Shown: piece by piece, positions 1-64,000 of the stretch | Layout of the letters: every line of letters starts with the position of its first letter | How positions within the stretch are numbered: the first letter of the stretch is position 1 | Virus record (IMG/VR): IMGVR_UViG_3300031555_004037 | Reading direction: 5' to 3' (one strand) | DNA length: 64,000 nucleotides | From: a virus | Lineage: Duplodnaviria; Heunggongvirae; Uroviricota; Caudoviricetes | Notes under the pieces: model-generated | What the model was told of the DNA's origin: nothing | Databases searched by the model: none | The model's input: only the letters and a program-made list of their open reading frames with translations | Position numbers and translations under genes: made by a program

Positions 1-462
1 GTCAAGAAACACTCAAAAGAAATTGATGGTATTATCAATAAAATCAAGAAAAATTTAAGTAATCTTACTAATAAAGAACTGCAAGATTTAATGTTGCAAT
101 TAGGTGTAGAAACATATTACTTCTCTTATTATAAGGATATGTCAATTTTGAAACAAGAAATTGCATTAGCACTTGTAAAGAGTTCACAAGCAGAGGTATA
201 TAATAGTACAACAGGAACACAACAGGCTAGAACTAATCAAGCATTAGTTGATACAGTAGATAAGCAAATTGTAAATGTATTGTATAATGCGATTTCTAAT
301 AATATGAAATCAAAACTTGATGAAGCACATAGAATGTGTAACATTTTGTCTGGAGTTCTAATCAGTAAGAACGCAGAAGCAAAACTGAAAGGAATTAAAG
401 ACGATGGATATGACAAGCAAGGACAAGCCGATTTATACAATGACGGTGCTACAGAAAATTGA
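1..462 (+). CDS. hypothetical protein, 5-prime partial (open frame continues to window start)
   Basis: Frame 1 is open from nt 1 to TGA at 460-462; first in-window Met at 91; no recognisable motifs. Confidence 0.4.
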   Translation, partial: VKKHSKEIDGIINKIKKNLSNLTNKELQDLMLQLGVETYYFSYYKDMSILKQEIALALVKSSQAEVYNSTTGTQQARTNQALVDTVDKQIVNVLYNAISNNMKSKLDEAHRMCNILSGVLISKNAEAKLKGIKDDGYDKQGQADLYNDGATEN

Positions 463-739
463 CCGATTTTATGTCAATAAATTGGAATGGCTACCTGAAT
501 TTGGAGATAGAAGATGTGTTGGGTATTATTATGATTTAAATGACGCAATCAATTCAGTTATCCACAATAATCAAGATATTTATGAGGATATGTATGAATA
601 TTGTATCGTGGAAGAAGTTCCACAAGGTATCTGTAAACATACTCCAAACAGATATTTATTCAAATGGGTAGAAGATAAATATGTTCAAATTGATGAACCT
701 ATTGAACTAAATAAACTAACCAACTTTAGTATTGGTTAA
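404..739 (+). CDS. hypothetical protein (+1 frame, overlaps upstream ORF by 59 nt)
   Basis: 111-aa ORF; AAGGA 11 nt upstream of ATG 404; overlap could also reflect a frameshift in one longer gene. Confidence 0.4.
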   Translation: MDMTSKDKPIYTMTVLQKIDRFYVNKLEWLPEFGDRRCVGYYYDLNDAINSVIHNNQDIYEDMYEYCIVEEVPQGICKHTPNRYLFKWVEDKYVQIDEPIELNKLTNFSIG

Positions 740-741
740 AT

Positions 742-760
742 TAAGTGCTATTTAATTATA
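742..760 (+). promoter_or_regulatory. conserved intergenic motif TTAAGTGCTATTTAATTATA (copy 1)
   Basis: One of 6-7 copies of TTAAG(C/T)(A/G)CTATTTAATTAT, all same orientation, placed right after a stop codon and upstream of the next gene. Confidence 0.45.
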
Positions 761-815
761 CAGACAGTATAGTTTTAAATATGTAAGATATAAAAGAGAA
801 AAGGAGAAAACGAAA

Positions 816-2045
816 ATGGCAAGTGTATTAGACATTGCAAAAGGAATTAACAAAGCGTGGAAGAATGAAACTATTACATCAGGAGATGTACTTCCAGAAT
901 GTAAGAGATTTTCAATGGGAACTTTGAGTGCTGATTATGCACTTTATGGTGGTCTTCCAGAGGGAAAACTTATTGTTTATGCAGGAGAGAGTGGTTCTTG
1001 TAAGTCACTTTTGGCTTGTTTGGCTATGGCACAGTATCAGAAGGAACATCCTGATAGAACTTGTGTATATGTAGATGCCGAAGAAACACTTATTGGACAG
1101 ATTGAATGGTTTAGTAAGATGACAGGTCTTATTGTAAATGACCCTAACAAGTTTGTTCGTTATGATTGTTCTGGTAAGTCAGCAGAAGAAATTTTTGACG
1201 ATATTGTAACCATTCAGAAAGCAGATAATATTGGTATGATTATTATTGACTCTGCCCCTATGTTACTTTCACAGGCAGATATTGATAATGAGATTGCAAA
1301 GGATAATGGACAGAGAGCATCTATTGCAAAGTCAATGGGTAAATTCTTAAAGTTTATGGTCCCTGCTATTGCAAAGGCTGGAAATCCTTTACTTATTATT
1401 AATCATACTCGTGTTGCTGGAACAACATTTACAGGAGCAAAGATTTATACAGAGCCTTGTGGTTACGCATTGAATTTCTATCCTTGTATTAAGGTTAGAT
1501 TTGCAAATCGTAAGTTTACAAAGGGAGATAAGTTAGATTTATCTGCATCACAGACAGATGCCGATACTGATGGAATTTGTGCAACTTTCTCTGTTACAAA
1601 GAATAGATTAGGTGCATTAAATAGAAATGGTGCAAAGATTATCTTTAGATTTGAAACTGGTCTTGATACATTAACAGACCTTATTGAAATCATTACAAAG
1701 TATGAAATTGCAAAGAAATTAACTTCAATGACTTGGCAGTTAGTAAATCCTATTACAGGAGAAGTTTATTATGATAAGGAAACTGGCGAGGAATTAAAGT
1801 TTGCTGGTAAGCAGAAGATGATTGATTATATTCGTGACCACGATGAATTTAGAGCAGAATATGAAAAGGCTGTTTCTGATTATATCAATCATTCAAAGAG
1901 AGATATTTCACTTATTGATGAAGAAGATTTAGCACAGATTTTGGCTATGGAGAAAAATATTGAGGGTAGTGAAGAGTGGGATAGTGAAACCACAGAAACC
2001 ACAGAAGATACTACCGAAGATACAAATGGAGATAGTGAAGAGTAA
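816..2045 (+). CDS. RecA-family recombinase (RecA/UvsX-like ATPase) with acidic C-terminal tail
   Basis: Walker A-like GESGSCKS; Walker B-like MIIIDSAPML; RecA-like NPLLIINHTRV; acidic tail EEWDSETTETTEDTTEDTNGDSEE; strong RBS AAGGAGAAAACGAAAATG. Confidence 0.7.
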   Translation: MASVLDIAKGINKAWKNETITSGDVLPECKRFSMGTLSADYALYGGLPEGKLIVYAGESGSCKSLLACLAMAQYQKEHPDRTCVYVDAEETLIGQIEWFSKMTGLIVNDPNKFVRYDCSGKSAEEIFDDIVTIQKADNIGMIIIDSAPMLLSQADIDNEIAKDNGQRASIAKSMGKFLKFMVPAIAKAGNPLLIINHTRVAGTTFTGAKIYTEPCGYALNFYPCIKVRFANRKFTKGDKLDLSASQTDADTDGICATFSVTKNRLGALNRNGAKIIFRFETGLDTLTDLIEIITKYEIAKKLTSMTWQLVNPITGEVYYDKETGEELKFAGKQKMIDYIRDHDEFRAEYEKAVSDYINHSKRDISLIDEEDLAQILAMEKNIEGSEEWDSETTETTEDTTEDTNGDSEE

Positions 2046-2416
2046 TGGAATTTAGACAACATAGAGATACTGGTGGTAAAAAACCAACTCGTTTTTATTC
2101 CGATAGACAAGAAAAAACAGTTGCAAAGGCTATTAGGGGTAGACAAACCTCTAATAGTGGTGCAACACCATATGATAAGGGTGATGTAACAACTGATAAG
2201 GTTTTAGTGGAATGTAAAACAAAAACAACTGAATCTAAATCTATCTCTATTCAAAAAGAATGGTTAGATAAATTAAGAGAAGAATCTATTTTTATGAAAA
2301 AGCCATTTTATACATTAGTATTTAATTTTGGTGGAAATACAGATAATTATTATGTAATTCCTGAAAACATATATCTTCAATTACTAGAAAAGATAAATAA
2401 TGGAGAAATAGAATAA
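2045..2416 (+). CDS. PD-(D/E)xK Holliday junction resolvase-like nuclease (RecU/Hjc-like)
   Basis: SGATPYDKGDV...VLVECKTKT fits the G-PD...E-x-K resolvase pattern; TAATG start overlaps the recombinase stop. Confidence 0.5.
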   Translation: MEFRQHRDTGGKKPTRFYSDRQEKTVAKAIRGRQTSNSGATPYDKGDVTTDKVLVECKTKTTESKSISIQKEWLDKLREESIFMKKPFYTLVFNFGGNTDNYYVIPENIYLQLLEKINNGEIE

Positions 2417-3273
2417 TGTCAATGGGTATTTATAAAATAACTAATATTATAAATGGAAAATTTTATATAGGAAGTTCAGTACAAATTGAAATTAGAATTA
2501 AAAACCATTTTAAGTTATTGGAACAAAATAAACACCCAAATCCATATTTACAAAATTCGTATAATAAATATGGAAAAAATGCTTTTATTTGGTCTATTTT
2601 AGAATTAACAAATGAAGAAAATTTAAGAATAATTGAAGATAATTATATAAAATCAACTAAATGTTATGAACGAAATGTTGGATATAATATTGCTAAAGGG
2701 GCTATTAAATCTGGTAGAGATTATTTTACAGAAGAAACTATTAAAAAATTACAAAAACCAAAATCAGAATTAGCAAAACAACATATGAGAGATGCAATAC
2801 AAAAACGAGGTGGACATCACGGAGTTAATAATCCTAGATATGGAAAAACTTGGTCAAATGAGTGGAAAAAAGAACAGTCAAAAAGATTATCTAATAATCC
2901 TAAAATTTTAAACTCACCTAGATTTTTAGGACATAAACATTCAGAAAGTAGTAAACGAAAAACTAGACAAAAATTTAGAAATAATGCAATACAAAAATTA
3001 ACAAATTTTAATATAAATTTATTAAATAGTGATTGTTGGTTGTTTACTACTAATAATAGAGATAAAAATAAATCGTCAGAGGTTAAAATTTTAAAAAATA
3101 AACTTGAAATATTTATGGATGATTGTATTGCTGATAATAAATATGGTGCTTTTGTAGTACCTTTTAACAATACAGAAAAGACTAATGTATATATTGTTGA
3201 CGAGGCTACTTTTATTGAAATGAAAGAGGCATTAGAAGAAAAAAAATTCATAAGGGGGGGGAATTTAATATGA
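2416..3273 (+). CDS. GIY-YIG family homing endonuclease
   Basis: N-terminal GIYKITNIINGKFYIGSS is the canonical GIY-(10-11)-YIG motif; basic C-terminal DNA-binding-like region; free-standing between resolvase and next gene. Confidence 0.85.
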   Translation: MSMGIYKITNIINGKFYIGSSVQIEIRIKNHFKLLEQNKHPNPYLQNSYNKYGKNAFIWSILELTNEENLRIIEDNYIKSTKCYERNVGYNIAKGAIKSGRDYFTEETIKKLQKPKSELAKQHMRDAIQKRGGHHGVNNPRYGKTWSNEWKKEQSKRLSNNPKILNSPRFLGHKHSESSKRKTRQKFRNNAIQKLTNFNINLLNSDCWLFTTNNRDKNKSSEVKILKNKLEIFMDDCIADNKYGAFVVPFNNTEKTNVYIVDEATFIEMKEALEEKKFIRGGNLI

Positions 3274-3809
3274 CTACAAAAACTATTGTAGAAGCCATAT
3301 TATATTTAAACCCTAATACAGAAAAATTATTCAGAGCGTCACACATTCTATCAGAAGAACGAAATTGGAAAGCTACACCACACCCAGAATTACCTTTTAT
3401 AAATGCTTTTAAAAATCCTAAATTTTTAGTATTTGTATCAACACAAATACATTTATATTTAATAGGAGATGTAATAAAAGCAAAAGGTAGGGGAAGTGTA
3501 TATAATATTTTAAATTTAGAGGGTTTTACTGCTAATCATATGACATTGGGAAAAACCGACCTATTAAAAGAAATAAAAGAAACTCTAAAAGAGCCATTGT
3601 ATTTACCACATAATACAATGGATAGAATTATTTATATGACCGATGAAGAACTATTTATTTTTAATAGAATGGAAATGAAAAGTACAAATAAATATAAATT
3701 CTTTGGTAAATGGCATACTACAATGGGTGCTAATATTTACGATATGAATAATAAAATTTTTAACACTAAAGCAGAAGATATTGTAAAAGCAATTTTTAGT
3801 GAATTTTAA
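3270..3809 (+). CDS. hypothetical protein
   Basis: 179-aa ORF, start overlaps upstream stop; no motif recognised. Confidence 0.45.
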   Translation: MTTKTIVEAILYLNPNTEKLFRASHILSEERNWKATPHPELPFINAFKNPKFLVFVSTQIHLYLIGDVIKAKGRGSVYNILNLEGFTANHMTLGKTDLLKEIKETLKEPLYLPHNTMDRIIYMTDEELFIFNRMEMKSTNKYKFFGKWHTTMGANIYDMNNKIFNTKAEDIVKAIFSEF

Positions 3810-4071
3810 AAGGGAGGTTTACATAATGTGGAATGACGATTGGCGAGAAGAATTAGAAAAGGATTATTATGATTGTTATATAAGACTTTGTGAATGTAGA
3901 AATACTAAAAAAGATTTAAAAATCTTAACAAAGTTATTATATAAATATAATTCGTCTAAAACAAAAGAACAATGTTTAGATAGAATAATTGCTTGGGTAA
4001 CTGATTGGAATAATCAAGTAAATTTAGTTCCTGACGATGACGAGTATAAGAAATTATTAGAATGTTTATAA
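3799..4071 (+). CDS. hypothetical protein
   Basis: 90-aa ORF with RBS AAGGGAGG upstream. Confidence 0.4.
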   Translation: MNFKREVYIMWNDDWREELEKDYYDCYIRLCECRNTKKDLKILTKLLYKYNSSKTKEQCLDRIIAWVTDWNNQVNLVPDDDEYKKLLECL

Positions 4072-4072
4072 T

Positions 4073-4096
4073 AACTCAAACGATTGAGTTTTTATA
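4073..4096 (+). terminator. rho-independent terminator
   Basis: Stem AACTCAA/TTGAGTT, 4-nt loop, then TTTTTA. Confidence 0.55.
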
Positions 4097-4199
4097 TAGT
4101 AGGGTAATAGTATGACAATATCCGATTTTAAGCGTGTGTGTTAGCACGAAATTCAAAGTGAATGGTTGTCAAATTTTCTAAATAAAAGGAGAAAAAATT

Positions 4200-4358
4200 A
4201 TGAGTATGGATGTTACAAATACAACACAGAACACAAAGGTAGACGATGATATGAAGGCTTTTCAGGCAGACCTTGCAAGAGAAGAATTTATGCACCGTGT
4301 AGAAACAGGGGCTTTAACTCCAGAGGAACAGGCAGACTGGGATGAAATGATGAGTTAA
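4200..4358 (+). CDS. small hypothetical protein (52 aa), absent from ORF track
   Basis: AAAGGAGAAAAAATTATG; acidic MSMDVTNTTQNTKVDDDMKAFQADLAREEFMHRVETGALTPEEQADWDEMMS; GC-richer codons than its surroundings. Confidence 0.35.
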   Translation: MSMDVTNTTQNTKVDDDMKAFQADLAREEFMHRVETGALTPEEQADWDEMMS

Positions 4359-4390
4359 ATTAAATCTGCCCCTAGAAAAGAGGTAGGACA

Positions 4391-5437
4391 ATGGCACAAT
4401 TTGATGCAACAAGCAATATCCCTGTAGAAAGACAGATTAAATTCCGTGCTACAGGAGATAGAATTTGGGATATGGATGAACTTCCATTAACAAGAGTTCA
4501 TAGTGGGGATATGGATAATGGAAATTTTGTTTCATTTTTAGAAACTAACCCTACTATTAAGAAACAAATGTTACAAAAATACTGTAAGTATAACTTTGAA
4601 AAAGTATTAGAACAGAAGATTTTTGGACAAGATGTTACTGACGATGAATTAAGAAATATAAGTTTTATGCTTACAATTTATGATGCTTGTATTACAGTTC
4701 TTCGTGGTGGTGGTATTCTTTGTAGTACCGATGAAATGTATTTTGCAGCACTTGTAAATTACAACTGTTCAAAGGGAACAAGCAAAAATCGTATTCGTTC
4801 TTATGCAGCCTTAATGGAAATTAAACAAAGTGAAATGGCAGCAGGAGATGGTTCATTAAATTATAGTGAATATTTAATTATGGGTACAAATGGAGATTTT
4901 GATAATGAATATGTATCAATTAAACTTCCTACCAATAATGCGTATTCTTCTGATATTATGCTTGAATTACCTATTATTAAGTGTAGATTTGGTAGATTTA
5001 GATTTGCTACCGAGCGTATTCCAGGTATGATGAGTTGGGCTGATGACCCAGATAAGACAAAATTAACAGTTCCCCCTCATATTTGGATGGAAATGATTAA
5101 AGAAGGTGTATCTAATAGACTTACTGCTAAATTCTTTAACGGAGAGGCAAAGAGTTTGGCTAAAATTGTTGATTTAGACACTAAATATGTTGATGAAGTT
5201 TGTGATATGAATGATTTTAGAGTTGCATTAGCATTTATTAACGCATATCAAATGGAAATCAATGACGATAATGAACTTGAACTTCATAACACAAATGAAT
5301 TGCCTGACATCAATAAAGTAAATTCATTAAAGTGGGTTGAAATTAGAGAAGGTTCAGGTAGATGGGCATTAGCATCAAACACATTCTATGTAGTTAAATT
5401 AATTGGTACAACTATTCAAGTTAGAATGTATCGTTAA
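4391..5437 (+). CDS. hypothetical protein, probably strongly expressed (isolated unit)
   Basis: 348 aa; strong RBS AAAGAGGTAGGACAATGG; followed by a 14-bp stem hairpin; function not recognisable. Confidence 0.5.
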   Translation: MAQFDATSNIPVERQIKFRATGDRIWDMDELPLTRVHSGDMDNGNFVSFLETNPTIKKQMLQKYCKYNFEKVLEQKIFGQDVTDDELRNISFMLTIYDACITVLRGGGILCSTDEMYFAALVNYNCSKGTSKNRIRSYAALMEIKQSEMAAGDGSLNYSEYLIMGTNGDFDNEYVSIKLPTNNAYSSDIMLELPIIKCRFGRFRFATERIPGMMSWADDPDKTKLTVPPHIWMEMIKEGVSNRLTAKFFNGEAKSLAKIVDLDTKYVDEVCDMNDFRVALAFINAYQMEINDDNELELHNTNELPDINKVNSLKWVEIREGSGRWALASNTFYVVKLIGTTIQVRMYR

Positions 5438-5448
5438 TAAAAAATAAA

Positions 5449-5492
5449 TGACATATCTAGGTATTTACATAAAAAAATATCTAGGTATGTCA
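5449..5492 (+). terminator. terminator-like hairpin (14-bp stem with two G-U pairs)
   Basis: TGACATATCTAGGT ... ATCTAGGTATGTCA followed by CTTTGTCT; weak T-run. Confidence 0.4.
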
Positions 5493-5501
5493 CTTTGTCT
5501 A

Positions 5502-5530
5502 TGAACAGAATTAACAATTATTGTTATAAT
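5502..5530 (+). promoter_or_regulatory. sigma-A-like promoter (tGAaCA -17- TGtTATAAT)
   Basis: Extended -10 TGTTATAAT at 5522-5530, about 20 nt upstream of the 5551 start. Confidence 0.4.
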
Positions 5531-5550
5531 GATATATAGGAGATTTATTT

Positions 5551-5901
5551 ATGGCAAGAAAAGGAACAAATGACCAACAACATATAATTGATGCTTTAAT
5601 GACAAAAAATTATAAATATGTTTGGGAACAAGTTAAATATATTGGATATTTAAAAGTTGCAGACATAAATACCAGATATATGATTTTTTGTGATATAGTA
5701 GAAGAATTTGATTATGTAAAAAACAATAATTTCATTTGTTTTTATACAACTCGATTAGGATATTATACTGCTGACGAGTGTTCTACATATTATGTATCAA
5801 GAAATAGAAATGTAATTAACAATTTAAAATCCGAAAATATATCTCCAACAGAATGTAAGAAATCAAAAATCACAAGACAGTTAAAAGATTGGAGTAATTA
5901 A
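5551..5901 (+). CDS. hypothetical protein
   Basis: 116-aa ORF with RBS AGGAG. Confidence 0.45.
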   Translation: MARKGTNDQQHIIDALMTKNYKYVWEQVKYIGYLKVADINTRYMIFCDIVEEFDYVKNNNFICFYTTRLGYYTADECSTYYVSRNRNVINNLKSENISPTECKKSKITRQLKDWSN

Positions 5902-5903
5902 TT

Positions 5904-6629
5904 ATGTTTTTACACACAGTAGGATTTAGAAAAACGGTAACATTACCAGCATATGTTTTTGATGATGAAAGATTATCAATAGGTGCTAAAGGTCTTTTTG
6001 TGCAATTATATTATAGTAATGATAGTATATGTGCATTGAAAGACCTATGTTCCGTTACAAAAACAACAGAAGAAGAATTAAAAGTATATTTCAATGAGTT
6101 AGCAGAAAATGGTTATGTTGTTATTACAGATAAGAAATGTGAATTAAAGCACAAGGCTGTTTCTGAAAGAAAAGCAAAAGAAACTACAACAGAAGAAGTG
6201 GAAAAATATGCAGAAACCACACAACCTAAAAAGAAATCTGCTTATGAATTTATTGTAGATATTATCAATTCTTATGATTTACCTAATAATGTGAAAAACT
6301 TATTGATTACATATTTTACAAATTGGCTTGGTAAAAAGGGTAGATTTGCAGAGGCAGATGATTTACATAAAAATCGTGTTATGCAAATTATTGGAGAATT
6401 TATTTCATACCATTTATCAGAGCCAGATATGATTGATTGTGTACAACAGTCTATTGATAGAGGTTGGTATAAATTAGTACCACCAAAGAAAGAAACTAAT
6501 AATTCTACTCAAATCAATTCTTTTGATAAAACTACTTTAACAAGTGGTTCTTATACAAAGGCTGATATTGAAGAAATTAAACGTAAGGCAGAAGAATTAG
6601 AGAAAAATGGAGAGAAAGGAACATTCTAA
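5904..6629 (+). CDS. putative replisome organiser / replication initiator (wHTH-like N-terminus)
   Basis: Sits directly upstream of the DnaC-like, DnaB and DnaG genes (typical Firmicutes-phage order); assignment by context only. Confidence 0.3.
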   Translation: MFLHTVGFRKTVTLPAYVFDDERLSIGAKGLFVQLYYSNDSICALKDLCSVTKTTEEELKVYFNELAENGYVVITDKKCELKHKAVSERKAKETTTEEVEKYAETTQPKKKSAYEFIVDIINSYDLPNNVKNLLITYFTNWLGKKGRFAEADDLHKNRVMQIIGEFISYHLSEPDMIDCVQQSIDRGWYKLVPPKKETNNSTQINSFDKTTLTSGSYTKADIEEIKRKAEELEKNGEKGTF

Positions 6630-7294
6630 TGAAAAAATTAGATGATTGTATATATAATAAAATCTGTCAAAATGAATGTACTACTAATTGTATTAGATAT
6701 ATTCAAATGAATAGATTATTAGAATTAAGTAATTTACCTAAATGTTTTAAGAAATCATTTGTAATTTATTCTACTGACGCAGATAGAAATGAATATATTA
6801 AATTAAATGATATTAAGAATAATATTAAATCCTTTGTAGAAGAGGGTAAGAATTTATATATTTGTTCTTCTACTTGTGGAAATGGTAAAACCACTTGGGC
6901 AACTAAACTAATGATTAAATATTTTGATTTAACTTGGGATGGTAGTTATGATGTTACTAGGGGATTATATGTTCATACACCTACTTTATTATTAGATTTA
7001 AAGAATTTTAATAATAGACCAGAGTATATCAATAGAATTAAAGACGCAGATTTAGTAATTTGGGATGATTTAGCTTTTAGTGGTAAATTAACTGAATATG
7101 AACACGAACAATTACTTATGTTTATTGATACTAGAATAAATTCTGGAAAAAGTAATATTTATACTAGCAACCAAACTAAACTTGAAGATTTAACAAGATT
7201 TATTGGTGGTAGACTTGCTAGTAGAGTATTTAATGGCTCTCAAATTATTACATTCCATTCAAATGATTTTAGAGCAAATTTAGGAGGGAACTAA
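6629..7294 (+). CDS. DnaC/IstB-like helicase loader ATPase
   Basis: Walker A STCGNGKTTWATKL; Walker B DLVIWDDLAF; ATGA overlap with upstream gene. Confidence 0.7.
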   Translation: MKKLDDCIYNKICQNECTTNCIRYIQMNRLLELSNLPKCFKKSFVIYSTDADRNEYIKLNDIKNNIKSFVEEGKNLYICSSTCGNGKTTWATKLMIKYFDLTWDGSYDVTRGLYVHTPTLLLDLKNFNNRPEYINRIKDADLVIWDDLAFSGKLTEYEHEQLLMFIDTRINSGKSNIYTSNQTKLEDLTRFIGGRLASRVFNGSQIITFHSNDFRANLGGN

Positions 7295-7297
7295 TAA

Positions 7298-8611
7298 ATG
7301 ATACAGTTACAAGCATTAAATCATATTATTAAAAATAAAGATGAAGACTTTTTAATGTTGTATAATGATGAATTTTATTCAAATTATAAAGATGAATTTA
7401 ATTTTATTTTGCAACATTATAATAAATATAAAACTATTCCAGATGCTAGTACCGTTCTTGATAAATTTCAAGATTTTAGTATTATGGATATTTCAGAATC
7501 TCGTGATTATCTTATTCAAAGATTACACGAAGAACTTACATATAGTGCTACTGCAAAGGCAATTAACGAAACAGACTTTACAAAAGACGCTGTAAAGGCA
7601 CATCAAGATTTATTAAATAAGTTATTAAGTATTCCACAATCTAAAAGAGAATATGGTATTGATATTGTTAAATCTGCAAAAGAAAGATATGACACTCTTA
7701 TAGATAAACAGAATAATGAAGAGGCTTATATGTTTAGTACAGGTCTTAATGAATTAGATATGTCTATTGACGGTCTTCAAAGAGGGGAAGAATTAGTTGT
7801 AGTGTTTGCTAGAACTAATAACTGTAAATCTTGGATTGCTGAAAAGTTAGCAGTTTCAGTTTGGGAAGAGGGCTATAATGTTGGTTTCTTTTCTCCAGAA
7901 ATGAGTCCTTTATCTGTTGGTTATCGTTTTGATACTTTACACAAACATTTTGATAATAAGGGTATTTTAGGTTCAAATAGAGAATTTGACCCTACTGATT
8001 ATAAGAAATATGTGGATAAATTAACTAAAAAAGATACTGTTTTTAGTGTAACAACTCCTATGGATTTCAATAAAAATGTTACTGTATCAGCAATTAAACA
8101 ATGGGTAACAAGATTAAAGTTACAAATGATTGTTATTGATGGTATTACTTATATGAAGAACGAAAGAAGTAATGGTCGTCAAAATACTACTGAAAGACTT
8201 ACTGATATTTCAGAAGATTTAATGACATTAAGTGTTGAATTAGGTATTCCTATTGTTATTGTAGTACAAGCCAATAGAGAGGCTGCAAGAGATAAAGACG
8301 GAGAAGTAAATGATGACGCACCAGAACTTGATACAATTCGTGGTTCTGACGGTATTTCTCATAATGCAAGTAAAGTTATTTCAGTTGTACATAGAAAAGA
8401 AACTATCACATTATATATCAATAAGAATAGAAATGGTCAAGTAGGACAGAAACTTATTTATAATTATGATGTAAATACAGGTACATTTACTTATATTGAT
8501 AACCCTAAATCAGGTTTAGGAATTGATACAACTACTAACACAAATAATACTAACAATGAAATGCCAACGGAAGGACTTGCAAGTTTATTTAATGATAGTG
8601 GGGAATTATAA
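7298..8611 (+). CDS. dnaB: DnaB-like replicative DNA helicase
   Basis: RecA-fold C-terminal domain with GEELVVVFARTNNCKS (P-loop variant), Walker B MIVIDGITYM, and a DnaB-like N-terminal domain. Confidence 0.8.
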   Translation: MIQLQALNHIIKNKDEDFLMLYNDEFYSNYKDEFNFILQHYNKYKTIPDASTVLDKFQDFSIMDISESRDYLIQRLHEELTYSATAKAINETDFTKDAVKAHQDLLNKLLSIPQSKREYGIDIVKSAKERYDTLIDKQNNEEAYMFSTGLNELDMSIDGLQRGEELVVVFARTNNCKSWIAEKLAVSVWEEGYNVGFFSPEMSPLSVGYRFDTLHKHFDNKGILGSNREFDPTDYKKYVDKLTKKDTVFSVTTPMDFNKNVTVSAIKQWVTRLKLQMIVIDGITYMKNERSNGRQNTTERLTDISEDLMTLSVELGIPIVIVVQANREAARDKDGEVNDDAPELDTIRGSDGISHNASKVISVVHRKETITLYINKNRNGQVGQKLIYNYDVNTGTFTYIDNPKSGLGIDTTTNTNNTNNEMPTEGLASLFNDSGEL

Positions 8612-9549
8612 TGAAAATTGATACTTTAGAAATTCAAGCAACCACACAAGCAATTTTAGATAAACTATTTTTAGATTGTAAATTAAAGAAAAAGGTATTC
8701 TTTCAAAAGGGATATAAGGACATTGGCGATTATTATATGGTACAATGTCCTTATCATAAATTCGGACAAGAAAGAAAACCATCAGCACAGTTTAGAAAGA
8801 AAGATGCTTTATTTTATTGTTTTGGTTGTAAAGAAACACATTCTATTATGTCTGTAATTCAATATTGTTTAGACGAAAATGGTAGAAAATGGCTTTTAGA
8901 TAATTTTGAATATGCTAATGTAGAAGAAAGAAAAATTGAATTTAATATAGAAGATAAGAAAAATCCTAAAAAAGAATATATAGATAAAGATATATTAAAA
9001 CAATTTAGATTTACACATCCATATATGTTTGAGAGAAAACTAGATATTGATACTATTCGTAAATTTGACATTGGATATGATAAGGAAAGAGATTGTATAA
9101 CATTTCCTGTTAAAGATATAAATGGTAATATTTTATTTATTGCTACTAGAAATATTAAAAATAAATTTTTCCATTATCCAACAGATGTAGATAAACCTTT
9201 ATATGGTTATTATGAGATTTTAAGAGAAATTCGTAAAGGTAATGATATAAAGGAAATTTATATTTGTGAATCTATGTTAGACGCTTTATTTATTTGGAGA
9301 TGTGGTAAATATGCTATTGCTTTAAATGGAACAGGTTCTACTTATCAATATGATTTATTAAAGAAATCAGATTTTAGAGTATTGATTTTAGCAACAGATA
9401 ATGATGATGCTGGTAAAAAAGCAAGAGAAAGATTAAAGAAATCAATTAAAAATAAAATTATTAAAGAAATTGATTATTCTAGTTATGGAGATTGTAAAGA
9501 TATAAATGATATGACAGAAGAACAATTCCTTAATGCTAAAATCATTTAA
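8611..9549 (+). CDS. dnaG: DnaG-like DNA primase (CHC2 zinc finger + TOPRIM)
   Basis: CPYHKFG...FYCFGCKETHS zinc-binding motif; TOPRIM IYICESMLDAL ... LATDNDDAGKKA. Confidence 0.8.
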   Translation: MKIDTLEIQATTQAILDKLFLDCKLKKKVFFQKGYKDIGDYYMVQCPYHKFGQERKPSAQFRKKDALFYCFGCKETHSIMSVIQYCLDENGRKWLLDNFEYANVEERKIEFNIEDKKNPKKEYIDKDILKQFRFTHPYMFERKLDIDTIRKFDIGYDKERDCITFPVKDINGNILFIATRNIKNKFFHYPTDVDKPLYGYYEILREIRKGNDIKEIYICESMLDALFIWRCGKYAIALNGTGSTYQYDLLKKSDFRVLILATDNDDAGKKARERLKKSIKNKIIKEIDYSSYGDCKDINDMTEEQFLNAKII

Positions 9550-9561
9550 AAAGGAGATTTT

Positions 9562-10422
9562 ATGAAAAAGAGAATTTTATCTTTATTATTTGTATTTATT
9601 TTATTATTATGTGGTTGTAATAATACAAAAGAACAATTACCAACTACATCTTGGGTAGAAAATATTGAATGGTCAGAAATTGAAGAATTTGATAAGCCAT
9701 TACCTTATATGATTATGGGGGAAACTTATTATTTTCCATTGAATTATGAAGAATTATCAAATAATCAAGATATATATGTTTTAGATTATGTAAATAGTTA
9801 TTCTGATAATTATTACCATTTTATTCCATTTAATGAATTTTATGGTAGTAATATAGTAAATTGGCAACTACCACTTTTCCAATTAGTATCAGAGGGAAAT
9901 GTTGCATCAAACCAAACTCAATGTGTTGGAAAAATTAAAACCGATAATACTGAATATATATTTAAAACTATTGGTGTTTTAGCCTTTTTATATGACGGAA
10001 AATTTGATGAGAATAACATTCCGTCTTGTCAAGTTGGTGTAAATGGTTTAGCACAAAATGGTTTTATGATTACAACAGATATTACTTATGATAATATTGA
10101 AAGACATAATACAAATATGATACAATTACAAGATTTGATTAGTAATTATTTAGGAAAGCCGACTAAAATATATTGTTCTTGTGAATTAGCCGAAATTCCA
10201 AATCAAACAGAAATCATTACTACATATTTATTATGGGAATATGAAGATGGTCAAGTAGTAACTTTACAATGTTCAGAATTAAATACAACTGATGGTTTAA
10301 AATTACAAATTGGTGGTTTCACTTATACACCTGCAAGTTGGTCAGAAGAAGAAAGTTGGAAATTAGCAATCGAAGACTTAAATTCTAATTTTATAGATGT
10401 AACAGATACAATTTTACAGTAA
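9562..10422 (+). CDS. lipoprotein (signal peptide, lipobox LLCGC)
   Basis: MKKRILSLLFVFILLLCGC; shares a C-terminal domain with the next gene (LISNYLGKPTKIY...LLWEYEDGQVVTLQCSELNT). Confidence 0.6.
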   Translation: MKKRILSLLFVFILLLCGCNNTKEQLPTTSWVENIEWSEIEEFDKPLPYMIMGETYYFPLNYEELSNNQDIYVLDYVNSYSDNYYHFIPFNEFYGSNIVNWQLPLFQLVSEGNVASNQTQCVGKIKTDNTEYIFKTIGVLAFLYDGKFDENNIPSCQVGVNGLAQNGFMITTDITYDNIERHNTNMIQLQDLISNYLGKPTKIYCSCELAEIPNQTEIITTYLLWEYEDGQVVTLQCSELNTTDGLKLQIGGFTYTPASWSEEESWKLAIEDLNSNFIDVTDTILQ

Positions 10423-10437
10423 AGGAGAAATTTACCT

Positions 10438-11451
10438 ATGAGAAGAGAACTTATTTTGTTAGGCTTGATTACTGTATTATGTTTTACTATGTTAGTTGGG
10501 TGTAAAGACAATACAGTAATTGATGATAATGGACACGGAACAACAACAGAAATTGATAGTATTGTTATTGAGGCAACAACAGAAACATCAACAGAAGATG
10601 TTGTTGTAGAAGATACTAGACCAGGTATCAATGAATCAATAATTACAAAAATTGAATGGGATAATGCAAAAAGATTAGCATTTCCATATACTTATGTTAT
10701 TGGGGATTATAGTTATCCATTAAATTTAAACTCTTTACCTACTTTATATATTACTGATACCTTAACAGAATATCCAAATGAAAATGAATGGACAGTAATA
10801 CCTATTTCTGATTATTTGAGAAATTCAAATTTTAGTAATGGTAAAGGCGACCTTTTATGTGAATATGTTGAAGATGGAAATACAACTGATGAAAATTGTG
10901 AATTAGTTGCAGTTATTGAAAATCCAAATAAACCTAAAAAGAAAGGTTCAGATAAAGTATATATGAAATTTCATACTATTGCTATTGTGTATGACGATTT
11001 CAGACTTAATACAAAAAAATATGAAGATATTCCATCAAATATTTACTATAAAGTATCACTAAAAGAATTAGAGAAAAATGGTATTTATAATAAATGTGGT
11101 TCAGACGAAACAAAAATCAATAGTTCTGTAAATGCTATAAATGATTTAATTGTAAATTATTTAGGTATGCCATCTAATATTTATAGTACAGTACCATATA
11201 GTGAATTAGATAATACTGCAAATCAAAGTTTTATTATTGAATGGTTATATGATGACGGTAGTAGATGTACTTTAACTATTAGTGAATATAATACTAATTT
11301 AGATAAGAAGAAAGATAATGATGTTGGTATTGAATTTACAGTAGATAGTTTATATTTTTATGGAAATGGAGAATTATTAACACAGAAATATACTCACGAA
11401 AGAGTAGTTCCAGAAGAGTATAAATATAATATTATAAATGATATTAAATAA
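10438..11451 (+). CDS. lipoprotein, paralogue of upstream gene (lipobox MLVGC)
   Basis: MRRELILLGLITVLCFTMLVGC; shared domain LIVNYLGMPSNIY...IEWLYDDGSRCTLTISEYNT. Confidence 0.6.
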   Translation: MRRELILLGLITVLCFTMLVGCKDNTVIDDNGHGTTTEIDSIVIEATTETSTEDVVVEDTRPGINESIITKIEWDNAKRLAFPYTYVIGDYSYPLNLNSLPTLYITDTLTEYPNENEWTVIPISDYLRNSNFSNGKGDLLCEYVEDGNTTDENCELVAVIENPNKPKKKGSDKVYMKFHTIAIVYDDFRLNTKKYEDIPSNIYYKVSLKELEKNGIYNKCGSDETKINSSVNAINDLIVNYLGMPSNIYSTVPYSELDNTANQSFIIEWLYDDGSRCTLTISEYNTNLDKKKDNDVGIEFTVDSLYFYGNGELLTQKYTHERVVPEEYKYNIINDIK

Positions 11452-11454
11452 GGA

Positions 11455-12270
11455 GTGTTTATTGTGAAATTAAATCAAAATAATATTAAACCAGAAGATA
11501 AACAATTAGCCTTAAATGTTAGAAATTATCTTGTTGCAGGAAATAGAGTTATAGGCGACCCTGGAGAAGGGTTACGACAAACTTTAATGAAATTGGAATA
11601 TGAACGAGATAATAAGAATTATGGTATTACTGATTGGAAAATGAAAGATGCTGAATTAAATCAACAAATTTCTTTAACAAAAGCAGGAATTGAAGGGGAA
11701 ATTCAATTATGTGATTATCTTTCTACTTTAATTAAGTATGATGATAAATTAAATGGATTAGTAGCATTTGCAAGTTTATCTTATGATTTTGGAGATGGTG
11801 TAAATAAAGATTATATTCCTGATACTGATACATTATTAGTATATGGTAGACACGCATTAGTTATAGATGCCAAAAATCTAAAAACAAAACCTAATCAATG
11901 TCTTATGATAGTTGAGGGTGGATTTGTAATTGACGCTGATAAAGAAAAAGAACTTATATCTGTAAATCCGTCTACTCATATATGGAGAAAAGTAATGGAA
12001 GATGCAAATATTCAGTTAGATTCTATTGATGGATATGTATGTATTGTAAATGATACAGAAATTGAAATTATTAGAAATGAATATTGGTACGAATGTAATA
12101 CAAAACTCATCCATATAAGTGAATTAAAAGATATTTTAGAAGATTGGGTACAAGGAAAAGATAACACATTATATTTAGATATGTTGACCGAAATTTCAAA
12201 GGCACAAATTAAAAAAGAGAAAAATATTTCCTTTGATATTGACGCAATTAAAAGAAAATTTAATGTATAA
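11455..12270 (+). CDS. hypothetical protein, possible PD-(D/E)xK nuclease
   Basis: DTDTLLVYGRHALVIDAKNLK resembles a D...(D/E)xK motif; weak. Confidence 0.3.
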   Translation: MFIVKLNQNNIKPEDKQLALNVRNYLVAGNRVIGDPGEGLRQTLMKLEYERDNKNYGITDWKMKDAELNQQISLTKAGIEGEIQLCDYLSTLIKYDDKLNGLVAFASLSYDFGDGVNKDYIPDTDTLLVYGRHALVIDAKNLKTKPNQCLMIVEGGFVIDADKEKELISVNPSTHIWRKVMEDANIQLDSIDGYVCIVNDTEIEIIRNEYWYECNTKLIHISELKDILEDWVQGKDNTLYLDMLTEISKAQIKKEKNISFDIDAIKRKFNV

Positions 12271-12274
12271 TTCT

Positions 12275-12325
12275 TATATCAATATAAGTTAAAGTGTGAA
12301 CTTTTTAATGAAATATTGATATAAT
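12275..12325 (+). promoter_or_regulatory. 12-bp inverted repeat overlapping a TGaTATAAT promoter (operator candidate)
   Basis: TATATCAATATA (12275-12286) and its reverse complement (12313-12324); the -10 TATAAT at 12320-12325 lies inside the right arm. Confidence 0.4.
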
Positions 12326-12376
12326 GTATTATATAAAAAGCATATAAATACTGATAGATTAAAGGAGATTAAAATT

Positions 12377-12922
12377 ATGAACAGAAATGATGAATTTGAA
12401 AAGATTAAGATTACAAAAGCAAGTACAAATAAGGCGTGTACAAATGTTTATTATGACTCATTTGGAATCGAAAAGGTGCGTTTCTCAAATGCCTCATATA
12501 CGGATAAGACAAGCATTGATTGTTACCTCGACTTTGAGGATATAGCCTTACTTGCTACTGATGCTGCAAGTGGTAGGATTTTTAAGGAATTAGAATCTGG
12601 ACCTAAAACTATTACAATGGGTGGTAGCAAGTCCTCAAAGAGATTTGACGGTAAACCTGAATCAAGAGTAATGTCACTCGGTAAGTCAGGAGATAAGATT
12701 TTCATTAATATGACCGCTGGTAAGGGTAAGATTGGTGATACTGGTCTTATTGTACCTGATGGACAACCTGATAAGAAAATTTCAGTTGCTATGCCGATTG
12801 ACAAGTTCCGTTCTATGATTATTTACACAAATAATTGGGTAAATGGCTATCTTGCTCATATGACTACTCGTATGGTTCGTGAGGCAGAAGAGGCTCGTAA
12901 GAACGCAACAAATAAAGAATAA
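12377..12922 (+). CDS. hypothetical protein; isolated, probably highly expressed unit with GC-richer codons
   Basis: 181 aa; own promoter, strong RBS AAAGGAGATTAAAATTATG, strong downstream terminator; locally higher GC (a long antisense ORF appears only here). Confidence 0.5.
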   Translation: MNRNDEFEKIKITKASTNKACTNVYYDSFGIEKVRFSNASYTDKTSIDCYLDFEDIALLATDAASGRIFKELESGPKTITMGGSKSSKRFDGKPESRVMSLGKSGDKIFINMTAGKGKIGDTGLIVPDGQPDKKISVAMPIDKFRSMIIYTNNWVNGYLAHMTTRMVREAEEARKNATNKE

Positions 12923-12969
12923 AAATAAAAAAGTATATGTAAGAAATAATTAAATGGTATTTATATGCT

Positions 12970-13012
12970 GTGGGTAATGCTGACTTAAACTAAAGTGTTA
13001 CCCACTTTTTAT
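12970..13012 (+). terminator. rho-independent terminator
   Basis: Stem GTGGGTAA/TTACCCAC followed by TTTTT. Confidence 0.7.
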
Positions 13013-13032
13013 ATAAATTTTTATAAAACTGT

Positions 13033-13060
13033 ATACAAACAGATTAAAAAGTGTTATAAT
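13033..13060 (+). promoter_or_regulatory. sigma-A-like promoter (ATACAA -16- TGtTATAAT)
   Basis: -35-like ATACAA 13033-13038; extended -10 GTGTTATAAT 13051-13060; upstream of RNAP beta-like gene. Confidence 0.45.
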
Positions 13061-13096
13061 AATTTATAATAATGTGAAAAAAGGAGAATAATATCT

Positions 13097-15319
13097 ATGA
13101 CAATTCCAGAGTTATTTGAAAAAGAATTAGCCTTTTGGACTTCCGTAAATCAGTCATTTTTAGGTGTTACACCTATTGATGATACTTTAGATTTTGCAGA
13201 TATTCAAAAGGGTATTGATGAAGATTGTGCAAAATATTGGAATACGGATAATCCTTGTAAATTGGCTCGTAATTTGAATAATGGTCTTCTTAATAAAGAC
13301 GCAAGTAAGCAGACAAAACACTCTTATCAGTTAAAATTAAACTTTTATAATATGTGTATTGATGTGTATGGAGAATATGGGGATAAATTATTAAAAATTT
13401 GTGCCATTCCCACTCCTTGTAATGATTTATGTTGGATTATCAATAAATCTCATTATGTTACAAGAGTTACTGCAATTAAAGATTATTATGGTATAGTTGG
13501 TAAGCGTGATTTTGAAACTGTAAATGGAGAGGGTTGGATTTATAATATCCATAAAGATAGTTTTGAATGTATTGTTAAGAAAGATGAATATAAATTTGAA
13601 CCTACTATTGATGAAATTTATAGTAATCATTTATCAACTCGTTCAAGATTATTATTACAGTCTTGTCTTGGAGATGAAGAATTATCACTTGAAACATTTA
13701 CAAAGGCTTTAAGAAAATTACCTATCTTTGCTAGTGATAGTATTTTTAATTATAAGTTTGCTAGAATGGAATATTTTGAAGATATTGTACTTAATTCTAA
13801 CAAATATGCACAGCCTACAAAGAAGATTTTATTAGGTATTAACACAATTATTGCGTCCAAATCAAAACAGTATACAAAAACGGGAGAAAGAATTGAAGGT
13901 TGTTTAGTGCGTTCTGATAGTAAGATTTTCGCATTAGAGAACTTTAGAACTTGTGTAAATATTTATAAGGGAGAATCAGATTTCCAACCTGCATTTACTT
14001 ATGCAGATACTAATGGTTTTTTTGACTCCTTTAAAACTGTTACTTCAAAATCTGCTGGTCGTCAGAGATTACTTTTGGATAATGTAGTAATTAAGGGTGG
14101 TATGCTTTGGATTGTTGATGATGATGGTACTATGCACAATATGTATGAATATATGGATATGCCACAAAATAAGAGATTATCTTGTTTATCAGAATCTCCT
14201 TTCTGTAATAATGATAAGCCAAAGAGAATTATGATGAACGCAAAAATGACATCACAAGCAGTACCTCTTGTTGGAGAATCAGATGATTTAACTCATCGTA
14301 TTAAGGCTAGAGTAGGATTTACTGATATTGAGGGTTATACATCAGCAGATTCTATTATTATTAGTGAGTCTTTTGCAAAGAAATTAAGAACATTTGAATC
14401 AACTATTTTGTTCTTAAATAAGAAATCAAATTTATTTACTTTGTTAAATAATAATCCTATTTTCAATATAGAAACTTTAAAGGCTATTTTCCCTAATAAG
14501 AATGAAGCAATACTTTCTTCTTATGAGAATTTTCATATTGAAAGAATTGACGATGTTGATGTAAATAATGTTAGAGTATTTCTTGCTTGGGATATTCCTT
14601 TTAGACTTGGAGATAAAATTACAAATCTTCACGGTGCTAAAGGTACAGTAGGACTTATTCTTCCAGACGATAAAATGCCTACATTATTAAATAAAGTGGG
14701 TAATATGGATGCAGGTCCACTTGAAATTATTATTTCTGGTTTCTCTACAATTCGTAGAGGTTCACTTGGTCAGATTTTTGAGGCTTGGGCTTTAGCAAGT
14801 GGTATTGAATTAGATGGTAATGATTATATTGCAAATATGATTACTAAATATAAAGACCAAATGAAAGAATTTAGTGATAATTCAGTTGTAGAATACAATG
14901 GAGTAAAGAAAATTATTCCTGTTGGTATCAATAGTATTATGAGATTATACCATCACGCATCTACTCATATTTCTTGTTCTTCTGCTGATTTTGCTTATAA
15001 GAAGACTTTAAAAATGGGAGAAATGGAAAAATTAAATCTTGTGGCAAATGATTGTCCTAATATTCTTAAAGAATTAGGTATTAGAAGTATTAGTAAGTAT
15101 ATTGCATCTCATAGACATATTAATAATATGGAAAGAACGAGAGAATTACCGAAAAATACACATTTATCATTACAGTTTGTTGAGATTTTAAAATCTATGG
15201 GATATGAATTAATTGTAGATGATAAAAATTCTGTTGATTATTCAGATTTAGATGATGTCGATATTGCAAACTTTAATACTATTATAAAAGGAGAAGATGA
15301 CAATGAAGATAACGATTAA
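13097..15319 (+). CDS. multisubunit RNA polymerase beta-like subunit (C-terminal catalytic part)
   Basis: NLHGAKGTVGLILPDDKMP ~ beta GRHGNKGVISKINPIEDMP; SLGQIFEAWALASG ~ IGQILETHLGMAA; GEMEKLNL ~ GEMEVWAL. Confidence 0.75.
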   Translation: MTIPELFEKELAFWTSVNQSFLGVTPIDDTLDFADIQKGIDEDCAKYWNTDNPCKLARNLNNGLLNKDASKQTKHSYQLKLNFYNMCIDVYGEYGDKLLKICAIPTPCNDLCWIINKSHYVTRVTAIKDYYGIVGKRDFETVNGEGWIYNIHKDSFECIVKKDEYKFEPTIDEIYSNHLSTRSRLLLQSCLGDEELSLETFTKALRKLPIFASDSIFNYKFARMEYFEDIVLNSNKYAQPTKKILLGINTIIASKSKQYTKTGERIEGCLVRSDSKIFALENFRTCVNIYKGESDFQPAFTYADTNGFFDSFKTVTSKSAGRQRLLLDNVVIKGGMLWIVDDDGTMHNMYEYMDMPQNKRLSCLSESPFCNNDKPKRIMMNAKMTSQAVPLVGESDDLTHRIKARVGFTDIEGYTSADSIIISESFAKKLRTFESTILFLNKKSNLFTLLNNNPIFNIETLKAIFPNKNEAILSSYENFHIERIDDVDVNNVRVFLAWDIPFRLGDKITNLHGAKGTVGLILPDDKMPTLLNKVGNMDAGPLEIIISGFSTIRRGSLGQIFEAWALASGIELDGNDYIANMITKYKDQMKEFSDNSVVEYNGVKKIIPVGINSIMRLYHHASTHISCSSADFAYKKTLKMGEMEKLNLVANDCPNILKELGIRSISKYIASHRHINNMERTRELPKNTHLSLQFVEILKSMGYELIVDDKNSVDYSDLDDVDIANFNTIIKGEDDNEDND

Positions 15320-16547
15320 ACAAATTGAAATTGTGGAAGACCCAATGAATGAAGTTACTTCAGATAAGATTTTTATGCCTCGTAAGATTAAAGACGAGAA
15401 TAATAATTACTTATATGACAAAAATGGTATCTTCTCTGAAAGAATTTTTGGTAAATTCAATAAATGTACTTGTGGTAATTTAACAAGACCTGGAATTTGT
15501 CCAGATTGTGATTGTAGAGTTTTGGATAGAAAGAATATTCCAAATTTCTATGTAAAATTCAAATTTGATTTACCTAATAGAGTAATTGATTATTCTGTTA
15601 TTGAAGATAAGAAGAATATTGCTTTAATTAATGATTTAATCAATTTTAGAGGTTTCTTATATGACGGAAATTATGTAGAATTTAATCTTAAAGAAGATAT
15701 GTCAATTTATGATGAAGATAAAATTATCTTTGGTAAAGACGCTGTTTTAAGTACAGGTTTTGTAACAGAAGAGTGGTATGAAGAAAATGTACATAGACTT
15801 ATTAGTATTCCTCATACATCATTTAGAAAGATTACTTTCCAAAATGAGAAATACATTGTAGGTCAATTAAATACTCTCTATATCAATATTATTCGTTTAA
15901 ATAATAAATATGACAAATATAAGAAAGATGGTAAATTAAATTATCTTAATGAATTAAATCTTCGTCATATTGTATGTAGAGAATTAGAATCATTATATGA
16001 AGCATTATTTATGATTTTAGCAAAGAATAAGCGTAATGTAATCACTAATGAGTTACAAGGTCAGCCAGAAACAGGTATGATTAGAGCAGTTATGACTAAT
16101 AATTTTAGTCTTGATGAAGATATTTTACTTATTGGTAGTTATTTTATTGAAACTCTTTATCCTAGATTATATAATCAACATACAGATAAAGATGGAAATA
16201 CAGATATTGATGAAATCAATCGTATTTTAAGAGAAGAAGAGTATTTAGTATTATTTAACAGACAGCCTACTATTGGTGCTAAATCTATTATTGCTATGAA
16301 ACCTATATTCTCTAAATTAGATACAGAGCAGTTCGTTATTCAAGCAAATCCTATTGTTTATGACGGTCTTGCTGCCGATGTAGATGGCGATACATTAAAT
16401 GTTATTGCTTTATATACAAAGGAATCTTGTGAAGAGGCTAGAAAGTTATTAGCAAGTAATAATTATATTGAGGGTTCTAATGCGTCTATTAGAAATGGTA
16501 TGCTTGAAGAGTTTGATTATGTTCAAACTATTTTAGAGGGGGAATAA
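15297..16547 (+). CDS. multisubunit RNA polymerase beta-prime-like subunit, N-terminal part
   Basis: Zinc finger CTCGN...CPDCDC; FNRQPTIGAKSI...ANPIVYDGLAADVDGDTLNV ~ LLNRAPTLHR...NADFDGDQMAV (divergent catalytic Asp triad). Confidence 0.7.
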   Translation: MTMKITIKQIEIVEDPMNEVTSDKIFMPRKIKDENNNYLYDKNGIFSERIFGKFNKCTCGNLTRPGICPDCDCRVLDRKNIPNFYVKFKFDLPNRVIDYSVIEDKKNIALINDLINFRGFLYDGNYVEFNLKEDMSIYDEDKIIFGKDAVLSTGFVTEEWYEENVHRLISIPHTSFRKITFQNEKYIVGQLNTLYINIIRLNNKYDKYKKDGKLNYLNELNLRHIVCRELESLYEALFMILAKNKRNVITNELQGQPETGMIRAVMTNNFSLDEDILLIGSYFIETLYPRLYNQHTDKDGNTDIDEINRILREEEYLVLFNRQPTIGAKSIIAMKPIFSKLDTEQFVIQANPIVYDGLAADVDGDTLNVIALYTKESCEEARKLLASNNYIEGSNASIRNGMLEEFDYVQTILEGE

Positions 16548-16550
16548 TTT

Positions 16551-16964
16551 ATGGCAGAAGAAAATAATAAACCAACAAAACCTAAAAAGTCTAAAAGTAA
16601 ATCTAATATTAAATTAGATAATGGTACTATTATATTTTTTGCAGTTTTAATTATTGCCTTAATTGGTTTTACCATTTTAGTTTTAGTACAAGAATTGAAA
16701 ACAACTTATGTAGTTGATTTTGGAGAAGAAATCAATTCTACTGTTGAAATCAATGAAGATAGAACAAAAATTGATTTAATAGTCAATGTTCAAGGTGCTG
16801 AAACTAAACAACACGGTACATTAACTTTAATTGAAGATAATGAATATAAAGCAGAATTAAAAGTTGGAGAAGATACAACTGAAACTGTTACTGTTATTAT
16901 AGAAGAAAATCAATTAAAACTAATGTATGATGATGGAACAGAAATAATCTATAAGGAGAAATAG
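16551..16964 (+). CDS. small membrane protein (Lys-rich N-terminus, one TM) embedded in RNAP operon
   Basis: KPTKPKKSKSKSN then IIFFAVLIIALIGFTILVLV. Confidence 0.45.
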   Translation: MAEENNKPTKPKKSKSKSNIKLDNGTIIFFAVLIIALIGFTILVLVQELKTTYVVDFGEEINSTVEINEDRTKIDLIVNVQGAETKQHGTLTLIEDNEYKAELKVGEDTTETVTVIIEENQLKLMYDDGTEIIYKEK

Positions 16965-16965
16965 T

Positions 16966-17937
16966 ATGCGTAGCAGAAAAGAATTTGTAGAAAAATATCA
17001 CGAAATTGGAGAGTCAATGTTTGAACATTGTACTATTCCAACTGTTTCTGATTTTGCTAATGCTTTTGTAGATAATAACACAGAAGCAATGGATAAAATC
17101 ACAAAAATTACTTCATATACAGGTAATACAGATGATATTATTAAATCTGTTCAAAGAAGAAATAACAATTATTCAGAACAAGAGTCAAAGAAATTTATGC
17201 AATCTGTTATTGCAGCAAATGTAACTGATATTACTGAATCTGGTTATTTCTATAAAAAACTCATTTCTAGTTGTGACGATATGATTATCGAAATTGACGA
17301 TTGTGGTAGTGATGGTGTTGAATTTAAAATGCCTGTAGACGAAGATACATTTGAATATAAGATTAGAAATCATTGGGTTATGGAACTTAATAAATATGTA
17401 GAAGATTATTCCGAATTACCTAAAAAGGGAACAATTCGTGTTAGAAATTTCCTTTCTTGTAAGCACGGAATTAGAAAATTCTGTAAGAAATGTGCTGGTT
17501 TATATAGACGTTCTTATGATACAGAATTTACACCAAAACATATTGGTATTTATTCTACACTTATGATTACTGAACACGCAACACAAGCATCTTTGGATAG
17601 TATGAATAAGGGTACTGCTGAACCTATCAATGTTATTATTGAGCGTAGTAAGATGGACAAGTCTATTAAAACTATTGAAGATGCAAAAATTGAAATGTCT
17701 AAAATTATAGACAATATTGGTAATGTTGGTGTTGAATCAAGATTTTATGAGATTGCCTTATTATCAAGATGGAGAGATGGAAAGTTTTGTGCTTTACAGA
17801 CTTCATTTTTAAAGCAACCTGATTTATTAGGGGCATTTATTTATAAACCAGGTAAAACAACTTTTAGTAATTTATTACAAGGTGGAACATTTGAAGCAAA
17901 CTCCACAAAAACTAAAATTGCATTTGATAAATATTAA
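16966..17937 (+). CDS. possible RNAP beta-prime C-terminal-like fragment (trigger-loop region) / RNAP-associated subunit
   Basis: IYSTLMITEHATQASLDSMNKGTAEP loosely resembles beta-prime [24 protein letters not shown]; Cys cluster CKHGIRKFCKKCAG; tentative. Confidence 0.3.
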   Translation: MRSRKEFVEKYHEIGESMFEHCTIPTVSDFANAFVDNNTEAMDKITKITSYTGNTDDIIKSVQRRNNNYSEQESKKFMQSVIAANVTDITESGYFYKKLISSCDDMIIEIDDCGSDGVEFKMPVDEDTFEYKIRNHWVMELNKYVEDYSELPKKGTIRVRNFLSCKHGIRKFCKKCAGLYRRSYDTEFTPKHIGIYSTLMITEHATQASLDSMNKGTAEPINVIIERSKMDKSIKTIEDAKIEMSKIIDNIGNVGVESRFYEIALLSRWRDGKFCALQTSFLKQPDLLGAFIYKPGKTTFSNLLQGGTFEANSTKTKIAFDKY

Positions 17938-17946
17938 AAATATGAT

Positions 17947-17993
17947 AAGCAAGGTAAGATATAAATAAGTGTCTTGCCTTGCTTGTATTTGTA
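17947..17993 (+). terminator. rho-independent terminator (13-bp stem, one G-U)
   Basis: AAGCAAGGTAAGA ... TCTTGCCTTGCTT then GTATTTGT. Confidence 0.5.
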
Positions 17994-18010
17994 AAAAGGA
18001 GAAATAAAAA

Positions 18011-19045
18011 ATGGAAATTGTTACAGAAAATGGAAAAGATTATTTAGTTACTTATGTGGCTAAAATTGATAATAGCACTATTGACGCTAATGCTTTATTT
18101 ACAGATGTATCAGAAGCAGTAGCAAAAATTTTAAAAGCATATAATAATAAATTTAAAGCAAGAAATTTAGCCATTTATAAGGGATATGGCTCGAATTTAC
18201 AGTCTTTATTAAATAGATATAGTGGAGATTATTTTTCTCCGTCATTTATGAAAAATTATGTTACAAACCCTGCATTATCACTTATGTCAAATTTCTTTGT
18301 AGAACAAGCAAATGACGCAACTGCTATTGGTACAACATTCCATAAGGTATTAGAGGATTATTATAATTTACCACCAGAAGAAAGACATAGAGATAAATTA
18401 TGGGAATTAGAAAAACTTGCATTAACAGATGGTCAAGATAAAGAAATTCTTGACGAATATATAAAAGGTTATTATGATATTAAAGATTATTTACATCCTC
18501 GTTCAGAATTAGACGATACAAAGTTAAAGTGTGTTACTGAACATAGGGGTAGAATTGAAAATTTACACGCAAAATCTATTGATTATACTGTTCCTTGTGC
18601 TGTATCATATGTTGCTGATAGAGTAGATTATCGTGGGGATGATGTAATTATTCTCGATTATAAAACAGGACATCCAGAACCATCGTCAGTTACATTTGAT
18701 GGATATTTAGGTTCTATGATTTTATATAAATGGGCTATGGAACAAGAATTAAATACAACTATCAATAAAGGCTTTTTAATTTGTCCTGGTAATACAGGAA
18801 CTAAACGATATATGGAATTAGATTATTCTATTGAAAATGAAAAGAAGATGGCAGAAAAGATTGATAGATTTTATAGGTCATTTATGAGAGATAATAGAAG
18901 TAGAGAATATACATTCACAAATGATGGTTATTTTACTACTGATGATGCTAGAAATTATAAAGCAATTATGAATGATAATACAATTTGGATGAGTAAGATG
19001 CCTTTAAAGATTTATATAGGAGAACACGATGAATCTTATTTGTAA
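18011..19045 (+). CDS. PD-(D/E)xK nuclease of the RecB/Cas4 family
   Basis: VADRVDYRGDDVIILDYKTGH matches RecB-nuclease motifs II-III (D ... hhDYKTG). Confidence 0.5.
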   Translation: MEIVTENGKDYLVTYVAKIDNSTIDANALFTDVSEAVAKILKAYNNKFKARNLAIYKGYGSNLQSLLNRYSGDYFSPSFMKNYVTNPALSLMSNFFVEQANDATAIGTTFHKVLEDYYNLPPEERHRDKLWELEKLALTDGQDKEILDEYIKGYYDIKDYLHPRSELDDTKLKCVTEHRGRIENLHAKSIDYTVPCAVSYVADRVDYRGDDVIILDYKTGHPEPSSVTFDGYLGSMILYKWAMEQELNTTINKGFLICPGNTGTKRYMELDYSIENEKKMAEKIDRFYRSFMRDNRSREYTFTNDGYFTTDDARNYKAIMNDNTIWMSKMPLKIYIGEHDESYL

Positions 19046-19400
19046 TATTATATTAGTAATAAGTGCAATAGCAATTATTATATATGATTACAAAATTAAA
19101 AAAATTCCTATGTGGCTACTTATTATAAATTATATAAGTATATGCTTATTATTAAATAAGTGGCTACTATTTGGAATTGTATTTATACTATTGGCAAAAC
19201 TAAAAGATTTTCCTATTGATTTATTATATGTTTTGATTATGTGCTATTTAATTATAATAGTAAATAATTATTTTAGTTTACTAGGAATAATGATACTGTT
19301 ATTACATATACTAATATCAAAGGAAGAAAAAATTAGTTTTATGGTATCATTAGAGATAGCAATAGTTTTAGAAATTTTAATAAAGGAGATGGTAGTATGA
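19029..19400 (+). CDS. small polytopic membrane protein
   Basis: 123 aa, at least 4 predicted TM segments. Confidence 0.45.
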   Translation: MNLICNIILVISAIAIIIYDYKIKKIPMWLLIINYISICLLLNKWLLFGIVFILLAKLKDFPIDLLYVLIMCYLIIIVNNYFSLLGIMILLLHILISKEEKISFMVSLEIAIVLEILIKEMVV

Positions 19401-19636
19401 TAAGTACAATATTATCAAACCTAGTAGCATTTGCTATGTCTATGCCTACAAACATAATTATTCTTATAATTGTTTGTTTGATTATGAAAGTGCTAGGAAA
19501 ATCAGTAATGCAATGTGTTAAGGTAATCGTTGGTTATCTTCTTATTGGATTATTGTTAGGTATTTTTGGTATTACAATGCCTAGTTTTTTAGCAATAGGT
19601 CAATGGATTGTAGATGTCGCAAAGTCACTATGGTAA
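19397..19636 (+). CDS. small membrane protein (2 TM)
   Basis: 79 aa, two hydrophobic helices; ATGA overlap. Confidence 0.45.
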   Translation: MISTILSNLVAFAMSMPTNIIILIIVCLIMKVLGKSVMQCVKVIVGYLLIGLLLGIFGITMPSFLAIGQWIVDVAKSLW

Positions 19637-19652
19637 ATTAAAATGCGTGGGT

Positions 19653-19702
19653 AAATTATCTAATAACATATAAAATATTAACTAAACAAATTATTAGATA
19701 AT
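19653..19702 (+). promoter_or_regulatory. 13-bp perfect inverted repeat AATTATCTAATAA / TTATTAGATAATT
   Basis: Arms at 19653-19665 and 19690-19702, 24-nt spacer, upstream of the repeat-protein gene; AT-rich. Confidence 0.3.
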
Positions 19703-19745
19703 TCGTTATTTAATAATTTGTTTTTTATTAAAAAGGAGAATTTTT

Positions 19746-21065
19746 ATGAGTAAAATAGGAGAACAAAACAGAGCAACTAATGGTCAAATGATGACTATAG
19801 TTGATTATCGAAATTCCTATGATATTGATGTGAAATTTGAAGATGGTTGTATTGTTAAAAATAAGGCATATCAGTCTTTTAAGAAAGGTTCGATTAGAAA
19901 TCCAAGTTTGACAAAAGATACACCGAAACAATCTAATTTAAAAACACATAATAAAATAGGAGAAAGTAAAATTGCTAATAATGGTCAAAAGATGACTATT
20001 ATTGAATATTTTGCAGCAGACAACATAACAGTTGAATTTGAAGATGGTACGATTGTTAAAAATCGAGCCTATCAATCATTTAAAAATGGTTCTATTAAAA
20101 ACCCTACTACAAAAGCAAATTTTGATGCAACTCTTCAAAAAATGACTAATAAAAGAATTGGGGAAAAATCTATGAGTTCTTGTGGAATTGGTATGACTAT
20201 TATTGCATATCGTTCTGCAAAAGACATTGATGTAAAATTTGAAGACGGTACTGTGGTACAAAATGTTTGGTATAACAGATTTAAGTCAGGAAATGTTAAA
20301 CACCCTATTGCAGGTAAAGACGGTATTCGATTAGGTGCAACAAATACTAATAAGGATAATCGTAAAATGAAAATTGCTGAATATATCAATTCAAATAATA
20401 TTATAGTTGAATTTGAAGATGGTGTACGACTTAAAACCTCATATAAAGCATTTAAAGACGGTATTGCTAAACATCCTGCTGACGGTTCTTGTAGACATAT
20501 TGGAGAAATTGTAACTGCTAAAAATGGTCAAAAAGCAACTCTCAAAGAGTGGAAGAGCAATAGAAATATTGTGGTTGAATTTGAAGATGGAACAGTTATA
20601 AATACAAGTTATAGGTATTTTAAAGAGGGTAAAATTGGAAACCCTAATTATACTTTAAATGATAGATGTAGAGAAAAGAGAATTGGAGAAACATCTATAT
20701 CAACTAATGGACAGAAAATTACTATTATTGATTATATTAAGTCAAATGATATTAAAGTACAATTTGAAGATGGTGTAATTGTAGAACACGCACATTATAA
20801 TTCTTTTAAAAATGGTACTATTCATAATCCAAAAATGCCTTTAATTAAAAAGGGAAATAATAGTAAAATTCGTATGGGGGAAACTAAAAAAGCTAATAAT
20901 GGTATGAATATGACTATTATTGCTTATAGAAAATCTAACGATATTGATGTTAAATTTGAAGATGGTACTGTTGTAACAAATAAAAACTATCAAGATTTTA
21001 AATCAGGAGAAATTAGAAACCCTAATGTTTCCTTATCATCATATTCTAAAAAATATAATAAATAA
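19746..21065 (+). CDS. protein made of seven tandem ~60-aa repeats (unknown repeat family)
   Basis: Seven units of IGExxxxxNGQxMTIIxYxxxxDIxVxFEDGTxVxNxxYxxFKxGxIxNP. Confidence 0.6.
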   Translation: MSKIGEQNRATNGQMMTIVDYRNSYDIDVKFEDGCIVKNKAYQSFKKGSIRNPSLTKDTPKQSNLKTHNKIGESKIANNGQKMTIIEYFAADNITVEFEDGTIVKNRAYQSFKNGSIKNPTTKANFDATLQKMTNKRIGEKSMSSCGIGMTIIAYRSAKDIDVKFEDGTVVQNVWYNRFKSGNVKHPIAGKDGIRLGATNTNKDNRKMKIAEYINSNNIIVEFEDGVRLKTSYKAFKDGIAKHPADGSCRHIGEIVTAKNGQKATLKEWKSNRNIVVEFEDGTVINTSYRYFKEGKIGNPNYTLNDRCREKRIGETSISTNGQKITIIDYIKSNDIKVQFEDGVIVEHAHYNSFKNGTIHNPKMPLIKKGNNSKIRMGETKKANNGMNMTIIAYRKSNDIDVKFEDGTVVTNKNYQDFKSGEIRNPNVSLSSYSKKYNK

Positions 21066-21080
21066 GGAGTGTGATTTAAT

Positions 21081-21389
21081 ATGACACATTCTTTTGAAGA
21101 GAGATATGAATTGGTTACAAAGGCTATTGAATTACAAGTTTTCAAAACCTTAAAATATGATATTGACCACGCACAAGATGAAGAAAGTCAAAATTGTTTA
21201 AGAAATGTAGCAACTAAATTACAAAGAACAACAGGATATGATTATAATGAATTATATAGGTTTGTCTTATTTATTGATAATGAAGAAAAAGTTGCATATG
21301 TACCAAAACAATATCTCATAGATAGAATTGATGAAAATTGTGGATATGATATAGTTTTAGAAGAAATAAATCAAATATTAGGTGGTTAA
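21081..21389 (+). CDS. hypothetical protein
   Basis: 102-aa ORF with RBS AAGGAG. Confidence 0.4.
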   Translation: MTHSFEERYELVTKAIELQVFKTLKYDIDHAQDEESQNCLRNVATKLQRTTGYDYNELYRFVLFIDNEEKVAYVPKQYLIDRIDENCGYDIVLEEINQILGG

Positions 21390-21981
21390 TATGGCAAAAT
21401 TGTGGTTTAATTATGGTGCTATGGGTTCTAGTAAATCAGCAGTAGCACTTATGACAGTTTTCAATTATAAGGAAAAAGGTTTAAATCCATTATTATTACA
21501 ACCTAAAATTTCTAATCGTGATGGAGATAAAATTGTTAAATCAAGAATTGGTATATCTGAAAAATGTGAATATTTAGAAGATTATATTACTACTTGGAAA
21601 GAAACAAAGAATAAGGTCAAACAATATGATGCTATTATTGTTGACGAAGTTCAATTTATAACAGTAGAGCAAGTTGATTTACTATGGAAAATTGTTAAAA
21701 AATTAAATATTCCTGTATTATGTTATGGACTTGATACAGATTTTAAATTAAATTATTTTTCTGCTAGTGAAAGATTAAAACAACTTCATAAGAAATATCC
21801 AAAGAAATGTAAAATGAAAAGATTAAGAACAGTTTGTTGGTGTGGTAAGGGTGCTATTTGTAATACTCGTATTCATAATGGTAAAATTATTAAATCAGGT
21901 AAGCAAATTGAATTAGGTGCTAATGATAAATATATATCCTTATGTAAGAAACATTATAAATTAGAACAATTAGGAAACTAA
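21382..21981 (+). CDS. tdk: thymidine kinase
   Basis: P-loop YGAMGSSKS; VDEVQF; C-terminal zinc ribbon CWCGKGAICNTR...CKKHY. Confidence 0.85.
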   Translation: MVNMAKLWFNYGAMGSSKSAVALMTVFNYKEKGLNPLLLQPKISNRDGDKIVKSRIGISEKCEYLEDYITTWKETKNKVKQYDAIIVDEVQFITVEQVDLLWKIVKKLNIPVLCYGLDTDFKLNYFSASERLKQLHKKYPKKCKMKRLRTVCWCGKGAICNTRIHNGKIIKSGKQIELGANDKYISLCKKHYKLEQLGN

Positions 21982-21986
21982 TTATT

Positions 21987-22027
21987 AAGACGGTTACGAT
22001 TATTTTCGTTTCCGTCTTATTTTTTAT
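21987..22027 (+). terminator. rho-independent terminator
   Basis: AAGACGG...CCGTCTT with an inner ACGA/TCGT pair, then ATTTTTTAT. Confidence 0.7.
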
Positions 22028-22037
22028 AATTAAGGGA

Positions 22038-22179
22038 GTTTTATTGGACACATTGTTTGTTATAATACATACATAAAGATAAACCAAATATTTATAAAGT
22101 TATCAATGTCCGTTTTATTGGACTTATATATTGATATAATATAAAAAAGGTTTACAAATAATAAAAAGTGTGCTATATT
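22038..22179 (+). promoter_or_regulatory. tandem promoter cluster: two copies of GTTTTATTGGAC-N11-TATAAT plus TTTACA-17-TATATT
   Basis: Copy 1 22038-22066, copy 2 22102-22130 (64 bp apart, identical spacing); third promoter 22151-22179; all upstream of the HD gene. Confidence 0.4.
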
Positions 22180-22214
22180 ATATATAGTGAATAAAGAAAG
22201 ACGAGGTAAAGATT

Positions 22215-23009
22215 ATGAAGAATGAATTTATTAAGATGGTAGGAACAATTAAGAATGACGATTTAAGAAATGTAGCAATGGTTATGGTAGATGACGCACC
22301 TGACTATTTTTGGACATTAGCAGCATCTTCAACAGGTAAGTATCATCCCCAGTGTGATTTGGGTATGGGTGGTCTTGTTAGACATTCTATTATGGTTGCA
22401 CAGGCAGCTGTTGATTTTGTTCGTAGTGAGATTTTTGTAGAAGATACAGAATTGAATGTGGATATGGCAATTATTGCTGGTCTTTTCCACGATATTTTAA
22501 AGCACGGTATTGTAGCAGAAGATGGAACATACAATAAGTATACAGTATTTAACCATCCTATTCTTGGTGCTGAATTTGTACAGACACATTTTGATAATGC
22601 AAATATTGATGCTGATATTACAAAGGTTATTGTTGGGGCAATCAATTCTCATATGGGTAAGTGGAATACTGATAAGAGAAATCCTGATATTGTATTATCA
22701 GTACCGTCTACATCTTTCCAGAAGTTAGTACATAGTGCTGACTATGTTGCTAGTAGAAAGTATATTGGTGGTCTTTCCGATTGGGGATATATTAAGTCCG
22801 TAGAACATATTGACCTTACAACAGAAGAAAAGGATATTATTGAAAAGGCTATTACACTTGATACTGTTGATATGTCATCTGTTGAAGAGTTGGAAATTAC
22901 TAGAACAGAAGAAGAGATTAAGGATATTTGGAACTCAATTTACAAGCAGGGTTGGAAGTCCGAAAAGCAGAAGAAGTATATTGAGTTGGCAAAGAGAAAT
23001 ATTAAGTAA
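22215..23009 (+). CDS. HD-domain phosphohydrolase
   Basis: KYHPQCDLGMGGLVRHS ... IIAGLFHDILKHG (H...HD metal-binding motif). Confidence 0.7.
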   Translation: MKNEFIKMVGTIKNDDLRNVAMVMVDDAPDYFWTLAASSTGKYHPQCDLGMGGLVRHSIMVAQAAVDFVRSEIFVEDTELNVDMAIIAGLFHDILKHGIVAEDGTYNKYTVFNHPILGAEFVQTHFDNANIDADITKVIVGAINSHMGKWNTDKRNPDIVLSVPSTSFQKLVHSADYVASRKYIGGLSDWGYIKSVEHIDLTTEEKDIIEKAITLDTVDMSSVEELEITRTEEEIKDIWNSIYKQGWKSEKQKKYIELAKRNIK

Positions 23010-23024
23010 CTAACAATTTTACAA

Positions 23025-23459
23025 GTGAATAAGGAGAAATATATGAATTATATTATTGTAGTTATTATTATCGGTATTATTTTAATTATTGGTGCGGGAT
23101 ATTTAACAATGTCAATAAGTTATGACGACAACATTACAAGAATTGTTTTAGCCATTTGTTGTATATTGCTGATATTTGGAGTTTATTTTTCTGGAGATTT
23201 ATTTTTCAAAAAAGCAACAATGGTAAAAGTTATTGAAACATATGAACTTGTAGACGAAAACGACTCGAATTACATTAGTGTTTCAGGTGGTAGAAGTCGT
23301 GGTGCTTATGTGTGTTATTTAGATGACGGAGAATATAAAACATATAATGTTGGTAATGCTACCATTTTAAAAGATGACGGTAAATCTCGTATGGAAAAAC
23401 AGAAATATAAATGGGGATTTTTAACAGGAACTAAATATGTAATTTATTTAAATGAATAA
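23025..23459 (+). CDS. membrane protein (N-terminal TM helices)
   Basis: YIIVVIIIGIILIIGAGYL and LAICCILLIFGVYF. Confidence 0.45.
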   Translation: MNKEKYMNYIIVVIIIGIILIIGAGYLTMSISYDDNITRIVLAICCILLIFGVYFSGDLFFKKATMVKVIETYELVDENDSNYISVSGGRSRGAYVCYLDDGEYKTYNVGNATILKDDGKSRMEKQKYKWGFLTGTKYVIYLNE

Positions 23460-23467
23460 AAAGAAAA

Positions 23468-23500
23468 AGGGAGCATTATTAAAAATGTTCCCTTTATTTT
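23468..23500. terminator. bidirectional terminator between convergent genes
   Basis: AGGGAGCAT...ATGTTCCCT (one G-U) flanked by an A-run and a T-run. Confidence 0.55.
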
Positions 23501-23848
23501 TTATTTTTTATTTCTCGCTAATTCAAGTCCTTTTTCAATATTAAAGATAATAGGAATAAAATATAATAAATCTCCATCATCAATATCTAAATCTGAAAAT
23601 TCTATTTCATTTATATCCCCCTCTGTAATACATAACATTAGTTCTTCAACATTTAGTTTACATAATAATAAAAGTTCATCTTGATTTAATACTGAACACA
23701 ATTCATTTAAAGTAGACATAAAAATATCATCTTCTGCAAAATGAAACTCTAATTCATCTTTAATAATATTTTTTAAATCAACTCCACCCTTAAACATTTG
23801 TAAGGGTTCAACATTAACAGCAATAGTAATTTTTTTACGATAGTGCAT
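23501..23848 (-). CDS. acidic hypothetical protein (paralogue of 23932-24456)
   Basis: Shared N-terminal motif VNVEPLQMFKGGVDLKNIIKDEL; RBS AAGGAG 9 nt upstream on the minus strand. Confidence 0.5.
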   Translation of the reverse strand: MHYRKKITIAVNVEPLQMFKGGVDLKNIIKDELEFHFAEDDIFMSTLNELCSVLNQDELLLLCKLNVEELMLCITEGDINEIEFSDLDIDDGDLLYFIPIIFNIEKGLELARNKK

Positions 23849-23888
23849 AATAATATACTCCTTTCATATTTTATTATAATTAAATAGA

Positions 23889-23923
23889 ATAAAAAATAAG
23901 GGAGATATTTTAATTCTCCCTTA
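23889..23923 (-). terminator. rho-independent terminator for the minus-strand gene
   Basis: TAAGGGAGA...TCTCCCTTA; T-run on the minus strand. Confidence 0.5.
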
Positions 23924-23931
23924 TATATTAT

Positions 23932-24456
23932 TTATTTGTCTTCTTCAGAAAATATACCAATACCATTAACGAAGTCAAAAGCACCTTGATAATCCCATTC
24001 CATTTTATCCTTTGTAAAAAACAACTCTGCCTTGTTAAGATTTAAAGTAATAGGTATCATAACTGACATTGTACCATATATAAAATTGTCTACCTCTTCA
24101 TCAGTTTCTAAATCTTCCAAATCTTTCAATTCATCCACATTCAAGGTTAATTCATCTTCATTGTATCTGTCTAAATGAATATCATTTGGTTTTTCTACTG
24201 AAACATATCTCATACCCGTTTCCTTAACTTCTAAACATTGCATAAATTCGTCAAAAGTTAATTTAAGTGGTATATAATAATCCCTATTGTCTGTAAATTT
24301 TTCTGCAATAGCATTTGTTATTAAACCCCCTTGATTATAAAATTCATCTCGCAATTTTTCGGTAACTAAATCTTTTACCGTAATACCACCTTCAAACATC
24401 TGTGAAAGATTTACAGAAAAATGATACTGAAAGTCTACTAATTTGTCTTTGTTCAT
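23932..24456 (-). CDS. acidic hypothetical protein (paralogue of 23501-23848)
   Basis: VNLSQMFEGGITVKDLVTEKL; Asp/Glu-rich (DELKDLEDLETDEEVD). Confidence 0.5.
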   Translation of the reverse strand: MNKDKLVDFQYHFSVNLSQMFEGGITVKDLVTEKLRDEFYNQGGLITNAIAEKFTDNRDYYIPLKLTFDEFMQCLEVKETGMRYVSVEKPNDIHLDRYNEDELTLNVDELKDLEDLETDEEVDNFIYGTMSVMIPITLNLNKAELFFTKDKMEWDYQGAFDFVNGIGIFSEEDK

Positions 24457-24458
24457 TA

Positions 24459-24788
24459 TTATGAACCCTCCTTTAATTGTTTTTTATTTATATTATCAAT
24501 AAGTGCTTGTTCTTCTTCATAATTATCTTTATTTGTAAATGGTTCAGGTAAATGTGTCATTACATTATCCCAATCCACTTCTGTACCACAATTATGACAG
24601 AATTTTTCATTATTGCCTAAAATTCTAAAACTCTGTGAACAACAAGAACACTTATAAATAATTTCTTTATATGGATGCCACGATGTAATTTCTGTGGCAG
24701 TAGGTTTCATTTTTGATTTCATTTTTATCTCCTTATAAAAACATTTTGATTTAATTATTATATCAATATTATAAGTTTCTGTATACAA
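24459..24788 (-). CDS. zinc-ribbon protein
   Basis: CSCCSQSFRILGNNEKFCHNCG (Cys4). Confidence 0.5.
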   Translation of the reverse strand: MYTETYNIDIIIKSKCFYKEIKMKSKMKPTATEITSWHPYKEIIYKCSCCSQSFRILGNNEKFCHNCGTEVDWDNVMTHLPEPFTNKDNYEEEQALIDNINKKQLKEGS

Positions 24789-24862
24789 ATTTTTGATTTA
24801 TTTTAATGTTTTTTGGATATAACTACCTTTGAAATAATTAAAAGTTTGTTTATAATTAAAAA

Positions 24863-24881
24863 TTAAGCACTATTTAATTAT
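24863..24881 (+). promoter_or_regulatory. conserved intergenic motif TTAAGCACTATTTAATTAT (copy 2)
   Basis: In the divergent intergenic region, 66 bp upstream of the topoisomerase gene. Confidence 0.45.
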
Positions 24882-24946
24882 GTAAGTATACAAAAAATTA
24901 TTTTTTTGTTATAATAAATAAAAATTATAGAAAGGAAAATTAAATA

Positions 24947-26860
24947 ATGGGAAGTAATTTATACACAGAAAATAGTATTGTTACTGAATCTCCAAGAGAA
25001 TTTACGAGAAGAGTTCCATCTACTTATTTAGGTTCTAGCAAAAAGAATACTAACCTTGTTAAGGAAATCTTTGCCAATGCTGCTGATGAACACAGTATTG
25101 GAAACTGTGATTACATCAAAGTATCTGTAGATACAGATAAAAACATTTATATCGTTGAAGATAATGGACAAGGTTTTCTTGTAAATGCAGGTATTGATGA
25201 AGACGGAGAAACAATTTTACAGCGTTCTTTTGATAAATTAAATACATCAGGTAAAACAACTCAAGATGGTGTTTATCAAGGTACTGCTTTAGGACTAAAT
25301 GGTATTGGTGCAAAACTTACTAACTGGTTATCAAAATCTTTAAATGTAGTTACATATAGAGATGGAGAATTTGAAGAATTAAATTTTACAGATGGTATTT
25401 TTGTTAATAGAAAAGTTGGTAAGAAAGATAGACATTCTGGAACAGTAGTTACTTGGCATCCAGATGAACAATTCTTTGCTGAAAATATTCCTGACGATTT
25501 AGCATTAAAATCACATTTTGAAATTATTGCAGCATTATGTCCAAAATTAACTATTGAATACACTTATAATGGAAATAAAACTGTATATAAAGAGCCTAAT
25601 GGAATTACTGCTTATGTAGAAAGAAAAGTAAATGGGAAAGAATTATTTGCAAATCGTTTCATTATGGAAAGAAATATCGGTAAAGATGTTCTTAATATTT
25701 GTTTAACTTATACATCTGATTATTCAGAAAATATTGACGCTTATGTAAATTTAGGACATACAGATGGTGGAGAGCATATTAAGTCATTCCATACAGCATT
25801 TACAAAGGCTGTAAATAAGTATGCTACTGAAACAAATTTACTTAAAAAGAGTGATAAGAATTTTAGTACAGCCGAAATTTCAGAGGGATTATATGTAGTA
25901 TTTAATATGACTACAACAACTGCAAAATATGACGCACAGAATAAATCAAGAATTGATGATATTGACTCAAAGATTATCAATGCAGTAGTTGGTGGAGATT
26001 TTGCTACTTGGTTAATCAATAATCCTACTGACGCTAAAATTATTGTTGAGAGAGCCTTAACTGCAAGAAAAGCAAGAGAGGCTGCACAGAAAGCAAAGGA
26101 AAAGATTAGAGATGCTGGTAAAGTAAATAAGAAAACATTATTTGTAGATTTACCATCAAAATTATCTGACGCATATCCAAAGAATAAGAAAGATAGAAGT
26201 AATTGTGAAATTTATATCACAGAGGGAGATTCTGCTGCGTCTTCTATCAATGCGACAAAGGATAGTACATTCCAAGCCTGTTTCCCTATTCGTGGTAAGG
26301 TATTATGTTGTCAAAAGGCTACACCAGATAAAGTATTTGGAAATCAAGAAATTTCAAATATTGCAAAAGCACTTGGTCTTGAAATTGACAAATCAACTGG
26401 AAAACTTATTTATGATGCAAAGAAATTAAGATATGTAAGAATTATTATTGCAACTGATGCCGATGCTGATGGTGACGATATTTCTTCATTATTATTAACT
26501 GTGTTTAATTGGTTATGTCCAGAACTTATTGAAAATGGACATATTTATAGAGTATATGGTGCATTATTTAAGGCAACTTTTAATGATGGAACATATATAA
26601 CATTCCAAAACGATGTGGAATTTGAAAATTGGAAAAAGACTAATAAGAAAGCATATAAGTTATCTCGTGCTAAAGGTCTTGGAGAATTAACAAAAGAAGA
26701 AACCTATGAACAGTTAATCAATCCCGAAACAAGAGATTTAAGAAGACTTGTTGCGTCCGATATGGATGAATTTAATAAGTATCTTGAAATGTTTAAGGGT
26801 GCTGATATTGAACCTCGTAGAGCATATCTTGAAGAACATCATAATGATTATGAAGAGTAA
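24947..26860 (+). CDS. type IIA DNA topoisomerase, ATPase/TOPRIM subunit (GyrB/ParE/T4 gp39-like)
   Basis: GHKL ATP-binding FANAADEH; TOPRIM EGDSAASS and IIATDADADGDD. Confidence 0.85.
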   Translation: MGSNLYTENSIVTESPREFTRRVPSTYLGSSKKNTNLVKEIFANAADEHSIGNCDYIKVSVDTDKNIYIVEDNGQGFLVNAGIDEDGETILQRSFDKLNTSGKTTQDGVYQGTALGLNGIGAKLTNWLSKSLNVVTYRDGEFEELNFTDGIFVNRKVGKKDRHSGTVVTWHPDEQFFAENIPDDLALKSHFEIIAALCPKLTIEYTYNGNKTVYKEPNGITAYVERKVNGKELFANRFIMERNIGKDVLNICLTYTSDYSENIDAYVNLGHTDGGEHIKSFHTAFTKAVNKYATETNLLKKSDKNFSTAEISEGLYVVFNMTTTTAKYDAQNKSRIDDIDSKIINAVVGGDFATWLINNPTDAKIIVERALTARKAREAAQKAKEKIRDAGKVNKKTLFVDLPSKLSDAYPKNKKDRSNCEIYITEGDSAASSINATKDSTFQACFPIRGKVLCCQKATPDKVFGNQEISNIAKALGLEIDKSTGKLIYDAKKLRYVRIIIATDADADGDDISSLLLTVFNWLCPELIENGHIYRVYGALFKATFNDGTYITFQNDVEFENWKKTNKKAYKLSRAKGLGELTKEETYEQLINPETRDLRRLVASDMDEFNKYLEMFKGADIEPRRAYLEEHHNDYEE

Positions 26861-28936
26861 TTGGAGGAACTTATGTCAAAAAAAGTAGAAATTCCATTTA
26901 ATGTAATTGACCAAGATATTATTGGGGAATTAAAGAAAAATTATATTATCTATGCAAATGAGTTAAATAAACATAGAGCAATTCCTTATATCTTAAATGG
27001 TCTAAAGCCTATTGCAGCACATATTATTTGGGCTATGAAAGCAAATAATAGAACACATAATAAGAATTATACAAAATCTGCAAAGGTTACAGGAGAAATT
27101 ATGAATTATTCTCCACACGGAGATTCATATGACTCTTGTGTGAGATTAGCACAAGACTTTATTTATCATATTCCATATATTGATGGACACGGTTCTTTTG
27201 GTTCTGCCATTGGTGGACCTACTCCTGGTGCTTCAAGATATACGGAAATGAGATTAAGTAAATTTATTGAAGATGTATTATTATATAATACAGATTTATT
27301 AGATATGGGGCTTAATTATCTTGAAGAAGATGAAGAACCTATTATCAATAATTGGGTGGCATTATTACCTTTAATGTTTATTACTAATACAACAGGTATG
27401 GGATATGCTACATCACAAACTTGGTCATCTGGAAATTTATATGAATTTAGAGAACAATTATTAAATTATCTTAATAATGGAGAAGTTGATTGTTCTAATA
27501 TTTATCCAGATTTCCCTACTGGTGGTATTATTGTAAATAAATCCGATATGAAGTCCTTATATGAAAATGGTAAGGGTACAATTAAACTTCGTGGTAAGGC
27601 AGAAGTTGATGGTAATACAATTAGAATTTTATCATTACCATATCAGAAATATCCAGAACAGTTTATTGAAGATATTAAAAAGTATGTTGCAAATAATGCA
27701 AATACCATTAAAGATGTTGCGAATATGTGTGGTATGAATGGCTTTTTAATTGAAATTGAATGTGACGATGGAACTGCTGAATATACATTAGAAACATTGT
27801 ATAAGAAAACTTGTTTACAGATTAGTATTTCTGACGAACATAAAGCAGTTATGCCTAATGGAGAAATTAAATTAGTATCACTTAAAGACTATATTGAATG
27901 TTTTGTAAATGCTAATATTGAGTTGGTTAAGAAAGAAGCACAACTTAATCTTGATAAAATTAGTTCAAGACTTGAAATTGTAGATGGTCTTTTATCAGCA
28001 TTAGACATTATTGATGATATTATTAAAGAAATTAAATCATCTAAATCAATGGACGATGCAAAGAAAACTCTTATGACTAAAACAATTAAAGGTCATAAAT
28101 TTACAGAAAGACAAGCCGATGCTATTGTTCATACACCACTTGGTAGATTAGCAAATCTTGAAAAGGTTAAATTACAAGATGAAAAAGAAGAATTAGAGAA
28201 AAAGAAAGCAGAAAATGAAAACTTATTAGTTGATTATAATGCACAGAAAACATTCTTCTTAAATAGATTTAATTCCCTTATTGATAAGTATGCTTGGGAA
28301 AGAAAAACAGAAGTAATTGATGTTATAATTGATGAAGAAATTGCTGAAAAAATTAAGAAACCTAGACAGTTAAAAGTAAAGAAAGAATATATGATAGTAT
28401 TAACTGCTGAAAATTGCTTAAAACGAGTTGAGGTGTCTAAATTTAGAGCAACTTCGGAAGATGAAAAGACAGTTCGAGTACAAGGAAATGAAAGAATTGT
28501 TTTAGTATCAAATCGTGGTAATATGTATAAGGTATTTTCAAATAAGATTGATGTTTGTATGCCTGCTGCATCTGGAACTGATATTGCAACTATTAGACCT
28601 GAAATCAATGATGAAAAGATTATTGCTATTTATTCATCAGATGTAACAATTCCTTATGTGTATTTTGTTACAAAAGAGGGTATGGGTAAAAAGGTTAAGT
28701 CTAAAGATGTTATTCAGTTATCAAAGGATATTGGAACAACTGTATGTGGTATGAAAACTGATACTGATGAAGTAATTGCAATTAAGTTACTTAATGAAAA
28801 TGAAAATATTGAAATCACAACTACAAAGAGAAAGTTAGTAGTTGAATCAGGTAAGCCACAAGGTAGACCTGCTGTTGGACATAAAGTAATTGAGTTAAAG
28901 AAAGACGAAACTATTACAGAAGTCCATTCAATTTAA
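26861..28936 (+). CDS. type IIA DNA topoisomerase, DNA cleavage subunit (GyrA/ParC/T4 gp52-like)
   Basis: LNGLKPIAAHIIWAM ~ GyrA DGLKPVHRRVLYAM; active-site Tyr motif GASRYTEMRLS ~ AAMRYTEIRLA. Confidence 0.85.
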   Translation: MEELMSKKVEIPFNVIDQDIIGELKKNYIIYANELNKHRAIPYILNGLKPIAAHIIWAMKANNRTHNKNYTKSAKVTGEIMNYSPHGDSYDSCVRLAQDFIYHIPYIDGHGSFGSAIGGPTPGASRYTEMRLSKFIEDVLLYNTDLLDMGLNYLEEDEEPIINNWVALLPLMFITNTTGMGYATSQTWSSGNLYEFREQLLNYLNNGEVDCSNIYPDFPTGGIIVNKSDMKSLYENGKGTIKLRGKAEVDGNTIRILSLPYQKYPEQFIEDIKKYVANNANTIKDVANMCGMNGFLIEIECDDGTAEYTLETLYKKTCLQISISDEHKAVMPNGEIKLVSLKDYIECFVNANIELVKKEAQLNLDKISSRLEIVDGLLSALDIIDDIIKEIKSSKSMDDAKKTLMTKTIKGHKFTERQADAIVHTPLGRLANLEKVKLQDEKEELEKKKAENENLLVDYNAQKTFFLNRFNSLIDKYAWERKTEVIDVIIDEEIAEKIKKPRQLKVKKEYMIVLTAENCLKRVEVSKFRATSEDEKTVRVQGNERIVLVSNRGNMYKVFSNKIDVCMPAASGTDIATIRPEINDEKIIAIYSSDVTIPYVYFVTKEGMGKKVKSKDVIQLSKDIGTTVCGMKTDTDEVIAIKLLNENENIEITTTKRKLVVESGKPQGRPAVGHKVIELKKDETITEVHSI

Positions 28937-28943
28937 TTAAGAT

Positions 28944-28983
28944 AGAAATGAGATAAGTAGTTAAATATGCTTTTCTCATTTCT
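28944..28983 (+). terminator. terminator-like hairpin
   Basis: AGAAATGAGA...TCTCATTTCT, weak T-run. Confidence 0.4.
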
Positions 28984-29022
28984 TTGAATTAAACTAATAT
29001 ATAGTTTTATTGGAGGAAAATT

Positions 29023-30378
29023 ATGACAACAAAATACAACAAAAAGTGGTATAAACCAGAAAAGTTAAGTACCAAAATTTTATTAACTGTATTAATTTTA
29101 TTATTTATCAGAGTATGTTCTAATATTCCTATTCCTTTTATCAATAAGGAATATCTTGAAATTATGTTTGCTGATAATTCAGCATTTTCACTTATTAATA
29201 CATTTTCTGGTGGTTCATTTACTCAAATGTCCTTTATGGCATTAAGTGTAACACCTTATATTACTGCATCTATTGTTTTACAATTATTAACTATTGTATT
29301 TCCTAAATTAGCAGAAATTCCAAAGGGTAGTCCAGAAGATAAAAAGAAATGGGAAATTTGGCAATTTGTTGTTGGTATTATTTTAGGAATTACACAATCT
29401 ATTGGTGTAGCATTAACTTTTGGTAGACAAGGTTTAATTACACCTTATAATTTTGGAACAGTTGCTTTAACCGTATTATTATGGTCATTAGGTGCTATAA
29501 TTACTATTGGAGCAGGTACATATATTACTAAATGTTGTTTTGGAAATGGTATCTCACTTATTTTAACAATGAATATTATTTCTTCATTACCTGGAGATAT
29601 TCTTAATTTCTATAATATGTATATTAAGGGAGAGAATATTGGAAATATTATTATTGCTTGTTTAGTAGGTCTTTTAATTGTTTTAGGACTTATTTCAGCA
29701 ACAGTTATTCTTAATGGGGCACAGAAAGAAATCAATGTAATTTATTCTAAAAATGCTTATAAGAATGGTGGAAATAATAAATCTGTATCAACTATTCCAC
29801 TTAAATTGAATATTGCTGGTGTAATGCCTGTAATTTTTACATCAACATTATTCTCATTACCACTTATGTTTTTAACAAATTCTTCAAATAAAGTAGCACA
29901 AGCAATAGTACATATTTGTTCATCTACTTATTGGTTTGACGGAGAACATTGGTGGAGAACTATTGGATTTTTCTTATATGGTGCGTTAGTTATATTCTTT
30001 GCATATTTTTATACTGCTATTGTATTTAATCCATTTGAAATTGCACAGAATTTAAAGAAATCAGGTGCTTGTATTCCTGGTGTTCGACCTGGACAACCTA
30101 CCATTGAATATTTAACAAAGCAAAGTAAGTATTTAACTTTAATTGGTGCTGTTTATTTATTCTTATTAACTCAAATTCCTATGTTTATTATGCAATTTAC
30201 AGACTTGAGTTATTTATCATTTGGTGGTACTTCAATTATTATTATTGTTGGTGTAGTATTAGAAATTGCTACAACTCTTAAATCTGAAAGATTAAAATTT
30301 GCTTATACAAAAGCAACCTCAAGTAATTCATTTTTAGGTTTAAAAACAAATCAAAATGTAAGAAAGGGAGTATTTTAA
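29023..30378 (+). CDS. secY: SecY protein translocase subunit (mobile-element-encoded copy)
   Basis: FSGGSFTQMSFMALSVTPYITASIVLQLLT ~ FSGGAL...ALGIMPYISASIIIQLLT; GITQSIGVALTF ~ AIFQSIGIATGL; LKKSGACIPGVRPGQPTIEYL ~ [21 protein letters not shown]; 10 TM-like segments; not in spc-operon context. Confidence 0.9.
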   Translation: MTTKYNKKWYKPEKLSTKILLTVLILLFIRVCSNIPIPFINKEYLEIMFADNSAFSLINTFSGGSFTQMSFMALSVTPYITASIVLQLLTIVFPKLAEIPKGSPEDKKKWEIWQFVVGIILGITQSIGVALTFGRQGLITPYNFGTVALTVLLWSLGAIITIGAGTYITKCCFGNGISLILTMNIISSLPGDILNFYNMYIKGENIGNIIIACLVGLLIVLGLISATVILNGAQKEINVIYSKNAYKNGGNNKSVSTIPLKLNIAGVMPVIFTSTLFSLPLMFLTNSSNKVAQAIVHICSSTYWFDGEHWWRTIGFFLYGALVIFFAYFYTAIVFNPFEIAQNLKKSGACIPGVRPGQPTIEYLTKQSKYLTLIGAVYLFLLTQIPMFIMQFTDLSYLSFGGTSIIIIVGVVLEIATTLKSERLKFAYTKATSSNSFLGLKTNQNVRKGVF

Positions 30379-30537
30379 ATGAGAAGATTAAGAAATGAAT
30401 TAAAATCAATTAAATGGTTAAAGAGTGATGATGTAATGAAACAAACATTATTAGTGACAAGTGTGACAGTTTTAAGTGGTGCAATTCTATTAGGACTTGA
30501 CACTCTTGTACAATATATTATTGGAATTATCGTATAA
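30379..30537 (+). CDS. secE: SecE translocase subunit (52 aa; not in ORF track)
   Basis: MRRLRNELKSIKWLKSDDVMKQTLLVTSVTVLSGAILLGLDTLVQYIIGIIV ~ Bacillus SecE (K-x-x-W-P ... single TM ... LLD); RBS AAGGGAG; directly downstream of secY. Confidence 0.7.
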   Translation: MRRLRNELKSIKWLKSDDVMKQTLLVTSVTVLSGAILLGLDTLVQYIIGIIV

Positions 30538-30546
30538 GGAGATAAT

Positions 30547-31227
30547 ATGTTAATAACTGATGTTATGAAAATCTGTAAAATAAAATGGTTATACAAGGAT
30601 AATGAATTTTATTATTGTATGACCGACATAGTTACAGGTAAGGATATAATTATATATTCAAGTAATGACGAATATGATGAAGAAGATGATGAAGAAGATG
30701 AATATGAGGACGAATATGACGAAGATGAAATAGATATAGAAAATGTAGCTTGTTTTCGTGAAAGATTTTATGAAACATATATACAATGTTCAAAAACTTT
30801 AGATAATATAATACAATCTGTAATTCTTATTGGGGAATTTGAAGAAGATGTGGATTGTATTTATCTAAATGTAGCAAATCTTTGTATGTTTGCATTTGTA
30901 GATTGGATTTGTCACGCAGGATATTTAGAGTTAAATCATAGAAATCATACTGCCAAAATGAAAGATACAATTTCAAGAAAAACAATTACAGTAATGAATT
31001 GTTCAGATGAATGTGCTGAATCACTTCAAGATTTTGTAAATTTTATGGCAACAAATGAAAAAGTTGATTATTCTCTTAATGGTAAAAATACAATTTTATT
31101 TATGGGAACTAATTTAATGTATGACTTTGAAAAAATACAGTATGATAATATATCTAACGATTTGACTTTTGGAGATTTAGAACATCTTTATATGGAATTA
31201 TTTGAATATATGTTATATGATAAATAA
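30547..31227 (+). CDS. highly acidic hypothetical protein
   Basis: DEYDEEDDEEDEYEDEYDEDEIDIEN; between secE and the flotillin gene. Confidence 0.45.
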   Translation: MLITDVMKICKIKWLYKDNEFYYCMTDIVTGKDIIIYSSNDEYDEEDDEEDEYEDEYDEDEIDIENVACFRERFYETYIQCSKTLDNIIQSVILIGEFEEDVDCIYLNVANLCMFAFVDWICHAGYLELNHRNHTAKMKDTISRKTITVMNCSDECAESLQDFVNFMATNEKVDYSLNGKNTILFMGTNLMYDFEKIQYDNISNDLTFGDLEHLYMELFEYMLYDK

Positions 31228-31250
31228 AAAGAAAAAGGAGATTATTTAAA

Positions 31251-32780
31251 ATGAATGGACTAATTTCATTTGGAACAACTTTTGTTGTAATTGCTGTTAT
31301 TTTTGCAATTATTATTATTTTCACAAGTTATGTGAAAGCACCACCTGATAAAGCATATATTATTTCAGGTTTAAGAAGGAAACCAAAGATTTTAATTGGT
31401 AGAGCTGGATTAAAAATTCCGTTCTTTGAAAGAAAAGACGAATTGTTAATTAAGCAGATTTCTATTGATATTAAGACAGGCGATTATGTACCTACATTAG
31501 ATTTCATTGGTGTTAATATTGACGCTGTTGCAAAAGTCAAAGTTAGAACTGATGAAGAGGGTATTCAGTTGGCAATGAAGAACTTCCTTAATATGAGAGA
31601 AGACGCTATTATGAGTGCATTAGTTGATTCTTTACAAGGTAATATGAGAGAAATTATTGGTACTATTACTCTTAAAGATTTGTGTAATGATAGAAAGAAA
31701 TTCGGTGACGAAATTCAGAGTAAAGCACAGATTGATATGAATAATCTTGGTATTGAAATTATTTCTTGTAACATTCAGCACGTTGAAGACCAAAATGATT
31801 TAATCATTGCTTTAGGTCAAGATAATATGGCAAAAATTCAGAAAGATGCGTCAATCGCAAAGGCTATGGCTGATAGAGATGTTGCTATTGCACAAGCACA
31901 AGCAGAAAAAGAAGCAAATGACGCAAAAGTTCAATCAGATACAGAAATTGCTATTAAGCAAAATGAGTTGGCTATTAAGAGAGCAGAACTTAAAACTATT
32001 GAAGATGCTAAAAAGGCAGAGGCAGACGCTGCATATAAGATTCAAGAAGAAGAGCAGAGAAAGTCTATTGAGGTATCAACTGCTAATGCAGATATTGCTC
32101 GTCAAGAGAAAGAAATTGAATTAAAGAGAAAAGAGGCTGAAGTTCAAGAACAGGCACTTGACGCACAGATTAAGAAACAAGCAGAGGCAGAAAGATTTGC
32201 TAAACAACAAGCAGCAGACGCAGAATTGTATGAAAGACAGAGAAATGCAGAGGCAGAAAAGTTTGAATTAGAAAAACAAGCAGAGGCAAGAAAAGCACAG
32301 GCTGATGCAGACAGATATGCAAGAGAGCAAGAGGCAGAGGGTATTGCTGCTGTTGGTAAAGCAGAGGCAGAGGCTATTGCAGCTAAAGGTAAAGCAGAAG
32401 CAGAAGCACTTGAAAAGAAAGCCGAAGCAATGAAGAAATATGGACAAGCAGCAATTATTGAAATGATTGTTGATAAGTTACCAGATATTGCAGCATCAGT
32501 TGCTAAACCTTATGGAGATATTGATAACTTTACAGTTATTGACGGTGGAAATGGCGAGGGCAATAGTGTAGGTAATTTAGTACCACAGAATATTGCTAGT
32601 ACAAGAAAAGTAATCAATGATTTACTTGGTGTTGATATTGCTGATTTAGTTAGAGCAGATACATATGACGCTAAAGTAAATAAGAATGTAACAGTTAGTG
32701 GATTAGAGAATTTACAGTCTGTTACCGTAAATAATGAGTGTAATACTACACCAACAACTACAACAGTTGTAGAAGAATAA
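31251..32780 (+). CDS. flotillin-like SPFH/band-7 protein (FloT/YqiK-like)
   Basis: N-terminal TM; SPFH domain (YIISGLRRKPKILIGRAGLKIPFFE...); long Ala/Glu-rich coiled coil (AEAEA repeats) typical of flotillins. Confidence 0.8.
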   Translation: MNGLISFGTTFVVIAVIFAIIIIFTSYVKAPPDKAYIISGLRRKPKILIGRAGLKIPFFERKDELLIKQISIDIKTGDYVPTLDFIGVNIDAVAKVKVRTDEEGIQLAMKNFLNMREDAIMSALVDSLQGNMREIIGTITLKDLCNDRKKFGDEIQSKAQIDMNNLGIEIISCNIQHVEDQNDLIIALGQDNMAKIQKDASIAKAMADRDVAIAQAQAEKEANDAKVQSDTEIAIKQNELAIKRAELKTIEDAKKAEADAAYKIQEEEQRKSIEVSTANADIARQEKEIELKRKEAEVQEQALDAQIKKQAEAERFAKQQAADAELYERQRNAEAEKFELEKQAEARKAQADADRYAREQEAEGIAAVGKAEAEAIAAKGKAEAEALEKKAEAMKKYGQAAIIEMIVDKLPDIAASVAKPYGDIDNFTVIDGGNGEGNSVGNLVPQNIASTRKVINDLLGVDIADLVRADTYDAKVNKNVTVSGLENLQSVTVNNECNTTPTTTTVVEE

Positions 32781-32842
32781 AAAAATTATTAGTAGAGTAC
32801 GGTCTAAAAAGGTCGTACTCTATTATAATGTAAGGAGATAAT

Positions 32843-34651
32843 ATGTGGAAGAAAATTAGAGAATGGTTTAAAAAGAATAGGGGTTTAATTATTATTAGTT
32901 TTTTAGCCTCTATTATTACAATAACAATTTTACAAAATCGTCAATTATCTCAACAGCCTGAAATTAAAACCATTTCATATCAAGAATTTGAACAACTTGT
33001 AGAAGAAGAAAAAGTAGATAGTATCTATTATAATAAATCAAATGAATGGATGACTATTACTTTATTTAATGTTGAATCAAAAACATTAGATGCAAAAGAG
33101 AGATTAAATTATCAAGGATATACAAATGAAGATAAAAGAAATGTATCATATCCAGCATATGAAGAATTTAGGCACGATATGTTGAGTAATAATATAAATA
33201 TGATAATTGTAGACCCAAAAGTGTCTTTTATTGAAAAAGCATTATCAATCGTTTCTTTAATGTTTCCGTTATTATGGGTTTTTATTATTATGAGAATGTT
33301 AATTAGTTCTACTCAAGGAAATGTTAAAAGAAAAGAAATTATACAAACAAGTAATGTAAAATTTACTGATATTATTGGTCACGAAGAGATATTAGAAGAT
33401 GTTAAATTCATTACTGAACTTATTAAAAACCCTAAACTTGGAGATGATATAGGGGCAAAAGTTCCTAAAGGTATTTTATTAAGTGGAGAACCAGGTACAG
33501 GAAAAACTCTTATTGCAAAAGCAATCGCAGGAGAGGCAGGAGTACCATTCTTATATCAAAATGCGTCAAGTTTTATAGATAGATTTGTCGGTATGGGTGC
33601 AAAAAATGTTCGTGATTTATTTAAACTTGCAAAAGAAAATGCCCCTTGTGTATTATTTATAGATGAAATTGACGCTATTGGTGGAAATAGAAATAATGGT
33701 AAGGGTACATCTGAAAATGACCAAACAATAAATGCGTTATTACAAGAAATGGATGGTTTTACAGGTAGAGAGGGAATTTTTATAATTGCTGCTACTAATA
33801 GACCTGATATTCTTGATAGTGCTTTGGTTAGAGCAGGACGATTTGATAGACAAATTATTGTATCTGCCCCTAGAGATTGGGGAGTTAGAAAAGATTTATT
33901 TGAACATTATCTAAATAAATTTAAAGTTTTAGATGATGTAAATATAGTAAATTTAAGTAAACAAACAGCAGGATTTACTGGTGCTGATATTGCTGCAATT
34001 TGTAATGAGGCTAGTATTATTGCAGTTATGCAAGAAAAAGACGCTATTGATATGGATTGTATTGAAGAGGCTATTGATAAGAAAATCTTTAAAGGAAATC
34101 GTGCTAAAAAAGAGAAATACTTTGAAGATAAAAAGATTGTTGCTTATCACGAATCTGGACACGCTGTTATGAGTTATTTATTAGGAGAACCTATTGCTAG
34201 AGCAAGTATTCAATCTACTGTTTCTGGTGTTGGTGGTGTAGTATTTAATGAAGATAAAGATAGTGTATTTCAAACTAATATTGACTTTGAGAATAGAGTT
34301 TTGATATGCTATGCTGGTAGAGCATCAGAAGAAATTAAATTCAACTCTGTTACAACTGGTGCTTCTAATGATATTACACAAGCAACAAATGTTATGATGA
34401 ACTACATAGAAAAATTTGGTTTTGATAAAGAATTTGGTTTATTAGATATTGGTGTTTTAAGTAAGGAACATTTAATCAATAGTGAAGAAATTACTAATAA
34501 ATTAAGTAATATGTCTAGGAATTTATATGAAAAAAGTTTATCATTATTAAAAGATAACTATAAATTAGTAGAAACTTTGGCTAATAAATTATTAGATGTT
34601 GGAACATTATCTGGTGACGAAATTACAGAATTATTTAATAACTGTAATTAA
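32843..34651 (+). CDS. ftsH: FtsH-family membrane AAA+ zinc metalloprotease
   Basis: Two N-terminal TM helices; Walker A GEPGTGKT; Walker B VLFIDEIDAIG; second region of homology ATNRPDILDSALVRAGRFDRQ; HEXXH HESGHAV. Confidence 0.9.
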   Translation: MWKKIREWFKKNRGLIIISFLASIITITILQNRQLSQQPEIKTISYQEFEQLVEEEKVDSIYYNKSNEWMTITLFNVESKTLDAKERLNYQGYTNEDKRNVSYPAYEEFRHDMLSNNINMIIVDPKVSFIEKALSIVSLMFPLLWVFIIMRMLISSTQGNVKRKEIIQTSNVKFTDIIGHEEILEDVKFITELIKNPKLGDDIGAKVPKGILLSGEPGTGKTLIAKAIAGEAGVPFLYQNASSFIDRFVGMGAKNVRDLFKLAKENAPCVLFIDEIDAIGGNRNNGKGTSENDQTINALLQEMDGFTGREGIFIIAATNRPDILDSALVRAGRFDRQIIVSAPRDWGVRKDLFEHYLNKFKVLDDVNIVNLSKQTAGFTGADIAAICNEASIIAVMQEKDAIDMDCIEEAIDKKIFKGNRAKKEKYFEDKKIVAYHESGHAVMSYLLGEPIARASIQSTVSGVGGVVFNEDKDSVFQTNIDFENRVLICYAGRASEEIKFNSVTTGASNDITQATNVMMNYIEKFGFDKEFGLLDIGVLSKEHLINSEEITNKLSNMSRNLYEKSLSLLKDNYKLVETLANKLLDVGTLSGDEITELFNNCN

Positions 34652-34691
34652 AATAAAATAAAATAAAATAAAATAAAATAAAATAAAATAA
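34648..34691. repeat. (AAAAT)n pentanucleotide microsatellite, about 8-9 units
   Basis: TAAAATAAAATAAAAT... fills the spacer between the ftsH stop and the RBS of the giant surface-protein gene. Confidence 0.9.
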
Positions 34692-34708
34692 GAAAGGGAA
34701 GGTATTTT

Positions 34709-37700
34709 ATGAAAAGCAAAAGATTAAAAACTCGAATTTTGGCATTATTTTTAACTATGTTGCTTGTTACTAATTCTCCATTAGTTGCTATGGCTGAAAA
34801 TAATCCATCATTTGTAGAAGACGAAATAGTTACTACCGAAGAAACAACTACAGAAGAAGTAACTACGGAAGAGGTAACTACGGAAGAAATTATAACAGAA
34901 GAAGTAACAACAGAGGAAATCACAACGGAGGAAATCACAACAGAAGAAGTTGTAACCGAAGAGATTACGACAGAAGAAACAACTACAGAAGATGTAATAG
35001 AAGAAATACCTATTACATTTAATCTTAATAGAAATACTTTAGTTGAATATTGTGTTCCGTCTGAAGTAATAACTAAAATTGAATCTACTACATTTACACA
35101 TCAAACAACAGAATATAATAAATATGAATTGATTACAGATAATGCAGTAGATAATAACAATAATGTTTGGTATGTTTATTCTGTTAAGAGTGTTTTAGAC
35201 GATGAAGTAATAACTTTAGGTAATGTTATATTCCCTAAATCAGTTAAAATAGAAGATACCTTAATTATTCCTGCGTCTGTAACAGATTCCGAAACTTATT
35301 CAGTATATGGTGTAGGTAATAGTAGTTTTAAAGACGCAAATATAATTAACACATTAGAAATTGAATCTGGAATAAGGACTATTGAAGATTCAGCATTTGA
35401 AAATTGTGGTGTTTCAAACATAACATTATCAGATACAATTATATCTTTTGGTTCGTCAGTATTTGCTAATAATGATAATCTTACATCATTTACTTTTCCG
35501 ACAAATCCAGCATTTGTTGAAACAGGTTATAAAGTTTTATATGATTGTAATAATTTAACATCAATTACATTAGGAGAGAATATTAAAGTTATTTCAGCAG
35601 AATCATTCTATCAATGTAATAAATTGACTAATGTAGTCATTCCAGACGGTTTACAAGCAATATTATATAGAGCATTTGCAAAAACTGCTATAACAGAAAT
35701 CAATTTAAAGAATATAACTGGATTAGGTGCTCAATCATTTGAACATTGTTATAATCTTGAAACTATTGATTGGGGTGCTTGTTTATGGGGTGGAAAGATT
35801 GATTATAGAACTTTCTATATGTGTAATTCATTAAAAGAAATCAATATACCTGATAATGTTGAGGTTGTAGGAACTGACGCTTTTAATGGTTGTACATCTG
35901 TTACAAGCATTGACTTGAATAATGTTATTCAAATTGAATATTGTGGATTTGCTAATACAGGTATTACTGAATTGACAATTCCTGAATCCGTTAAATCAAT
36001 GGGTGCATTTTCATTTGGTAATACCACAAATCTTGAAACTGTAACATTTAAAAATGATATTAGAATTTATATTAGTGATGATTCAGCACCAAGTAAACAA
36101 TTATTTATAGTATTTGGTAAATTAACATATAATGAGCCTAGTGATACTTGGAATAATGACGGTGGTGCTTGGAAAAATGATGTTATTAAAAAAATAATAA
36201 TAGATAATGAAAATATTACAGATTGTACTTTTGTTCCAAATGGAATGTTTCAGTATATGGGAATTGAAGAGGTTATTCTTTCTGATAATATTTCCACATT
36301 AAATTATCAAGCATTTTTTGATTGTAAAAATTTAAAGACTATTAAAGCAAATAAATTAAATGCAATTCAAGATTCAGTATTTCAGAATTGTACTTCATTA
36401 GAAGAAATAAATCCAACTGACGATGTAAAAATTAACTTTCCAGATACACTTTATTGGATAGGTACTAATGCCTTTTTTAAGTGTAGTTCATTAGGAGATG
36501 TTACATTAGATAAAAACATTTTCCATATTGGTAATAGTGCTTTTTATAACTCTGGTATTACTAATCTTGTGATTGGTAATAATGTTACTGAAATCGGTTC
36601 TTCTGCATTTAAAGAATTAGTAAATTGTGAAAGCATATATATAGATGTTGAACCGTCTTTAGTAGAATATAGAGAATACGGAACAATGTTTTGGGGATGT
36701 ACTTCATTAGATACTTTAACTATTGGTAAAAATGTAACTACTCTTGAACCAAATTGTCTACAAAATATGGTCACAAAACATCTTATTTTTGAAGAGGGTA
36801 GCACAATTACTGAAATACCAAATCATTGTGTTTATGGAAATGCTAATCTTGAAAGTGTTGTTTTACCAGAAAATTTAATAACAATTAGTGAAGAGGCATT
36901 TCAAGCCTGTTATTCTTTAAAAAGTATTGAATTACCAAATACAATTACTACAATTAAAAGAAATGGTTTCTTTGGATGTCATTCACTTGAAACAATAACT
37001 GGTTTAGAGAATGTTGAGTATATTGGTAATCACGCTTTCTTTAACAATATAAATCTTAAAGAAGTATATATTGGGGAAAATGTTAATTATTTAGGTGCAG
37101 CATCATTCTTTAATACTTATTCACTTGAAAAAGTTACTATTGATAATAAGTATATGATTGATGAAACTACAGGAGAAACTATTTGTAAAACAAGTGAAAC
37201 TCAAACTGAACCACAAGTACAAAACTATCTTACTAGAGTATTTGGTAGAGATGATAGAAATTTTGACCATAATGGTTTAGCATCACATTTAAACTTTAAT
37301 AAAGAAAATTGTACACCACAACATTCATATTTTGAATTAATAATTACTGATAAAGTAGCACAATTACAAGATTATGAGTGTGAGGGTATGTATGTAAGTA
37401 AAGTTACTATTCAAGATAATGGAAAACTTACTGAAATTCCTTATATGTGTTTTAGTAATTGTGAATATTTAGAAACAGTTAATTTAGGTACAATAAATAA
37501 AATTGATAAATACGCATTTACTTGTTGTACAAGTCTAACTGAAATTGAATTACCAATGTCTGTAACTAATGTTGGAGAATATGCTTTTTCTGGTTGTGAT
37601 TCACTAGAAGAAATATATTTATGGAATCCTGATGTTAAAATAGAAAATTATGAGGGTAGTGAATTAAAACACGCTACTGAAATAGTAAATGGTGGTTCAA

Positions 37701-46911: not shown

Positions 46912-46958
46912 AAGAACTACAATATCTTTTTATAGATTATTGTAGTTCTTATTTTTTA
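46912..46958 (+). terminator. rho-independent terminator (13-bp perfect stem)
   Basis: AAGAACTACAATA...TATTGTAGTTCTT then ATTTTTT. Confidence 0.75.
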
Positions 46959-46961
46959 AAA

Positions 46962-46980
46962 TTAAGGACTATTTAATAAT
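46962..46980 (+). promoter_or_regulatory. conserved intergenic motif TTAAGGACTATTTAATAAT (copy 6)
   Basis: Immediately after the terminator; 130 bp upstream of the 47109 gene. Confidence 0.4.
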
Positions 46981-47108
46981 AAGAATATTAAAAATGAAAA
47001 AAAGTTACCTTTATTTAGATAATAAATAATAATATAATTATCATAAATACTACAATATAAATAATATGTTTGCAAAATTAAAAAAATATATAGAAAGGAA
47101 ATTAAACA

Positions 47109-48335
47109 ATGTATAATAAGACAAAAAAACATTTAGAAGACACAATGAAATTTGTTTTAATTTATAGTTATTGTACTGATAAAGAAGACGGACAAATTGC
47201 ATTAAATCAAAATGCCATTGGAAAATATTTAGGTCTTACTAAAATGACAATGATTAGACATTTCTCAAAGATGAGAGAATTAGGTTTAATTTCCATTAAA
47301 GATAAAACAAAATATACAACTAATAGTAATTCAAAGTGGTATTCAAATTTATATTCTGTAAATCAAGACGGAATAAATGAATACATTAAAAATAAGACTA
47401 ACTATGATGTATTAGATAACTTTGAAGAAGAATCAAAAGTATATTATGAATTTATGACATTGATTAAGACTTTATATAATGAGAAAAGATTATCCGAAAT
47501 GTCAGAAGAAGAAAAGGAATTAGAAATCAAGAAGATTGAAAAGAGAGAAAAGAGAGATAAAGAGAAATTAGATAATTTAAAGAATGAGAATAAGTATTAT
47601 TTAGATTTATTAAATGAAGTAAACAATGATATTATTCCTATGAATTATCTTAATGAAAATAGAAAAAGATTAACAAATGCGTTATGTGTAACCAAAAATC
47701 CAGAAATTCCTGGTCACGAAAATGATATGGTTAGAAAGAAAATGTTATCAAATTTCTTTAATACAGATAAAAATATAGTAGAATTTGATACAAATGCTAG
47801 TATTTATAGATTATCCTATGCTTTAGGAAATAATAAATTAGCAAACCATACAGACGATATATATAGATTAGTATTTAACGAATGTAATTTTAATGTATAT
47901 TGGGCAAAAACATTTAGAACTAATTTTAAAGAATTACTAATGCCTATATATATGAAAGAGGGTTCTATTGAATATACTTGTTTTGAATATAAAAAACAGC
48001 GTAGATGGAAATATTTTATCTCAAAAGAAATGGAAAAGAGATATAATTTCTATAAATATTTTGAAGATACCTTACAAATGGATTTAAAGGATATTTTAAC
48101 AACTGTTCAAAAGGCAATGCACAAGGTATTTAATATGGATAAATTCTATCAATCAAATATATTTATTCACGAATCTAATTTACATATTTTAATGTTAAAG
48201 AGATTTAAGGAATTAAATATTCAAACCATTGATGTATATGATGGATTTTATTTTATTGAGGGAACTATGACACAAGAATTATATAATGAAATTTATGATG
48301 ACGCATTAAATTCATTATTAGAAAATATGAGATAA
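47109..48335 (+). CDS. HTH-domain protein (possible DNA-binding regulator or initiator)
   Basis: N-terminal wHTH-like IGKYLGLTKMTMIRHFSKMRELGLISI; Lys/Glu-rich coiled coil. Confidence 0.35.
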   Translation: MYNKTKKHLEDTMKFVLIYSYCTDKEDGQIALNQNAIGKYLGLTKMTMIRHFSKMRELGLISIKDKTKYTTNSNSKWYSNLYSVNQDGINEYIKNKTNYDVLDNFEEESKVYYEFMTLIKTLYNEKRLSEMSEEEKELEIKKIEKREKRDKEKLDNLKNENKYYLDLLNEVNNDIIPMNYLNENRKRLTNALCVTKNPEIPGHENDMVRKKMLSNFFNTDKNIVEFDTNASIYRLSYALGNNKLANHTDDIYRLVFNECNFNVYWAKTFRTNFKELLMPIYMKEGSIEYTCFEYKKQRRWKYFISKEMEKRYNFYKYFEDTLQMDLKDILTTVQKAMHKVFNMDKFYQSNIFIHESNLHILMLKRFKELNIQTIDVYDGFYFIEGTMTQELYNEIYDDALNSLLENMR

Positions 48336-48348
48336 GAGGGAAATTATT

Positions 48349-48924
48349 ATGAAGTATAAATTTATAGGAAATGCTTATTTATTAGGGGTTAAATTAAATC
48401 AAGAAGAATTAATATTAGAATTTGAGAAAGAGAATGTAAGTTTAGCACAAGCAGTAAATTCTATTATTTTTGGTGTAAAGGGTAGAATTAAAACATATAC
48501 TGACTATACTAATTTTGTAGATGTAAATAGTTTTGTTATTTTAGACGGACAATTTTATTATGATGATATAAAATATGATATGTTTGAATTGCAAATTCCT
48601 AATACTATTGAGAAGATGGCAAAATTGAATAAGAATGGTACTTATACATTTTTTGAAATTCCAGAGAAAATTGAACAATTATATTATATGAAAGTCCTTA
48701 ATAAAAATACATTTAAAAAGGAAGAATATAAAAAAGCAACTATTGAAAATCATCATTTAGGACTATTCTATAATGATTATTTAACTTGTTGGAATTGGTA
48801 TCATTTGAATAAACAATTTAAATCTATGTATAATGAAAAATATCCTAAAAATTGGTTTAATTGGGATAGTAATAATAAAGTATATAGAATGTTTGATAAT
48901 GTTTTACAAGTTAAGGAAATTTAA
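48349..48924 (+). CDS. hypothetical protein
   Basis: 191-aa ORF with RBS AGAGGGAAATTATTATG. Confidence 0.4.
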   Translation: MKYKFIGNAYLLGVKLNQEELILEFEKENVSLAQAVNSIIFGVKGRIKTYTDYTNFVDVNSFVILDGQFYYDDIKYDMFELQIPNTIEKMAKLNKNGTYTFFEIPEKIEQLYYMKVLNKNTFKKEEYKKATIENHHLGLFYNDYLTCWNWYHLNKQFKSMYNEKYPKNWFNWDSNNKVYRMFDNVLQVKEI

Positions 48925-48929
48925 AATAT

Positions 48930-48957
48930 ATACAGAAAAATAAATTATTGATATAAT
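48930..48957 (+). promoter_or_regulatory. sigma-A-like promoter (ATACAG -16- TGaTATAAT)
   Basis: Same ATACA(A/G)-16-TATAAT architecture as at 13033. Confidence 0.4.
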
Positions 48958-48990
48958 AAATTTATATTTATAAGAAAGTAGGTAATTTAT

Positions 48991-49320
48991 ATGTCAAGAT
49001 TTATGCGTAAAAGTTATTATGAAGAATTAGTAATAGATATTCTTGATAATATTGAAGAGATTAAAGAAAATATAGAAATATATAAATATTATTTTCTAAA
49101 TGATTTAAAATATACTGATTCTAATTGGGTAGTTGTTCCATTAAAATTAAACACTTGGATAAAAGACACAATAAACGAATTGGTTATAATAACACCAAAA
49201 AATAAAGATTATAAAAAGATACAAAAAATGTATAATTTAGATGACATCTTTTTATATAATAATATAACTTATATGTGTACATTAAAATATAAAGATATGT
49301 ATTTAATTATACCCTATTAA
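48991..49320 (+). CDS. hypothetical protein
   Basis: 109-aa ORF. Confidence 0.35.
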   Translation: MSRFMRKSYYEELVIDILDNIEEIKENIEIYKYYFLNDLKYTDSNWVVVPLKLNTWIKDTINELVIITPKNKDYKKIQKMYNLDDIFLYNNITYMCTLKYKDMYLIIPY

Positions 49321-49352
49321 AGAGATGATTTTTAAGAAAGGAAATTAAAGTA

Positions 49353-51833
49353 ATGTTAGATTTAATTGCAAAAAACAAAGAAATGTTAGATGCAAAAGCA
49401 TATAATATAGCAGACACTCGTTTAATGATGAGAATTGCAAGTCTTAAAACTATAAATGATTATGATTTGTATTTAATTGCGTGTTGTTTATGTAATTATG
49501 ATATTGAAGAAAAATCAGATGCAAGAGAACTTCGTATGGAATATTTCCTTAAAACTAATAATGGTTCTATTGTTGGATTTGAACACGGAGAATCTGATTA
49601 TGGTATTGTTGGAAAATCTGATATTAAATGTACTAATACAGGTAATGTAAATAAATTTGGTTTATATGAATATGAAATCAATGTAAATAATAAAGACCTA
49701 GTTTCTGATTTATGGGAAAAGAAACCAAAGGATTGTCTTAAATATGTGGATAACAAAACCTATGAAGATAAACTTATTGTTTCTATTAGTAAATCTCAAT
49801 TAGATAATTTTATGGCTATGTTAGATGAATTAGTTATTGATTATGAAATTTCAGATTTACAAAAGGGTTTAATTTATACAAATAAATCAGGTAATGAATT
49901 GATTGATATTTCTACCTTAGATTTACCTTTTGAACCATATCAATATCAAATAGAAGACGCTAAAAGATTAGTAAGTAAAAAAAGAGCATTACTAGGACAC
50001 GATATGGGCTGTGTATCAGGAAATAGTATAGTTCGTATTAAAGAAAGAGGAAAAAAAGCAACACGAGAAATAACCGTTTCTAATTTATTTAATTTGTTTG
50101 AAGAAGATAATACTATTCAAATTAAATGTTTAGTAAATGGAAGATTTGCTTATATGCCTATCAAAGCAGTAATTGATAAGGGTGTTCGTGATACTATTAG
50201 ATTAGTTACAAAAGATACTAGACTTGAATGTACTACTGACCACGAAATTTATACAGAAAAGGGTTGGGTAGAATCAAAAGATTTACAAGTTGGAGATTAT
50301 ATTGTTACAAATGAATTTGGAATTGATATACCTAATCATTTGATTAATTCGATTAAAAACAATATTGATGTTAATAAAACAATTAATGAAAACTGTGATT
50401 ATATATATACATCAAAAGTAGGTATTTCAGAAATTATTAGCATAGAAACTTGTGATACTCAACAAGTTTATGATATTGCTATTGACGATGTAGAAATTCA
50501 TAATTTTGTTTGTAATAATATTGTTGTTCATAATTGTGGAAAGACCTTAATTTCAATTTTAATTGGTCAAAGTTTAGATATGCCTAAATTAGTAATTTGT
50601 CCAGAGTCATTAAGATTAAATTGGTTAAGAGAAATTAAACAAGTTAAAAATGACGCAGATGTACAAATTTTATTAAGTAATGAAACACCTCATTTTGGAG
50701 AAGATTGGACAATAGTTGGTTATCAAACTGCAAGTAAATTTATTGATAATTTAATGAAATTTGAGTGTATCTTTGTAGATGAATGTCACAACTGTAAGGC
50801 TGTAAATAATTGGGGAAAACCGTCAAGTAAGAGAGCCGATGCAGTAATTACATTGGCAAATAATGCAGAGTATTGTTATTTATTATCTGGTACTCCAATG
50901 CCATCACATAATAAAGATTTATTCAATATTCTTAAAATGTTAAAATGTGAAGCATTTGATTTTAATAATAAATGGGCATTTAAGAATTATGCAGATAAAT
51001 ATTGTGACCCTAAAGAAACATATTTTGGTATGGACTATTCTGGTAATAGTAATTCAGATATGTTACACGGATTATTAAATAAACTAATGATACGAAGATT
51101 AAAGAAAGATGTATTACCACATTTAACAAAGCAAAGACAGTTTATTCCTATTGCACCAAAATTCAAAAAGGAATATATGGATATTGAAAAAAGATTATAT
51201 TTTCCTGAACCAGACGATACTTATATGGGATTGGCTATGACAGGAAGAAAATTATCTAGTCAATATAAAGTACAAACTGCTATTGAATTAGCAGAATCTT
51301 TAATTAATTCTGATGAAAGTGTAGTTATTGTTACAAACTTTATTGAAACAGCAGATATATTAAAAAATCATTTTAAAGATAAGGCTTGTGAAATTCGTGG
51401 TGGTATGAGTGATAAAGATAAGCAAAAAGCCATTGATGATTTTCAAAGTAAAAAGAAAACTGTATGTATATTAAATATGATGGCTGGTGGTGTTGGTATT
51501 ACTTTAACAGCAGCACATACAATGATAATGGTTGATTATGCTTGGTTGCCATCAGATATGACACAGGTAGAAGATAGAATTTGTCGTAGTGGTCAGACAG
51601 AGAATTGTATGATTTATTATATTTATTGTGAAAATTCTATTTTAGATAATATATTTATTGAGATGATTTCTGATAAATCAGCAAATATAGACGCAGTTGT
51701 AGATAATGTAGAAAACACATTTAATTTAAGTGAGGAAAAGTTAGCCAATTCAACTTATATTGATTTACTTAAATCAAAGATTAAAGAAACTAAACCAAAG
51801 GCAAAGCGTGGCAGAAAAAAGAAGACTGAATAA
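49353..51833 (+). CDS. SNF2/Rad54-family helicase with a mini-intein inside the Walker A motif
   Basis: Host motif DMG|CGKT split by the intein; DExH box VDECHNCK; motif VI QVEDRICRSGQT; remaining helicase motifs intact. Confidence 0.8.
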   Translation: MLDLIAKNKEMLDAKAYNIADTRLMMRIASLKTINDYDLYLIACCLCNYDIEEKSDARELRMEYFLKTNNGSIVGFEHGESDYGIVGKSDIKCTNTGNVNKFGLYEYEINVNNKDLVSDLWEKKPKDCLKYVDNKTYEDKLIVSISKSQLDNFMAMLDELVIDYEISDLQKGLIYTNKSGNELIDISTLDLPFEPYQYQIEDAKRLVSKKRALLGHDMGCVSGNSIVRIKERGKKATREITVSNLFNLFEEDNTIQIKCLVNGRFAYMPIKAVIDKGVRDTIRLVTKDTRLECTTDHEIYTEKGWVESKDLQVGDYIVTNEFGIDIPNHLINSIKNNIDVNKTINENCDYIYTSKVGISEIISIETCDTQQVYDIAIDDVEIHNFVCNNIVVHNCGKTLISILIGQSLDMPKLVICPESLRLNWLREIKQVKNDADVQILLSNETPHFGEDWTIVGYQTASKFIDNLMKFECIFVDECHNCKAVNNWGKPSSKRADAVITLANNAEYCYLLSGTPMPSHNKDLFNILKMLKCEAFDFNNKWAFKNYADKYCDPKETYFGMDYSGNSNSDMLHGLLNKLMIRRLKKDVLPHLTKQRQFIPIAPKFKKEYMDIEKRLYFPEPDDTYMGLAMTGRKLSSQYKVQTAIELAESLINSDESVVIVTNFIETADILKNHFKDKACEIRGGMSDKDKQKAIDDFQSKKKTVCILNMMAGGVGITLTAAHTMIMVDYAWLPSDMTQVEDRICRSGQTENCMIYYIYCENSILDNIFIEMISDKSANIDAVVDNVENTFNLSEEKLANSTYIDLLKSKIKETKPKAKRGRKKKTE
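50010..50534 (+). mobile_element. mini-intein (175 aa, no endonuclease domain) in the SNF2 helicase P-loop
   Basis: Begins CVSGNSIV, block B TTDHEIYT, ends VYDIAIDDVEIHNFVCNNIVVHN followed by +1 Cys (CGKT); excision would restore DMGCGKT. Confidence 0.75.
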
Positions 51834-51834
51834 T

Positions 51835-51855
51835 GTAGTGCTATTTAATTATAAT
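51835..51855 (+). promoter_or_regulatory. conserved intergenic motif GTAGTGCTATTTAATTATAAT (copy 5, AGTGCT core)
   Basis: 2 nt after the SNF2 stop, abutting the RBS of the next gene. Confidence 0.45.
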
Positions 51856-51869
51856 AAGGAGATTATATT

Positions 51870-52718
51870 ATGGAAGAAAATAAAAACAATATATTAGACG
51901 AAAAGACTAATAAAATTGGTAAAGTCACAATTATTGTAGTTGGTGTTATTTTTACTATTATTTTTCTTGTAGTTGGTATTTATTATATTAACAAATATAA
52001 TGAAGCACAAAAAGCAATTAAAGAAGCACAACAATCAATTTATGCAATAAATCCAACAGAAGAACAAACTACTGAAACCAATAATACTACTACAAGTGAT
52101 ATTACAACTGTTGTAGAAACAGAAAATACAACAGAAACAACTGTTGTAGAATTACCTGAATATACATTTAATGTTGGGGAAGATGCAAATGCAGATAGAA
52201 CTGATATTGATTGGACTAATATTTCTATTGATGGAAAAATGGTAACATTTCCTTGTACCTATAGTGTATTACAACAAACATTTGGTACATTCTATACAAC
52301 TGATACAGTTGGTAGAGTGGATAAAGAAGTTATACCAAGTGAAATTGGATTAGTTACAAAATATACAGTAAAAGTAACTCCAACAACAGGAACAGGACTT
52401 ATTTATTTTATATTTACTGCTGACGAGCCTACTGAATTAACAAATTGTTTATGTACAGGTGTATCAGTAAGTTCTATGTCTACATCTAATGCACCTTTAA
52501 TTACAACAACATTAAGAGGTGGTATTCATTTTGGTAGTACAGCCGAAGAAATTTTAGACCCTAATGCTTATGAAAAAATAACAGAGAGTTATTCAAATAA
52601 GGGTGGAGATTTTGAAATTCATTATAAGAAATTAGGATATGAAATGAGTTTTTATGGTATAAATGGTGGTTTATATTCATTTGAATTTGATTTCAATGCC
52701 TACGAACCAAATAATTAA
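51870..52718 (+). CDS. membrane-anchored Thr-rich protein
   Basis: N-terminal TM VTIIVVGVIFTIIFLVVGIYYI; Thr-rich linker. Confidence 0.45.
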   Translation: MEENKNNILDEKTNKIGKVTIIVVGVIFTIIFLVVGIYYINKYNEAQKAIKEAQQSIYAINPTEEQTTETNNTTTSDITTVVETENTTETTVVELPEYTFNVGEDANADRTDIDWTNISIDGKMVTFPCTYSVLQQTFGTFYTTDTVGRVDKEVIPSEIGLVTKYTVKVTPTTGTGLIYFIFTADEPTELTNCLCTGVSVSSMSTSNAPLITTTLRGGIHFGSTAEEILDPNAYEKITESYSNKGGDFEIHYKKLGYEMSFYGINGGLYSFEFDFNAYEPNN

Positions 52719-52736
52719 AAAGGAGAGTGAGTATTC

Positions 52737-53861
52737 GTGATTAAGGGAATTATTAAAATGATTATTGTTGCCTTAATATTTCTAGGATTATTATGGTTAG
52801 GCGGGTACTCATTTTCATCTTTTCAACATTCAATAGACCTTAAAAATCCAGGAGAGGTTTATGAGCCATTAATAGATGAATTACCCGATTTGCCTAATGT
52901 AGATGTTCCAGATTTACCAGATGTGGAAGACCCATTAGTATCAAATGATGATAATAATTCAGAAGTTGCATCTGATACAGATACAAATTTACCAAATGTA
53001 GATATTCCAGATATTAGTGATTATCCTACTGAATTAGAGCCAGTAGATGTAAATTTACCACAAGCAGGAAAAGGCGAGTTAAGTGAAATCGAATTATCTA
53101 CTACAAGAAATATTAAATTAACAATAAATGGACAATCAATAGAATTAACTTCTACAACTACTGCAAAATTTGTTAAATGGTTAGCAACAAATTATAATGA
53201 AGACGAAGAAGTTGAATTTGAAGAATTAGCACCTATTGATGAAGAAACAAGTAGTGAAGAAACTAAAAATCAAATAGAATATGAAACTGTATTAACCTCA
53301 AAAGAAGATTTAGATACAATAGTTGCTACAATAACAACTGTTGAAAAATTAGAAGAATTAGATGGTTATGATAGAAATGAATATGAAAAACCAGTACAAT
53401 CTTATGAATTAAATGGGGAAACATATAATAGAAATGATTATTCTTGGAAGAATAGTGAATTTTTAATTAGTGAAGAACCATTTGAATATATTTGTCCTTA
53501 TACAGGAGAAACAATTACTGATGAAAGTAAATTAGATTTTGACCATATTGTTCCTTTAAAATCTACATATTTAAGGGGTGCTGATAAATGGACACAAGAG
53601 CAGAAAAATGAATATGCTTATGACCAATCAATAGGTATAGATGTATTAAATTCTGCAAATAGAAGTAAATCAGATAAAGGTCCTACTGAATGGTTGCCTA
53701 CTGAAAATATAGAAGATTATTGTTATAGTTGGATATATATTTGTAGTAAATATAATTTAGTTATGACCGAAGAAGAATTAGAAATTTGTATGGATGAGAT
53801 AAATACAGCATTAAACAATGGAGAAACAATTCAATTATTAGGAATTGTAAATATACAATAA
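52737..53861 (+). CDS. membrane-anchored protein with C-terminal His-Me finger (DUF1524/HNH-like) nuclease domain
   Basis: N-terminal TM; acidic Pro-rich linker; LDFDHIVPLKSTY...NSANRSKSDKGPTEW matches the D-H-x-x-P ... N ... K-x-D-K pattern of DUF1524-type nucleases. Confidence 0.4.
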   Translation: MIKGIIKMIIVALIFLGLLWLGGYSFSSFQHSIDLKNPGEVYEPLIDELPDLPNVDVPDLPDVEDPLVSNDDNNSEVASDTDTNLPNVDIPDISDYPTELEPVDVNLPQAGKGELSEIELSTTRNIKLTINGQSIELTSTTTAKFVKWLATNYNEDEEVEFEELAPIDEETSSEETKNQIEYETVLTSKEDLDTIVATITTVEKLEELDGYDRNEYEKPVQSYELNGETYNRNDYSWKNSEFLISEEPFEYICPYTGETITDESKLDFDHIVPLKSTYLRGADKWTQEQKNEYAYDQSIGIDVLNSANRSKSDKGPTEWLPTENIEDYCYSWIYICSKYNLVMTEEELEICMDEINTALNNGETIQLLGIVNIQ

Positions 53862-53875
53862 GGGGGAATTTAATA

Positions 53876-54634
53876 ATGAATACATTAGATAAAATGAAAT
53901 TCATTACAATATTTGTGGATGTGATAAAATATGATAAAAAAGTTCCTTGTAGTATGTCAGAAGTAGATGCTATTATTCCTTTAATTAAAGAAGATTATCT
54001 TAATAATTGGGAAAAGTATTTATATCATCAATCAGGATTACCAGAATTTGAAGATGAAGATGCTTGGGATGATTGGTATGATAATTTAGATTTTGAAGAT
54101 TTAGATGAAAGAGATATTAGACGTTATGATTTACCTACTGACAAAATTCAAGTAGAATTAGAAAATTCAAATATTTTAATGAGTAATATTCATAAAGTTG
54201 TAAAAGAATTTTTTAATGACGCTACTGATATTGTAAATAGTGATAAAAAAGAAAATCCTAAAAATTTCCATTTTTCATATTCAATGGATAGACAAGGTGT
54301 ATTTGCAGAAATTGGTGCAAATAATATAAGAAGTGGAAATAAGACTTATAAGCAATTAAAAGATAGATTTGATTTACTTATTAAGGATATTGATAAAGCA
54401 GTTGCCGATTATAATAAAGTATCAAAAAATAATACATTTTTGGCTATACTACCTAATAAGGATAAATATAGTAGTGTAAACACAATTCCAGGATATGAAT
54501 TAAGTAGAGAATTTGGATTTACTTCGGTACACTTAAATTCTTCTAATTCAGACGATGACGACTTTAATTCTTATTATTCTGAATTTGGTAATAAGATTTT
54601 TAGTATTATAAAAGACGAAAATAGTTTTAATTAA
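53876..54634 (+). CDS. hypothetical protein
   Basis: 252-aa ORF with RBS GGGGGAATTTAATAATG. Confidence 0.4.
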   Translation: MNTLDKMKFITIFVDVIKYDKKVPCSMSEVDAIIPLIKEDYLNNWEKYLYHQSGLPEFEDEDAWDDWYDNLDFEDLDERDIRRYDLPTDKIQVELENSNILMSNIHKVVKEFFNDATDIVNSDKKENPKNFHFSYSMDRQGVFAEIGANNIRSGNKTYKQLKDRFDLLIKDIDKAVADYNKVSKNNTFLAILPNKDKYSSVNTIPGYELSREFGFTSVHLNSSNSDDDDFNSYYSEFGNKIFSIIKDENSFN

Positions 54635-54654
54635 GAAAGGAAATTAAAAAACAG

Positions 54655-54825
54655 ATGAGAAATAGTGGAAGAAAGCCAACAAGAGAAGAGCGTAAATATA
54701 TCGAGGGAGCTGGACTTGATACTTGGGTATGGTTAGTACAGAAAAATACAACTGATTTTATGCAAGTAATCAATAAAGAAACCAATGAAGAATTTACGAT
54801 TGATAAGTCTACTATTGAAATTTAA
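54655..54825 (+). CDS. small hypothetical protein (56 aa; not in ORF track)
   Basis: AGAAAGGAAATT upstream; followed by a clear terminator. Confidence 0.3.
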   Translation: MRNSGRKPTREERKYIEGAGLDTWVWLVQKNTTDFMQVINKETNEEFTIDKSTIEI

Positions 54826-54831
54826 AAATGA

Positions 54832-54872
54832 GTGCCTATTATAAGTATTTTCTTATGTAGGCACTTTGTTTT
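54832..54872 (+). terminator. rho-independent terminator
   Basis: GTGCCTA...TAGGCAC then TTTGTTTT. Confidence 0.65.
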
Positions 54873-54896
54873 ATATAAAACAGTTATAAAAATTAT

Positions 54897-54924
54897 TTAC
54901 AAATTTGTTAAATTGTGTTATAAT
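54897..54924 (+). promoter_or_regulatory. sigma-A-like promoter TTACAA -16- TGtTATAAT
   Basis: -35 54897-54902; extended -10 TGTGTTATAAT ending at 54924; upstream of ligase N-terminal gene. Confidence 0.5.
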
Positions 54925-54958
54925 GAATATAAATTAAACTTGGAGGTAATTATATATA

Positions 54959-56053
54959 ATGAACAAAGAACAGTATATTGAAGCGATTAAGCAGTTAAAT
55001 TATTACACAAAGAAATATGATGAAGGTAATCCAGAAATCTCTGATGAAGAGTGGGATAATTTATATTTCAGTTGTATTGAATTTGAAAATGAAACAGGTT
55101 ATATTGACGAAAATTCTCCGTCAGCAACAATTCAGTTTGATGTGGTAAATTCTTTAAAGAAAGTAACACATTCACATCCTATGTTATCATTGGATAAGAC
55201 CAAAGATGTTAAGGAAATTGAAAAGTTTGTAAAGAAGAGTCCTTGTATTGTTATGGCAAAAATGGACGGACTTACTTGTTCTTTAACATATAAGAATGGA
55301 AAGTTAGTTTCAGCAGAAACTAGAGGTAATGGTGTTGTAGGAGAAGATATTCTTCATAATGCAAAGACTATTAAATCTATTCCACAGACTATTGATTGTT
55401 TAGATGAAATTATTATTGACGGAGAAGTAATTTGTACTTATAAGGACTTTGAAGAGTTTTCTAATGAGTATAAAAATCCTAGAAACTTTGCATCTGGTTC
55501 AATTAGATTAATTGACCCTAATGAATGTGCAAAGCGTAAGTTGACTTTTGTTGCTTGGGATATTATTTCAACTGATGTAGATTTTACTGAAAAACTTTCA
55601 ATGCTTAACAAGTTTGGATTTGTTGTAGTACCTTATCAGGCTGTTGTTATGGATAATCTTGAAAAACAGCAGAAAGAAATGAAAGATTATTGTGCTACAA
55701 TGAGTTATCCTATTGACGGACTTGTGTATCGTATCAATGACCAAAAGGTATGGAATGAGCAGGGAAAAACAGAACATCATTTTTGTGGTTCATACGCATT
55801 TAAGTTCTATGACGAAATGTATGAAACCACTTTAATTGATATTGAATGGTCTGTTGGTAAAACTGGTTTAGTAACACCAGTAGCAATTTTTGAACCTGTT
55901 GAAATTGACGGTACAACAGTACAGAGAGCGTCACTTCATAATCTTACTATTATGGAAGAAGTTCTTGGCACACCTTATGTGGGTCAGAAGATTTGGGTAT
56001 TTAAAGCAAATATGATTATTCCACAGGTAGCAAAGGCAGAGAAAATTTCATAG
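54959..56053 (+). CDS. ligA: NAD-dependent DNA ligase, N-terminal fragment (adenylation + OB domains only)
   Basis: KxDG adenylation motif AKMDGLTCSL; OB-fold end NMIIPQV ~ LigA GDVIPQV; ORF stops exactly at the OB/Zn-finger junction. Confidence 0.8.
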   Translation: MNKEQYIEAIKQLNYYTKKYDEGNPEISDEEWDNLYFSCIEFENETGYIDENSPSATIQFDVVNSLKKVTHSHPMLSLDKTKDVKEIEKFVKKSPCIVMAKMDGLTCSLTYKNGKLVSAETRGNGVVGEDILHNAKTIKSIPQTIDCLDEIIIDGEVICTYKDFEEFSNEYKNPRNFASGSIRLIDPNECAKRKLTFVAWDIISTDVDFTEKLSMLNKFGFVVVPYQAVVMDNLEKQQKEMKDYCATMSYPIDGLVYRINDQKVWNEQGKTEHHFCGSYAFKFYDEMYETTLIDIEWSVGKTGLVTPVAIFEPVEIDGTTVQRASLHNLTIMEEVLGTPYVGQKIWVFKANMIIPQVAKAEKIS

Positions 56054-56059
56054 AAAGGA

Positions 56060-56395
56060 ATGGAAATTATGAAAATACATCCAACAAAACAGAAAGTAAT
56101 TGATAGTATTATAACTTTTATTAGTCAATATGATGAAATTACAAAGATGGTTATTTTTGGAGATGTATTAGAAGAGAATATTTCCGAAGATACTTTTATA
56201 GATATTGCAATCAAAACAATTACAGAAGAATTAGCATTAGATGATGAATTTGCTTATAATATTGTAAAAGAGATTGATGATATTACAGACGGAAAATTTA
56301 GTTTTATCATAATGAATGAACCTAATATTAGTTCTAATACAATGGAATTAATTGAAAGGGGAATTACTGTTTATGAAAAGGCAAAAGAAATCTGA
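56060..56395 (+). CDS. nucleotidyltransferase-fold (MNT-like) protein inside the ligase split
   Basis: MVIFGDVLEENISEDTFIDIAI resembles the Pol-beta NTase hG[GS]...D-h-D-h motif (degenerate). Confidence 0.35.
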   Translation: MEIMKIHPTKQKVIDSIITFISQYDEITKMVIFGDVLEENISEDTFIDIAIKTITEELALDDEFAYNIVKEIDDITDGKFSFIIMNEPNISSNTMELIERGITVYEKAKEI

Positions 56396-56849
56396 TTTAG
56401 AATTAAAAGAACAAGGACTACTTTTAATACGAAATGGGTTAAAGGCTTATGAAATTGGAGAGCCTTTACTTACAGATTATAATACTAAAGAAGAAAAAAC
56501 AAAAGCAGATAGTGCTAATAAAAATTGGGGTTGTTATATGACACAACAATCCATTGAATTAATTATAAAGGGTTTAATTAAGTATTATGGTTGGAATTTT
56601 AGAGATGGTCATTTTATTAGTGGTAATGCTAAAATTCTATCTGAATTATCAGAAAGAAATTCCATCTTACGACAATTAGATGATACCCTTTATACACTAC
56701 AATCTAAATTTAGTTATGTCTTATATAAATGGGCTACTATTGGTAGATATGTTGATTTATATGTTTATGCTAAAAATATTGAAACAGCATTAGAACTAAA
56801 TAAAGATTTATATGATTTTATTCATAGAAATCATTTATTAGATGAATAA
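56352..56849 (+). CDS. hypothetical protein overlapping the NTase-like gene (possible HEPN-like partner; start may be 56373)
   Basis: 23-44 nt overlap with upstream ORF; C-terminal FIHRNHLLDE; pairing by analogy to MNT/HEPN modules, weak. Confidence 0.3.
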   Translation: MKGELLFMKRQKKSDLELKEQGLLLIRNGLKAYEIGEPLLTDYNTKEEKTKADSANKNWGCYMTQQSIELIIKGLIKYYGWNFRDGHFISGNAKILSELSERNSILRQLDDTLYTLQSKFSYVLYKWATIGRYVDLYVYAKNIETALELNKDLYDFIHRNHLLDE

Positions 56850-56855
56850 AATTAT

Positions 56856-56883
56856 TTACAAATATTAGATAATGTGTTATAAT
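56856..56883 (+). promoter_or_regulatory. sigma-A-like promoter TTACAA -16- TGtTATAAT
   Basis: Identical architecture to the 54897 promoter; drives the ligase C-terminal gene. Confidence 0.5.
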
Positions 56884-56914
56884 AATTATAGTTAAGTGAA
56901 AGTGAGGAAATTAA

Positions 56915-57706
56915 ATGAATTTTTTAACCATTCCTAATGAATGTCCTATTTGTGGGGCAACATTGATTAGAGAGAAAAAGAATAAATCAGAAATGTTGAT
57001 TTGCCCTAATTCTAATTGTGGTTGTAAATTAGAGGGTAAATTATTAAATCTCTTTGGTACTAATGGATTAGATATTGAATCTATTTCAGTTAAAACTGTA
57101 AATAAGTTAATTGAATTAGGTTGGCTTACAAAAATGAGTGATGTATTTAGTCTTAAAAATCATAGAGATGAATGGATTAATATTGACGGTTTTGGAGAAA
57201 ACTCCGTTGATAAAATTCTTGAAGCACTTCCAACATCCATTGAATTATGGAGAGCAATCGCAATTTCTGGAATTTCAGGAATTGAAAAGGCAACTGCAAA
57301 AGTAATTGCAAAGGAATTTAAGGATTGGAAAGATTTTAGAAATGCCATTGATACTAATTATGATTTCACTAGAATTTCTGGAATTGGTACTGTAACTGCT
57401 AATTCAATTTTAGAATTTGATTATACTGAAATTGATGATGTTATGTGCTATTTAACTATAAAAGAAGAAGTTGTTGGTGGAAAATTAGATAATCAATCAT
57501 TCTGTATTACAGGTAAGTTATCTATGAAGAGAGATGACCTTGTAAAAATTATTGAACAGAATGGTGGAAAATTTGCATCTGTCAATAAGAATTTAACATA
57601 TCTTATCTGTAATGATAAGGACTCAAATTCTGGTAAGTCTAAAAAAGCAAAGGATTTAGGAGTTACTGTTATTACCGAAGATGAGTTTATGGACTTAATT
57701 AAATAA
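56915..57706 (+). CDS. ligA: NAD-dependent DNA ligase, C-terminal fragment (Zn finger, HhH, BRCT)
   Basis: Starts at Zn finger CPICGATL...CPNSNCGC; HhH region; BRCT FCITGKLSMKRDDLVKIIEQNGGKFASVNKNLTYLICND. Confidence 0.75.
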   Translation: MNFLTIPNECPICGATLIREKKNKSEMLICPNSNCGCKLEGKLLNLFGTNGLDIESISVKTVNKLIELGWLTKMSDVFSLKNHRDEWINIDGFGENSVDKILEALPTSIELWRAIAISGISGIEKATAKVIAKEFKDWKDFRNAIDTNYDFTRISGIGTVTANSILEFDYTEIDDVMCYLTIKEEVVGGKLDNQSFCITGKLSMKRDDLVKIIEQNGGKFASVNKNLTYLICNDKDSNSGKSKKAKDLGVTVITEDEFMDLIK

Positions 57707-57719
57707 AGAATTTTTAATT

Positions 57720-57750
57720 GGTGTATTGATTAATTTCGATACACCTTTTA
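57720..57750 (+). terminator. rho-independent terminator
   Basis: GGTGTAT...ATACACC then TTTT. Confidence 0.6.
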
Positions 57751-57775
57751 TTATGGAATAAAAAGGGGGAAAATT

Positions 57776-58177
57776 ATGAGATTGTATAATTATACTTCAT
57801 TAAAAAATAGAGAGGCTAAAATTTATAATGTTGGTGGTTATAATTTAGCAGGTGGTATGTCTATTGAATTTTTAAAAGTAGTAGGACCATTTGCAGGAAT
57901 TGGAATTGTTTTAGGTATGATTTTAGGACTACCATTTGGTTTTAGTTTTTTCAATGTATTTAGTGAAAACTTTCATTGGCAATGGACAGTATTATGGTTA
58001 GCATTAGGTATTGGTACAGGTTGTTGTTTATGGTATATTCAATTTGCAGGTTATAGATTATATCAATATTTAGCAGCATATTTCAAACCAAAGAAAGTAT
58101 ATATGAATGATTTTAGAACTACAGAGTTTAAATTAACAACAGTAAAATTTAAAGGATTTGTGAAAAATATTTTATAG
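57776..58177 (+). CDS. small membrane protein (2-3 TM)
   Basis: Hydrophobic helices FAGIGIVLGMILGLPFGFSFF and VLWLALGIGTGCCLWY. Confidence 0.45.
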   Translation: MRLYNYTSLKNREAKIYNVGGYNLAGGMSIEFLKVVGPFAGIGIVLGMILGLPFGFSFFNVFSENFHWQWTVLWLALGIGTGCCLWYIQFAGYRLYQYLAAYFKPKKVYMNDFRTTEFKLTTVKFKGFVKNIL

Positions 58178-58187
58178 GGGGTAAATT

Positions 58188-59492
58188 ATGGCTAAAAAAG
58201 ATACAGCACCAAATTCAAATACATTAAATCAAAATAATATAAGTATTATTGGAGATAATATATTATTTAATAATGGTGTAATTACAGCATTTTATATTAT
58301 ACCATTAACAAATTATTCTACTGCATCTCCACCAGGTATTCATAATTCAGTTGAAGATTTAACTAATATGATTACTAACTTAACAACAAATAATCCTAAT
58401 TTAACTTTTACTATTGAAAGAATTGAAAAGGTTATTAAGGCAAAAGATGTTTTAAATAATTTAATAGAAACTATAAATATTTATAGACCTGATTATGAAA
58501 TGCCACCTGAATTTACTAGAAATGTAAAAGATGACATTCAATCATATTGTATGTTGGGGATTGATATTCAGCAATCTACTGTTACTGATGTTGAAGATTT
58601 AACTCTTATGGACACAGTTAAAGCAGTAACAAAACAAATGGCTAATTCATTTGCAGGTTTGGGTAATATGAAAGCAGACCCAGAACAATTACTTAAAATT
58701 GAAGAGAATATTTATAGAACTATTAACTATAAATGTTTAAGAGCATCTAAAGAATTAGTATTTTATAATTTTGTAAGTAAGGTATTTCCTTGTTATGAAA
58801 TCTCTTATGATAAATTATCATATATAAATGAAAAATCATTTGAATCAATTATGGGTGCAGTTACACAAACTGTTTCAGATAATTTTGGTTGGTTTGAAAT
58901 GCACAATGAGGGTATTGATATTTTTGGATTAGACCCACAAACAACTTATGGTTGTATGTTAGATGTAAAAGCATTTCCACCACAAATTAGTACAACAAAT
59001 TTCCCTATGGATTATCCAAATGTTGTAACTACAATAAATTGTATTAAGAAAGAAGACGCAATTCTTAAATTAAAAAGAACTAGAGCAAGTGATAGATATG
59101 AGCGTGACCAAGCTATTGAGGCTGGTGCTGAAATTGAACAAGTAGAATCTACACAAGCAAATATTGATATTGCTACTTATGCTATTGAGGGAATTGAACA
59201 AGGCGATATATTATGTAATTTTAATACAAGTATGTTAGTTTTTGGTTCAACAAAAGAAGAATTAAAGCAAAGAGTTATGTCTATTATTACAAGTTGTAAG
59301 GATAGAAATATTTTAGTATCTAAATCTTTAACTCAAGCATTAGATTTCTTAAATAATTATATCAATAAGAAACCAAAGAAATATGACCATATGACAAATT
59401 TAATGTTTCCATTAAGTTTCCAACAAAATGCTGGTGCGACAGTAGGAGATATTGATAGTATTTGGTCGCCATCTATAGGAGAAGATTTATAA
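58188..59492 (+). CDS. hypothetical protein upstream of secretion ATPase
   Basis: 434-aa ORF, RBS GGGGGTAAATTATG; no motif recognised. Confidence 0.45.
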   Translation: MAKKDTAPNSNTLNQNNISIIGDNILFNNGVITAFYIIPLTNYSTASPPGIHNSVEDLTNMITNLTTNNPNLTFTIERIEKVIKAKDVLNNLIETINIYRPDYEMPPEFTRNVKDDIQSYCMLGIDIQQSTVTDVEDLTLMDTVKAVTKQMANSFAGLGNMKADPEQLLKIEENIYRTINYKCLRASKELVFYNFVSKVFPCYEISYDKLSYINEKSFESIMGAVTQTVSDNFGWFEMHNEGIDIFGLDPQTTYGCMLDVKAFPPQISTTNFPMDYPNVVTTINCIKKEDAILKLKRTRASDRYERDQAIEAGAEIEQVESTQANIDIATYAIEGIEQGDILCNFNTSMLVFGSTKEELKQRVMSIITSCKDRNILVSKSLTQALDFLNNYINKKPKKYDHMTNLMFPLSFQQNAGATVGDIDSIWSPSIGEDL

Positions 59493-59495
59493 TAA

Positions 59496-60698
59496 ATGAA
59501 AATGCTTACTATATATTATTATAGTAAGCATTACTATTTAGAAAGGAAATTTTTTAATATGGCTATTAAATTAAACTTAAATGAGAAAAAAGAAGAAAAA
59601 GTAAATAATAATGAAGATATTAAATCTTTATATAGACAAAATATGTCTATTGACGATTTACTTATTTTTACTACTGAACATAATTGTTCTGACTTATATA
59701 TTAAAGTTTTTGAACAGCCTTATATTTCTCGTTATGGTAAAATCATAAAAGTTCCTTGTCAACCTATTACAAAAGATACTTGGGCTAAATTTTATGATTC
59801 GTATATATTAAACGAGTTAAATGCAGGTTATGTTAGACAAAAATTATTAGATACCTCTGTTTCTATTAGAGTTCCAGAAGATAGTCCTAATTATGGTAAA
59901 TATCTAAATAATTGCTATCGTTATAGAGTTTCTTTTGGTTTTTCAGAAGAAAGAAATATTGCTACTTTCCGTATGATTAAACCAGAAATGCCTACTTTCG
60001 ATACTATTAATTATAATCAAACTTGTGTTGAAGCACTTAAAGTGGCTTATGCAAAACCGTCTGGAATTATTTATACTACTGGACCTACTGGTTCTGGTAA
60101 ATCAACTACTATGGCTGCTTGTATAAATACTTTTACTCAACCATCTAATATTCTTGATAATAAAGTATTGATTACACTAGAAGACCCTATTGAAAATGTA
60201 TTTGAATGTACTGATAGTGTTAAAATCAATCAAAAAGAATTAGGTAAGGATTTTATTTCTTTTGATATGGGTATTAAAGCAAGTTTGCGTGAACACCCTA
60301 ATATGATTATTGTTGGTGAGTGTAGAGATAAAGAGGTTATTTGTGCTGCTATTGAGGCTGCTCGTACAGGACATATATGTTCTACAACTTTCCACGCATC
60401 TGATGTTGGTGGTACTATTAACCGTTTATTATATCATTTAGATAATGATAGAAATTTATCTATGGACTTAATTTTACAGTTGAATATTGTATTATCACAG
60501 AAAATGATTAAACAAGATAATGGATATTTAGTAGATACTCAATTTTTATTATTTGATGATGAAGTAACTAAAAGATTAGTTGAAATTATTGAATTGCCTG
60601 ATGCAAATATTGCAGTTGAAATCAATAAATTAATTGCTGACGAAAGATTACAAGCAAAAGGTGTAGTTAAAGATTGGGATTATAAAGAGTTACATTAA
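59496..60698 (+). CDS. PilT/VirB11/GspE-family secretion (type IV pilus-type) ATPase
   Basis: Walker A TTGPTGSGKSTT; Asp box ITLEDPIE; Walker B MIIVGECRD; His box GHICSTTFHASD. Confidence 0.75.
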   Translation: MKMLTIYYYSKHYYLERKFFNMAIKLNLNEKKEEKVNNNEDIKSLYRQNMSIDDLLIFTTEHNCSDLYIKVFEQPYISRYGKIIKVPCQPITKDTWAKFYDSYILNELNAGYVRQKLLDTSVSIRVPEDSPNYGKYLNNCYRYRVSFGFSEERNIATFRMIKPEMPTFDTINYNQTCVEALKVAYAKPSGIIYTTGPTGSGKSTTMAACINTFTQPSNILDNKVLITLEDPIENVFECTDSVKINQKELGKDFISFDMGIKASLREHPNMIIVGECRDKEVICAAIEAARTGHICSTTFHASDVGGTINRLLYHLDNDRNLSMDLILQLNIVLSQKMIKQDNGYLVDTQFLLFDDEVTKRLVEIIELPDANIAVEINKLIADERLQAKGVVKDWDYKELH

Positions 60699-60717
60699 TA
60701 TTAAGGAGATTTATATA

Positions 60718-61230
60718 ATGATATTAATTTTAATTGGAAATTTATTTTCATTTTTAGGTAGTATATGTAGTTTTTTATCAACTAAAGTCAAAACATATAA
60801 AATGACTTTAATAATTCAATCTTTAGATGCAACATTTTTTGCATTATCTTCAATATGTTTAAAGGGCTATAGTGGAATAATTGTAAATTGTGTAGCAATA
60901 GCAAGAAATCTTAGTTGTGCGTTTTTTAACTTAAACAAATATACTAAAATTGTATTTATAGGTTTAACTGTTATATTAGGCTTAATATTTATGGATAAAA
61001 CAATTTATGGATTTCTTCCAATAATTGCAAGTTCTTATTATGCTTTTGTTATGTTAAATACTAATGACGTATATAAGTTGAAAAAAGCATTAATGATAAA
61101 TAATTTATTATGGTTAATATACTCTATAATTATATTAGATGTTGTGGGCACAATATTTAAAATATTATCTATTATATCGTGTATTAAATATATTTCAAAA
61201 AAGGAGAAAATAGAAGATGTCAACAAGTAA
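60718..61230 (+). CDS. polytopic membrane protein (5-6 TM)
   Basis: 170 aa, mostly hydrophobic helices; immediately downstream of the ATPase. Confidence 0.5.
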   Translation: MILILIGNLFSFLGSICSFLSTKVKTYKMTLIIQSLDATFFALSSICLKGYSGIIVNCVAIARNLSCAFFNLNKYTKIVFIGLTVILGLIFMDKTIYGFLPIIASSYYAFVMLNTNDVYKLKKALMINNLLWLIYSIIILDVVGTIFKILSIISCIKYISKKEKIEDVNK

Positions 61231-61774
61231 TTCAAAATTTTTAGACTCATTTAGAGCATTAGAAACAGAGTTAAAATGTGAAGATAAAACAATACTAGAT
61301 TATGAAAATTCATTAGATGGCATTGACCAAGAAAGAATGAAAGTTTGTAGAATTATGAGAAATTATATTGCACATAATGATGCTACATTTTTAACACCTA
61401 GTAATGAACAGATTAAATTTTTAGAAACTCAAGTTTCTAATATTTTAAAATCTGCAAATACAGTAAAGAGTGAAATGAAGAAAATCAAATTAGTAAAAGA
61501 AACTGAATTGATTAAAAATCTTATTACGATTATTGATAAAAATGGATTTGTACCATTAGAATTAAAAAATGGTGGAATTTATTTAGTAACAAAAGATATT
61601 TTAGTACATCAATTAGCATTGGGTAATAAGAAAATTGTTATACCAACAAGATTACCTAAATATCAATATGTACATAAAGATATGAGATTAGATAAAATTA
61701 CTCATAATAATATTTATATTGTTACAGATAATGGTACGGATAATGGTAATTATTTAGGCATATTAAGTATATAG
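61217..61774 (+). CDS. hypothetical protein
   Basis: 185-aa ORF overlapping upstream gene by 14 nt. Confidence 0.4.
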   Translation: MSTSNSKFLDSFRALETELKCEDKTILDYENSLDGIDQERMKVCRIMRNYIAHNDATFLTPSNEQIKFLETQVSNILKSANTVKSEMKKIKLVKETELIKNLITIIDKNGFVPLELKNGGIYLVTKDILVHQLALGNKKIVIPTRLPKYQYVHKDMRLDKITHNNIYIVTDNGTDNGNYLGILSI

Positions 61775-61786
61775 GGGGATTTAATT

Positions 61787-62518
61787 ATGGGATTTGCATT
61801 AGGAAATTTAACTGTTGACGAACTAATACAAAGAACAGGATTTGATATGTCAAATGAAGATAAAGCAATCTTAAATAAATATAGACAAGATAATGCTACT
61901 ATTAGTCCATATGATGATGCACTTCATATATTTGATTTACCATTTTCAATATATATTTCCGAACCTATATATGACCTTATTTTTAAAATTTTATGTAAAT
62001 ATAATGATATAAATTCTTCAAAAGAACCATTACAAATAGTAAAAGTAGAAGAAACTGAAAAGCAAAAACAAAGAAGACTTGAAGAAGAACAATATGAAAA
62101 AGAAAAACAAGAAAGAAGAGATAACCCTAATTCAAAATGGTTAGTAAAATATCATATGTTAGTTCCTATAAAAGTAAATGATTATGACGCTTTTTATAAT
62201 TGTTTTATAAATGTGTATATAAAAGGATATTATAATATACCTAATATAGTAGACGGAACTTTAACTATTCGTATGGATGAAGATGGTTTTCACGGAACAT
62301 TTACATTAAATAATAAAGAAGATTATATATTAGAAGATGAATATAAGTATGTTATTGGTTCTGGATTTTCTAAAAAGAATGGTAATTGGGTAGGTCATAT
62401 TGATGACGCATATTTTGAAGATACTACATACTCAATTAAAAGTGGAATTTTAAATTATAGAGATATAGATTATCATAGTAGTGGAATGGAAATTTATCAT
62501 CAAGGTTATGTGAAATAA
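61787..62518 (+). CDS. hypothetical protein
   Basis: 243-aa ORF with RBS AGGGGGATTTAATTATG. Confidence 0.4.
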   Translation: MGFALGNLTVDELIQRTGFDMSNEDKAILNKYRQDNATISPYDDALHIFDLPFSIYISEPIYDLIFKILCKYNDINSSKEPLQIVKVEETEKQKQRRLEEEQYEKEKQERRDNPNSKWLVKYHMLVPIKVNDYDAFYNCFINVYIKGYYNIPNIVDGTLTIRMDEDGFHGTFTLNNKEDYILEDEYKYVIGSGFSKKNGNWVGHIDDAYFEDTTYSIKSGILNYRDIDYHSSGMEIYHQGYVK

Positions 62519-62588
62519 AAAATTAGATTAGAAAAAGTGTATACAAATAAAAAACATTTAGTTATAATAAATCAAGGAGGTTTTATAT

Positions 62589-62915
62589 ATGTCAAAATCA
62601 ATTTCAGGACTATCTCGTTGGGAACAAGAAACAGTTGTAAATTATAATAATGAGGAAAAAACTGCAACAGTTTATACTGCCGACCCTGTAGTTATGAGAA
62701 AGTTGGACAAATTAGTTGAGAAATATCCAGAAGATTATTTTATAATTAAAGAAGAAAAATATTCTAAAACCTATAAATTCTCAAAGAAATTAGTTCAATA
62801 TAGAAATCCTGTTCATTTAACAGAAGAACAGAAAGAAATAAATAGAAGAAATTTAGCAAAAGCAAATGCTAAAATAGAACAAAACAAAACAAATGTAAAA
62901 AAGAAAGGAAATTAA
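62589..62915 (+). CDS. hypothetical Lys-rich protein
   Basis: 108-aa ORF with RBS AAGGAGG. Confidence 0.4.
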   Translation: MSKSISGLSRWEQETVVNYNNEEKTATVYTADPVVMRKLDKLVEKYPEDYFIIKEEKYSKTYKFSKKLVQYRNPVHLTEEQKEINRRNLAKANAKIEQNKTNVKKKGN

Positions 62916-62917
62916 AA

Positions 62918-63667
62918 ATGAAAAGAAAATTAGTAGTAACTTTATTAGCATTAACATTAGTAACCTCATTAGTAGGTTGTGGTGATGGAGTATCATCAAA
63001 TAATGTAGGTCATCAAGATATTCTTGAACAGGTTGAAAATGGAGAATATGTAGCACCACCTACAATGGAAGAAATTGCATCTGACCAAGATGTACCAAGT
63101 GTATTAACAAATGAAATGGGTTGGGTTATTGAATCTGCAAACCTTGAAGATTGTGATGAATCAATTAAGGCATTAGTAAAAGATGTATCTTCCGAATATG
63201 CACCTTATTTATATGTGGGTTATACCGTAGAAGATAATACTATTAAATATGCTTTTAGTGGTTTTAAGGGCGACCAAAAATGTGCAATTTTTGTAATTCA
63301 AAGTACCGATAATAAGTTGACTTATGAGTATGATGATTATTCAGAGATTTTTGAAATTTTAGCACCTGCTGGACCTACAAATGAACTTGAACCTACACCT
63401 GCTGACCCTAGTACATTGATTACTGAACCTGGTTGGGAACCTGGTCAGAATAATTCAGAAGATGCGTCTGATACTGATGCAGTAGAAGATAATTCAGAAG
63501 AAACAACTGATGAAGAAACAGAAAGTTCTGATACAGAAGAAACTGATAGTGAAAATGTAGAACCATCAGAAGAAACATCAGATAGTTCAGAAGAAACAGA
63601 AGAAAATTCAGAAGATGTATCTGATAGAGTTGGTAGTTTAAAGAATATTGATAAGAGAGTTGGATAA
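62918..63667 (+). CDS. lipoprotein with very acidic C-terminal tail
   Basis: Lipobox LVTSLVGCGDG; C-terminal Glu/Asp/Ser/Thr-rich stretch. Confidence 0.5.
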   Translation: MKRKLVVTLLALTLVTSLVGCGDGVSSNNVGHQDILEQVENGEYVAPPTMEEIASDQDVPSVLTNEMGWVIESANLEDCDESIKALVKDVSSEYAPYLYVGYTVEDNTIKYAFSGFKGDQKCAIFVIQSTDNKLTYEYDDYSEIFEILAPAGPTNELEPTPADPSTLITEPGWEPGQNNSEDASDTDAVEDNSEETTDEETESSDTEETDSENVEPSEETSDSSEETEENSEDVSDRVGSLKNIDKRVG

Positions 63668-63684
63668 TTAAAGGAGATTTAATT

Positions 63685-64000
63685 ATGAGAGATTGGAAAT
63701 TAGAAAATATAAATAAAAATCAGTATAAAATAACTTTAAATGATAATTATGTAGAGTTTACTATTTCACACACATTTTCAAGTGATGTTGATATTAACTT
63801 ACATAATAAGAATATGTCAAAAGATGGAGTTATCTTTTTTAATGACGCATATGAAACACCACAAAATCAACCGATTGCAATTATTGGTAGAGCCTATCTA
63901 TATAATGATAAGGGAATTTGTGTAGAAGAGTCATTAGTAGATGCAACACCTTTTAATACAAATTGTGAATTTCCAAAAGAAATTATTGAGGGATATTTTC
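63685..64000 (+). CDS. hypothetical protein, 3-prime partial (runs off window end)
   Basis: RBS AAAGGAGATTTAATTATG; open to nt 64000. Confidence 0.45.
   Translation, partial: MRDWKLENINKNQYKITLNDNYVEFTISHTFSSDVDINLHNKNMSKDGVIFFNDAYETPQNQPIAIIGRAYLYNDKGICVEESLVDATPFNTNCEFPKEIIEGYF

What the first reader, a model, noticed from the sequence alone, without database searches (positions are those of the whole stretch)
742..51855. Conserved 19-nt intergenic motif TTAAG(C/T)(A/G)CTATTTAATTAT in 6-7 copies directly after stop codons
Copies at 742, 24863, 44146, 45905, 46962 and 51835, with a degenerate one at 39896. All are on the + strand, usually beginning within 0-3 nt of the upstream stop codon and 15-130 nt before the next start. 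The core hexamer occurs as AGCACT or as its reverse complement AGTGCT, while the TATTTAAT tail is constant. The motif is distinct from the sigma-A-like TTACAA-16-TGnTATAAT promoters also present. It is a candidate promoter for the element's own multisubunit RNAP (middle/late class), or a regulator binding site.
Basis: seen in the sequence. Interest (0 to 1): 0.65.

Follow-up and report, generated by a model that had tools for sequence, protein, structure and literature searches.

The report
Phage-specific promoter-like motif, huge phage
A short AT-rich DNA word (core CTATTTAAT) recurs between genes, always pointing the same way as the genes, in this uncultivated huge phage and its relatives, and is most likely a start signal for a phage-directed RNA polymerase: a new example of a known kind of signal, not a new kind of system.

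Summary
The motif is real and far beyond chance. The invariant 9-mer CTATTTAAT occurs 6 times in 3.1 kb of intergenic DNA (0.09 expected). A matrix built only from related phages finds 10 hits in the window, all on the + strand (0.7 expected).

I correct the copy list. Two starts are off by 1 nt. The copy at 39896 is one arm of a 14-bp hairpin, not a copy. Missed copies lie at 19237 (+) and 23873-23895 (-). The minus-strand copy sits in the only minus-strand gene cluster, pointing with those genes.

The true consensus is AAG-N-R-CTATTTAAT-WATA. The AGCACT/AGTGCT "core" is lineage-specific flank.

The same core recurs in six related IMG/VR huge-phage contigs of 27-467 kb, always co-oriented with genes and sometimes at orthologous sites (uvsX, gyrB, a small membrane gene). 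Elsewhere in IMG/VR it occurs essentially as single hits per contig.

It behaves like a compact promoter with no -35 element. It follows stop codons or terminators, lies as little as 7 nt before a ribosome-binding site, sits in tandem with sigma-A-like promoters, and is swapped for other promoter types at orthologous sites.

Which polymerase reads it, and when, is untested. About a third of copies are followed by a hairpin plus T-run, which is unexplained.

The parts
741..763 (+). Motif A copy (core 748-756). It starts 1 nt after the stop of ORF 404-739 and ends 59 nt before the UvsX/RecA-like gene 816-2045.
   Evidence: 24.4 bits. The orthologous intergenic site in L018 and L019 carries the same core.
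19237..19259 (+). Motif A copy inside the hydrophobic ORF 19029-19400, 144 nt upstream of the 79-aa membrane-protein gene 19397-19636. Probably an internal promoter; less certain than the intergenic copies.
   Evidence: 16.3 bits. Orthologues of the 79-aa gene in L001 and L002 are preceded by the motif 60-68 nt upstream. The copy is retained in the close strain L264.
23873..23895 (-). Motif A core on the minus strand (core 23879-23887), without the upstream AAG part. It lies between minus-strand genes 23932-24456 and 23501-23848, just after a terminator hairpin and 15 nt before the RBS.
   Evidence: This is the only intergenic gap inside the only minus-strand gene cluster.
24863..24885 (+). 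Motif A copy in the divergent intergenic region upstream of gyrB (24947-26860). A sigma-A-like promoter follows 8 nt downstream.
   Evidence: L012 has motif A plus a sigma-A-like promoter upstream of its gyrB.
24887..24915 (+). Sigma-A-like promoter TATACA-N17-TGTTATAAT, in tandem with the motif A copy at 24863.
44146..44168 (+). Motif A copy overlapping the TAA stop of gene 42268-44148.
   Evidence: 19.1 bits.
44180..44223 (+). Hairpin (15 bp) plus T-run, 19 nt after the motif core and directly before the SD at 44224 and ATG at 44237. A terminator-like element inside the putative leader.
   Evidence: (-20.3 kcal/mol, z = -5.3).
45905..45927 (+). Motif A copy overlapping the TAA stop of gene 45471-45908.
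   Evidence: 10.6 bits.
45932..45971 (+). Hairpin plus T-run, 11 nt after the motif core and before the SD/ATG of gene 45991-46263.
   Evidence: -15.3 kcal/mol, z = -4.1.
46914..46957 (+). Intrinsic-terminator-like hairpin plus T-run ending 4 nt before the next motif copy.
   Evidence: (-17.6 kcal/mol, z = -6.5).
46962..46984 (+). Motif A copy directly after that terminator, 131 nt upstream of gene 47109-48335 (408 aa, weak Crp-type HTH match below Pfam's cut-off).
   Evidence: 17.7 bits.
51834..51856 (+). Motif A copy starting the base after the stop of the intein-containing Snf2 helicase gene. The AAGGAG RBS of gene 51870-52718 starts 7 nt after the core.
   Evidence: 19.3 bits.
57441..57463 (+). 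Doubtful near-copy (core CTATTTAAC) inside the ligase C-terminal gene 56915-57706. Probably chance.
   Evidence: 11.8 bits.
39896..39929 (+). It is a perfect 14-bp hairpin after the 1727-aa gene, followed by a sigma-A-like promoter. Not a motif copy.
776..795 (+). Second conserved signal, motif B (AAAWT-GTAAGATATAA), between motif A and the uvsX RBS. In relatives it abuts the RBS of uvsX, RNAP beta and other genes.
12377..12922 (+). Conserved 181-aa Whirly-fold (single-stranded nucleic-acid-binding) protein, always encoded directly upstream of the RNAP beta-like gene. A candidate accessory or specificity factor; this role is speculative.
13032..13060 (+). Sigma-A-like promoter TATACA-N17-TGTTATAAT upstream of the phage RNAP gene cluster.
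13097..17937 (+). Divergent split multisubunit RNAP genes: beta-like 13097-15319, beta'-N-like 15297-16547, a 137-aa ORF, and beta'-C-like 16966-17937. This is the candidate reader of the motif.
   Evidence: (AR9 nvRNAP beta' 7S00_d, E = 9e-6).

Best explanation
Motif A (AAG-N-R-CTATTTAAT-WATA, about 20 nt) is a compact, orientation-dependent promoter with no -35 element. It belongs to a sub-clade of uncultivated low-GC huge phages.

It is read by a phage-specified transcription apparatus rather than by host sigma-A holoenzyme. The most likely reader is the phage's own divergent split multisubunit RNAP, possibly with an accessory specificity factor.

The near-invariant AT-rich 9-mer would act as the melting and recognition element around position -10. 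Transcription would start about 6-8 nt downstream, usually at a purine.

The motif works alongside two other intergenic signals:
- strong sigma-A-like promoters (TTTACA-N17-TGnTATAAT), presumably read by host RNAP;
- a second phage-specific word, GTAAGATATAA, that abuts ribosome-binding sites.

About a third of the copies are followed within 8-23 nt by a hairpin plus T-run. Transcripts from these copies would be prematurely terminated, giving roughly 45-60 nt RNAs, or would read through conditionally.

Shown here: existence, enrichment, orientation, placement and conservation.
Inferred: promoter function, start-site position, the identity of the polymerase, and attenuation.
For: 1. Enrichment and confinement to intergenic DNA.

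2. Orientation.
- All full-context copies point with the genes.
- The one minus-strand copy lies in the only minus-strand gene cluster, after a terminator and 15 nt before an RBS.
- In relatives the hit strand always matches gene orientation.

3. A copy lies in a divergent intergenic region with no upstream + gene (24863). The single convergent junction, 23460-23500, has none.

4. Some genes have no other candidate signal.
- After a strong terminator: 46962, 23879(-), L005, L006, L009, L012, L107.
- In intergenic gaps that hold only the motif and an RBS: 51834 (36 nt), L008 13192, L013 13315, L004 5926, L129 7100.

5. Conservation.
- The 13-nt CTATTTAATTATA is identical at the orthologous uvsX site in the window, L018 and L019, while the rest of the intergenic region is unalignable.
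- It also precedes gyrB in L012 and the 79-aa gene in L001 and L002.
- 15 of 44 IMG/VR hits to the relatives' form fall in six related contigs. In the 394-kb contig the retrieved copies span 35-382 kb, all in one orientation.

6. Interchangeability with known promoters.
- uvsX is preceded by A (L018, L019), by B (L014-L017), or by both (window).
- RNAP beta is preceded by a sigma-A-like promoter (window, L262, L264), by B (L001, L002, L005), or sits in an operon led by A plus a sigma-A-like promoter (L006, L263).

7. Tandem A plus sigma-A-like promoters with variable spacing of 8-24 nt. This parallels AR9 genes that carry both early and late promoters (PMC5312081).

8. The base 7 nt after the core is a purine in 9 of 9 window-lineage copies and 20 of 27 relatives (read). 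This matches the 'consensus-(6N)-purine +1' geometry of phiKZ and AR9 virion-RNAP promoters (PMC5312081).

9. The window encodes a divergent msRNAP.

10. Promoter-proximal terminators that yield abundant short RNAs are documented in phiKZ (PMC10914365).
Against: - No transcription start site or expression data exist.
- Motif copies precede a hairpin plus T-run (14 sites) more often than they follow one (7 sites). Sigma-A-like promoters show 2 and 10 respectively (Fisher P = 0.01). A promoter followed at once by a terminator needs an extra assumption: attenuation or read-through.
- AR9 and phiKZ RNAPs do terminate at intrinsic terminators (PMC5312081, PMC10914365), so 'the phage RNAP ignores hairpins' is not a safe way out.
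- More distant relatives carry the RNAP cluster but showed neither motif A nor B in about 20 kb each (L007, L262). The RNAP and the motif are therefore not demonstrably coupled.
- In L001, L002 and L005 the RNAP gene is preceded by motif B only. This makes a simple cascade hard to draw.
- Some loci were fetched by matching the motif itself, which is an ascertainment bias. Gene calls are ORF-based and terminator calls are heuristic.
Confidence: 0.65

Rival explanations
1. Motif A is a sequence-specific termination or pause signal for the phage RNAP, a 3'-end signal placed right after genes. It would work alongside hairpin terminators used by the other polymerase.
For: - Most copies sit within a few nt of an upstream stop codon.
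- The motif has no fixed order relative to hairpin terminators (7 upstream, 14 downstream), unlike sigma-A-like promoters (10 and 2).
- In the window's uvsX leader the order is stop, then A, then B, then RBS. That could be read as terminator followed by promoter.
Against: - The copy at 24863 has no upstream co-oriented gene.
- The convergent junction 23460-23500 has a hairpin but no motif.
- Genes such as 47109, 23848(-), 51870, L008 13192 and L129 7100 would be left with a terminator and no promoter.
- Sigma-A-like promoters are just as close to stop codons, so that feature does not discriminate.
- An AT-rich, TATA-like composition is typical of melting elements, not of known termination signals.
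Confidence: 0.1
2. Motif A is the binding or loading site of a phage regulator that acts on neighbouring promoters or terminators, rather than a promoter itself. Candidates are an activator, a repressor, or an antiterminator comparable to a lambda Q-binding element.
For: - It is adjacent to sigma-A-like promoters in four or more cases.
- It is adjacent to hairpin terminators in about half the copies.
Against: - Spacing to the nearest sigma-A-like promoter varies from 8 to 24 nt, and most copies have no such promoter at all.
- The motif is asymmetric and strictly oriented, unlike typical dimeric operator sites.
- The hexamer after the core lacks the conserved T at -7 that a sigma-A -10 element needs (read). 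A MotA-like appropriation model therefore does not fit.
Confidence: 0.1
3. Motif A acts at the RNA level, as a processing site, a stability element or a translational-operator element in mRNA.
For: It is strand-specific and lies in untranslated regions, sometimes very close to the RBS.
Against: - It lies after strong terminators in 7 cases, so it would be absent from most upstream transcripts.
- It lies before terminators in 14 cases, so it would not be on the downstream mRNA.
- Distance to the start codon varies from 20 to 131 nt among the intergenic window copies.
- It has no intrinsic structure (z = -1.4 and 0.1) and no Rfam match.
Confidence: 0.05
4. Motif A is a promoter for host RNAP carrying an alternative host or phage-encoded sigma-like factor (a T4 gp55-type -10-only promoter), not for the phage's own multisubunit RNAP.
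For: - The architecture is the same as T4 late promoters: a single AT-rich, roughly 8-9-bp element with no -35.
- The phage clearly uses host-type promoters too.
- It has several T4-like replication and recombination genes.
Against: - No sigma or gp55-like gene was found among the roughly 70 window ORFs scanned against Pfam and PHROGs. The window is under a fifth of the genome, so this is weak.
- The sequence differs from TATAAATA and, to my knowledge, from the Firmicute sigma consensus sequences I compared from memory.
Confidence: 0.1

Closest known systems
[quoted passage not shown] AR9 AAATATATATTAT-(6N)-G+1 and the phiKZ AT-rich early motif
   Same: - A 10-13-nt, near-invariant, AT-rich element with no -35.
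- Detectable by over-representation alone.
- Co-oriented with and upstream of genes.
- Intolerant of core mismatches.
- A purine about 7 nt downstream.
- Can sit in tandem with a second promoter class.
- The genome encodes split beta/beta' RNAP subunits (PMC5312081, PMC7598289).
   Different: - The sequence is unrelated.
- This phage also carries many strong sigma-A-like promoters, including one in front of its RNAP genes. It is probably not independent of host RNAP as phiKZ and AR9 are.
- A virion-packaged second RNAP set was not seen in the window.
- The temporal class is unknown.
T4 late promoters (TATAAATA, gp55/gp33/gp45)
   Same: A single AT-rich -10-type element, no -35, tight placement in a compact genome.
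   Different: - The sequence differs.
- No gp55-like gene was found in the window.
- The downstream genes are not structural or late genes.
PeSL composite promoter/terminator cassettes of T4-like phages (PMC2839356, PMC4122927)
   Same: - A conserved promoter word combined with a stem-loop terminator in the same short intergenic region.
- Clustered among small ORFs of unknown function: window 44.1-47.1 kb, and three copies in 11 kb of L081.
- The same motif-plus-leader (ATAGTATGAATGTGAAAAAT) occurs in front of non-orthologous genes.
   Different: - PeSL promoters are sigma-70 early promoters with the stem-loop between or over the hexamers. Here the promoter word is not sigma-A-like and the hairpin lies downstream or upstream of it.
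- Recombination or mini-circle formation was not tested.
Promoter-proximal (5'UTR) terminators giving short RNAs in phiKZ (PMC10914365)
   Same: A promoter is followed within tens of nt by an intrinsic terminator, ahead of the SD of the next gene.
   Different: Here this is only predicted from sequence. No transcript data exist.

Membership tests
Jumbo-phage virion-RNAP early promoters (phiKZ/AR9 type) | Extended, highly conserved AT-rich element of about 10-13 nt without a -35 element, over-represented upstream of co-oriented genes | tested here: met
   The core is invariant and there is no conservation beyond -8 or +5.
Jumbo-phage virion-RNAP early promoters (phiKZ/AR9 type) | Transcription start about 6 nt downstream of the element; early, protein-synthesis-independent transcription | not testable with these tools
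   The only indirect hint is a purine at core+7 in 29 of 36 copies.
Jumbo-phage virion-RNAP early promoters (phiKZ/AR9 type) | The phage encodes two multisubunit RNAP sets (virion and non-virion) | tested here: inconclusive
   One split RNAP cluster was found at 13097-17937. The window is a fraction of a genome probably larger than 300 kb, so a second set cannot be excluded or shown.
Jumbo-phage virion-RNAP early promoters (phiKZ/AR9 type) | Phage transcription independent of host RNAP (no host-type promoters needed) | tested here: not met
   44 strong TTTACA-N17-TGnTATAAT sites were found in the window and relatives, including upstream of the RNAP genes. That host RNAP uses them is inferred from sequence only.
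Sigma-70/sigma-A promoters | -35 and -10 hexamers 16-18 nt apart, with A at -11 and T at -7 | tested here: not met
   Nothing is conserved 17 nt upstream. Neither TTTAAT, TATTTA nor the following WATAWW hexamer keeps both key positions.
T4 middle promoters (MotA box plus sigma-70 -10) | Activator box at fixed distance from a sigma-70 -10 element | tested here: not met
   Spacing to sigma-A-like elements varies from 8 to 24 nt, and most copies have none.
T4 late promoters | TATAAATA element; gp55-family sigma; late or structural genes downstream | tested here: not met
   The sequence differs. No gp55-like hit was found in the window ORFs. The downstream genes are non-structural.
PeSL promoter/terminator cassettes | Conserved promoter plus stem-loop terminator in one intergenic cassette flanking small ORFs | tested here: met
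   14 of about 40 copies have a hairpin plus T-run within 8-23 nt. They cluster among small ORFs at 44-47 kb and in L081.
PeSL promoter/terminator cassettes | The cassettes mediate recombination and gene shuffling (mini-circles, indels between close strains) | not tested
   The only hint is the same motif-plus-leader before non-orthologous genes.
Intrinsic terminators | GC-containing hairpin followed by a U-run within the element itself | tested here: not met
   The motif regions do not fold (z = -1.4 and 0.1). The hairpins are separate, variable neighbours.

The most novel reading that the evidence does not exclude
Motif A could be the promoter of a previously undescribed transcription system. 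In it, a minimal split phage RNAP would be directed to its promoters by the conserved Whirly-fold single-strand-binding protein encoded at the head of the RNAP operon (window 12377-12922). A third of the promoters would be gated by promoter-proximal terminators that release a family of roughly 45-60-nt RNAs. This would all run in parallel with host sigma-A transcription of the same genome.
Probability: 0.1. Interest if true: 0.8.

Novelty: new member of a known kind. Interest (0 to 1): 0.45.

Why it matters
Transcription of uncultivated huge phages is essentially unknown. Three separable intergenic signals are found here: sigma-A-like promoters, CTATTTAAT and GTAAGATATAA. Together they give a sequence-based handle for predicting operons and regulatory classes in this clade.

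The findings also suggest that this RNAP-encoding huge phage, unlike phiKZ and AR9, still uses host RNAP, including for its own RNAP genes.

The motif gives concrete templates for in vitro work with the phage RNAP, and a search key for finding 5' ends in gut or rumen metatranscriptomes.

If the reading is wrong and the motif is a termination signal, it would be a rare sequence-specific terminator for a multisubunit RNAP.

Tried and rejected
**Searches that found nothing**
- Megablast of 20 kb against cultured phages found no match. tblastn with the RNAP beta-like protein gave only remote hits.
- Rfam and tRNA scans of the window found nothing.
- An IMG/VR scan with the window-type 16-mer returned, apart from three tandem hits in one unrelated contig, one hit per contig. 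The window's own lineage is therefore not in IMG/VR.
- The search for related loci with genes 47109, 49353 (Snf2) and 42268 found no relatives in viral or metagenome contigs. Orthologous conservation of the copies at 44146, 45905, 46962 and 51834 could not be tested.
- A literature string search for CTATTTAAT returned nothing relevant among the 20 top-ranked of 143 papers.
- Searches for SecY/FtsH in huge phages and for rumen jumbo phages found nothing relevant.
- PDB sequence searches with three unknown proteins as possible specificity factors gave no significant hits. PHROGs found nothing for the RNAP-adjacent ORFs.

**Readings considered and rejected**
- AGYRCT as a palindromic binding site: relatives do not keep it.
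- A sigma-54-like GCAC element: absent in relatives, and there is no TTGC.
- A sigma-A extended -10, or TATAAT just after the core: T at -7 is not conserved.
- 39896 as a copy: it is a hairpin arm.
- Chi- or KOPS-like polar words: the motif is confined to intergenic DNA.
- 'The phage RNAP simply ignores hairpins': AR9 and phiKZ RNAPs terminate at intrinsic terminators.
- Minus-strand ORFs in relatives as extra orientation tests: they look spurious.

Full report
**What the window is**

The window has about 27% GC and strong positive GC skew. All but three genes are on the + strand. It encodes:
- phage-type replication and recombination functions: a UvsX/RecA-like recombinase, DnaB-like helicase, primase, a DnaC-like loader, gyrase B and A, NAD-ligase, thymidine kinase, and GIY-YIG and HNH nucleases;
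- an intein-containing Snf2 helicase;
- a 1727-aa protein with Ig-like domains;
- a divergent split multisubunit RNAP: beta-like 13097-15319, beta'-N-like 15297-16547 (best phage hit AR9 nvRNAP beta', 7S00_d, E = 9e-6), and beta'-C-like 16966-17937.

It has no close relative among cultured phages. It does have relatives at 60-83% amino-acid identity on IMG/VR contigs of 9-467 kb. Contigs carrying proteins identical to window proteins occur in several metagenomes, and a closely related strain (98% identity on the 181-aa protein) is L264. Ribosome-binding sites (AAGGAG) and abundant TTTACA-N17-TGnTATAAT promoters point to a Firmicute-type host.

**Checking the observation**

The listed copies exist at 741, 24863, 44146, 45905, 46962 and 51834.

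The motif is far beyond chance:
- The 19-mer with up to 3 mismatches gives 11 hits against 1.06 expected.
- The invariant 9-mer CTATTTAAT occurs 6 times in 3,123 nt of intergenic DNA against 0.09 expected (P = 7e-10).
- The whole + strand has 7 against 1.7 expected. The - strand has 5 against 3.8.
- In an unbiased intergenic-versus-coding 8-mer comparison, CTATTTAA ranks with the sigma-A -10, sigma-A -35 and RBS words.
- A weight matrix built only from 27 sites in relatives finds 10 hits of at least 8 bits in the window, all on the + strand, against 0.67 in simulations.

The 'degenerate copy' at 39896 is the 5' arm of a perfect 14-bp hairpin and has two mismatches in the invariant core. It is not a copy.

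Missed copies:
- 19237 (+) lies inside a hydrophobic ORF, upstream of a small membrane-protein gene. That gene's orthologues in L001 and L002 are also preceded by the motif.
- 23873-23895 (-) is described below.
- One more copy lies about 1.9 kb upstream of the window in contigs that carry an identical copy of window protein 404-739 (L150).

**What the motif really is**

I aligned 9 window-lineage and 27 relative copies. They share a block AAG-N-R-CTATTTAAT-WATA with nothing conserved beyond about -8 or +5.

The 'AGCACT/AGTGCT core' is variable flank. Relatives have GAAGAG or GAAAGG there.

The motif is lineage-specific. The relatives' form gave 44 hits in all of IMG/VR. Fifteen of those lie in six related contigs. 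In the 394-kb contig the retrieved copies lie between 35 and 382 kb, all in gene orientation. Elsewhere hits are singletons. The window-type form likewise gave essentially single hits per contig. More distant relatives with the same RNAP cluster (L007, L262) showed only sigma-A-like promoters in about 20 kb each.

**Evidence that it is a promoter**

1. *Orientation.* Every full-context copy points with the genes. The only minus-strand intergenic copy lies in the only gap inside the only minus-strand gene cluster, 4 nt after a terminator hairpin and 15 nt before an RBS.

2. *Strand-switch junctions.* The divergent region upstream of gyrB has a copy facing gyrB. The convergent junction 23460-23500 has only a hairpin.

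3. *Sole signal.*
   - After strong terminators (46962, 23879(-), L005, L006, L009, L012, L107), the motif is the only conserved element before the next gene.
   - In tight gaps (51834-51869, L008 13192, L013 13315, L004 5926, L129 7100), it is the only element besides the RBS, which can begin 7 nt after the core.
   - A start site must therefore lie within about 7 nt of the core. The base at core+7 is a purine in 29 of 36 copies.

4. *Conservation at orthologous sites* amid unalignable intergenic sequence: uvsX in the window, L018 and L019, gyrB in L012, and the 79-aa gene in L001 and L002.

5. *Class swapping.*
   - uvsX is preceded by motif A, by a second word GTAAGATATAA (motif B), or by both.
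   - The RNAP beta gene is preceded by a sigma-A-like promoter (window, L262, L264), by motif B (L001, L002, L005), or lies in an operon led by A plus a sigma-A-like promoter (L006, L263).
   - Elements that replace a recognisable promoter at the same site are most simply promoters.

6. *Tandem A plus sigma-A-like promoters* with variable spacing resemble the dual early/late promoters of continuously expressed AR9 genes (PMC5312081).

7. *Stop-proximity does not discriminate.* Sigma-A-like promoters here also begin 5-11 nt after stop codons.

**What does not fit neatly**

Motif copies are followed within 8-23 nt by a hairpin plus T-run at 14 sites and preceded by one at 7. Sigma-A-like promoters show 2 and 10 (Fisher P = 0.01).

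In the window this applies to 44146 (hairpin 44180-44223) and 45905 (hairpin 45932-45971). In both, the hairpin directly precedes the SD of the next gene. Several such cassettes share an extended leader (TATA-ATAGTR...GAAAAAT-hairpin) in front of non-orthologous small genes.

Possible readings:
- promoter-proximal conditional terminators giving roughly 45-60-nt RNAs, as documented for phiKZ 5'UTRs (PMC10914365);
- PeSL-like composite promoter/terminator cassettes that travel with small ORFs (PMC2839356);
- under the main rival, a sequence-specific termination signal paired with a hairpin.

The termination rival is weakened by the copy in the divergent region and by the genes that would be left without any promoter. 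It is not excluded.

**Who reads the motif**

It is not a sigma-A promoter. There is no -35 element, and no hexamer keeps both A at -11 and T at -7.

Its form is a long, near-invariant, AT-rich element with a purine about 7 nt downstream. That is what has been described for virion-RNAP early promoters of phiKZ-like phages. Non-virion-RNAP late promoters are short and include the start site (PMC5312081, PMC7598289). Motif B, which abuts the RBS, looks more like the latter type.

The genes downstream of motif A are replication, recombination, nucleotide-metabolism, membrane and small unknown genes, not structural ones.

Unlike phiKZ and AR9, this phage has many strong host-type promoters, including one in front of its own RNAP genes. 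This suggests a mixed host-plus-phage transcription programme. All of this is inference.

A possibly relevant lead is the 181-aa protein encoded directly upstream of RNAP beta in every relative. There are 85 homologues, many of them on contigs of 100-510 kb. It models with high confidence (pLDDT 91.9) as a Whirly-fold single-strand-binding protein:
- Foldseek's best match is Pur-alpha.

It could be an RNAP accessory or specificity factor. Nothing here tests that.

**Verdict**

The promoter interpretation is the best explanation (about 0.65). The assignment to the phage's own RNAP is plausible but untested, and the temporal class is unknown.

The motif sequence is new. The kind of element, a phage-specific compact promoter in an RNAP-encoding huge phage, is known. 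Interest is moderate. It rests mainly on the three-signal architecture, the apparent use of host RNAP by an RNAP-encoding huge phage, the frequent promoter-proximal terminators, and the Whirly-fold protein tied to the RNAP operon.

Noticed in passing
window 776-795 and 17954-17964; L014-L017, L001/L002/L005 about 9925, L201 1991, L150 2914: A second conserved intergenic word, AAAWT-GTAAGATATAA (motif B), abuts the ribosome-binding site of uvsX, RNAP beta and other genes in this clade. It is probably another phage-specific promoter class whose start site lies inside the motif. The window copy at 17954 is embedded in a terminator hairpin.
   Followed up: partly
[not shown]
   Followed up: partly
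window 29023-30378, 31251-32780, 32843-34651: The phage-like element encodes SecY, a flotillin/SPFH-family protein and an FtsH protease in a row. These are membrane-biogenesis and quality-control genes and are unusual for a phage. A relative's FtsH gene is preceded by motif A plus a hairpin (L013 3018).
   Followed up: no
window 54959-57706: The NAD-dependent DNA ligase is split into two ORFs: adenylation plus OB domains at 54959-56053, and Zn-finger/HhH/BRCT at 56915-57706. Between them sits an inserted nucleotidyltransferase/HEPN pair (56060-56849). A sigma-A-like promoter at 56855 restarts the second half.
   Followed up: no
window 49353-51833: The Snf2-family helicase gene carries an intein (Pfam Intein_splicing, residues 242-394).
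   Followed up: no
window 57776-60698: A cluster of a weakly TcpE-like membrane protein (below Pfam's cut-off), a weakly VirB4/TrbE-like protein (also below cut-off) and a clear type II/IV secretion (T2SSE) ATPase. These are secretion- or pilus-type genes in a phage context.
   Followed up: no
window 34652-34692: A pentanucleotide tandem repeat, (TAAAA) about 7 times, lies immediately upstream of the RBS of the 1727-aa Ig-domain protein gene.
   Followed up: no
window 5447-5495, 44180-44223; L081 (three sites): A family of terminator hairpins shares the stem base AAATGAC...GTCATTT, with variable interior sequence.
   Followed up: no
window 2416-3273 versus L264: The GIY-YIG endonuclease gene present in the window (and in L150) is absent from the otherwise collinear close strain L264, consistent with a mobile homing-endonuclease gene.
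   Followed up: no
window and all relatives (e.g. 13032, 24887, 40443, 44459, 48929, 54896, 56855): The sigma-A-like promoters are unusually uniform (TTTACA or TATACA, N17, TGnTATAAT) across phages that share only 45-80% protein identity. 44 such sites were found.
   Followed up: partly

What the first reader, a model, noticed from the sequence alone, without database searches (positions are those of the whole stretch)
13097..17937. Split, highly divergent multisubunit RNA polymerase (beta-like, beta-prime-N-like, possible beta-prime-C-like)
The 740-aa ORF carries the beta motifs HGAKGTV...DDKMP and GEMEK. The next ORF has the beta-prime zinc finger plus FNRQPT and a variant catalytic triad AADVDGD (canonical NADFDGD). 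A third ORF loosely resembles the trigger-loop segment. Subunits split over several genes, with a small membrane protein gene interleaved, is the arrangement of phiKZ/AR9-type jumbo phage RNAPs. The D-V-D-G-D variant and the missing beta N-terminal half inside this window are noteworthy.
Basis: partly seen in the sequence, partly recalled or inferred. Interest (0 to 1): 0.6.

Follow-up and report, generated by a model that had tools for sequence, protein, structure and literature searches.

The report
Compact three-gene phage RNA polymerase
An uncultured huge phage of animal guts and the human body carries its own miniature cell-type RNA polymerase, built from one short beta protein and a beta-prime protein split into two genes; this is a real but previously uncatalogued variant of a known kind of phage enzyme.

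Summary

The phiKZ/AR9 reading is only partly right. Beta-prime is split after its catalytic barrel, as in those phages. Beta is not split, though: the fold comparison suggests the 740-aa protein also covers the beta N-terminal part, so the evidence does not support a missing half. The proteins score better against bacterial beta/beta-prime than against phiKZ/AR9. Their nearest outside relatives are 1150-1300-aa fused beta-beta-prime proteins.

The family is widespread in metagenomes: over 150 clusters at 90% identity, on contigs of 170-530 kb. It falls outside the published "mReC" selection criteria.

Two substitutions hold across the homologue sets examined. The catalytic-loop Asn is Ala or Gly, and the trigger-loop Arg and His are Asp and Asn.

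A Whirly-fold nucleic-acid-binding protein (12377-12922) sits directly upstream of beta in every locus. This parallels ChmC next to the polymerase genes of nucleus-forming phages.

Verdict: a new variant of a known kind, of moderate interest.

The parts
12317..12325 (+). Extended -10 promoter-like element (TGATATAAT) upstream of the Whirly-fold gene
   Evidence: TGWTATAAT occurs 23 times in the window against 9.8 +/- 2.9 expected, and 0 of 100 shuffles reach 23. In the + strand count (16 occurrences), 11 fall in the 7.9% of sequence that is intergenic.
12377..12922 (+). 181-aa Whirly-fold nucleic-acid-binding protein ('u181'); candidate polymerase-associated factor
12970..13010 (+). Terminator-like hairpin (12-bp stem) followed by a U run, separating u181 from the polymerase operon
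   Evidence: RNA fold -17.8 kcal/mol, z -4.83 against shuffles; sequence read.
13032..13060 (+). Sigma-70/sigma-A-type promoter-like site (TATACA-17-TGtTATAAT) 37 nt upstream of the beta start codon
   Evidence: Consensus match only; function is inferred.
13097..15319 (+). Compact, unsplit RNAP beta subunit homologue (740 aa)
14195..14269 (+). Beta conserved segment SPFCNNDKPKRIMMNAKMTSQAVPL, equivalent to bacterial [24 protein letters not shown]
   Evidence: Alignment. F369, N372, K376, R377, M379, M380, K383 and Q387 are invariant in 35 sequences.
14609..14680 (+). Beta double-psi beta-barrel active-site segment GDK..HGAKG..DDKMP
   Evidence: G505, D506, K507, H512, G513, A514, K515 and G516 are invariant. 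The position equivalent to E. coli K1073 is Leu here, and L17/K8/R5 across the family.
15017..15031 (+). Beta GEMEK motif (bacterial GEME)
   Evidence: G641, E642 and E644 are invariant.
15297..16547 (+). Beta-prime N-terminal subunit (416 aa); overlaps the beta gene by 23 nt
   Evidence: Pfam Rpb1_2. PDB profile E 3.7e-14 with three collinear stretches: Zn ribbon, lid/clamp-helix start and catalytic barrel.
15465..15509 (+). N-terminal zinc ribbon CxC-x8-CxxC of beta-prime
   Evidence: Aligns to beta-prime residues 42-86 of PDB 8k60_D. It is deleted in the human-associated ~200-kb subgroup.
16371..16391 (+). Catalytic loop AADVDGD (canonical NADFDGD)
   Evidence: The three Asp are invariant. 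The first position is always A or G and never N; the x position is V/C/Y/M/F/T. This holds in all 21 full-length homologues.
16551..16964 (+). 137-aa single-pass membrane protein gene lying between the two beta-prime genes; probably a passenger, not a polymerase part
   Evidence: One hydrophobic helix at aa 27-45. Homologues at only 32-37% identity, and only in the closest loci. It is replaced by other genes, or by >34 kb, elsewhere.
16966..17937 (+). Beta-prime C-terminal subunit (323 aa)
   Evidence: PDB profile E 1.4e-5 to beta-prime. hhalign to E. coli beta-prime 784-988. hhalign prob 94%, E 1.4e-7, residues 88-320 against 1015-1263 of the 1271-aa fused protein P0404, whose tail is Pfam Rpb1_5. 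tblastn hits only annotated phage beta-prime genes.
17206..17283 (+). Bridge helix (VIAANVTDITESGYFYKKLISSCDDM)
   Evidence: Aligns to E. coli [21 protein letters not shown]. S92, G93 and K97 are invariant.
17302..17493 (+). Second zinc site: C113, C165, C173, C176
   Evidence: All four Cys are invariant in 33 sequences and align to the E. coli beta-prime C814/C888/C895/C898 region.
17542..17613 (+). Trigger loop N-terminal arm (IGIYSTLMITEHATQASLDSMNKG)
   Evidence: Aligns to E. coli [25 protein letters not shown]. The positions of R933 and H936 are D and N, within a nearly invariant LDSMN.

Best explanation
The segment encodes a complete, miniaturised, cell-type (two-barrel) DNA-dependent RNA polymerase of an uncultured huge phage. 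It has three polypeptides: an unsplit compact beta (740 aa), beta-prime-N (416 aa) and beta-prime-C (323 aa), about 1,480 aa in total.

Shown: the homology of the three proteins, their conserved catalytic residues, and the fact that the two beta-prime pieces are independent genes.

Inferred mechanism: the two barrels form the active site. Beta contributes the invariant Lys515, and beta-prime-N contributes the three invariant Asp that hold Mg2+. Beta-prime-C supplies the bridge helix and trigger loop for translocation and the nucleotide-addition cycle.

Inferred expression: the genes form a translationally coupled operon behind an extended -10 promoter of host type. The enzyme would therefore be made after infection by the host polymerase, a 'non-virion' type. 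It would then transcribe other (probably late) phage genes independently of the host core enzyme.

Also inferred: the Whirly-fold protein encoded just upstream is probably a single-stranded nucleic-acid-binding partner, either an mRNA/ssDNA chaperone or a specificity factor.
For: Homology and fold:
- Pfam hits above threshold for beta and beta-prime-N.
- Profile hits to solved beta and beta-prime for all three proteins, collinear with the bacterial subunits.
- AF2 model plus Foldseek E ~1e-20, with alignments spanning almost the whole target.

Selection:
- The catalytic Asp triad, beta Lys515, GEME, the bridge-helix SG.FYKK, four Zn cysteines and the trigger loop are invariant or nearly so in the 21-35 homologues aligned for each protein; identity to the window protein falls to about 40-48%.
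- There are 166, 158 and 85 homologous clusters for beta, beta-prime-C and u181.

Gene organisation:
- A u181 homologue upstream of an adjacent beta / beta-prime-N gene pair in 26 of 26 loci.
- Beta-prime-C lies adjacent, about 5 kb away, or 34-50 kb away in the same genomes. It is therefore a genuine trans-acting subunit gene, not a broken gene.

Completeness:
- ORF4 aligns up to its own C-terminus with the C-terminus of a 1271-aa fused beta-beta-prime protein that has Rpb2_6 + Rpb1_2 + Rpb1_5.
- P0356 is an in-family beta / beta-prime-N fusion.

Phage context:
- IMG/VR viral contigs of 170-467 kb and ENA contigs up to 532 kb.
- No hit in 185,579 species genomes.
- Phage-type replication genes in the window.

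Promoter:
- TGWTATAAT is enriched (23 against 9.8 expected) and concentrated in intergenic regions, including 13052-13060.
Against: No biochemical evidence exists.
- The roughly 90 N-terminal residues of ORF4, and its last ~50 residues, have no assignment against bacterial beta-prime.
- The bacterial beta-prime regions between about residue 510 and the bridge helix, and after the trigger loop (jaw, C-terminal clamp), are unaccounted for. They could be encoded elsewhere.
- The trigger-loop Arg and His, and the Asn of NADFDGD, are replaced. Each of these matters for catalysis or sugar selection in bacterial enzymes.
- The second active-site Lys of beta is Leu in this genome.
- Only 64 kb of a genome of at least 324 kb was visible, so further subunits, a second polymerase set, and the target promoters are all unknown.
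- No capsid or terminase gene lies in the window.
Confidence: 0.82

Rival explanations
1. It is a member of the phiKZ/AR9 (Chimalliviridae-type) jumbo-phage polymerase family: a non-virion RNAP made of split beta and split beta-prime plus a gp68/gp226-type fifth subunit, with a second, virion-packaged set elsewhere.
For: - Beta-prime is split right after the catalytic barrel, the split site shared by phiKZ/AR9 and cyanobacteria (PMC7598289).
- A Whirly-fold protein sits next to the polymerase genes, as ChmC does in Chimalliviridae.
- tblastn of beta finds only phiKZ-like phage beta genes in GenBank phages.
Against: - Beta does not appear to be split: it matches both the AR9 beta-C chain and the separate chain taken to be beta-N.
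- Profile scores to bacterial beta (E 4e-17) exceed those to AR9 (2.4e-11) and phiKZ (1e-5).
- No gp68-like protein is detectable in the window.
- u181 has no sequence similarity to PhiPA3 ChmC.
- There is one beta and one beta-prime-N locus per viral contig in pattern-limited scans.
- The nearest outside relatives are compact fused beta-beta-prime proteins, not split ones.
Confidence: 0.08
2. The phage subunits do not work alone. They replace the host beta and beta-prime in a hybrid enzyme that still uses host alpha, omega and/or sigma-A, and so reads the TGnTATAAT promoters seen throughout the window.
For: - Extended -10 elements of host type are enriched upstream of genes across the window.
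- Sequence affinity is closest to bacterial, especially Firmicute, beta.
- Beta-prime-N keeps the segment aligning to the start of the clamp helices, the main sigma docking site in bacteria (the sigma role is from established knowledge).
Against: - The same promoters are explained more simply by host RNAP transcribing early and middle genes.
- The subunits are heavily reduced (740 against ~1200 aa; 739 against ~1200-1400 aa), so many host-contact surfaces are likely gone.
- The characterised phage multisubunit RNAPs work without alpha or omega (PMC7598289).
- No direct test was possible.
Confidence: 0.07
3. The genes are cellular: rpoB and rpoC of a tiny-genome bacterium mis-binned as virus, or decaying remnants of captured host genes without function.
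For: - One homologous contig of 504 kb is deposited at NCBI as 'MAG: Bacilli bacterium'.
- The window also carries SecY, FtsH, gyrase A/B, DnaB, RecA and NAD ligase homologues.
Against: - No relative was found in one genome of each of 185,579 bacterial and archaeal species.
- IMG/VR lists the contigs as viral.
- There are no tRNAs or ribosomal genes in 64 kb.
- Several genes match phage families best: UvsX-like recombinase, and phage topoisomerase II at E 1.9e-108.
- Strong conservation of catalytic residues in the 21-35 homologues aligned per protein, out of 85-166 clusters found, rules out decay.
Confidence: 0.02
4. The enzyme has the two-barrel fold but a different activity, for example primer synthesis, relaxed rNTP/dNTP selection, or RNA-templated synthesis, rather than ordinary transcription.
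For: - The Asn of NADFDGD is always Ala or Gly. From established knowledge, this residue contributes to ribose recognition in bacterial RNAP.
- The trigger-loop Arg and His are Asp and Asn.
- The operon lies within a replication and repair module next to primase, helicase and nuclease genes.
Against: - D-x-D-G-D without the Asn is usual in divergent phage two-barrel transcriptases (PMC7598289 gives the universal motif as DxDGD).
- The overall beta and beta-prime architecture with Zn sites, lid, bridge helix and trigger loop is that of transcriptases.
- A DnaG-type primase is already encoded at 8611-9549.
Confidence: 0.05

Closest known systems
phiKZ / AR9 / PBS2 jumbo-phage multisubunit RNA polymerases (non-virion type)
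   Same: - Phage-encoded beta/beta-prime homologues.
- Beta-prime split into two polypeptides after the catalytic barrel.
- No alpha or omega homologue seen nearby.
- A Whirly-fold protein gene next to the polymerase genes (ChmC in Chimalliviridae).
   Different: - Beta is one 740-aa chain here, not two or three.
- Beta-prime-C is 323 aa.
- No gp68/gp226-like subunit was found in the window.
- Beta, beta-prime-N and often beta-prime-C are in bacterial rpoB-rpoC order in one operon.
- Sequence affinity is nearer to bacterial beta than to the phiKZ/AR9 beta chains; the phiKZ/AR9 beta-prime chains did not appear among the 60 best matches to the beta-prime-N or beta-prime-C profiles.
- No evidence for a second, virion set.
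Compact fused beta-beta-prime proteins of about 1150-1300 aa from metagenomes (e.g. P0404, P0426, found here) and the 1525-aa fused protein gp206 of Salmonella phage Arash / Vibrio phage D69
   Same: - Same beta then beta-prime order and similar total size.
- They are the nearest outside relatives of the beta profile (E 1e-26 to 1e-15).
- Pfam Rpb2_6 + Rpb1_2 + Rpb1_5 in one chain.
- ORF4 aligns to the very C-terminus of P0404.
- One family member (P0356) is itself a beta / beta-prime-N fusion.
   Different: - Here the enzyme is in three polypeptides, and the third gene can lie tens of kb away.
- The fused proteins are uncharacterised. P0404 sits on a 7.9-kb contig beside DarT/Macro genes.
- Arash gp206 lies beside the portal gene.
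mReC: multisubunit-RNAP-encoding Caudovirales (Weinheimer and Aylward 2020, PMC7481178)
   Same: Uncultured tailed phages, including host-associated ones, that encode beta and beta-prime related to the cellular enzymes.
   Different: mReC was defined with subunits of at least 800 aa and a NADxDGD motif. Here beta is 740 aa, beta-prime-N is 416 aa and the motif is AADVDGD, so this clade fails those selection criteria.
Cyanobacterial / plastid RNAP (gamma + beta-prime from rpoC1 and rpoC2)
   Same: Beta-prime is divided between the catalytic barrel and the bridge helix. The cyanobacterial gamma subunit is among the best hits of the beta-prime-N profile (E 5.6e-14).
   Different: Cellular enzymes have full-size subunits, alpha2 and omega, sigma factors, and canonical NADFDGD and trigger-loop residues.
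ChmC (Chimallin C) of nucleus-forming jumbo phages
   Same: Small Whirly-fold protein encoded beside non-virion RNAP genes.
   Different: No detectable sequence similarity (hhalign probability 3%). It has 181 aa against 252 aa and no Asn-rich tail. RNA binding, and any nucleus-like compartment, are untested here.

Membership tests
Two-barrel (double-psi beta-barrel) multisubunit-type RNA polymerases (beta/beta-prime superfamily) | Beta-type barrel with GDK...HG.KG and an active-site lysine | tested here: met
Two-barrel (double-psi beta-barrel) multisubunit-type RNA polymerases (beta/beta-prime superfamily) | Beta-prime-type barrel with the metal-binding D-x-D-G-D loop | tested here: met
   Pfam Rpb1_2 E 5.1e-8. 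DxDGD is invariant in 21 homologues.
Two-barrel (double-psi beta-barrel) multisubunit-type RNA polymerases (beta/beta-prime superfamily) | Bridge helix and trigger loop | tested here: met
   ORF4 profile aligns to E. coli beta-prime 784-988. Trigger-loop TQ is conserved, but Arg and His are replaced by Asp and Asn.
Two-barrel (double-psi beta-barrel) multisubunit-type RNA polymerases (beta/beta-prime superfamily) | DNA-templated RNA synthesis | not testable with these tools
   Needs biochemistry.
phiKZ/AR9-type jumbo-phage RNAP | Beta encoded as separate N- and C-terminal polypeptides | tested here: not met
   One 740-aa chain matches both the AR9 beta-C chain (287 residues) and the AR9 chain deposited as beta subunit, taken here to be beta-N (221 residues). 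It also aligns over 515-542 residues to full-length subunits; aligned ranges were not returned.
phiKZ/AR9-type jumbo-phage RNAP | Beta-prime split after the catalytic barrel | tested here: met
   ORF2 ends about 50 residues after DxDGD. ORF4 begins before the bridge helix. The two are separate genes, up to tens of kb apart.
phiKZ/AR9-type jumbo-phage RNAP | Fifth subunit homologous to phiKZ gp68 / AR9 gp226 | tested here: inconclusive
   phmmer of the PhiPA3 gp68 homologue against all window ORFs gave only noise. This is a single-sequence test of only 64 kb of a genome of at least 324 kb. AR9 gp226 was not tested.
phiKZ/AR9-type jumbo-phage RNAP | Two paralogous sets (virion and non-virion) | tested here: inconclusive
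   None in the window. There is one beta and one beta-prime-N locus per IMG/VR contig, but those scans depend on conserved peptide patterns and would miss a divergent paralogue.
phiKZ/AR9-type jumbo-phage RNAP | Closest sequence relatives are phiKZ/AR9-type subunits | tested here: not met
   Bacterial beta E 4e-17, against AR9 2.4e-11 and phiKZ 1e-5. The nearest outside relatives are fused compact proteins.
mReC (Weinheimer and Aylward 2020) | Beta and beta-prime each at least 800 aa, with NADxDGD | tested here: not met
   740 aa, 416 aa and AADVDGD. Criteria are quoted from PMC7481178.
Single-polypeptide two-barrel phage RNAPs (YonO, crAss gp66 type) | Both barrels in one chain | tested here: not met
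   The barrels lie in separate ORFs that overlap by 23 nt in different frames, although P0356 in the family is fused.
ChmC-like Whirly proteins | Whirly (beta4-alpha x2) fold | tested here: met
ChmC-like Whirly proteins | Sequence homology to ChmC | tested here: not met
   hhalign probability 3% against PhiPA3 gp61. tblastn against phages found no match.
ChmC-like Whirly proteins | Binds phage mRNA and associates with a nuclear shell | not testable with these tools
   Needs experiments. No chimallin homologue could be sought beyond the window.

The most novel reading that the evidence does not exclude
This may be close to the smallest multisubunit-type RNA polymerase core, about 1,480 aa in three chains, and may work without alpha or omega. 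It lacks the trigger-loop Arg/His pair and the ribose-sensing Asn. Its constant genomic partner, a Whirly-fold single-strand binder, would be an integral specificity or mRNA-handling subunit. This would be analogous to AR9 gp226 or to ChmC, but it arose in a separate lineage of gut and oral huge phages. If so, the clade would give a minimal, tractable model of two-barrel transcription, and would hint that polymerase-plus-Whirly coupling is a general solution among huge phages.
Probability: 0.2. Interest if true: 0.75.

Novelty: new variant of a known kind. Interest (0 to 1): 0.5.

Why it matters
Phage-encoded cell-type RNA polymerases are the only natural examples of this universal enzyme working without its assembly platform. 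So far, detailed study has centred on the phiKZ/AR9 lineage.

This family shows a different solution, with four features:
- a beta about 60% of bacterial size, kept whole;
- a beta-prime cut in two and reduced to 739 aa;
- conserved loss of three residues thought important for catalysis and sugar selection;
- a fixed Whirly-fold neighbour.

The family is abundant in rumen, animal-gut and human-associated metagenomes. It nevertheless fell outside the one systematic survey checked here (mReC), because of that survey's length and motif filters, and no description of it turned up in the limited literature searches made here.

It could serve as a minimal model for how two-barrel polymerases assemble and catalyse. 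It could also serve as a marker gene for an undescribed clade of 200-530-kb phages.

Tried and rejected
- **DNA and tblastn searches of GenBank phages.** blastn of the segment found no match. tblastn of the 626-aa orphan ORF 42268-44148 found nothing, so no case for a chimallin-like protein could be made.
- **Scan of 185,579 species genomes** with the beta profile: no relative.
- **First IMG/VR scan with the single beta-prime-N sequence** failed. Profile-based scans worked.
- **Region H in ORF4.** I suspected by eye that the last ~60 residues of ORF4 carry beta-prime 'region H'. A sub-profile search against E. coli RpoC gave nothing, so I dropped the claim. The end-to-end match to the fused protein P0404 is used instead to argue completeness.
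- **u181 against PhiPA3 ChmC** by hhalign: no similarity. u181 profile against PDB sequences: no hit.
- **PhiPA3 gp62 (gp68-like), gp63, gp64 and a vRNAP subunit** against all window ORFs: noise only.
- **Lak megaphage origin: considered unlikely.** No DNA or protein match in the phage collection beyond barrel motifs. Lak phages are described as lacking an RNAP (PMC7824862). Whether Lak genomes are actually in the searched collection was not checked.
- **Programmed frameshift fusing beta and beta-prime-N: considered unlikely.** The overlap length varies (4-26 nt) among relatives, which is typical of translational coupling.
- **Generic sigma-70 scan** of the segment was not above chance (39 against 42 expected). 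Only the specific extended -10 word is enriched.

Full report
**Observation**

- 13097-15319 (740 aa)
- 15297-16547 (416 aa; overlaps the first by 23 nt)
- 16551-16964 (137 aa)
- 16966-17937 (323 aa)

All quoted motifs are present at the residues and coordinates listed under 'parts'.

The window is 27% G+C, and nearly all its genes are on one strand.

**Beta**

- Pfam places RNA_pol_Rpb2_6 on residues 488-593 (E 5.6e-10, above the gathering score).
- A profile of 35 family members (A1) hits solved bacterial beta subunits at E 4.4e-17. Three collinear stretches cover B. subtilis beta 603-1173: PF..ND..R.(L/M)M..(N/K)M..QAVP, GY.(Y/S).D(A/S)II(M/I)SE, and GDK..HG.KG..(D/E)MP through GEME to the C-terminus.
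- The AlphaFold model is good (pLDDT 82.8, pTM 0.81).
- Foldseek finds RNAP beta chains at E ~1e-20, with alignments spanning almost the whole target (about 950-1090 columns for targets of 950-1140 residues).
- The C-terminal homology region is only about 395 residues. The N-terminal ~345 residues must therefore also be beta-like.

I conclude that this is most likely a compact, unsplit beta. The evidence does not support the 'missing N-terminal half'. This step rests on aligned-length arithmetic, because the tools do not return residue ranges.

**Beta-prime N**

- Pfam places RNA_pol_Rpb1_2 on residues 305-385 (E 5.1e-8).
- A profile of 16 homologues taken from related loci (A3) hits beta-prime and cyanobacterial gamma at about E 4e-14. 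Three collinear stretches are matched: the N-terminal zinc ribbon, the lid/clamp-helix start (IPHTSFRKI...LNTLYINIIRLNNKY against PVIPPDLRP...DLNDLYRRVINRNNRL) and the catalytic barrel.
- Across 21 full-length homologues the catalytic loop reads [A/G]-D-x-D-G-D. The three Asp are invariant, and the canonical Asn never occurs.
- The zinc ribbon is deleted in one subgroup.

**Beta-prime C**

Single-sequence Pfam evidence was only a faint Rpb1_5 hit. Stronger evidence came from four sources.
- A profile of 33 homologues (A2) hits E. coli-type beta-prime at E 1.4e-5.
- hhalign aligns residues 83-269 to E. coli 784-988.
- The alignment covers the bridge helix (ITESGYFYKKLISS against [14 protein letters not shown]), the four cysteines of the second zinc site (all invariant) and the trigger loop (ITEHATQASLDSMNKG against [18 protein letters not shown]).
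- tblastn against GenBank phages hits only annotated beta-prime genes, for example Ralstonia phage RP13 at E 1e-5.

The positions of E. coli R933 and H936 are Asp and Asn, within an almost invariant LDSMN.

**Completeness and relatives**

An exhaustive profile search of 1.84 billion representatives found 47 clusters at E <= 1e-30; this is the family itself. After a gap come proteins of 1150-1300 aa at E 1e-26 to 1e-15.

Pfam shows that most of the seven proteins sampled are single chains with Rpb2_6 followed by Rpb1_2, and two of them (P0404, P0426) also carry Rpb1_5. They are compact fused beta-beta-prime enzymes. P0356 (1091 aa) is a beta / beta-prime-N fusion within the family.

ORF4 residues 88-320 align with residues 1015-1263 of the 1271-aa protein P0404 (probability 94%, E 1.4e-7). 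ORF4 therefore ends where a complete compact enzyme ends.

This argues that the three ORFs together form a complete core of about 1,480 aa. It does not prove that no further subunit exists.

**Genomic behaviour**

Exact or near copies occur on contigs up to 323,839 bp. Relatives occur on contigs up to 532,570 bp and on IMG/VR viral contigs of 170-467 kb. None is found in one genome per species of GTDB.

In 26 of 26 loci a u181 homologue lies upstream of an adjacent beta / beta-prime-N pair, immediately upstream in most.

The position of beta-prime-C varies:
- It follows after one small membrane-protein gene in the closest relatives.
- It follows after two or five unrelated genes in others.
- It lies 34-50 kb away in the human-associated ~200-kb group.

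The split is therefore old and the pieces are independent genes. The interleaved 137-aa membrane protein is a variable passenger.

**Expression signals**

A 12-bp hairpin with a U run (-17.8 kcal/mol, z -4.8) ends the u181 gene.

Thirty-seven nucleotides upstream of the beta start codon lies TATACA-17-TGTTATAAT. The word TGWTATAAT occurs 23 times against 9.8 expected (0 of 100 shuffles reach this). In the + strand count (16 occurrences), 11 fall in the 7.9% of sequence that is intergenic, typically 30-45 nt before start codons.

I infer that this replication and transcription module, including the polymerase operon, is read by the host sigma-A-type enzyme. On that reading, the phage polymerase is a post-infection ('non-virion') enzyme for other genes. 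This is inference only.

**The Whirly neighbour**

In nucleus-forming phages, the Whirly-fold RNA-binding protein ChmC is likewise encoded beside non-virion RNAP genes and is needed for middle and late expression (10.1101/2023.09.22.559000; PhiPA3 map).

There is no sequence similarity between the two. I treat this as a functional parallel, not as family membership.

**Comparison with known systems**

- *phiKZ/AR9.* These share the beta-prime split site and the apparent lack of alpha and omega (PMC7598289). They differ in having a split beta, a gp68/gp226 subunit (not found here), two sets, and lower sequence similarity to this family than bacterial beta has.
- *mReC.* This clade was selected for subunits of at least 800 aa and NADxDGD (PMC7481178), and so excludes this family by construction.
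- *Lak megaphages.* These are reported to lack an RNAP (PMC7824862).
- *Fused beta-beta-prime proteins.* They exist in cultured phages (Arash gp206, 1525 aa, beside the portal gene) and in metagenomes. This family is the split counterpart of that compact class.

**Verdict**

This is a genuine, conserved, phage-encoded multisubunit-type RNA polymerase. It is a new variant of a known kind, neither a phiKZ/AR9 member nor incomplete.

Identity as an RNAP is near certain. Autonomy from host subunits, its target genes and the role of the Whirly protein are all inferred.

Interest is moderate: it lies in the extreme compaction, the conserved loss of canonical catalytic-accessory residues, and the conserved Whirly partner.

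Noticed in passing
window 29023-34651: A run of membrane-biogenesis and quality-control genes on a phage-like genome: SecY (Pfam E 9.9e-77), a 226-aa ORF, a flotillin/SPFH protein, and a full FtsH (AAA + M41 peptidase). No paper in the library mentions SecY together with 'huge phages'.
   Followed up: partly
window 54959-57706: The NAD-dependent DNA ligase is split into two genes: adenylation + OB domains at 54959-56053, and Zn-finger + HhH + BRCT at 56915-57706. Two small ORFs lie between them, one with a HEPN domain (56352-56849). This is a second example, beside beta-prime, of a split core enzyme with inserted genes.
   Followed up: partly
window 49353-51833: An SNF2-family helicase carries an intein (Pfam Intein_splicing E 2.7e-12 at aa 242-394) inside the helicase core.
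   Followed up: no
window, e.g. 5522, 12317, 13052, 22058, 22132, 24907, 39950, 48949, 54916, 56875 (+ strand): The extended -10 word TGWTATAAT is enriched (23 against 9.8 expected) and sits 30-45 nt upstream of many start codons. This suggests host sigma-A-type promoters of a low-G+C Gram-positive-like host. TTTACAAAT and CTATTTAAT also recur in intergenic regions.
   Followed up: partly
P0404 / locus L046 4089-7904; also P0401, P0403, P0413, P0426: Uncharacterised single-chain compact RNAPs of 1150-1300 aa with both barrels; P0404 and P0426 also carry Rpb1_5. P0404 lies on a 7.9-kb contig next to DarT and Macro (DarTG-like) genes. They are the nearest outside relatives of the window's beta.
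   Followed up: partly
L012-L026 (human-associated ~200-kb contigs), alignment A3 columns 84-103: In this subgroup, beta-prime-N has lost the N-terminal zinc ribbon entirely, and the beta-prime-C gene lies 34-50 kb from beta.
   Followed up: yes
window 34709-39892: A 1727-aa protein with about seven BspA-type leucine-rich repeat blocks, plus Big_2, Listeria-Bacteroides repeat and CarboxypepD_reg domains. It looks like a surface or adhesin-like protein, or a virion fibre.
   Followed up: no
window 57776-61230: A cluster of a TcpE-like small membrane protein, a 434-aa orphan, a type II/IV secretion-family ATPase (T2SSE, E 5.4e-35) and a YgjV-like inner-membrane protein. The first three (the TcpE-like protein, the 434-aa orphan and, less clearly, the next ORF) recur about 4-5 kb downstream of beta-prime-C in the human-associated group (L036, L041).
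   Followed up: no
window 19746-21065: A 439-aa protein built of about seven tandem repeats of ~60 aa (…GQKMTII.Y....I.V.FEDG…). It gives faint matches to T4 Gp30.7, DUF2442 and DUF5780.
   Followed up: no
window 23501-24788: The only minus-strand island in the window: three small orphan ORFs of 115, 174 and 109 aa. It coincides with a local drop in GC skew at 24001-26000.
   Followed up: no
window 11455-12270: A 271-aa orphan (no family hit) is conserved at 51-72% identity in all related loci and stays linked to the polymerase region, although its position shifts (upstream here, 5 kb downstream in the human-associated group).
   Followed up: partly
L043 6094-10671 (Salmonella phage Arash gp206); L044 5289-9872 (Vibrio phage D69): Cultured ~180-kb phages encode a ~1525-aa protein, annotated only as 'beta subunit' or hypothetical, that contains both the beta and the beta-prime barrels. 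In Arash it lies next to the portal gene, which suggests a fused, possibly virion-associated RNAP.
   Followed up: partly

What the first reader, a model, noticed from the sequence alone, without database searches (positions are those of the whole stretch)
29023..30537. Phage-borne SecY plus SecE pair in non-canonical context
SecY is recognisable through conserved blocks: FSGG...PYITASIVLQLLT, QSIGVALTF, and LKKSGACIPGVRPGQPTIEYL. A 52-aa SecE-like ORF (KSIKWLKSDD + one TM + LGLDTLVQYIIGII) follows directly and is missing from the ORF track. Chromosomal secY lies between rplO and adk, and secE lies before nusG. Here the two are adjacent and flanked by topoisomerase and acidic-protein genes, which is the hallmark of an accessory or mobile copy.
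Basis: partly seen in the sequence, partly recalled or inferred. Interest (0 to 1): 0.9.

Follow-up and report, generated by a model that had tools for sequence, protein, structure and literature searches.

The report
Huge-phage-encoded SecY–SecE protein channel
A giant, very AT-rich gut/rumen mobile genome, most likely a huge phage of Gram-positive Clostridia, carries its own intact copy of the two core subunits of the universal protein-export channel (SecY and SecE) next to a membrane protease, which no described phage is known to do.

Summary
29023-30378 (+) encodes a full-length canonical SecY: Pfam 258.7 bits, TIGR00967 294 bits (cutoff 253.6), ten TM helices, plug, hydrophobic pore ring, and TM-score 0.79-0.84 to T. 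thermophilus SecY. The abutting 52-aa ORF 30379-30537 is a single-TM SecE (Pfam 37.5 bits, cutoff 22.7).

The pair does not sit in the rplO-secY-adk or secE-nusG context. It follows GyrB-GyrA and precedes an acidic ORF, a flotillin, FtsH and a 1,727-aa sortase-anchored BspA-like surface protein.

The exact SecY lies on 317-324 kb contigs of 27% GC. About 30 diverged SecY clusters (42-98% identity), each with SecE where I looked, lie on contigs up to 504 kb with the same gyrase/FtsH synteny. They form one clade (bootstrap 99.5%) that is sister to Lachnospiraceae SecY and separate from the recently described 'Hodor' megaplasmid SecYGE.

The element looks viral. It has a 740-aa RNA polymerase beta homologue only 9-16% identical to any known one, a UvsX-like recombinase, homing endonucleases and inteins, and relatives filed in IMG/VR. 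No virion gene was seen, so 'phage' is probable (~0.8), not proven.

Most likely function: a phage-supplied translocon core that keeps export of phage lipoproteins and surface proteins running.

The parts
29012..29016 (+). Shine-Dalgarno GGAGG, 6 nt upstream of the secY ATG
   Evidence: Read directly from the sequence.
29023..30378 (+). secY: 451-aa canonical-type SecY channel subunit
   Evidence: Pfam SecY 258.7 bits; TIGR00967 294 bits, above the 253.6 cutoff. Full-length alignment to E. coli SecY. Pore ring V76/I80/I177/L181/I271/I407 and R355 (= Ec R357). AF2 pLDDT 75 with 10 TM helices. Foldseek TM 0.79/0.84 to 5aww_Y.
30364..30370 (+). Shine-Dalgarno AAGGGAG for secE, inside the 3' end of secY. 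The secY TAA (30376-30378) abuts the secE ATG (30379).
   Evidence: Read directly from the sequence. The arrangement suggests translational coupling; this is an inference.
30379..30537 (+). secE: 52-aa single-TM SecE
   Evidence: Pfam SecE 37.5 bits, above GA 22.7. TIGR00964 26.5 bits, below the 27.55 cutoff. Aligns to E. coli SecE residues 73-121. A SecE ORF follows secY in the six relatives inspected, two of them diverged by up to 57%.
30547..31227 (+). Acidic 226-aa ORF with its own AAGGAG SD. This is a variable third gene of the cluster, not a conserved partner.
   Evidence: No Pfam, NCBIfam or PHROG family. Only 2 homologues in 5.8 billion proteins. The positional equivalents in L001, L106 and L107 are unrelated lipoproteins.
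31251..32780 (+). Flotillin (FloT-like SPFH scaffold) with an N-terminal membrane anchor
   Evidence: Pfam Band_7 and Flot; NCBIfam FloT 294.6 bits, below its cutoff. Present in this sublineage only; it is absent between SecE and FtsH in L004.
32843..34651 (+). FtsH membrane AAA+ zinc protease. It has 2 TM segments, Walker A and B, an SRH motif and HESGH.
   Evidence: Pfam AAA, Peptidase_M41 and FtsH_ext; TIGR01241 477 bits. Motifs confirmed. An FtsH gene lies within about 8.5 kb of secY in every family locus inspected.
34709..39892 (+). 1,727-aa BspA-type LRR / Big_2 surface protein. It has a Sec signal peptide (…VAMA|EN) and a C-terminal SPETG + TM + KKYKK cell-wall sorting signal. It is a candidate cargo.
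   Evidence: Pfam LRR_5 397 bits, Big_2, Flg_new, SdrD_B. N- and C-terminal features.
24947..28936 (+). gyrB-gyrA, the conserved upstream neighbours of secY-secE in this lineage
   Evidence: Pfam. Synteny in L001, L004, L096, L106 and L107.
9562..11451 (+). Two predicted lipoprotein genes (lipoboxes LCGC and LVGC); candidate Sec/Lsp cargo
44520..45458 (+). Lipoprotein DNA/RNA non-specific endonuclease (lipobox LVGC); candidate cargo
   Evidence: Pfam Endonuclea_NS_2. Lipobox.
62918..63667 (+). Predicted lipoprotein (lipobox LVGC); candidate cargo
13097..16547 (+). Divergent multisubunit RNA polymerase beta (740 aa) and beta' fragment (416 aa). This is the main evidence that the carrier is viral and not a cell or plasmid.
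   Evidence: Only the catalytic motifs hit Pfam, NCBIfam and PHROG RNAP models. The AF2 model (pLDDT 83) superposes on beta subunits at 9-16% identity.

Best explanation
A huge phage (≥317-324 kb, 27% GC) that infects a Gram-positive, probably clostridial, gut or rumen bacterium encodes its own SecY-SecE heterodimer, the minimal core of the Sec protein-conducting channel.

The pair was captured once from a Lachnospiraceae-like host. It has since been inherited vertically and kept under purifying selection.

secY and secE are expressed together. Each has its own SD site and the stop and start codons abut. Stoichiometric co-expression would matter because SecY without SecE is unstable.

The complex inserts into the host membrane and is driven by the host's SecA or ribosome-SRP. 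It keeps membrane insertion and export running through a long infection in which host gene expression is shut down or host translocons are jammed. Its cargo would be the phage's own many envelope proteins: at least four lipoproteins, the sortase-anchored 1,727-aa BspA-like protein just downstream, and FtsH, flotillin and other membrane proteins.

The linked phage FtsH (plus a flotillin scaffold in this sublineage) supplies quality control of the translocon and of membrane proteins.

Shown: gene identity and intactness, conserved functional residues, conserved pairing and synteny, monophyly and sister group, and the presence of Sec-dependent cargo genes. Inferred: assembly in the host membrane, use of host SecA/SRP, timing, the selective benefit, and the FtsH/flotillin role.
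For: Identity and integrity
- In 29 family members the pore-ring positions are aliphatic, apart from T at position 177 in two members (I80, L181, I271 and I407 invariant). R355 and the GNGxS and PGxRPG motifs are invariant.
- All members are 429-454 aa.

Selection
- pN is below pS in all 15 pairwise comparisons, with dN/dS about 0.17-0.64 and dS near saturation.
- SecY diverges at the same rate as the neighbouring GyrA and FtsH: 53-64% against 55-67% and 63-64% identity.
- The region's GC (0.278) equals the window mean.

Conserved pair and synteny on giant contigs (312 kb L001, 364 kb L004, 317 kb L096, 465 kb L104, 200 kb L107; clusters reach 504 kb)
-.
- SecE alignment.

Phylogeny
- Family monophyly 99.5%, sister to Lachnospiraceae 99%, never grouped with Hodor-like SecY.
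- The best GTDB genome hits are Lachnospiraceae at ≤41% identity.

Cargo
- 21 of 70 window ORFs have TM-like segments.
- There are four lipoboxes, and one protein with a signal peptide plus an SPETG sorting signal.
- In L001, L106 and L107 the gene directly after secE is itself a lipoprotein.

Viral nature of the carrier
- Divergent RNAP.
- UvsX-like recombinase closest to Clostridium phages.
- GIY-YIG and T5orf172 homing endonucleases and inteins.
- Anti-Pycsar Apyc1 genes in relatives.
- No tRNA or rRNA.
- Gyrase-defined relatives of 332-467 kb are filed in IMG/VR.
- FtsH has precedent in isolated jumbo phages such as PA5oct.

Established knowledge, not tested here
- SecYE is the minimal functional channel.
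- Uncomplexed or jammed SecY is degraded by FtsH (Kihara, Akiyama & Ito 1995; van Stelten et al. 2009).
- B. subtilis flotillins have been linked to FtsH and the Sec machinery (Yepes et al. 2012; Bach & Bramkamp 2013).
Against: - No virion, terminase or lysis gene was seen in the window or in any ±10 kb flank read. The carrier could therefore be a non-viral giant element.
- No SecA, SecG, YidC, SRP, signal peptidase or sortase gene was found in the window. Function depends entirely on unverified compatibility with host partners.
- The pair is dispensable in some relatives. IMG/VR members L108-L111 have no SecY near GyrA, and L113 keeps only a 5'-truncated SecE remnant.
- There are roughly 120-166 RNAP-beta clusters in the clade against about 32 SecY clusters.
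- SecE replaces the usual W-P hinge with W-L and narrowly misses the TIGR00964 cutoff.
- There are no expression or protein data of any kind.
Confidence: 0.6

Rival explanations
1. The carrier is not a phage. It is another kind of giant extrachromosomal element (a megaplasmid or chromid, as the Hodors turned out to be) that resides stably in a clostridial host. Its SecYE serves export of the element's own surface proteins during long-term carriage.
For: - Hodor megaplasmids carry SecY-SecG-SecE next to sortase and giant surface proteins, and were first filed as huge phages.
- Hodor-like loci are present in IMG/VR, so IMG/VR filing is weak evidence of viral nature.
- The window has a PilT/VirB11-superfamily ATPase and a weak TcpE-like ORF.
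- A sortase-anchored giant surface protein follows the cluster.
- No virion gene was seen.
Against: - No Rep_3, ParA/B, VirB4 or VirD4 was found in the window ORFs of ≥100 aa that were scanned, about 55 of 65.
- GC is 27% against 44-47% for Hodors, there is no SecG, and the SecY clade is separate.
- Plasmids are not known to encode their own multisubunit RNAP, and this element has a very divergent one.
- There is a UvsX-like recombinase, many homing endonucleases and inteins, and anti-Pycsar genes in relatives.
Confidence: 0.15
2. The window is a piece of the chromosome of a very reduced, low-GC bacterium, and this is simply its housekeeping secY/secE after operon rearrangement. A relative is deposited as 'MAG: Bacilli bacterium'.
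For: - P0022 (MBQ8218580.1) is named SecY [Bacilli bacterium] and lies on a 504 kb contig.
- Gyrase, FtsH, DnaB, primase, ligase and RecA-like genes are all present.
Against: - There is no tRNA, rRNA, other Rfam RNA or ribosomal protein in 64 kb.
- About half of the ORFs scanned match no family.
- The RNAP beta is 740 aa and only 9-16% identical to any known beta subunit.
- The family is absent from 185,579 GTDB species representatives, where the best hits are Lachnospiraceae at ≤41%.
- The recombinase is UvsX-like and the ligase is split by a mobile cassette.
Confidence: 0.03
3. The phage SecYE is not a working exporter. It is a decoy or dominant-negative channel. It titrates host SecA/SRP or replaces host SecY to shut down host secretion, to block entry of competitors that exploit SecY (superinfection exclusion, toxins that use SecY), or to resist a host defence that targets the translocon.
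For: - The family sits on a long branch, 35-42% identical to its nearest cellular clade.
- The SecE hinge proline is lost.
- SecY-dependent import of CDI toxins shows the translocon can serve as an entry route (paper PMC7858069, listed).
- The pair is dispensable in some relatives.
Against: - Every feature needed for transport is conserved over deep divergence: pore ring, plug, the C5 arginine that contacts SecA and the ribosome, the C4 hairpin, and the SecE partner.
- A pure decoy would not need them.
- The element encodes many Sec-dependent proteins of its own.
Confidence: 0.12
4. The secY-secE pair is an assembly chimera or a recently captured, functionless host fragment.
For: - Most SecY hits in GenBank 'phage' records look like short host-derived contaminants at 30-34% identity.
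- Jumbo-phage pipelines treat 'preprotein translocase' as a contamination flag.
Against: - The identical gene is found on 15 independent contigs from ENA, JGI and Logan assemblies with identical flanks.
- Its GC equals the surroundings.
- About 30 diverged family members keep the same neighbours.
- dN is below dS throughout.
- No cellular SecY is closer than about 43%.
Confidence: 0.01

Closest known systems
Canonical bacterial SecYE(G) translocon, nearest cellular relatives Lachnospiraceae (Clostridia) SecY
   Same: - The same fold, ten TM helices, plug, aliphatic pore ring, and C4/C5 cytoplasmic loops with the conserved Arg.
- It passes the canonical SecY equivalog model.
- SecE is the single-TM Gram-positive type.
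   Different: - Only 35-42% identical to the nearest cellular clade.
- Not in the rplO-secY-adk or secE-nusG operons.
- secY and secE are fused into one cluster behind gyrB-gyrA on a 27% GC, ≥317 kb non-cellular replicon.
- No SecG and no SecA nearby.
- The SecE W-P hinge reads W-L.
'Hodor' conjugative megaplasmid Sec module (hyp-SecY-SecG-SecE with trigger factor and sortase B; bioRxiv 10.64898/2026.02.21.707213)
   Same: - Core translocon genes clustered on a >300 kb extrachromosomal element of gut Bacillota.
- They lie close to genes for giant sortase-anchored surface proteins.
- The element class was overlooked or misfiled by standard pipelines.
   Different: - An independent acquisition: a separate SecY clade, 28-32% identical, 0 of 200 bootstraps joint.
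- No SecG, trigger factor or sortase next to the pair.
- GC is 27% against 44-47%.
- The neighbours are gyrase, FtsH and flotillin.
- The carrier has phage-type replication and transcription genes, not Rep_3, Par or T4SS genes.
Accessory SecA2/SecY2 system of Gram-positive bacteria
   Same: A second, non-housekeeping SecY in the infected cell, possibly dedicated to a large cell-wall-anchored surface protein.
   Different: - It fails both SecY2 models and passes the canonical SecY model.
- No SecA2, Asp1-5 or glycosyltransferases are present.
- It is partnered by a true SecE.
- A more SecY2-like arrangement (SecA - divergent SecY - SecG-like) does exist in a related IMG/VR contig (L112/L199), but that SecY is unrelated to this family.
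FtsH genes of isolated jumbo phages (for example Pseudomonas phage PA5oct)
   Same: A precedent for huge phages carrying host-type membrane quality-control machinery. The window FtsH is 34% identical over 85% of its length.
   Different: Those phages carry no SecY or SecE. Here FtsH is linked to the translocon genes across the lineage.
Organelle-encoded SecY (plastids, jakobid mitochondria)
   Same: SecY is retained on a small, AT-rich, non-nuclear or non-chromosomal genome.
   Different: Organelle copies are relics of an endosymbiont chromosome. This one was captured by a mobile element.

Membership tests
SecY/Sec61-alpha (PF00344; TIGR00967 canonical bacterial SecY) | Full-length profile match above the curated cutoffs | tested here: met
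   Pfam 258.7 bits (GA 32.2), profile 1-305/306. TIGR00967 294 bits (cutoff 253.6), profile 2-409/414.
SecY/Sec61-alpha | Ten TM helices in two pseudo-symmetric halves, with a plug helix (TM2a) and a cytoplasmic C4 hairpin | tested here: met
   AF2 helices at 15-33, 77-97, 104-138, 144-171, 176-201, 206-232, 268-284, 310-334, 360-392 and 402-432; plug 56-61; hairpin 234-261. Foldseek TM 0.79/0.84 to 5aww_Y.
SecY/Sec61-alpha | Ring of six hydrophobic pore residues, and the conserved C5-loop Arg (Ec R357) | tested here: met
   V76, I80, I177, L181, I271, I407 and R355. Positions 80, 181, 271 and 407 and R355 are invariant in 29 family members.
SecY/Sec61-alpha | Conducts polypeptides with SecA or the ribosome | not testable with these tools
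   Needs complementation or in vitro translocation experiments.
SecE/Sec61-gamma (PF00584; TIGR00964) | Profile match above the curated cutoff | tested here: met
   Pfam 37.5 bits (GA 22.7), profile 5-55/55. The stricter TIGR00964 equivalog gives 26.5 against 27.55, marginally below.
SecE/Sec61-gamma | Amphipathic cytoplasmic helix followed by one tilted TM that clamps SecY | tested here: met
   Aligns to E. coli SecE 73-121, the essential segment. One TM-like segment at 26-44. The motif IKW(L/V)xxKDVxxQT is conserved in five family loci. Contact with SecY was not modelled.
Accessory SecY2 (TIGR02920 / NF009082) | SecY2 equivalog score above the cutoff | tested here: not met
   124.4 against 249.6 bits, and 132.9 against 353 bits.
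Accessory SecY2 (TIGR02920 / NF009082) | Linked SecA2, Asp1-3 and glycosyltransferases | tested here: not met
   None among the window ORFs scanned.
Hodor megaplasmids | hyp-SecY-SecG-SecE order with trigger factor and sortase B nearby | tested here: not met
   secE abuts secY with no SecG. No trigger factor or sortase in the window. Hodor-like loci L008 and L011-L015 do show SecY, an 80-aa SecG and SecE.
Hodor megaplasmids | GC 44-47%; Rep_3, ParA/B/M; VirB4/VirD4/VirB6 T4SS | tested here: not met
   GC is 0.22-0.33, mean about 0.27. None of these families is in the window. The rest of the genome was not seen.
Hodor megaplasmids | SecY belongs to the Hodor clade | tested here: not met
   0 of 200 NJ bootstraps join the two clades; identity is 28-32%.
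Tailed huge phage (Caudoviricetes, genome >200 kb) | Large terminase, HK97-fold major capsid protein, portal and tail genes on the same replicon | tested here: inconclusive
   None were found in the window or the flanks read. However, only about 84 kb of ≥317 kb was visible, and it is the replication/early region. A ClpP-like protein on relative L104 matches PHROG head-maturation protease families, which is ambiguous.
Tailed huge phage (Caudoviricetes, genome >200 kb) | Phage-type replication, recombination and transcription genes and selfish elements | tested here: met
   UvsX-like recombinase, DnaB, primase, divergent multisubunit RNAP, GIY-YIG and T5orf172 endonucleases, inteins, and anti-Pycsar genes in relatives.

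The most novel reading that the evidence does not exclude
This would be the first virus-encoded protein-conducting channel. A diverse clade of 300-500 kb gut and rumen phages of Gram-positive bacteria carries its own membrane-protein biogenesis and quality-control set: SecY-SecE with FtsH, a flotillin in this sublineage, and in one related contig an independently acquired SecA-SecY-SecG-like cluster. The set would be used to rebuild the envelope of the infected cell with phage lipoproteins and sortase-anchored adhesins. [quoted passage not shown]
Probability: 0.55. Interest if true: 0.85.

Novelty: new variant of a known kind. Interest (0 to 1): 0.75.

Why it matters
- SecY is one of the few genes universal to cellular life and is routinely used as a cellular marker. 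Finding an intact, selected SecY-SecE pair on a viral (or at least non-cellular) genome extends the list of core cellular machines that giant viruses of bacteria can own, from translation factors and ribosomal proteins to the export channel itself.
- It makes a concrete question testable: does a phage need to replace or supplement the host translocon to remodel the cell surface during a long infection?
- It has a practical consequence. Two published jumbo-phage pipelines explicitly exclude contigs annotated with 'preprotein translocase' or 'DNA gyrase subunit A' (PMC13037316, PMC12826114). Both genes sit side by side here, so this clade would be filtered out. This may be why no SecY-bearing member was found in the IMG/VR copy scanned or in GenBank phage records.
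- It shows that translocon capture by giant mobile elements has happened at least three times independently: this family, the Hodors, and L112.

Tried and rejected
- **Single-sequence SecY scan of IMG/VR.** It found nothing. A family-profile scan found only Hodor-like and other unrelated SecYs at 29-36% identity.
- **GenBank phage searches.** Megablast of 20 kb found nothing. tblastn with SecY gave only 30-34% hits, mostly short records that look host-derived.
- **Hunt for virion hallmark genes.** I ran PHROGs and Pfam on about 55 window ORFs, read ±10 kb beyond both window ends, and read six relatives' SecY loci and two relatives' RNAP loci. No terminase, capsid or portal turned up.
- **RNAP beta fold.** I folded it hoping for a specific match to phiKZ or AR9 polymerases. 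It proved equidistant from all beta subunits, so it is informative only as 'not cellular'.
- **The acidic ORF after secE as a conserved third subunit or chaperone.** Rejected. It has 2 homologues only, and unrelated genes occupy that position in relatives.
- **SecG.** None was found. The 79-aa 2-TM ORF 19397-19636 has no family.
- **Promoter and terminator scan.** Not above the shuffled background in this AT-rich DNA.
- **tRNA and Rfam scans.** Both empty.
- **Strain-level dN/dS.** Contigs are identical or differ at 2 sites, which is uninformative. Deep pairs are near saturation.
- **SecY2 membership.** Considered and rejected.
- **Hodor membership.** Considered and rejected.
Full report

Yes.
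- It matches Pfam SecY over the whole profile (258.7 bits, E 1e-76).
- It passes NCBI's canonical SecY equivalog TIGR00967 (294 bits, cutoff 253.6).
- phmmer aligns residues 15-432 to E. coli SecY 19-433 without large gaps.

Mapping that alignment gives a hydrophobic pore ring V76/I80/I177/L181/I271/I407 (E. coli I82/I86/I187/I191/I278/I408). It also gives a conserved plug region (FSGG) and the C5-loop arginine R355 (E. coli R357) inside IPGVRPG.

An AlphaFold2 model built on 29 family sequences (pLDDT 75, pTM 0.71) has ten TM helices, a plug helix and the C4 beta-hairpin. It superposes on T. thermophilus SecY with TM-score 0.79/0.84.

The next ORF, 30379-30537 (+), begins on the base after the secY TAA.
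- It scores 37.5 bits on Pfam SecE (GA 22.7) and 26.5 bits on TIGR00964 (cutoff 27.55, just under).
- It aligns to the essential amphipathic helix plus last TM of E. coli SecE.
- Both genes have Shine-Dalgarno sites: GGAGG at 29012-29016 and AAGGGAG at 30364-30370.

**2. Context in the window**

Gene order around the pair:

| Coordinates | Gene |
|---|---|
| 24947-26860 | gyrB |
| 26861-28936 | gyrA |
| 29023-30378 | secY |
| 30379-30537 | secE |
| 30547-31227 | acidic 226-aa ORF, no family |
| 31251-32780 | FloT-like flotillin |
| 32843-34651 | FtsH, with intact Walker A/B, SRH and HESGH motifs |
| 34709-39892 | 1,727-aa BspA-type LRR protein |

The BspA-type protein has a classical signal peptide and a C-terminal SPETG + hydrophobic + KKYKK cell-wall sorting signal. 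That points to a monoderm host with a clostridial-type sortase.

There is no rplO, adk or nusG. 29 of 30 cellular secY loci fetched from GTDB genomes carry an Adk P-loop on the same strand (position relative to secY not restricted). None of the window or family loci does.

The window has 22-33% GC and almost all genes lie on one strand. It encodes:
- a UvsX-like recombinase, DnaB and primase;
- a PD-(D/E)XK nuclease, thymidine kinase and a UvrD-like helicase;
- an intein-containing SNF2 helicase;
- a split NAD-ligase;
- GIY-YIG endonucleases, a PilT-like ATPase and many ORFans.

It has no tRNA and no Rfam RNA.

**3. What carries it?**

The identical SecY occurs on 15 contigs, including ENA ERZ28436105 NODE_4 (317,515 bp) and three JGI metagenomes. 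Its cluster reaches a 323,839-bp contig.

The element encodes a multisubunit RNA polymerase whose beta subunit is only 740 aa. Its confident AF2 model (pLDDT 83) aligns over about 1,000 columns with bacterial, plastid and giant-virus beta subunits, but at 9-16% identity. Only the catalytic motifs register in Pfam, NCBIfam and PHROGs. No cell has such a polymerase, and plasmids are not known to encode one.

Other signs of a virus:
- The recombinase is nearest to Clostridium phage UvsX-like proteins.
- Relatives carry anti-Pycsar Apyc1 genes, serpins, TnpB insertions and inteins.
- A gyrase-profile scan placed relatives of 332-467 kb in IMG/VR.

Against this, I never saw a terminase, capsid, portal or tail gene. 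Only about 84 of ≥317 kb was readable and it is the replication region. The Hodor megaplasmids show that IMG/VR-type filing can be wrong.

I put 'huge phage' at about 0.8, another giant extrachromosomal element at about 0.15, and a cell at no more than 0.03.

**4. A conserved family, acquired once**

The 5.8-billion-protein search found about 32 SecY clusters at 45-98% identity on contigs up to 504 kb. It then dropped to 41-43% for Lachnospiraceae SecY. GTDB species representatives contain no family member; the best hits are Lachnospiraceae at ≤41%.

Neighbourhoods of six members and of a deeper relative (P0035, 464 kb) were read. They show:
- secY followed by a 52-79-aa SecE in every case;
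- gyrB-gyrA directly or closely upstream, except in P0035/L104;
- FtsH within about 8.5 kb.

Bootstrapped NJ on 432 columns gives family monophyly 99.5%, family + P0035 99.5%, and sister to Lachnospiraceae 99%. It gives 0% for any union with Hodor-like SecY. The taxon sampling was biased toward similar sequences, so the sister relationship needs an ML test.

Signs of selection and vertical inheritance:
- Functional positions are invariant across 29 members.
- pN is below pS in all 15 pairs.
- SecY diverges in step with the adjacent GyrA and FtsH.
- Its GC equals the surroundings.

Together these indicate one old capture, vertical descent and purifying selection. They rule out contamination or a dead passenger gene.

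The pair is not universal in the wider clade. IMG/VR relatives L108-L111 lack it. L113 retains a 5'-truncated SecE remnant between the flanking VanZ-like and lipoprotein genes, which is a deletion footprint. RNAP-beta clusters outnumber SecY clusters several-fold.

A further relative (L112/L199) has an unrelated cluster upstream of its gyrase: SecA (650 bits), a divergent SecY (236 bits), a 69-aa 2-TM ORF and a SecG-like ORF. This is a separate acquisition.

**5. How it most likely works**

Shown:
- an intact, canonical-type SecY with all transport-critical features;
- a cognate SecE immediately downstream with abutting stop and start codons;
- linkage to FtsH;
- an element rich in Sec-dependent proteins. 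21 of 70 window ORFs have TM-like segments. Four are lipoproteins with lipoboxes, including a non-specific nuclease. One is a giant signal-peptide plus sortase-signal protein 60 bp after FtsH. In three relatives the gene right after secE is a lipoprotein.

Inferred from established Sec biology:
- SecYE is the minimal channel.
- SecY lacking SecE, or jammed SecY, is removed by FtsH.
- Flotillins have been linked to FtsH and Sec components in B. subtilis.

From these I infer that the phage co-produces SecY and SecE stoichiometrically and inserts them into the host membrane. It uses host SecA or ribosome-SRP as the motor, since no motor gene was seen. This secures export and insertion of phage envelope proteins through a long infection while host gene expression declines. 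Phage FtsH, with flotillin in this sublineage, provides quality control.

Confidence in this mechanism is about 0.6. Confidence that this is a functional SecYE on a non-cellular giant replicon is about 0.9.

The main functional rival is a decoy or exclusion role (about 0.12). It fits the long branch and the dispensability, but it does not explain conservation of every transport residue.

**6. Comparison with what is known**

The proteins are members of the SecY and SecE families (membership table). The SecY is not a SecY2.

The only mobile-element precedent found in 8 million papers is the Hodor megaplasmid SecY-SecG-SecE module. This locus differs in SecY clade, gene content, GC and carrier.

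No paper in the library reports a phage-encoded SecY or SecE. FtsH alone is known in jumbo phages such as PA5oct.

Two jumbo-phage catalogues explicitly discard contigs annotated 'preprotein translocase' or 'DNA gyrase subunit A'. Both genes are adjacent here.

**7. Verdict**

In terms of novelty this is a new variant of a known kind: a canonical machine in a new carrier, with a new gene module. Interest is 0.75. It would be a real surprise for phage biologists and is directly testable, tempered by the Hodor precedent and by the missing virion genes.

Noticed in passing
L112 / L199 (IMGVR_UViG_3300008269_000105), L199:7876-11650: A gyrase-related huge-phage-like contig (129 kb, GC 30%) carries four adjacent genes between a primase gene and gyrB/gyrA. 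They are SecA (718 aa, 650 bits), a divergent SecY (407 aa, 236 bits, lacking the PGxRPG loop), a 69-aa 2-TM ORF and a SecG-like 71-aa ORF. This SecY never groups with the window family (0 of 100 bootstraps), so it is an independent capture of Sec genes.
   Followed up: partly
L113:12902-13051 (IMGVR_UViG_3300011005_000632, 332 kb): A 5'-truncated SecE remnant without a start codon lies between the VanZ-like gene and the lipoprotein gene that flank secY-secE in relatives. This is a footprint of secY deletion. L110 and L111 have lost the pair completely.
   Followed up: partly
window 34709-39892: The 1,727-aa BspA-type LRR / Big_2 / SdrD-like protein has a signal peptide and a C-terminal SPETG + TM + KKYKK sorting signal. 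The (S/P)PxTG form is the one used by clostridial sortases (from my own knowledge), which hints at the host group.
   Followed up: partly
window 54959-57706: An NAD-dependent DNA ligase is split into two ORFs: adenylation + OB at 54959-56053, and HhH + BRCT at 56915-57706. A nucleotidyltransferase/HEPN pair (56060-56849) is inserted between them.
   Followed up: no
window 49353-51833; L004:3267-5837: The window's SNF2 helicase contains an intein, and the GyrB of relative L004 also contains one. GIY-YIG and T5orf172 homing endonucleases are scattered through the window and its flanks.
   Followed up: no
window 57776-61230: A small cluster comprises a weak TcpE-like membrane ORF, an unknown 434-aa ORF, a PilT/PilU-family ATPase (183 bits; also hits TraJ, DotB and VirB11 models) and a YgjV-family membrane protein. 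It could be a pilus- or secretion-related module. It is the only feature in the window that hints at conjugation-like machinery.
   Followed up: partly
window 13097-17937: The multisubunit RNA polymerase genes are extremely divergent. The beta subunit is 740 aa and 9-16% identical to all known beta subunits. A 416-aa beta' fragment follows, and possibly a further fragment at 16966-17937 (weak phrog_25354 hit). More than 120 clusters of this beta exist on contigs up to 532 kb, which defines a large uncharacterised clade.
   Followed up: partly
window 44520-45458: A DNA/RNA non-specific endonuclease has a lipoprotein signal peptide, so it would be a surface-tethered nuclease exported by the infected cell.
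   Followed up: no
L096:15733-17246 versus window about 34652-34708: The 317.5 kb contig carrying the identical SecY has an IS200/IS605 Y1 transposase plus TnpB inserted between FtsH and the BspA-like gene. The insertion is absent from the window, so transposition is active within the population.
   Followed up: no
L007 (IMGVR_UViG_3300045988_182396, 192 kb, GC 33%), 9968-11236: A lone SecY (36% identical to the window's) groups with Peptostreptococcus, lies near the contig end, and is not followed by adk or SecE. It is either another mobile SecY or a host-virus junction.
   Followed up: no
L001, L106, L107 (gene after secE) and L001:9443-9985, L106:9677-9997: In one sublineage secY is preceded by a VanZ-like membrane protein, and secE is followed by a conserved lipoprotein and then an anti-Pycsar (Apyc1-like MBL) gene. 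In the window's sublineage these are replaced by an acidic ORF and a flotillin.
   Followed up: partly

What the first reader, a model, noticed from the sequence alone, without database searches (positions are those of the whole stretch)
31251..34651. Flotillin plus FtsH gene pair carried with the translocon
The 509-aa SPFH protein has an N-terminal TM helix and an extended Ala/Glu-rich coiled coil typical of FloT/YqiK flotillins. The 602-aa FtsH has all AAA+ and HEXXH motifs and two N-terminal TM helices. Flotillin-FtsH functional coupling is known in Bacillus membrane microdomains. Carrying both on a phage-like element suggests remodelling of host membrane proteostasis, or protection and assembly of the co-encoded translocon and its cargo.
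Basis: partly seen in the sequence, partly recalled or inferred. Interest (0 to 1): 0.75.

Follow-up and report, generated by a model that had tools for sequence, protein, structure and literature searches.

The report
Huge-phage flotillin–FtsH–SecYE membrane module
A roughly 320 kb uncultured phage of rumen-type Lachnospiraceae bacteria carries intact copies of a membrane scaffold (flotillin) and a membrane quality-control protease (FtsH) next to its own SecY/SecE protein-export channel, all captured from its hosts at different times, which suggests the virus brings its own membrane-protein assembly and clean-up kit.

Summary
ORF 31251-32780 is a FloT-type flotillin and ORF 32843-34651 is a catalytically intact FtsH. 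SecY, SecE and a conserved acidic protein lie directly upstream, and a 1727-aa sortase-anchored surface protein lies downstream.

The element belongs to an uncultured clade of 300-440 kb phage-like genomes that GenBank phages lack and IMG/VR nearly lacks.

The two genes have different histories:
- FtsH is clade-wide. Its sister group is a cellular Lachnospiraceae FtsH subtype (51% identity) that shares a derived active-site strand and is itself flanked by SPFH genes.
- The flotillin was captured later from an Eubacterium ruminantium-like host (72-78% identity). It occurs in only one subclade, always between SecE and FtsH. It is fully AT-ameliorated and under purifying selection, so it is not a recent passenger.

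The pairing is not general. None of 63 viral flotillin loci has an FtsH within 10 kb, and none of 154 viral FtsH loci has an SPFH gene within 10 kb.

The best reading is a phage-encoded export and quality-control module in which a recaptured SPFH scaffold partners the phage FtsH. Gene identities are secure. The physical coupling is inferred, and virion genes were not seen. I rate it a new variant of a known kind, of moderate to high interest.

The parts
24947..28936 (+). gyrB (24947-26860) and gyrA (26861-28936): conserved neighbours of the module in the phage clade; context only
   Evidence: Pfam and NCBIfam hits. They are 55-80% identical and syntenic with SecY/FtsH in L010, L012, L094, L095, L098 and L102.
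29023..30378 (+). SecY translocon channel subunit (451 aa, 9 hydrophobic segments detected at the scan threshold)
   Evidence: Pfam SecY 9.9e-77; TIGR00967 at 294 bits, above its cut-off of 253.6. Identity is 48-98% within the phage clade and about 41-43% to Lachnospiraceae SecY. dN/dS is 0.28-0.44 between lineages.
30379..30537 (+). SecE (52 aa, single C-terminal TM), start codon abutting the secY stop
   Evidence: Called gene with PF00584 SecE in identical contigs; translation. It follows SecY in L010, L012, L095, L098 and L175.
30547..31227 (+). Acidic 226-aa protein of unknown function (23% Asp+Glu) that always lies upstream of the flotillin in the flotillin-bearing subclade
   Evidence: No Pfam, NCBIfam, PHROG or PADLOC family. 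Homologs are the L098 217-aa protein (29% identity, 2e-21) and the L012 208-aa protein (weak, E 0.001 to the window; 37% identity, 1.6e-45, to the L098 protein), both upstream of the flotillin (L012 has two further small ORFs in between).
31251..32780 (+). FloT-type flotillin (509 aa): N-terminal membrane anchor 5-23, SPFH domain about 49-208, Ala/Glu/Lys-rich coiled coil about 196-400, Flot domain 369-461
   Evidence: It is 72% identical to the chromosomal E. ruminantium flotillin of the same length. GC3 is 0.19 against 0.43 in the host gene, and dN/dS is 0.14-0.17 against other phage copies.
32785..32829 (+). Strong RNA hairpin in the 62-nt flotillin-FtsH spacer, followed by TATAAT and an AAGGAG ribosome-binding site. 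It may act as an attenuator or stabiliser that uncouples or sets the flotillin:FtsH expression ratio.
   Evidence: MFE -19.2 kcal/mol against -6.0 +/- 2.1 for shuffles, z = -6.4, 0 of 200 shuffles fold as well; sequence. Its function is inferred only.
32843..34651 (+). FtsH AAA+ zinc metalloprotease (602 aa): TM1 14-32, extracytoplasmic domain, TM2 136-154, AAA+ 211-340, lid 365-409, M41 428-597. The canonical IIPRG.ALG strand is replaced by SIQSTVSGVGGVVF (455-468).
   Evidence: PHROG phrog_30773 matches full length at 1e-110.
34709..39892 (+). 1727-aa exported surface protein: signal peptide, TTEE repeats, seven matched BspA-type LRR_5 stretches, Listeria-Bacteroides repeat, Big_2, CarboxypepD_reg/SdrD_B domains, C-terminal SPETG + TM + KKYKK sorting signal. 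It is the most obvious client of the translocon.
   Evidence: Pfam LRR_5 1.5e-120, Big_2 3.5e-16, Flg_new 6.6e-14; hydrophobic segments 10-28 and 1704-1722; sequence.

Best explanation
The window is part of an uncultured huge phage (contig about 324 kb) that infects rumen or gut Lachnospiraceae. It carries a membrane-protein biogenesis and quality-control module in the order secY-secE-(acidic 226 aa)-flotillin-ftsH, followed by a giant wall-anchored surface protein.

Shown:
- All four known genes are intact, with their catalytic and structural motifs conserved under purifying selection.
- FtsH, and usually SecY/SecE, are ancestral to the whole phage clade.
- The closest cellular FtsH proteins, from Lachnospiraceae isolates, share a derived active-site strand and are flanked by SPFH (Band_7) genes.
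- The flotillin was captured later from an E. ruminantium-like host, once at the base of the window/L012/L098 subclade, landing between secE and ftsH. Other large phages captured flotillins independently.

Inferred mechanism:
1. The flotillin oligomerises on the inner face of the host membrane into a cage or microdomain.
2. Like HflK/C in E. coli and FloA/FloT in Bacillus, it corrals and stabilises the phage FtsH hexamers, and probably the phage SecYE.
3. FtsH removes orphan or jammed SecY and misfolded membrane proteins.
4. Together they sustain export of the phage's many lipoproteins, membrane proteins and sortase-anchored proteins during a long infection.

The phage lineage took FtsH without its native SPFH partners, and this subclade later regained an SPFH partner of a different subfamily.
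For: Gene identity and integrity.

Phage nature:
- The identical genes occur on contigs of up to 323,839 bp, and relatives are 300-440 kb.
- The window encodes a UvsX-like recombinase, DnaB, primase, split jumbo-phage-type RNA polymerase beta fragments, a split NAD ligase, thymidine kinase and GIY-YIG genes.
- Relatives carry Mom, anti-Pycsar Apyc1, Phage_phiTE_072, T5orf172, inteins and TnpB.
- One clade member is the IMG/VR viral genome IMGVR_UViG_3300021400_002728, 394 kb.
- There are no tRNA genes, and no translation-machinery genes among the roughly 45 of 61 window ORFs that were scanned.

Synteny: flotillin lies between SecE and FtsH in the window, L012 and L098.

FtsH ancestry: the phage clade is monophyletic, and its sister group is the three cellular Lachnospiraceae FtsH proteins, which share ARASIQST.SGVGG. 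Those cellular genes are flanked by 2-3 Band_7 genes.

Flotillin ancestry:
- The nearest named homolog is a chromosomal E. ruminantium gene.
- Phage copies have GC3 0.10-0.19 against 0.43 in the host gene, and dN/dS 0.14-0.20.
- The subclade copies are monophyletic, while L099 and L175 sit on other branches.

Client load: 17 of 61 ORFs of at least 100 aa have strongly hydrophobic segments. They include four with lipobox signal peptides and the 1727-aa SPETG-anchored protein.

Established knowledge:
- FloA/FloT bind and stabilise FtsH, and FloT interactors include secretion proteins (PMC3892786).
- FtsH degrades SecY that lacks SecE and co-purifies with SecYEG (PMC8082313).
- HflK/C cages enclose FtsH (PMC12048511 abstract).

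A related mobile element (L178) has signal peptidase I overlapping its FtsH gene. That is a second link between FtsH and the export pathway.
Against: - Nothing here tests a physical flotillin-FtsH or flotillin-SecYE interaction.
- The pairing is rare. Only 3 of 9 FtsH-centred loci in the clade have a flotillin within 10 kb. In IMG/VR, 0 of 63 flotillin loci have FtsH or SecY nearby and 0 of 154 FtsH loci have an SPFH gene nearby. So each gene is clearly useful to phages on its own.
- In L012 and L098, a PARP gene and a small ORF separate the flotillin from FtsH.
- A strong hairpin plus a -10-like element separates the two genes in the window, so they may not be co-transcribed.
- The cellular SPFH neighbours are stomatin or HflK/C-like proteins, not FloT-type.
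- dS is near saturation (0.7-1.7), so the dN/dS values are rough.
- No capsid, portal, terminase or tail gene was seen in the window or in the flanks of relatives, so the phage assignment rests on indirect evidence.
Confidence: 0.5

Rival explanations
1. The two genes do independent jobs and are neighbours by chance. The flotillin is a stand-alone host-derived accessory gene. It might keep the membrane fluid, organised and energised during a long infection, or act on host proteins including the host FtsH. The FtsH serves the phage separately. They lie together only because host-derived membrane genes accumulate at the same permissive site downstream of secYE.
For: - 63 large IMG/VR viral contigs encode FloT-type flotillins at 43-74% identity, and none has FtsH or SecY within 10 kb.
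- The GenBank contigs L001 and L002 carry a flotillin with no adjacent FtsH.
- Most FtsH-clade phages have no flotillin nearby.
- In L175 the flotillin lies about 8 kb from SecE and not beside FtsH.
- A hairpin and a -10-like element lie between the two genes.
Against: - In the one subclade that has both genes, the flotillin has stayed between secE and ftsH across lineages that have diverged to 70-72% FtsH identity.
- The cellular sister FtsH genes are themselves embedded among SPFH genes.
- An unrelated element (L099) also has a flotillin about 5.5 kb from an AAA+M41 protein.
- SPFH-AAA protease partnerships are a widely conserved theme (PMC3892786).
Confidence: 0.3
2. FtsH is mainly a takeover or regulatory protease. 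It would degrade host targets (host SecY, regulators, defence or division proteins) or unstable phage regulators, as host FtsH does with lambda CII. The flotillin would act as an HflK/C-like modulator that restrains or redirects it. One variant has the phage FtsH clearing the host translocon so that phage SecYE replaces it.
For: - FtsH is clade-wide, intact and under selection.
- Its substrate-binding strand beside the active site is altered relative to canonical FtsH, which could change its specificity.
- FtsH is known to degrade SecY and sigma-32 (PMC8082313).
- Other jumbo phages without SecY also carry FtsH, so FtsH has uses in phages beyond servicing a phage translocon.
Against: - The altered strand is shared with the cellular Lachnospiraceae sister proteins, so it is not a phage-specific retargeting.
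- No candidate substrate or adaptor was identified.
- The consistent linkage with SecYE, and in L178 with signal peptidase, fits quality control of export at least as well.
Confidence: 0.15
3. The element is not a phage. It could be a cellular genome fragment, a megaplasmid or another extrachromosomal element of a Lachnospiraceae bacterium, in which case SecYE, FtsH and the flotillin would be ordinary housekeeping genes.
For: - No virion hallmark gene was seen in the 64 kb window or in the flanks of relatives.
- NCBI labels one clade FtsH as 'AAA family ATPase [bacterium]'.
- A T2SSE-family ATPase, a type also found in conjugation and pilus systems, is present.
- IMG/VR holds only one clade member.
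Against: - GC is 27%, against 40-46% for the Lachnospiraceae chromosomal contigs examined.
- No tRNA or ribosomal genes were found.
- There are many ORFans, nearly all on one strand.
- Jumbo-phage-type split RNA polymerase, UvsX, Mom, Apyc1, phiTE_072, T5orf172, homing endonucleases and inteins are present in the window or its relatives.
- Contig sizes cluster at 300-440 kb across many samples.
- A 394 kb member is catalogued as viral.
- The SecY, FtsH and flotillin are all divergent from, and compositionally unlike, the host copies.
Confidence: 0.07

Closest known systems
Bacillus subtilis FloT/FloA-FtsH functional membrane microdomain
   Same: It pairs a FloT-type flotillin (N-terminal anchor, SPFH domain, Ala/Glu-rich coiled coil, Flot domain) with a membrane FtsH in a Firmicute setting. 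In Bacillus the flotillins bind FtsH, raise its level and activity, and associate with secretion proteins (PMC3892786).
   Different: Here both genes are virus-encoded and adjacent, and they sit beside virus-encoded SecY/SecE. The interaction is untested. In this clade the flotillin is an add-on present in only one subclade.
E. coli HflK/HflC-FtsH cage complex, and the SPFH-flanked FtsH loci of Lachnospiraceae isolates MC2017, KH1P17 and NK4A144
   Same: An SPFH-family scaffold is genetically linked to an FtsH protease. The Lachnospiraceae isolate FtsH proteins are the sister group of the phage FtsH and share its unusual ARASIQST.SGVGG strand.
   Different: The cellular partners are short stomatin or HflK/C-like Band_7 proteins of 275-359 aa, not a 509-aa flotillin. 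The phage did not inherit them; it later acquired a different SPFH subfamily from another host gene.
FtsH genes of cultured jumbo phages (Pseudomonas phages PA5oct and MIJ3, Microcystis phage MaAM05; PHROG phrog_30773)
   Same: They are full-length phage-encoded FtsH proteins with AAA+ and M41 domains (PMC6892783 listed).
   Different: They are only 33-34% identical and belong to a different lineage. No SPFH or SecY gene was detected within 10 kb of any of the 154 IMG/VR FtsH loci examined; the genomes of the cultured jumbo phages themselves were not screened for SPFH or SecY genes.
Flotillin genes in other large gut and rumen phages (63 IMG/VR contigs; GenBank MT835492 and MT836322; annotated 'flotillin family protein' in Vibrio phage KIT04 and phage csAssE-Sib)
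   Same: They are virus-borne FloT-type flotillins, at 43-74% identity in IMG/VR and 23-58% in GenBank.
   Different: None has an FtsH or SecY nearby. None is discussed in the jumbo-phage papers searched.

Membership tests
FtsH (AAA+ / peptidase M41 membrane protease; TIGR01241) | Two N-terminal transmembrane helices bracketing an extracytoplasmic domain | tested here: met
   Hydrophobic segments 14-32 and 136-154. There is a weak FtsH_ext match at residues 16-68, 25.0 bits against a cut-off of 25.5.
FtsH (AAA+ / peptidase M41 membrane protease; TIGR01241) | AAA+ module with Walker A, Walker B, aromatic-hydrophobic-Gly pore loop and second region of homology with arginine fingers | tested here: met
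   GEPGTGKT 215, VLFIDE 270, FVG 248, TNRPDILDSALVRAGRFD 318. All are invariant in 10 clade members. Pfam AAA 8e-44.
FtsH (AAA+ / peptidase M41 membrane protease; TIGR01241) | M41 zinc site: HEXXH plus a downstream acidic ligand | tested here: met
   HESGH 436-440, SEE 495-497 and GASNDI 506-511 are invariant across the clade. Peptidase_M41 3e-30. Aligned to 7TDO.
FtsH (AAA+ / peptidase M41 membrane protease; TIGR01241) | Score above the curated equivalog cut-off, and the canonical IIPRG.ALG strand beside the active site | tested here: not met
   TIGR01241 scores 477 bits against a cut-off of 600. The strand reads SIQSTVSGVGGVVF. This makes it a divergent subfamily that the cellular Lachnospiraceae homologs share.
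FtsH (AAA+ / peptidase M41 membrane protease; TIGR01241) | Hexamer formation and ATP-dependent proteolysis | not testable with these tools
   This needs biochemistry.
Flotillin, FloT/YqiK type (Pfam Band_7 + Flot; NCBIfam NF058507) | N-terminal membrane anchor followed by an SPFH domain | tested here: met
   Hydrophobic segment 5-23. Band_7 matches residues 49-208 at 35.4 bits against a cut-off of 23.6.
Flotillin, FloT/YqiK type (Pfam Band_7 + Flot; NCBIfam NF058507) | Long Ala/Glu-rich coiled coil and a C-terminal flotillin domain | tested here: met
   Residues 196-400 are A 25%, E 17%, K 13%. Flot matches residues 369-461 at 35.6 bits against a cut-off of 27. Residues 30-471 align to flotillin-1 at E 7e-51.
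Flotillin, FloT/YqiK type (Pfam Band_7 + Flot; NCBIfam NF058507) | Score above the curated FloT equivalog cut-off | tested here: not met
   294.6 bits against a cut-off of 700. The model is built on the Bacillus type. The protein is nevertheless 72% identical to an annotated chromosomal flotillin of E. ruminantium.
Flotillin, FloT/YqiK type (Pfam Band_7 + Flot; NCBIfam NF058507) | Oligomeric cage or microdomain formation at the membrane | not testable with these tools
   Inferred only, from homology to the flotillin cage structures 9L3G and 9BQ2.
SPFH scaffold-FtsH protease supercomplex (HflK/C-FtsH, FloA/T-FtsH) | Genetic linkage of an SPFH gene and ftsH, conserved among relatives | tested here: inconclusive
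   The genes are adjacent in the window and two genes apart in L012 and L098. There is no flotillin within 10 kb in L010, L094, L095, L096, L102 and L178. Linkage is present in the cellular sister loci. It is absent from 63 + 154 other viral loci.
SPFH scaffold-FtsH protease supercomplex (HflK/C-FtsH, FloA/T-FtsH) | Physical association and functional dependence | not testable with these tools
   This needs co-purification, localisation or genetics.
Jumbo/huge tailed phage | Genome larger than 200 kb with phage-type replication, transcription and anti-defence genes | tested here: met
   Contig of 323,839 bp. UvsX, DnaB, primase and split RNA polymerase beta PHROGs. Mom, Apyc1, phiTE_072 and T5orf172 in relatives or flanks. 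An IMG/VR member of 394 kb.
Jumbo/huge tailed phage | Virion hallmark genes (major capsid, portal, terminase, tail) | tested here: inconclusive
   None was found in the window or in the flanks of relatives. Only about a fifth of the genome was accessible.
IetAS anti-phage defence system | IetA AAA+ ATPase paired with the IetS protease | tested here: not met
   The PADLOC IetA hits cover only the generic AAA+ region, residues 174-437. The protein carries its own M41 protease domain and two TM helices. No IetS match was found among the neighbours scanned.

The most novel reading that the evidence does not exclude
This phage clade installs an orthogonal, virus-specified membrane-protein biogenesis platform in the infected cell. 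The platform would comprise its own SecYE channel, its own FtsH and, in this subclade, its own flotillin cage, which would fence these into a viral membrane microdomain. Phage-encoded lipoproteins, pilus or secretion components and giant wall-anchored adhesins would be made and policed there independently of the host machinery. Possibly the phage FtsH also removes the host translocon. That would be a bacterial-virus counterpart of the membrane 'factories' of eukaryotic viruses, assembled from genes captured one after another from the host lineage.
Probability: 0.15. Interest if true: 0.85.

Novelty: new variant of a known kind. Interest (0 to 1): 0.62.

Why it matters
Phages are normally assumed to depend on the host Sec system and host FtsH. 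Lambda's lysis-lysogeny decision depends on host FtsH and HflK/C.

A clade of huge phages that carries its own translocon and its own FtsH, and that in one branch has regained an SPFH scaffold beside that FtsH, shows that viruses can take ownership of membrane proteostasis.

The result is also a natural experiment on SPFH-FtsH coupling. The phage lineage took the protease without its native SPFH partners and later acquired an SPFH protein of a different subfamily. That makes the long-debated question of what flotillins do for FtsH and for secretion directly testable with a compact, portable gene set.

There are practical consequences:
- These 300-440 kb elements are nearly absent from viral catalogues, and some are labelled 'bacterium' in NCBI.
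- FloT-type flotillins are common in large gut phages (63 IMG/VR contigs) but go unmentioned in the jumbo-phage literature searched.
- The host-derived genes give a concrete host prediction: an Eubacterium ruminantium-like Lachnospiraceae.

Tried and rejected
1. Megablast of 24 kb of the window against GenBank phages found nothing.
2. tblastn of the RNA-polymerase-like and SNF2 proteins found only remote phage hits, below 40% identity over partial lengths. There is no cultured relative.
A clade-specific DNA pattern for ARASIQxTxSGxGG solved this.
4. A single-protein IMG/VR scan returned only a 43% relative.
5. I used the last exact-protein look-ups to extend beyond both window ends in search of capsid or terminase genes. 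None was found, and the longest contigs were not returned.
6. PADLOC gave nothing for the flotillin, SecY or the acidic protein, and only generic AAA hits (IetA, TRIP13) for FtsH. I rejected the defence-system reading.
7. The sigma-70 promoter and terminator scans showed no enrichment over shuffles and were uninformative.
8. Full-text searches of the jumbo and huge phage literature for SecY, FtsH, flotillin and SPFH found nothing beyond the known PA5oct/MIJ3 FtsH.
9. I considered the 'recent passenger DNA' reading for the flotillin and rejected it on amelioration, selection and conserved position.
10. An early impression that FtsH had no cellular relative above about 40% identity was overturned by the genome scan, which found 51% in Lachnospiraceae isolates.
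11. These trees have no support values.

Full report
**1. What is at the coordinates**

ORF 31251-32780 (509 aa) is a flotillin.
- Pfam Band_7 and Flot both score above their gathering cut-offs, and NCBIfam FloT matches at 1.6e-87 over nearly the full length.
- It has a single strongly hydrophobic N-terminal segment (residues 5-23) and an Ala/Glu/Lys-rich stretch at 196-400.
- Residues 30-471 align with human flotillin-1 from the solved cage structures 9L3G and 9BQ2 (E 7e-51).

ORF 32843-34651 (602 aa) is an FtsH.
- It has the AAA, AAA_lid_3 and Peptidase_M41 domains, and TIGR01241 matches at 1e-142.
- It has two hydrophobic segments (14-32 and 136-154).
- Walker A and B, the FVG pore loop, the second region of homology, HESGH and the downstream GASNDI/SEE acidic positions are all present.
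- All of these are invariant across ten relatives of 60-75% identity.
- It aligns with full-length T. maritima FtsH (7TDO).

Both proteins fall below NCBIfam's equivalog cut-offs, so they are divergent members of their families.

The FtsH has one clear peculiarity. The canonical IIPRG.ALG strand beside the active site is replaced by SIQSTVSGVGGVVF.

**2. The surroundings**

The gene order is gyrB, gyrA, secY (29023-30378), a 52-aa secE (30379-30537), an acidic 226-aa ORF with no family match, the flotillin, ftsH, and then a 1727-aa protein.

The 1727-aa protein has a signal peptide, BspA-type leucine-rich repeats, Big_2 and related domains, and a C-terminal SPETG + TM + basic tail. From my own knowledge, this is a clostridial-type sortase signal.

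A strong RNA hairpin sits in the 62-nt spacer between the flotillin and ftsH (-19.2 kcal/mol, z = -6.4). A TATAAT and an AAGGAG ribosome-binding site follow it. The two genes may therefore be expressed at different levels or separately.

By a crude hydropathy scan, 17 of 61 ORFs of at least 100 aa carry strongly hydrophobic segments, and four of these have lipobox-type signal peptides. The element thus encodes many clients for an export system.

**3. What the element is**

- The window is 27% GC, almost entirely on one strand, and has no tRNA genes.
- It encodes a UvsX-like recombinase, DnaB, primase, two fragments matching jumbo-phage RNA polymerase beta PHROGs, a split NAD-dependent ligase, thymidine kinase, GIY-YIG endonucleases and many ORFans.
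- The identical FtsH occurs on contigs of up to 323,839 bp.
- FtsH relatives of 60-78% identity sit on contigs of 200-440 kb from many samples.
- Those contigs carry Mom, anti-Pycsar Apyc1, Phage_phiTE_072, PARP/PARG, inteins and TnpB.
- A clade-specific DNA pattern found one member in IMG/VR, a 394-kb viral genome.
- GenBank phages hold no relative.

I did not find capsid, portal, terminase or tail genes in the window or in the flanks I could fetch. The huge-phage assignment is very likely, in my judgement about 0.9, but it is not proven.

**4. Is the pair conserved?**

I examined nine FtsH-centred loci of the clade.

| Locus | Arrangement |
|---|---|
| Window | secY-secE-226 aa-flotillin-ftsH |
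| L012, L098 | secY-secE-PolyA_pol-(1-3 small ORFs, including the acidic-protein homolog)-flotillin-PARP-small ORF-ftsH |
| L095 | secY-secE-228 aa-ftsH, no flotillin |
| L010, L102 | ftsH-x-gyrB-gyrA, then secY-secE in L010; no flotillin |
| L094, L096 | No flotillin within 10 kb |
| L178 | No flotillin within 10 kb; a D5-primase-bearing element in a Lachnospiraceae MAG with a signal peptidase I gene overlapping the start of its FtsH |

FtsH is therefore clade-wide, SecY/SecE is usually nearby, and the flotillin belongs to one subclade.

L175 is another clade lineage. It has a flotillin about 8 kb downstream of secE.

**5. Where the genes came from**

*Flotillin.*
- The nearest named homolog is the flotillin of Eubacterium ruminantium (74% by BLASTP local alignment; 72% in the pairwise MAFFT alignment), which has the same length.
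- That gene sits in an ordinary chromosomal context with MnmE, GidA, ABC/FtsX and a two-component system.
- Phage copies have GC3 of 0.10-0.19 against 0.43 for the host gene, and dN/dS of 0.14-0.20 between lineages (dS is near saturation, so these values are rough).
- In a neighbour-joining tree the window, P0131, L098 and L012 copies form one clade.
- The copy on L099, an unrelated AT-rich contig of small ORFs, is 91% identical to the E. ruminantium protein but has GC3 of 0.12. The L175 copy is on a third branch.
- The flotillin has therefore been captured from Lachnospiraceae hosts at least three times and kept under selection. It is host-derived but not a recent passenger.

*FtsH.*
- The clade-specific motif scan of GTDB genomes hit only Lachnospiraceae: three rumen-type isolates (MC2017, KH1P17, NK4A144; 51% identity; GC 42-46%) and one MAG (L178).
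- In a neighbour-joining tree the phage clade is monophyletic and the three isolate proteins are its sister group.
- In those isolates the FtsH gene is flanked by SPFH genes. MC2017 has a 309-aa Band_7 gene upstream and a 275-aa one beyond the next gene. NK4A144 has ORFs of matching lengths (309, 102, 597 and 312 aa) in the same order, although its ORFs were not scanned. KH1P17 has an HflK/C-like pair (359 + 289 aa) and a further 310-aa Band_7 gene.
- So linkage to SPFH genes is a property of the cellular relatives of this particular FtsH.

*SecY.* It shows the same pattern at greater depth: 48-98% identity within the clade and about 41-43% to Anaerostipes and Ruminococcus SecY.

**6. How general is the pairing?**

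- IMG/VR contains 63 viral contigs, mostly 90-413 kb, with FloT-type flotillins of 43-74% identity. None has an FtsH or SecY homolog within 10 kb.
- Of 154 IMG/VR loci carrying an FtsH, none has a flotillin, another Band_7 protein, SecY or signal peptidase within 10 kb. A positive control recovered FtsH in all 154.
- PHROGs has a full-length FtsH family but no family for the flotillin, SecY or SecE.
- Each gene is therefore separately useful to phages, and their co-location is specific to this Lachnospiraceae phage lineage. L099 is a partial second case: its flotillin lies about 5.5 kb from a 988-aa AAA+M41 protein.

**7. Mechanism**

Established knowledge:
- In B. subtilis, FloA and FloT interact with FtsH and are needed for its activity. 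Overproducing them raises FtsH levels. FloT's partners include secretion proteins, and secretion drops without flotillins (PMC3892786).
- In E. coli, HflK/C cages enclose FtsH (PMC12048511 abstract).
- FtsH degrades SecY that lacks SecE and co-purifies with the translocon (PMC8082313).

From this I infer that the phage flotillin forms a membrane-associated oligomeric scaffold. The scaffold would organise and stabilise the phage FtsH, and probably the phage SecYE. FtsH would police the translocon and its clients. Together the set would sustain export of the phage's lipoproteins, membrane proteins and its giant wall-anchored protein.

The evolutionary pattern is the strongest comparative argument for a functional link. 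The phage lineage took the protease without its SPFH neighbours, and an SPFH protein of a different type was later inserted beside it and kept there. That the flotillin is dispensable in most of the clade, and independent of FtsH across other phages, is the strongest argument against an obligate link.

I put about 0.5 on the coupled-module reading, 0.3 on independent functions with incidental adjacency, and 0.15 on a mainly regulatory or takeover role for FtsH. The remainder is for a non-phage element.

**8. Comparison and novelty**

The proteins are members of known families (FtsH, flotillin, SecY, SecE), although divergent ones. The closest systems are:
- the Bacillus FloT/FloA-FtsH microdomain;
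- the HflK/C-FtsH complex;
- the SPFH-flanked FtsH loci of Lachnospiraceae.

Phage FtsH has precedent in PA5oct and MIJ3. Flotillin genes are annotated in a few phage records.

I found no report of flotillin, FtsH and SecYE together on a phage, nor of phage-encoded SecY, in the papers searched. The library does not cover all journals.

I classify the finding as a new variant of a known kind, with interest 0.62.

Noticed in passing
window 59496-60698 (with 58188-59492, 60718-61230, 61217-63667): A T2SSE-family (PilB/GspE/VirB11-type) secretion or pilus ATPase (Pfam 5e-35; PHROGs 26606 and 19065). ORFan, multi-TM (an Imp-YgjV-like 170-aa protein) and lipoprotein genes surround it. This may be a phage-encoded pilus or secretion apparatus, and so another client or partner of the translocon.
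   Followed up: partly
window 54959-56053 and 56915-57706: The NAD-dependent DNA ligase is split into an N-terminal gene (phrog_3869 positions 6-381) and a C-terminal gene (positions 390-653). Two small ORFs (56060-56849) separate them, which looks like an insertion or a deliberately split enzyme.
   Followed up: no
window 13097-15319 and 15297-16547: Two adjacent ORFs give weak, partial matches to jumbo-phage 'RNA polymerase beta subunit' PHROGs (3295, 2987, 2986). This suggests a highly divergent split multisubunit RNA polymerase.
   Followed up: no
window 44520-45458; also 9562-10422, 10438-11451, 62918-63667: Four ORFs have lipoprotein-type signal peptides (…L-x-G-C…). One of them is a DNA/RNA non-specific endonuclease (Endonuclea_NS_2, 3e-24), which is therefore predicted to be exported. 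Homologs of it lie near the flotillin in 12 IMG/VR contigs.
   Followed up: partly
window 32785-32829: An unusually stable hairpin (-19.2 kcal/mol, z = -6.4) sits between the flotillin stop codon and the ftsH ribosome-binding site. Its conservation in relatives was not checked.
   Followed up: partly
L099 (ENA STEW19-1_SAMEA5383931 scaffold_264), 10001-20039: A separate AT-rich contig of small ORFs has a flotillin 91% identical in protein to the E. ruminantium chromosomal copy, but with GC3 of 0.12 against 0.43. It is followed by three GGDEF proteins and an unusual 988-aa protein with AAA, AAA_lid_6 and Peptidase_M41 domains.
   Followed up: partly
L178 (CALAWD010000028.1, Lachnospiraceae MAG), 4411-7982: A contig with 41.5% GC has a D5-like primase-helicase and a signal peptidase I gene whose end overlaps the start of an FtsH. 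That FtsH is 64% identical to the window's and branches with the phage clade rather than with the cellular isolates in the neighbour-joining tree.
   Followed up: partly
L176, L177, L179 (Lachnospiraceae isolates MC2017, KH1P17, NK4A144): The chromosomal FtsH genes with the same derived ARASIQST.SGVGG strand sit among Band_7/SPFH genes in MC2017 (two) and KH1P17 (three), next to a phosphomannose isomerase gene. NK4A144 has ORFs of the same lengths in the same order, but they were not scanned. Whether this FtsH is the housekeeping copy or a paralog in these species was not determined.
   Followed up: partly
IMG/VR loci L182-L244: 63 large viral contigs, many from sample 3300045988, encode FloT-type flotillins. 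Ten of them have gyrB/gyrA homologs within 10 kb. Flotillin looks like a common but undiscussed accessory gene of large gut phages.
   Followed up: partly
P0263 and P0081: A SecY 56% identical to the window's is labelled 'MAG: Bacilli bacterium' on a 504-kb contig. A clade FtsH is labelled 'AAA family ATPase [bacterium]' on a 135-kb contig. These may be huge-phage contigs deposited as bacterial MAGs.
   Followed up: no
L095 920-3490: The gyrB of a 364-kb relative contains an intein (Intein_splicing). L175 also has an intein-containing ORF. TnpB/IS605-type genes are scattered in L095 and L096.
   Followed up: no
window 23501-24788: The three ORFs of at least 100 aa on the minus strand that do not lie inside a longer plus-strand ORF (115, 174 and 109 aa; no annotation) sit just upstream of gyrB. 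They coincide with the one dip in GC skew, 0.03 at 24001-26000. This may be a module boundary or a regulatory island.
   Followed up: no
L012 and L098, between secE and ftsH: Relatives carry PolyA_pol/CCA-adding-like, PARP, PARG and GGDEF/EAL genes interleaved with the membrane module. The window lacks the PolyA_pol and PARP genes at this position.
   Followed up: no
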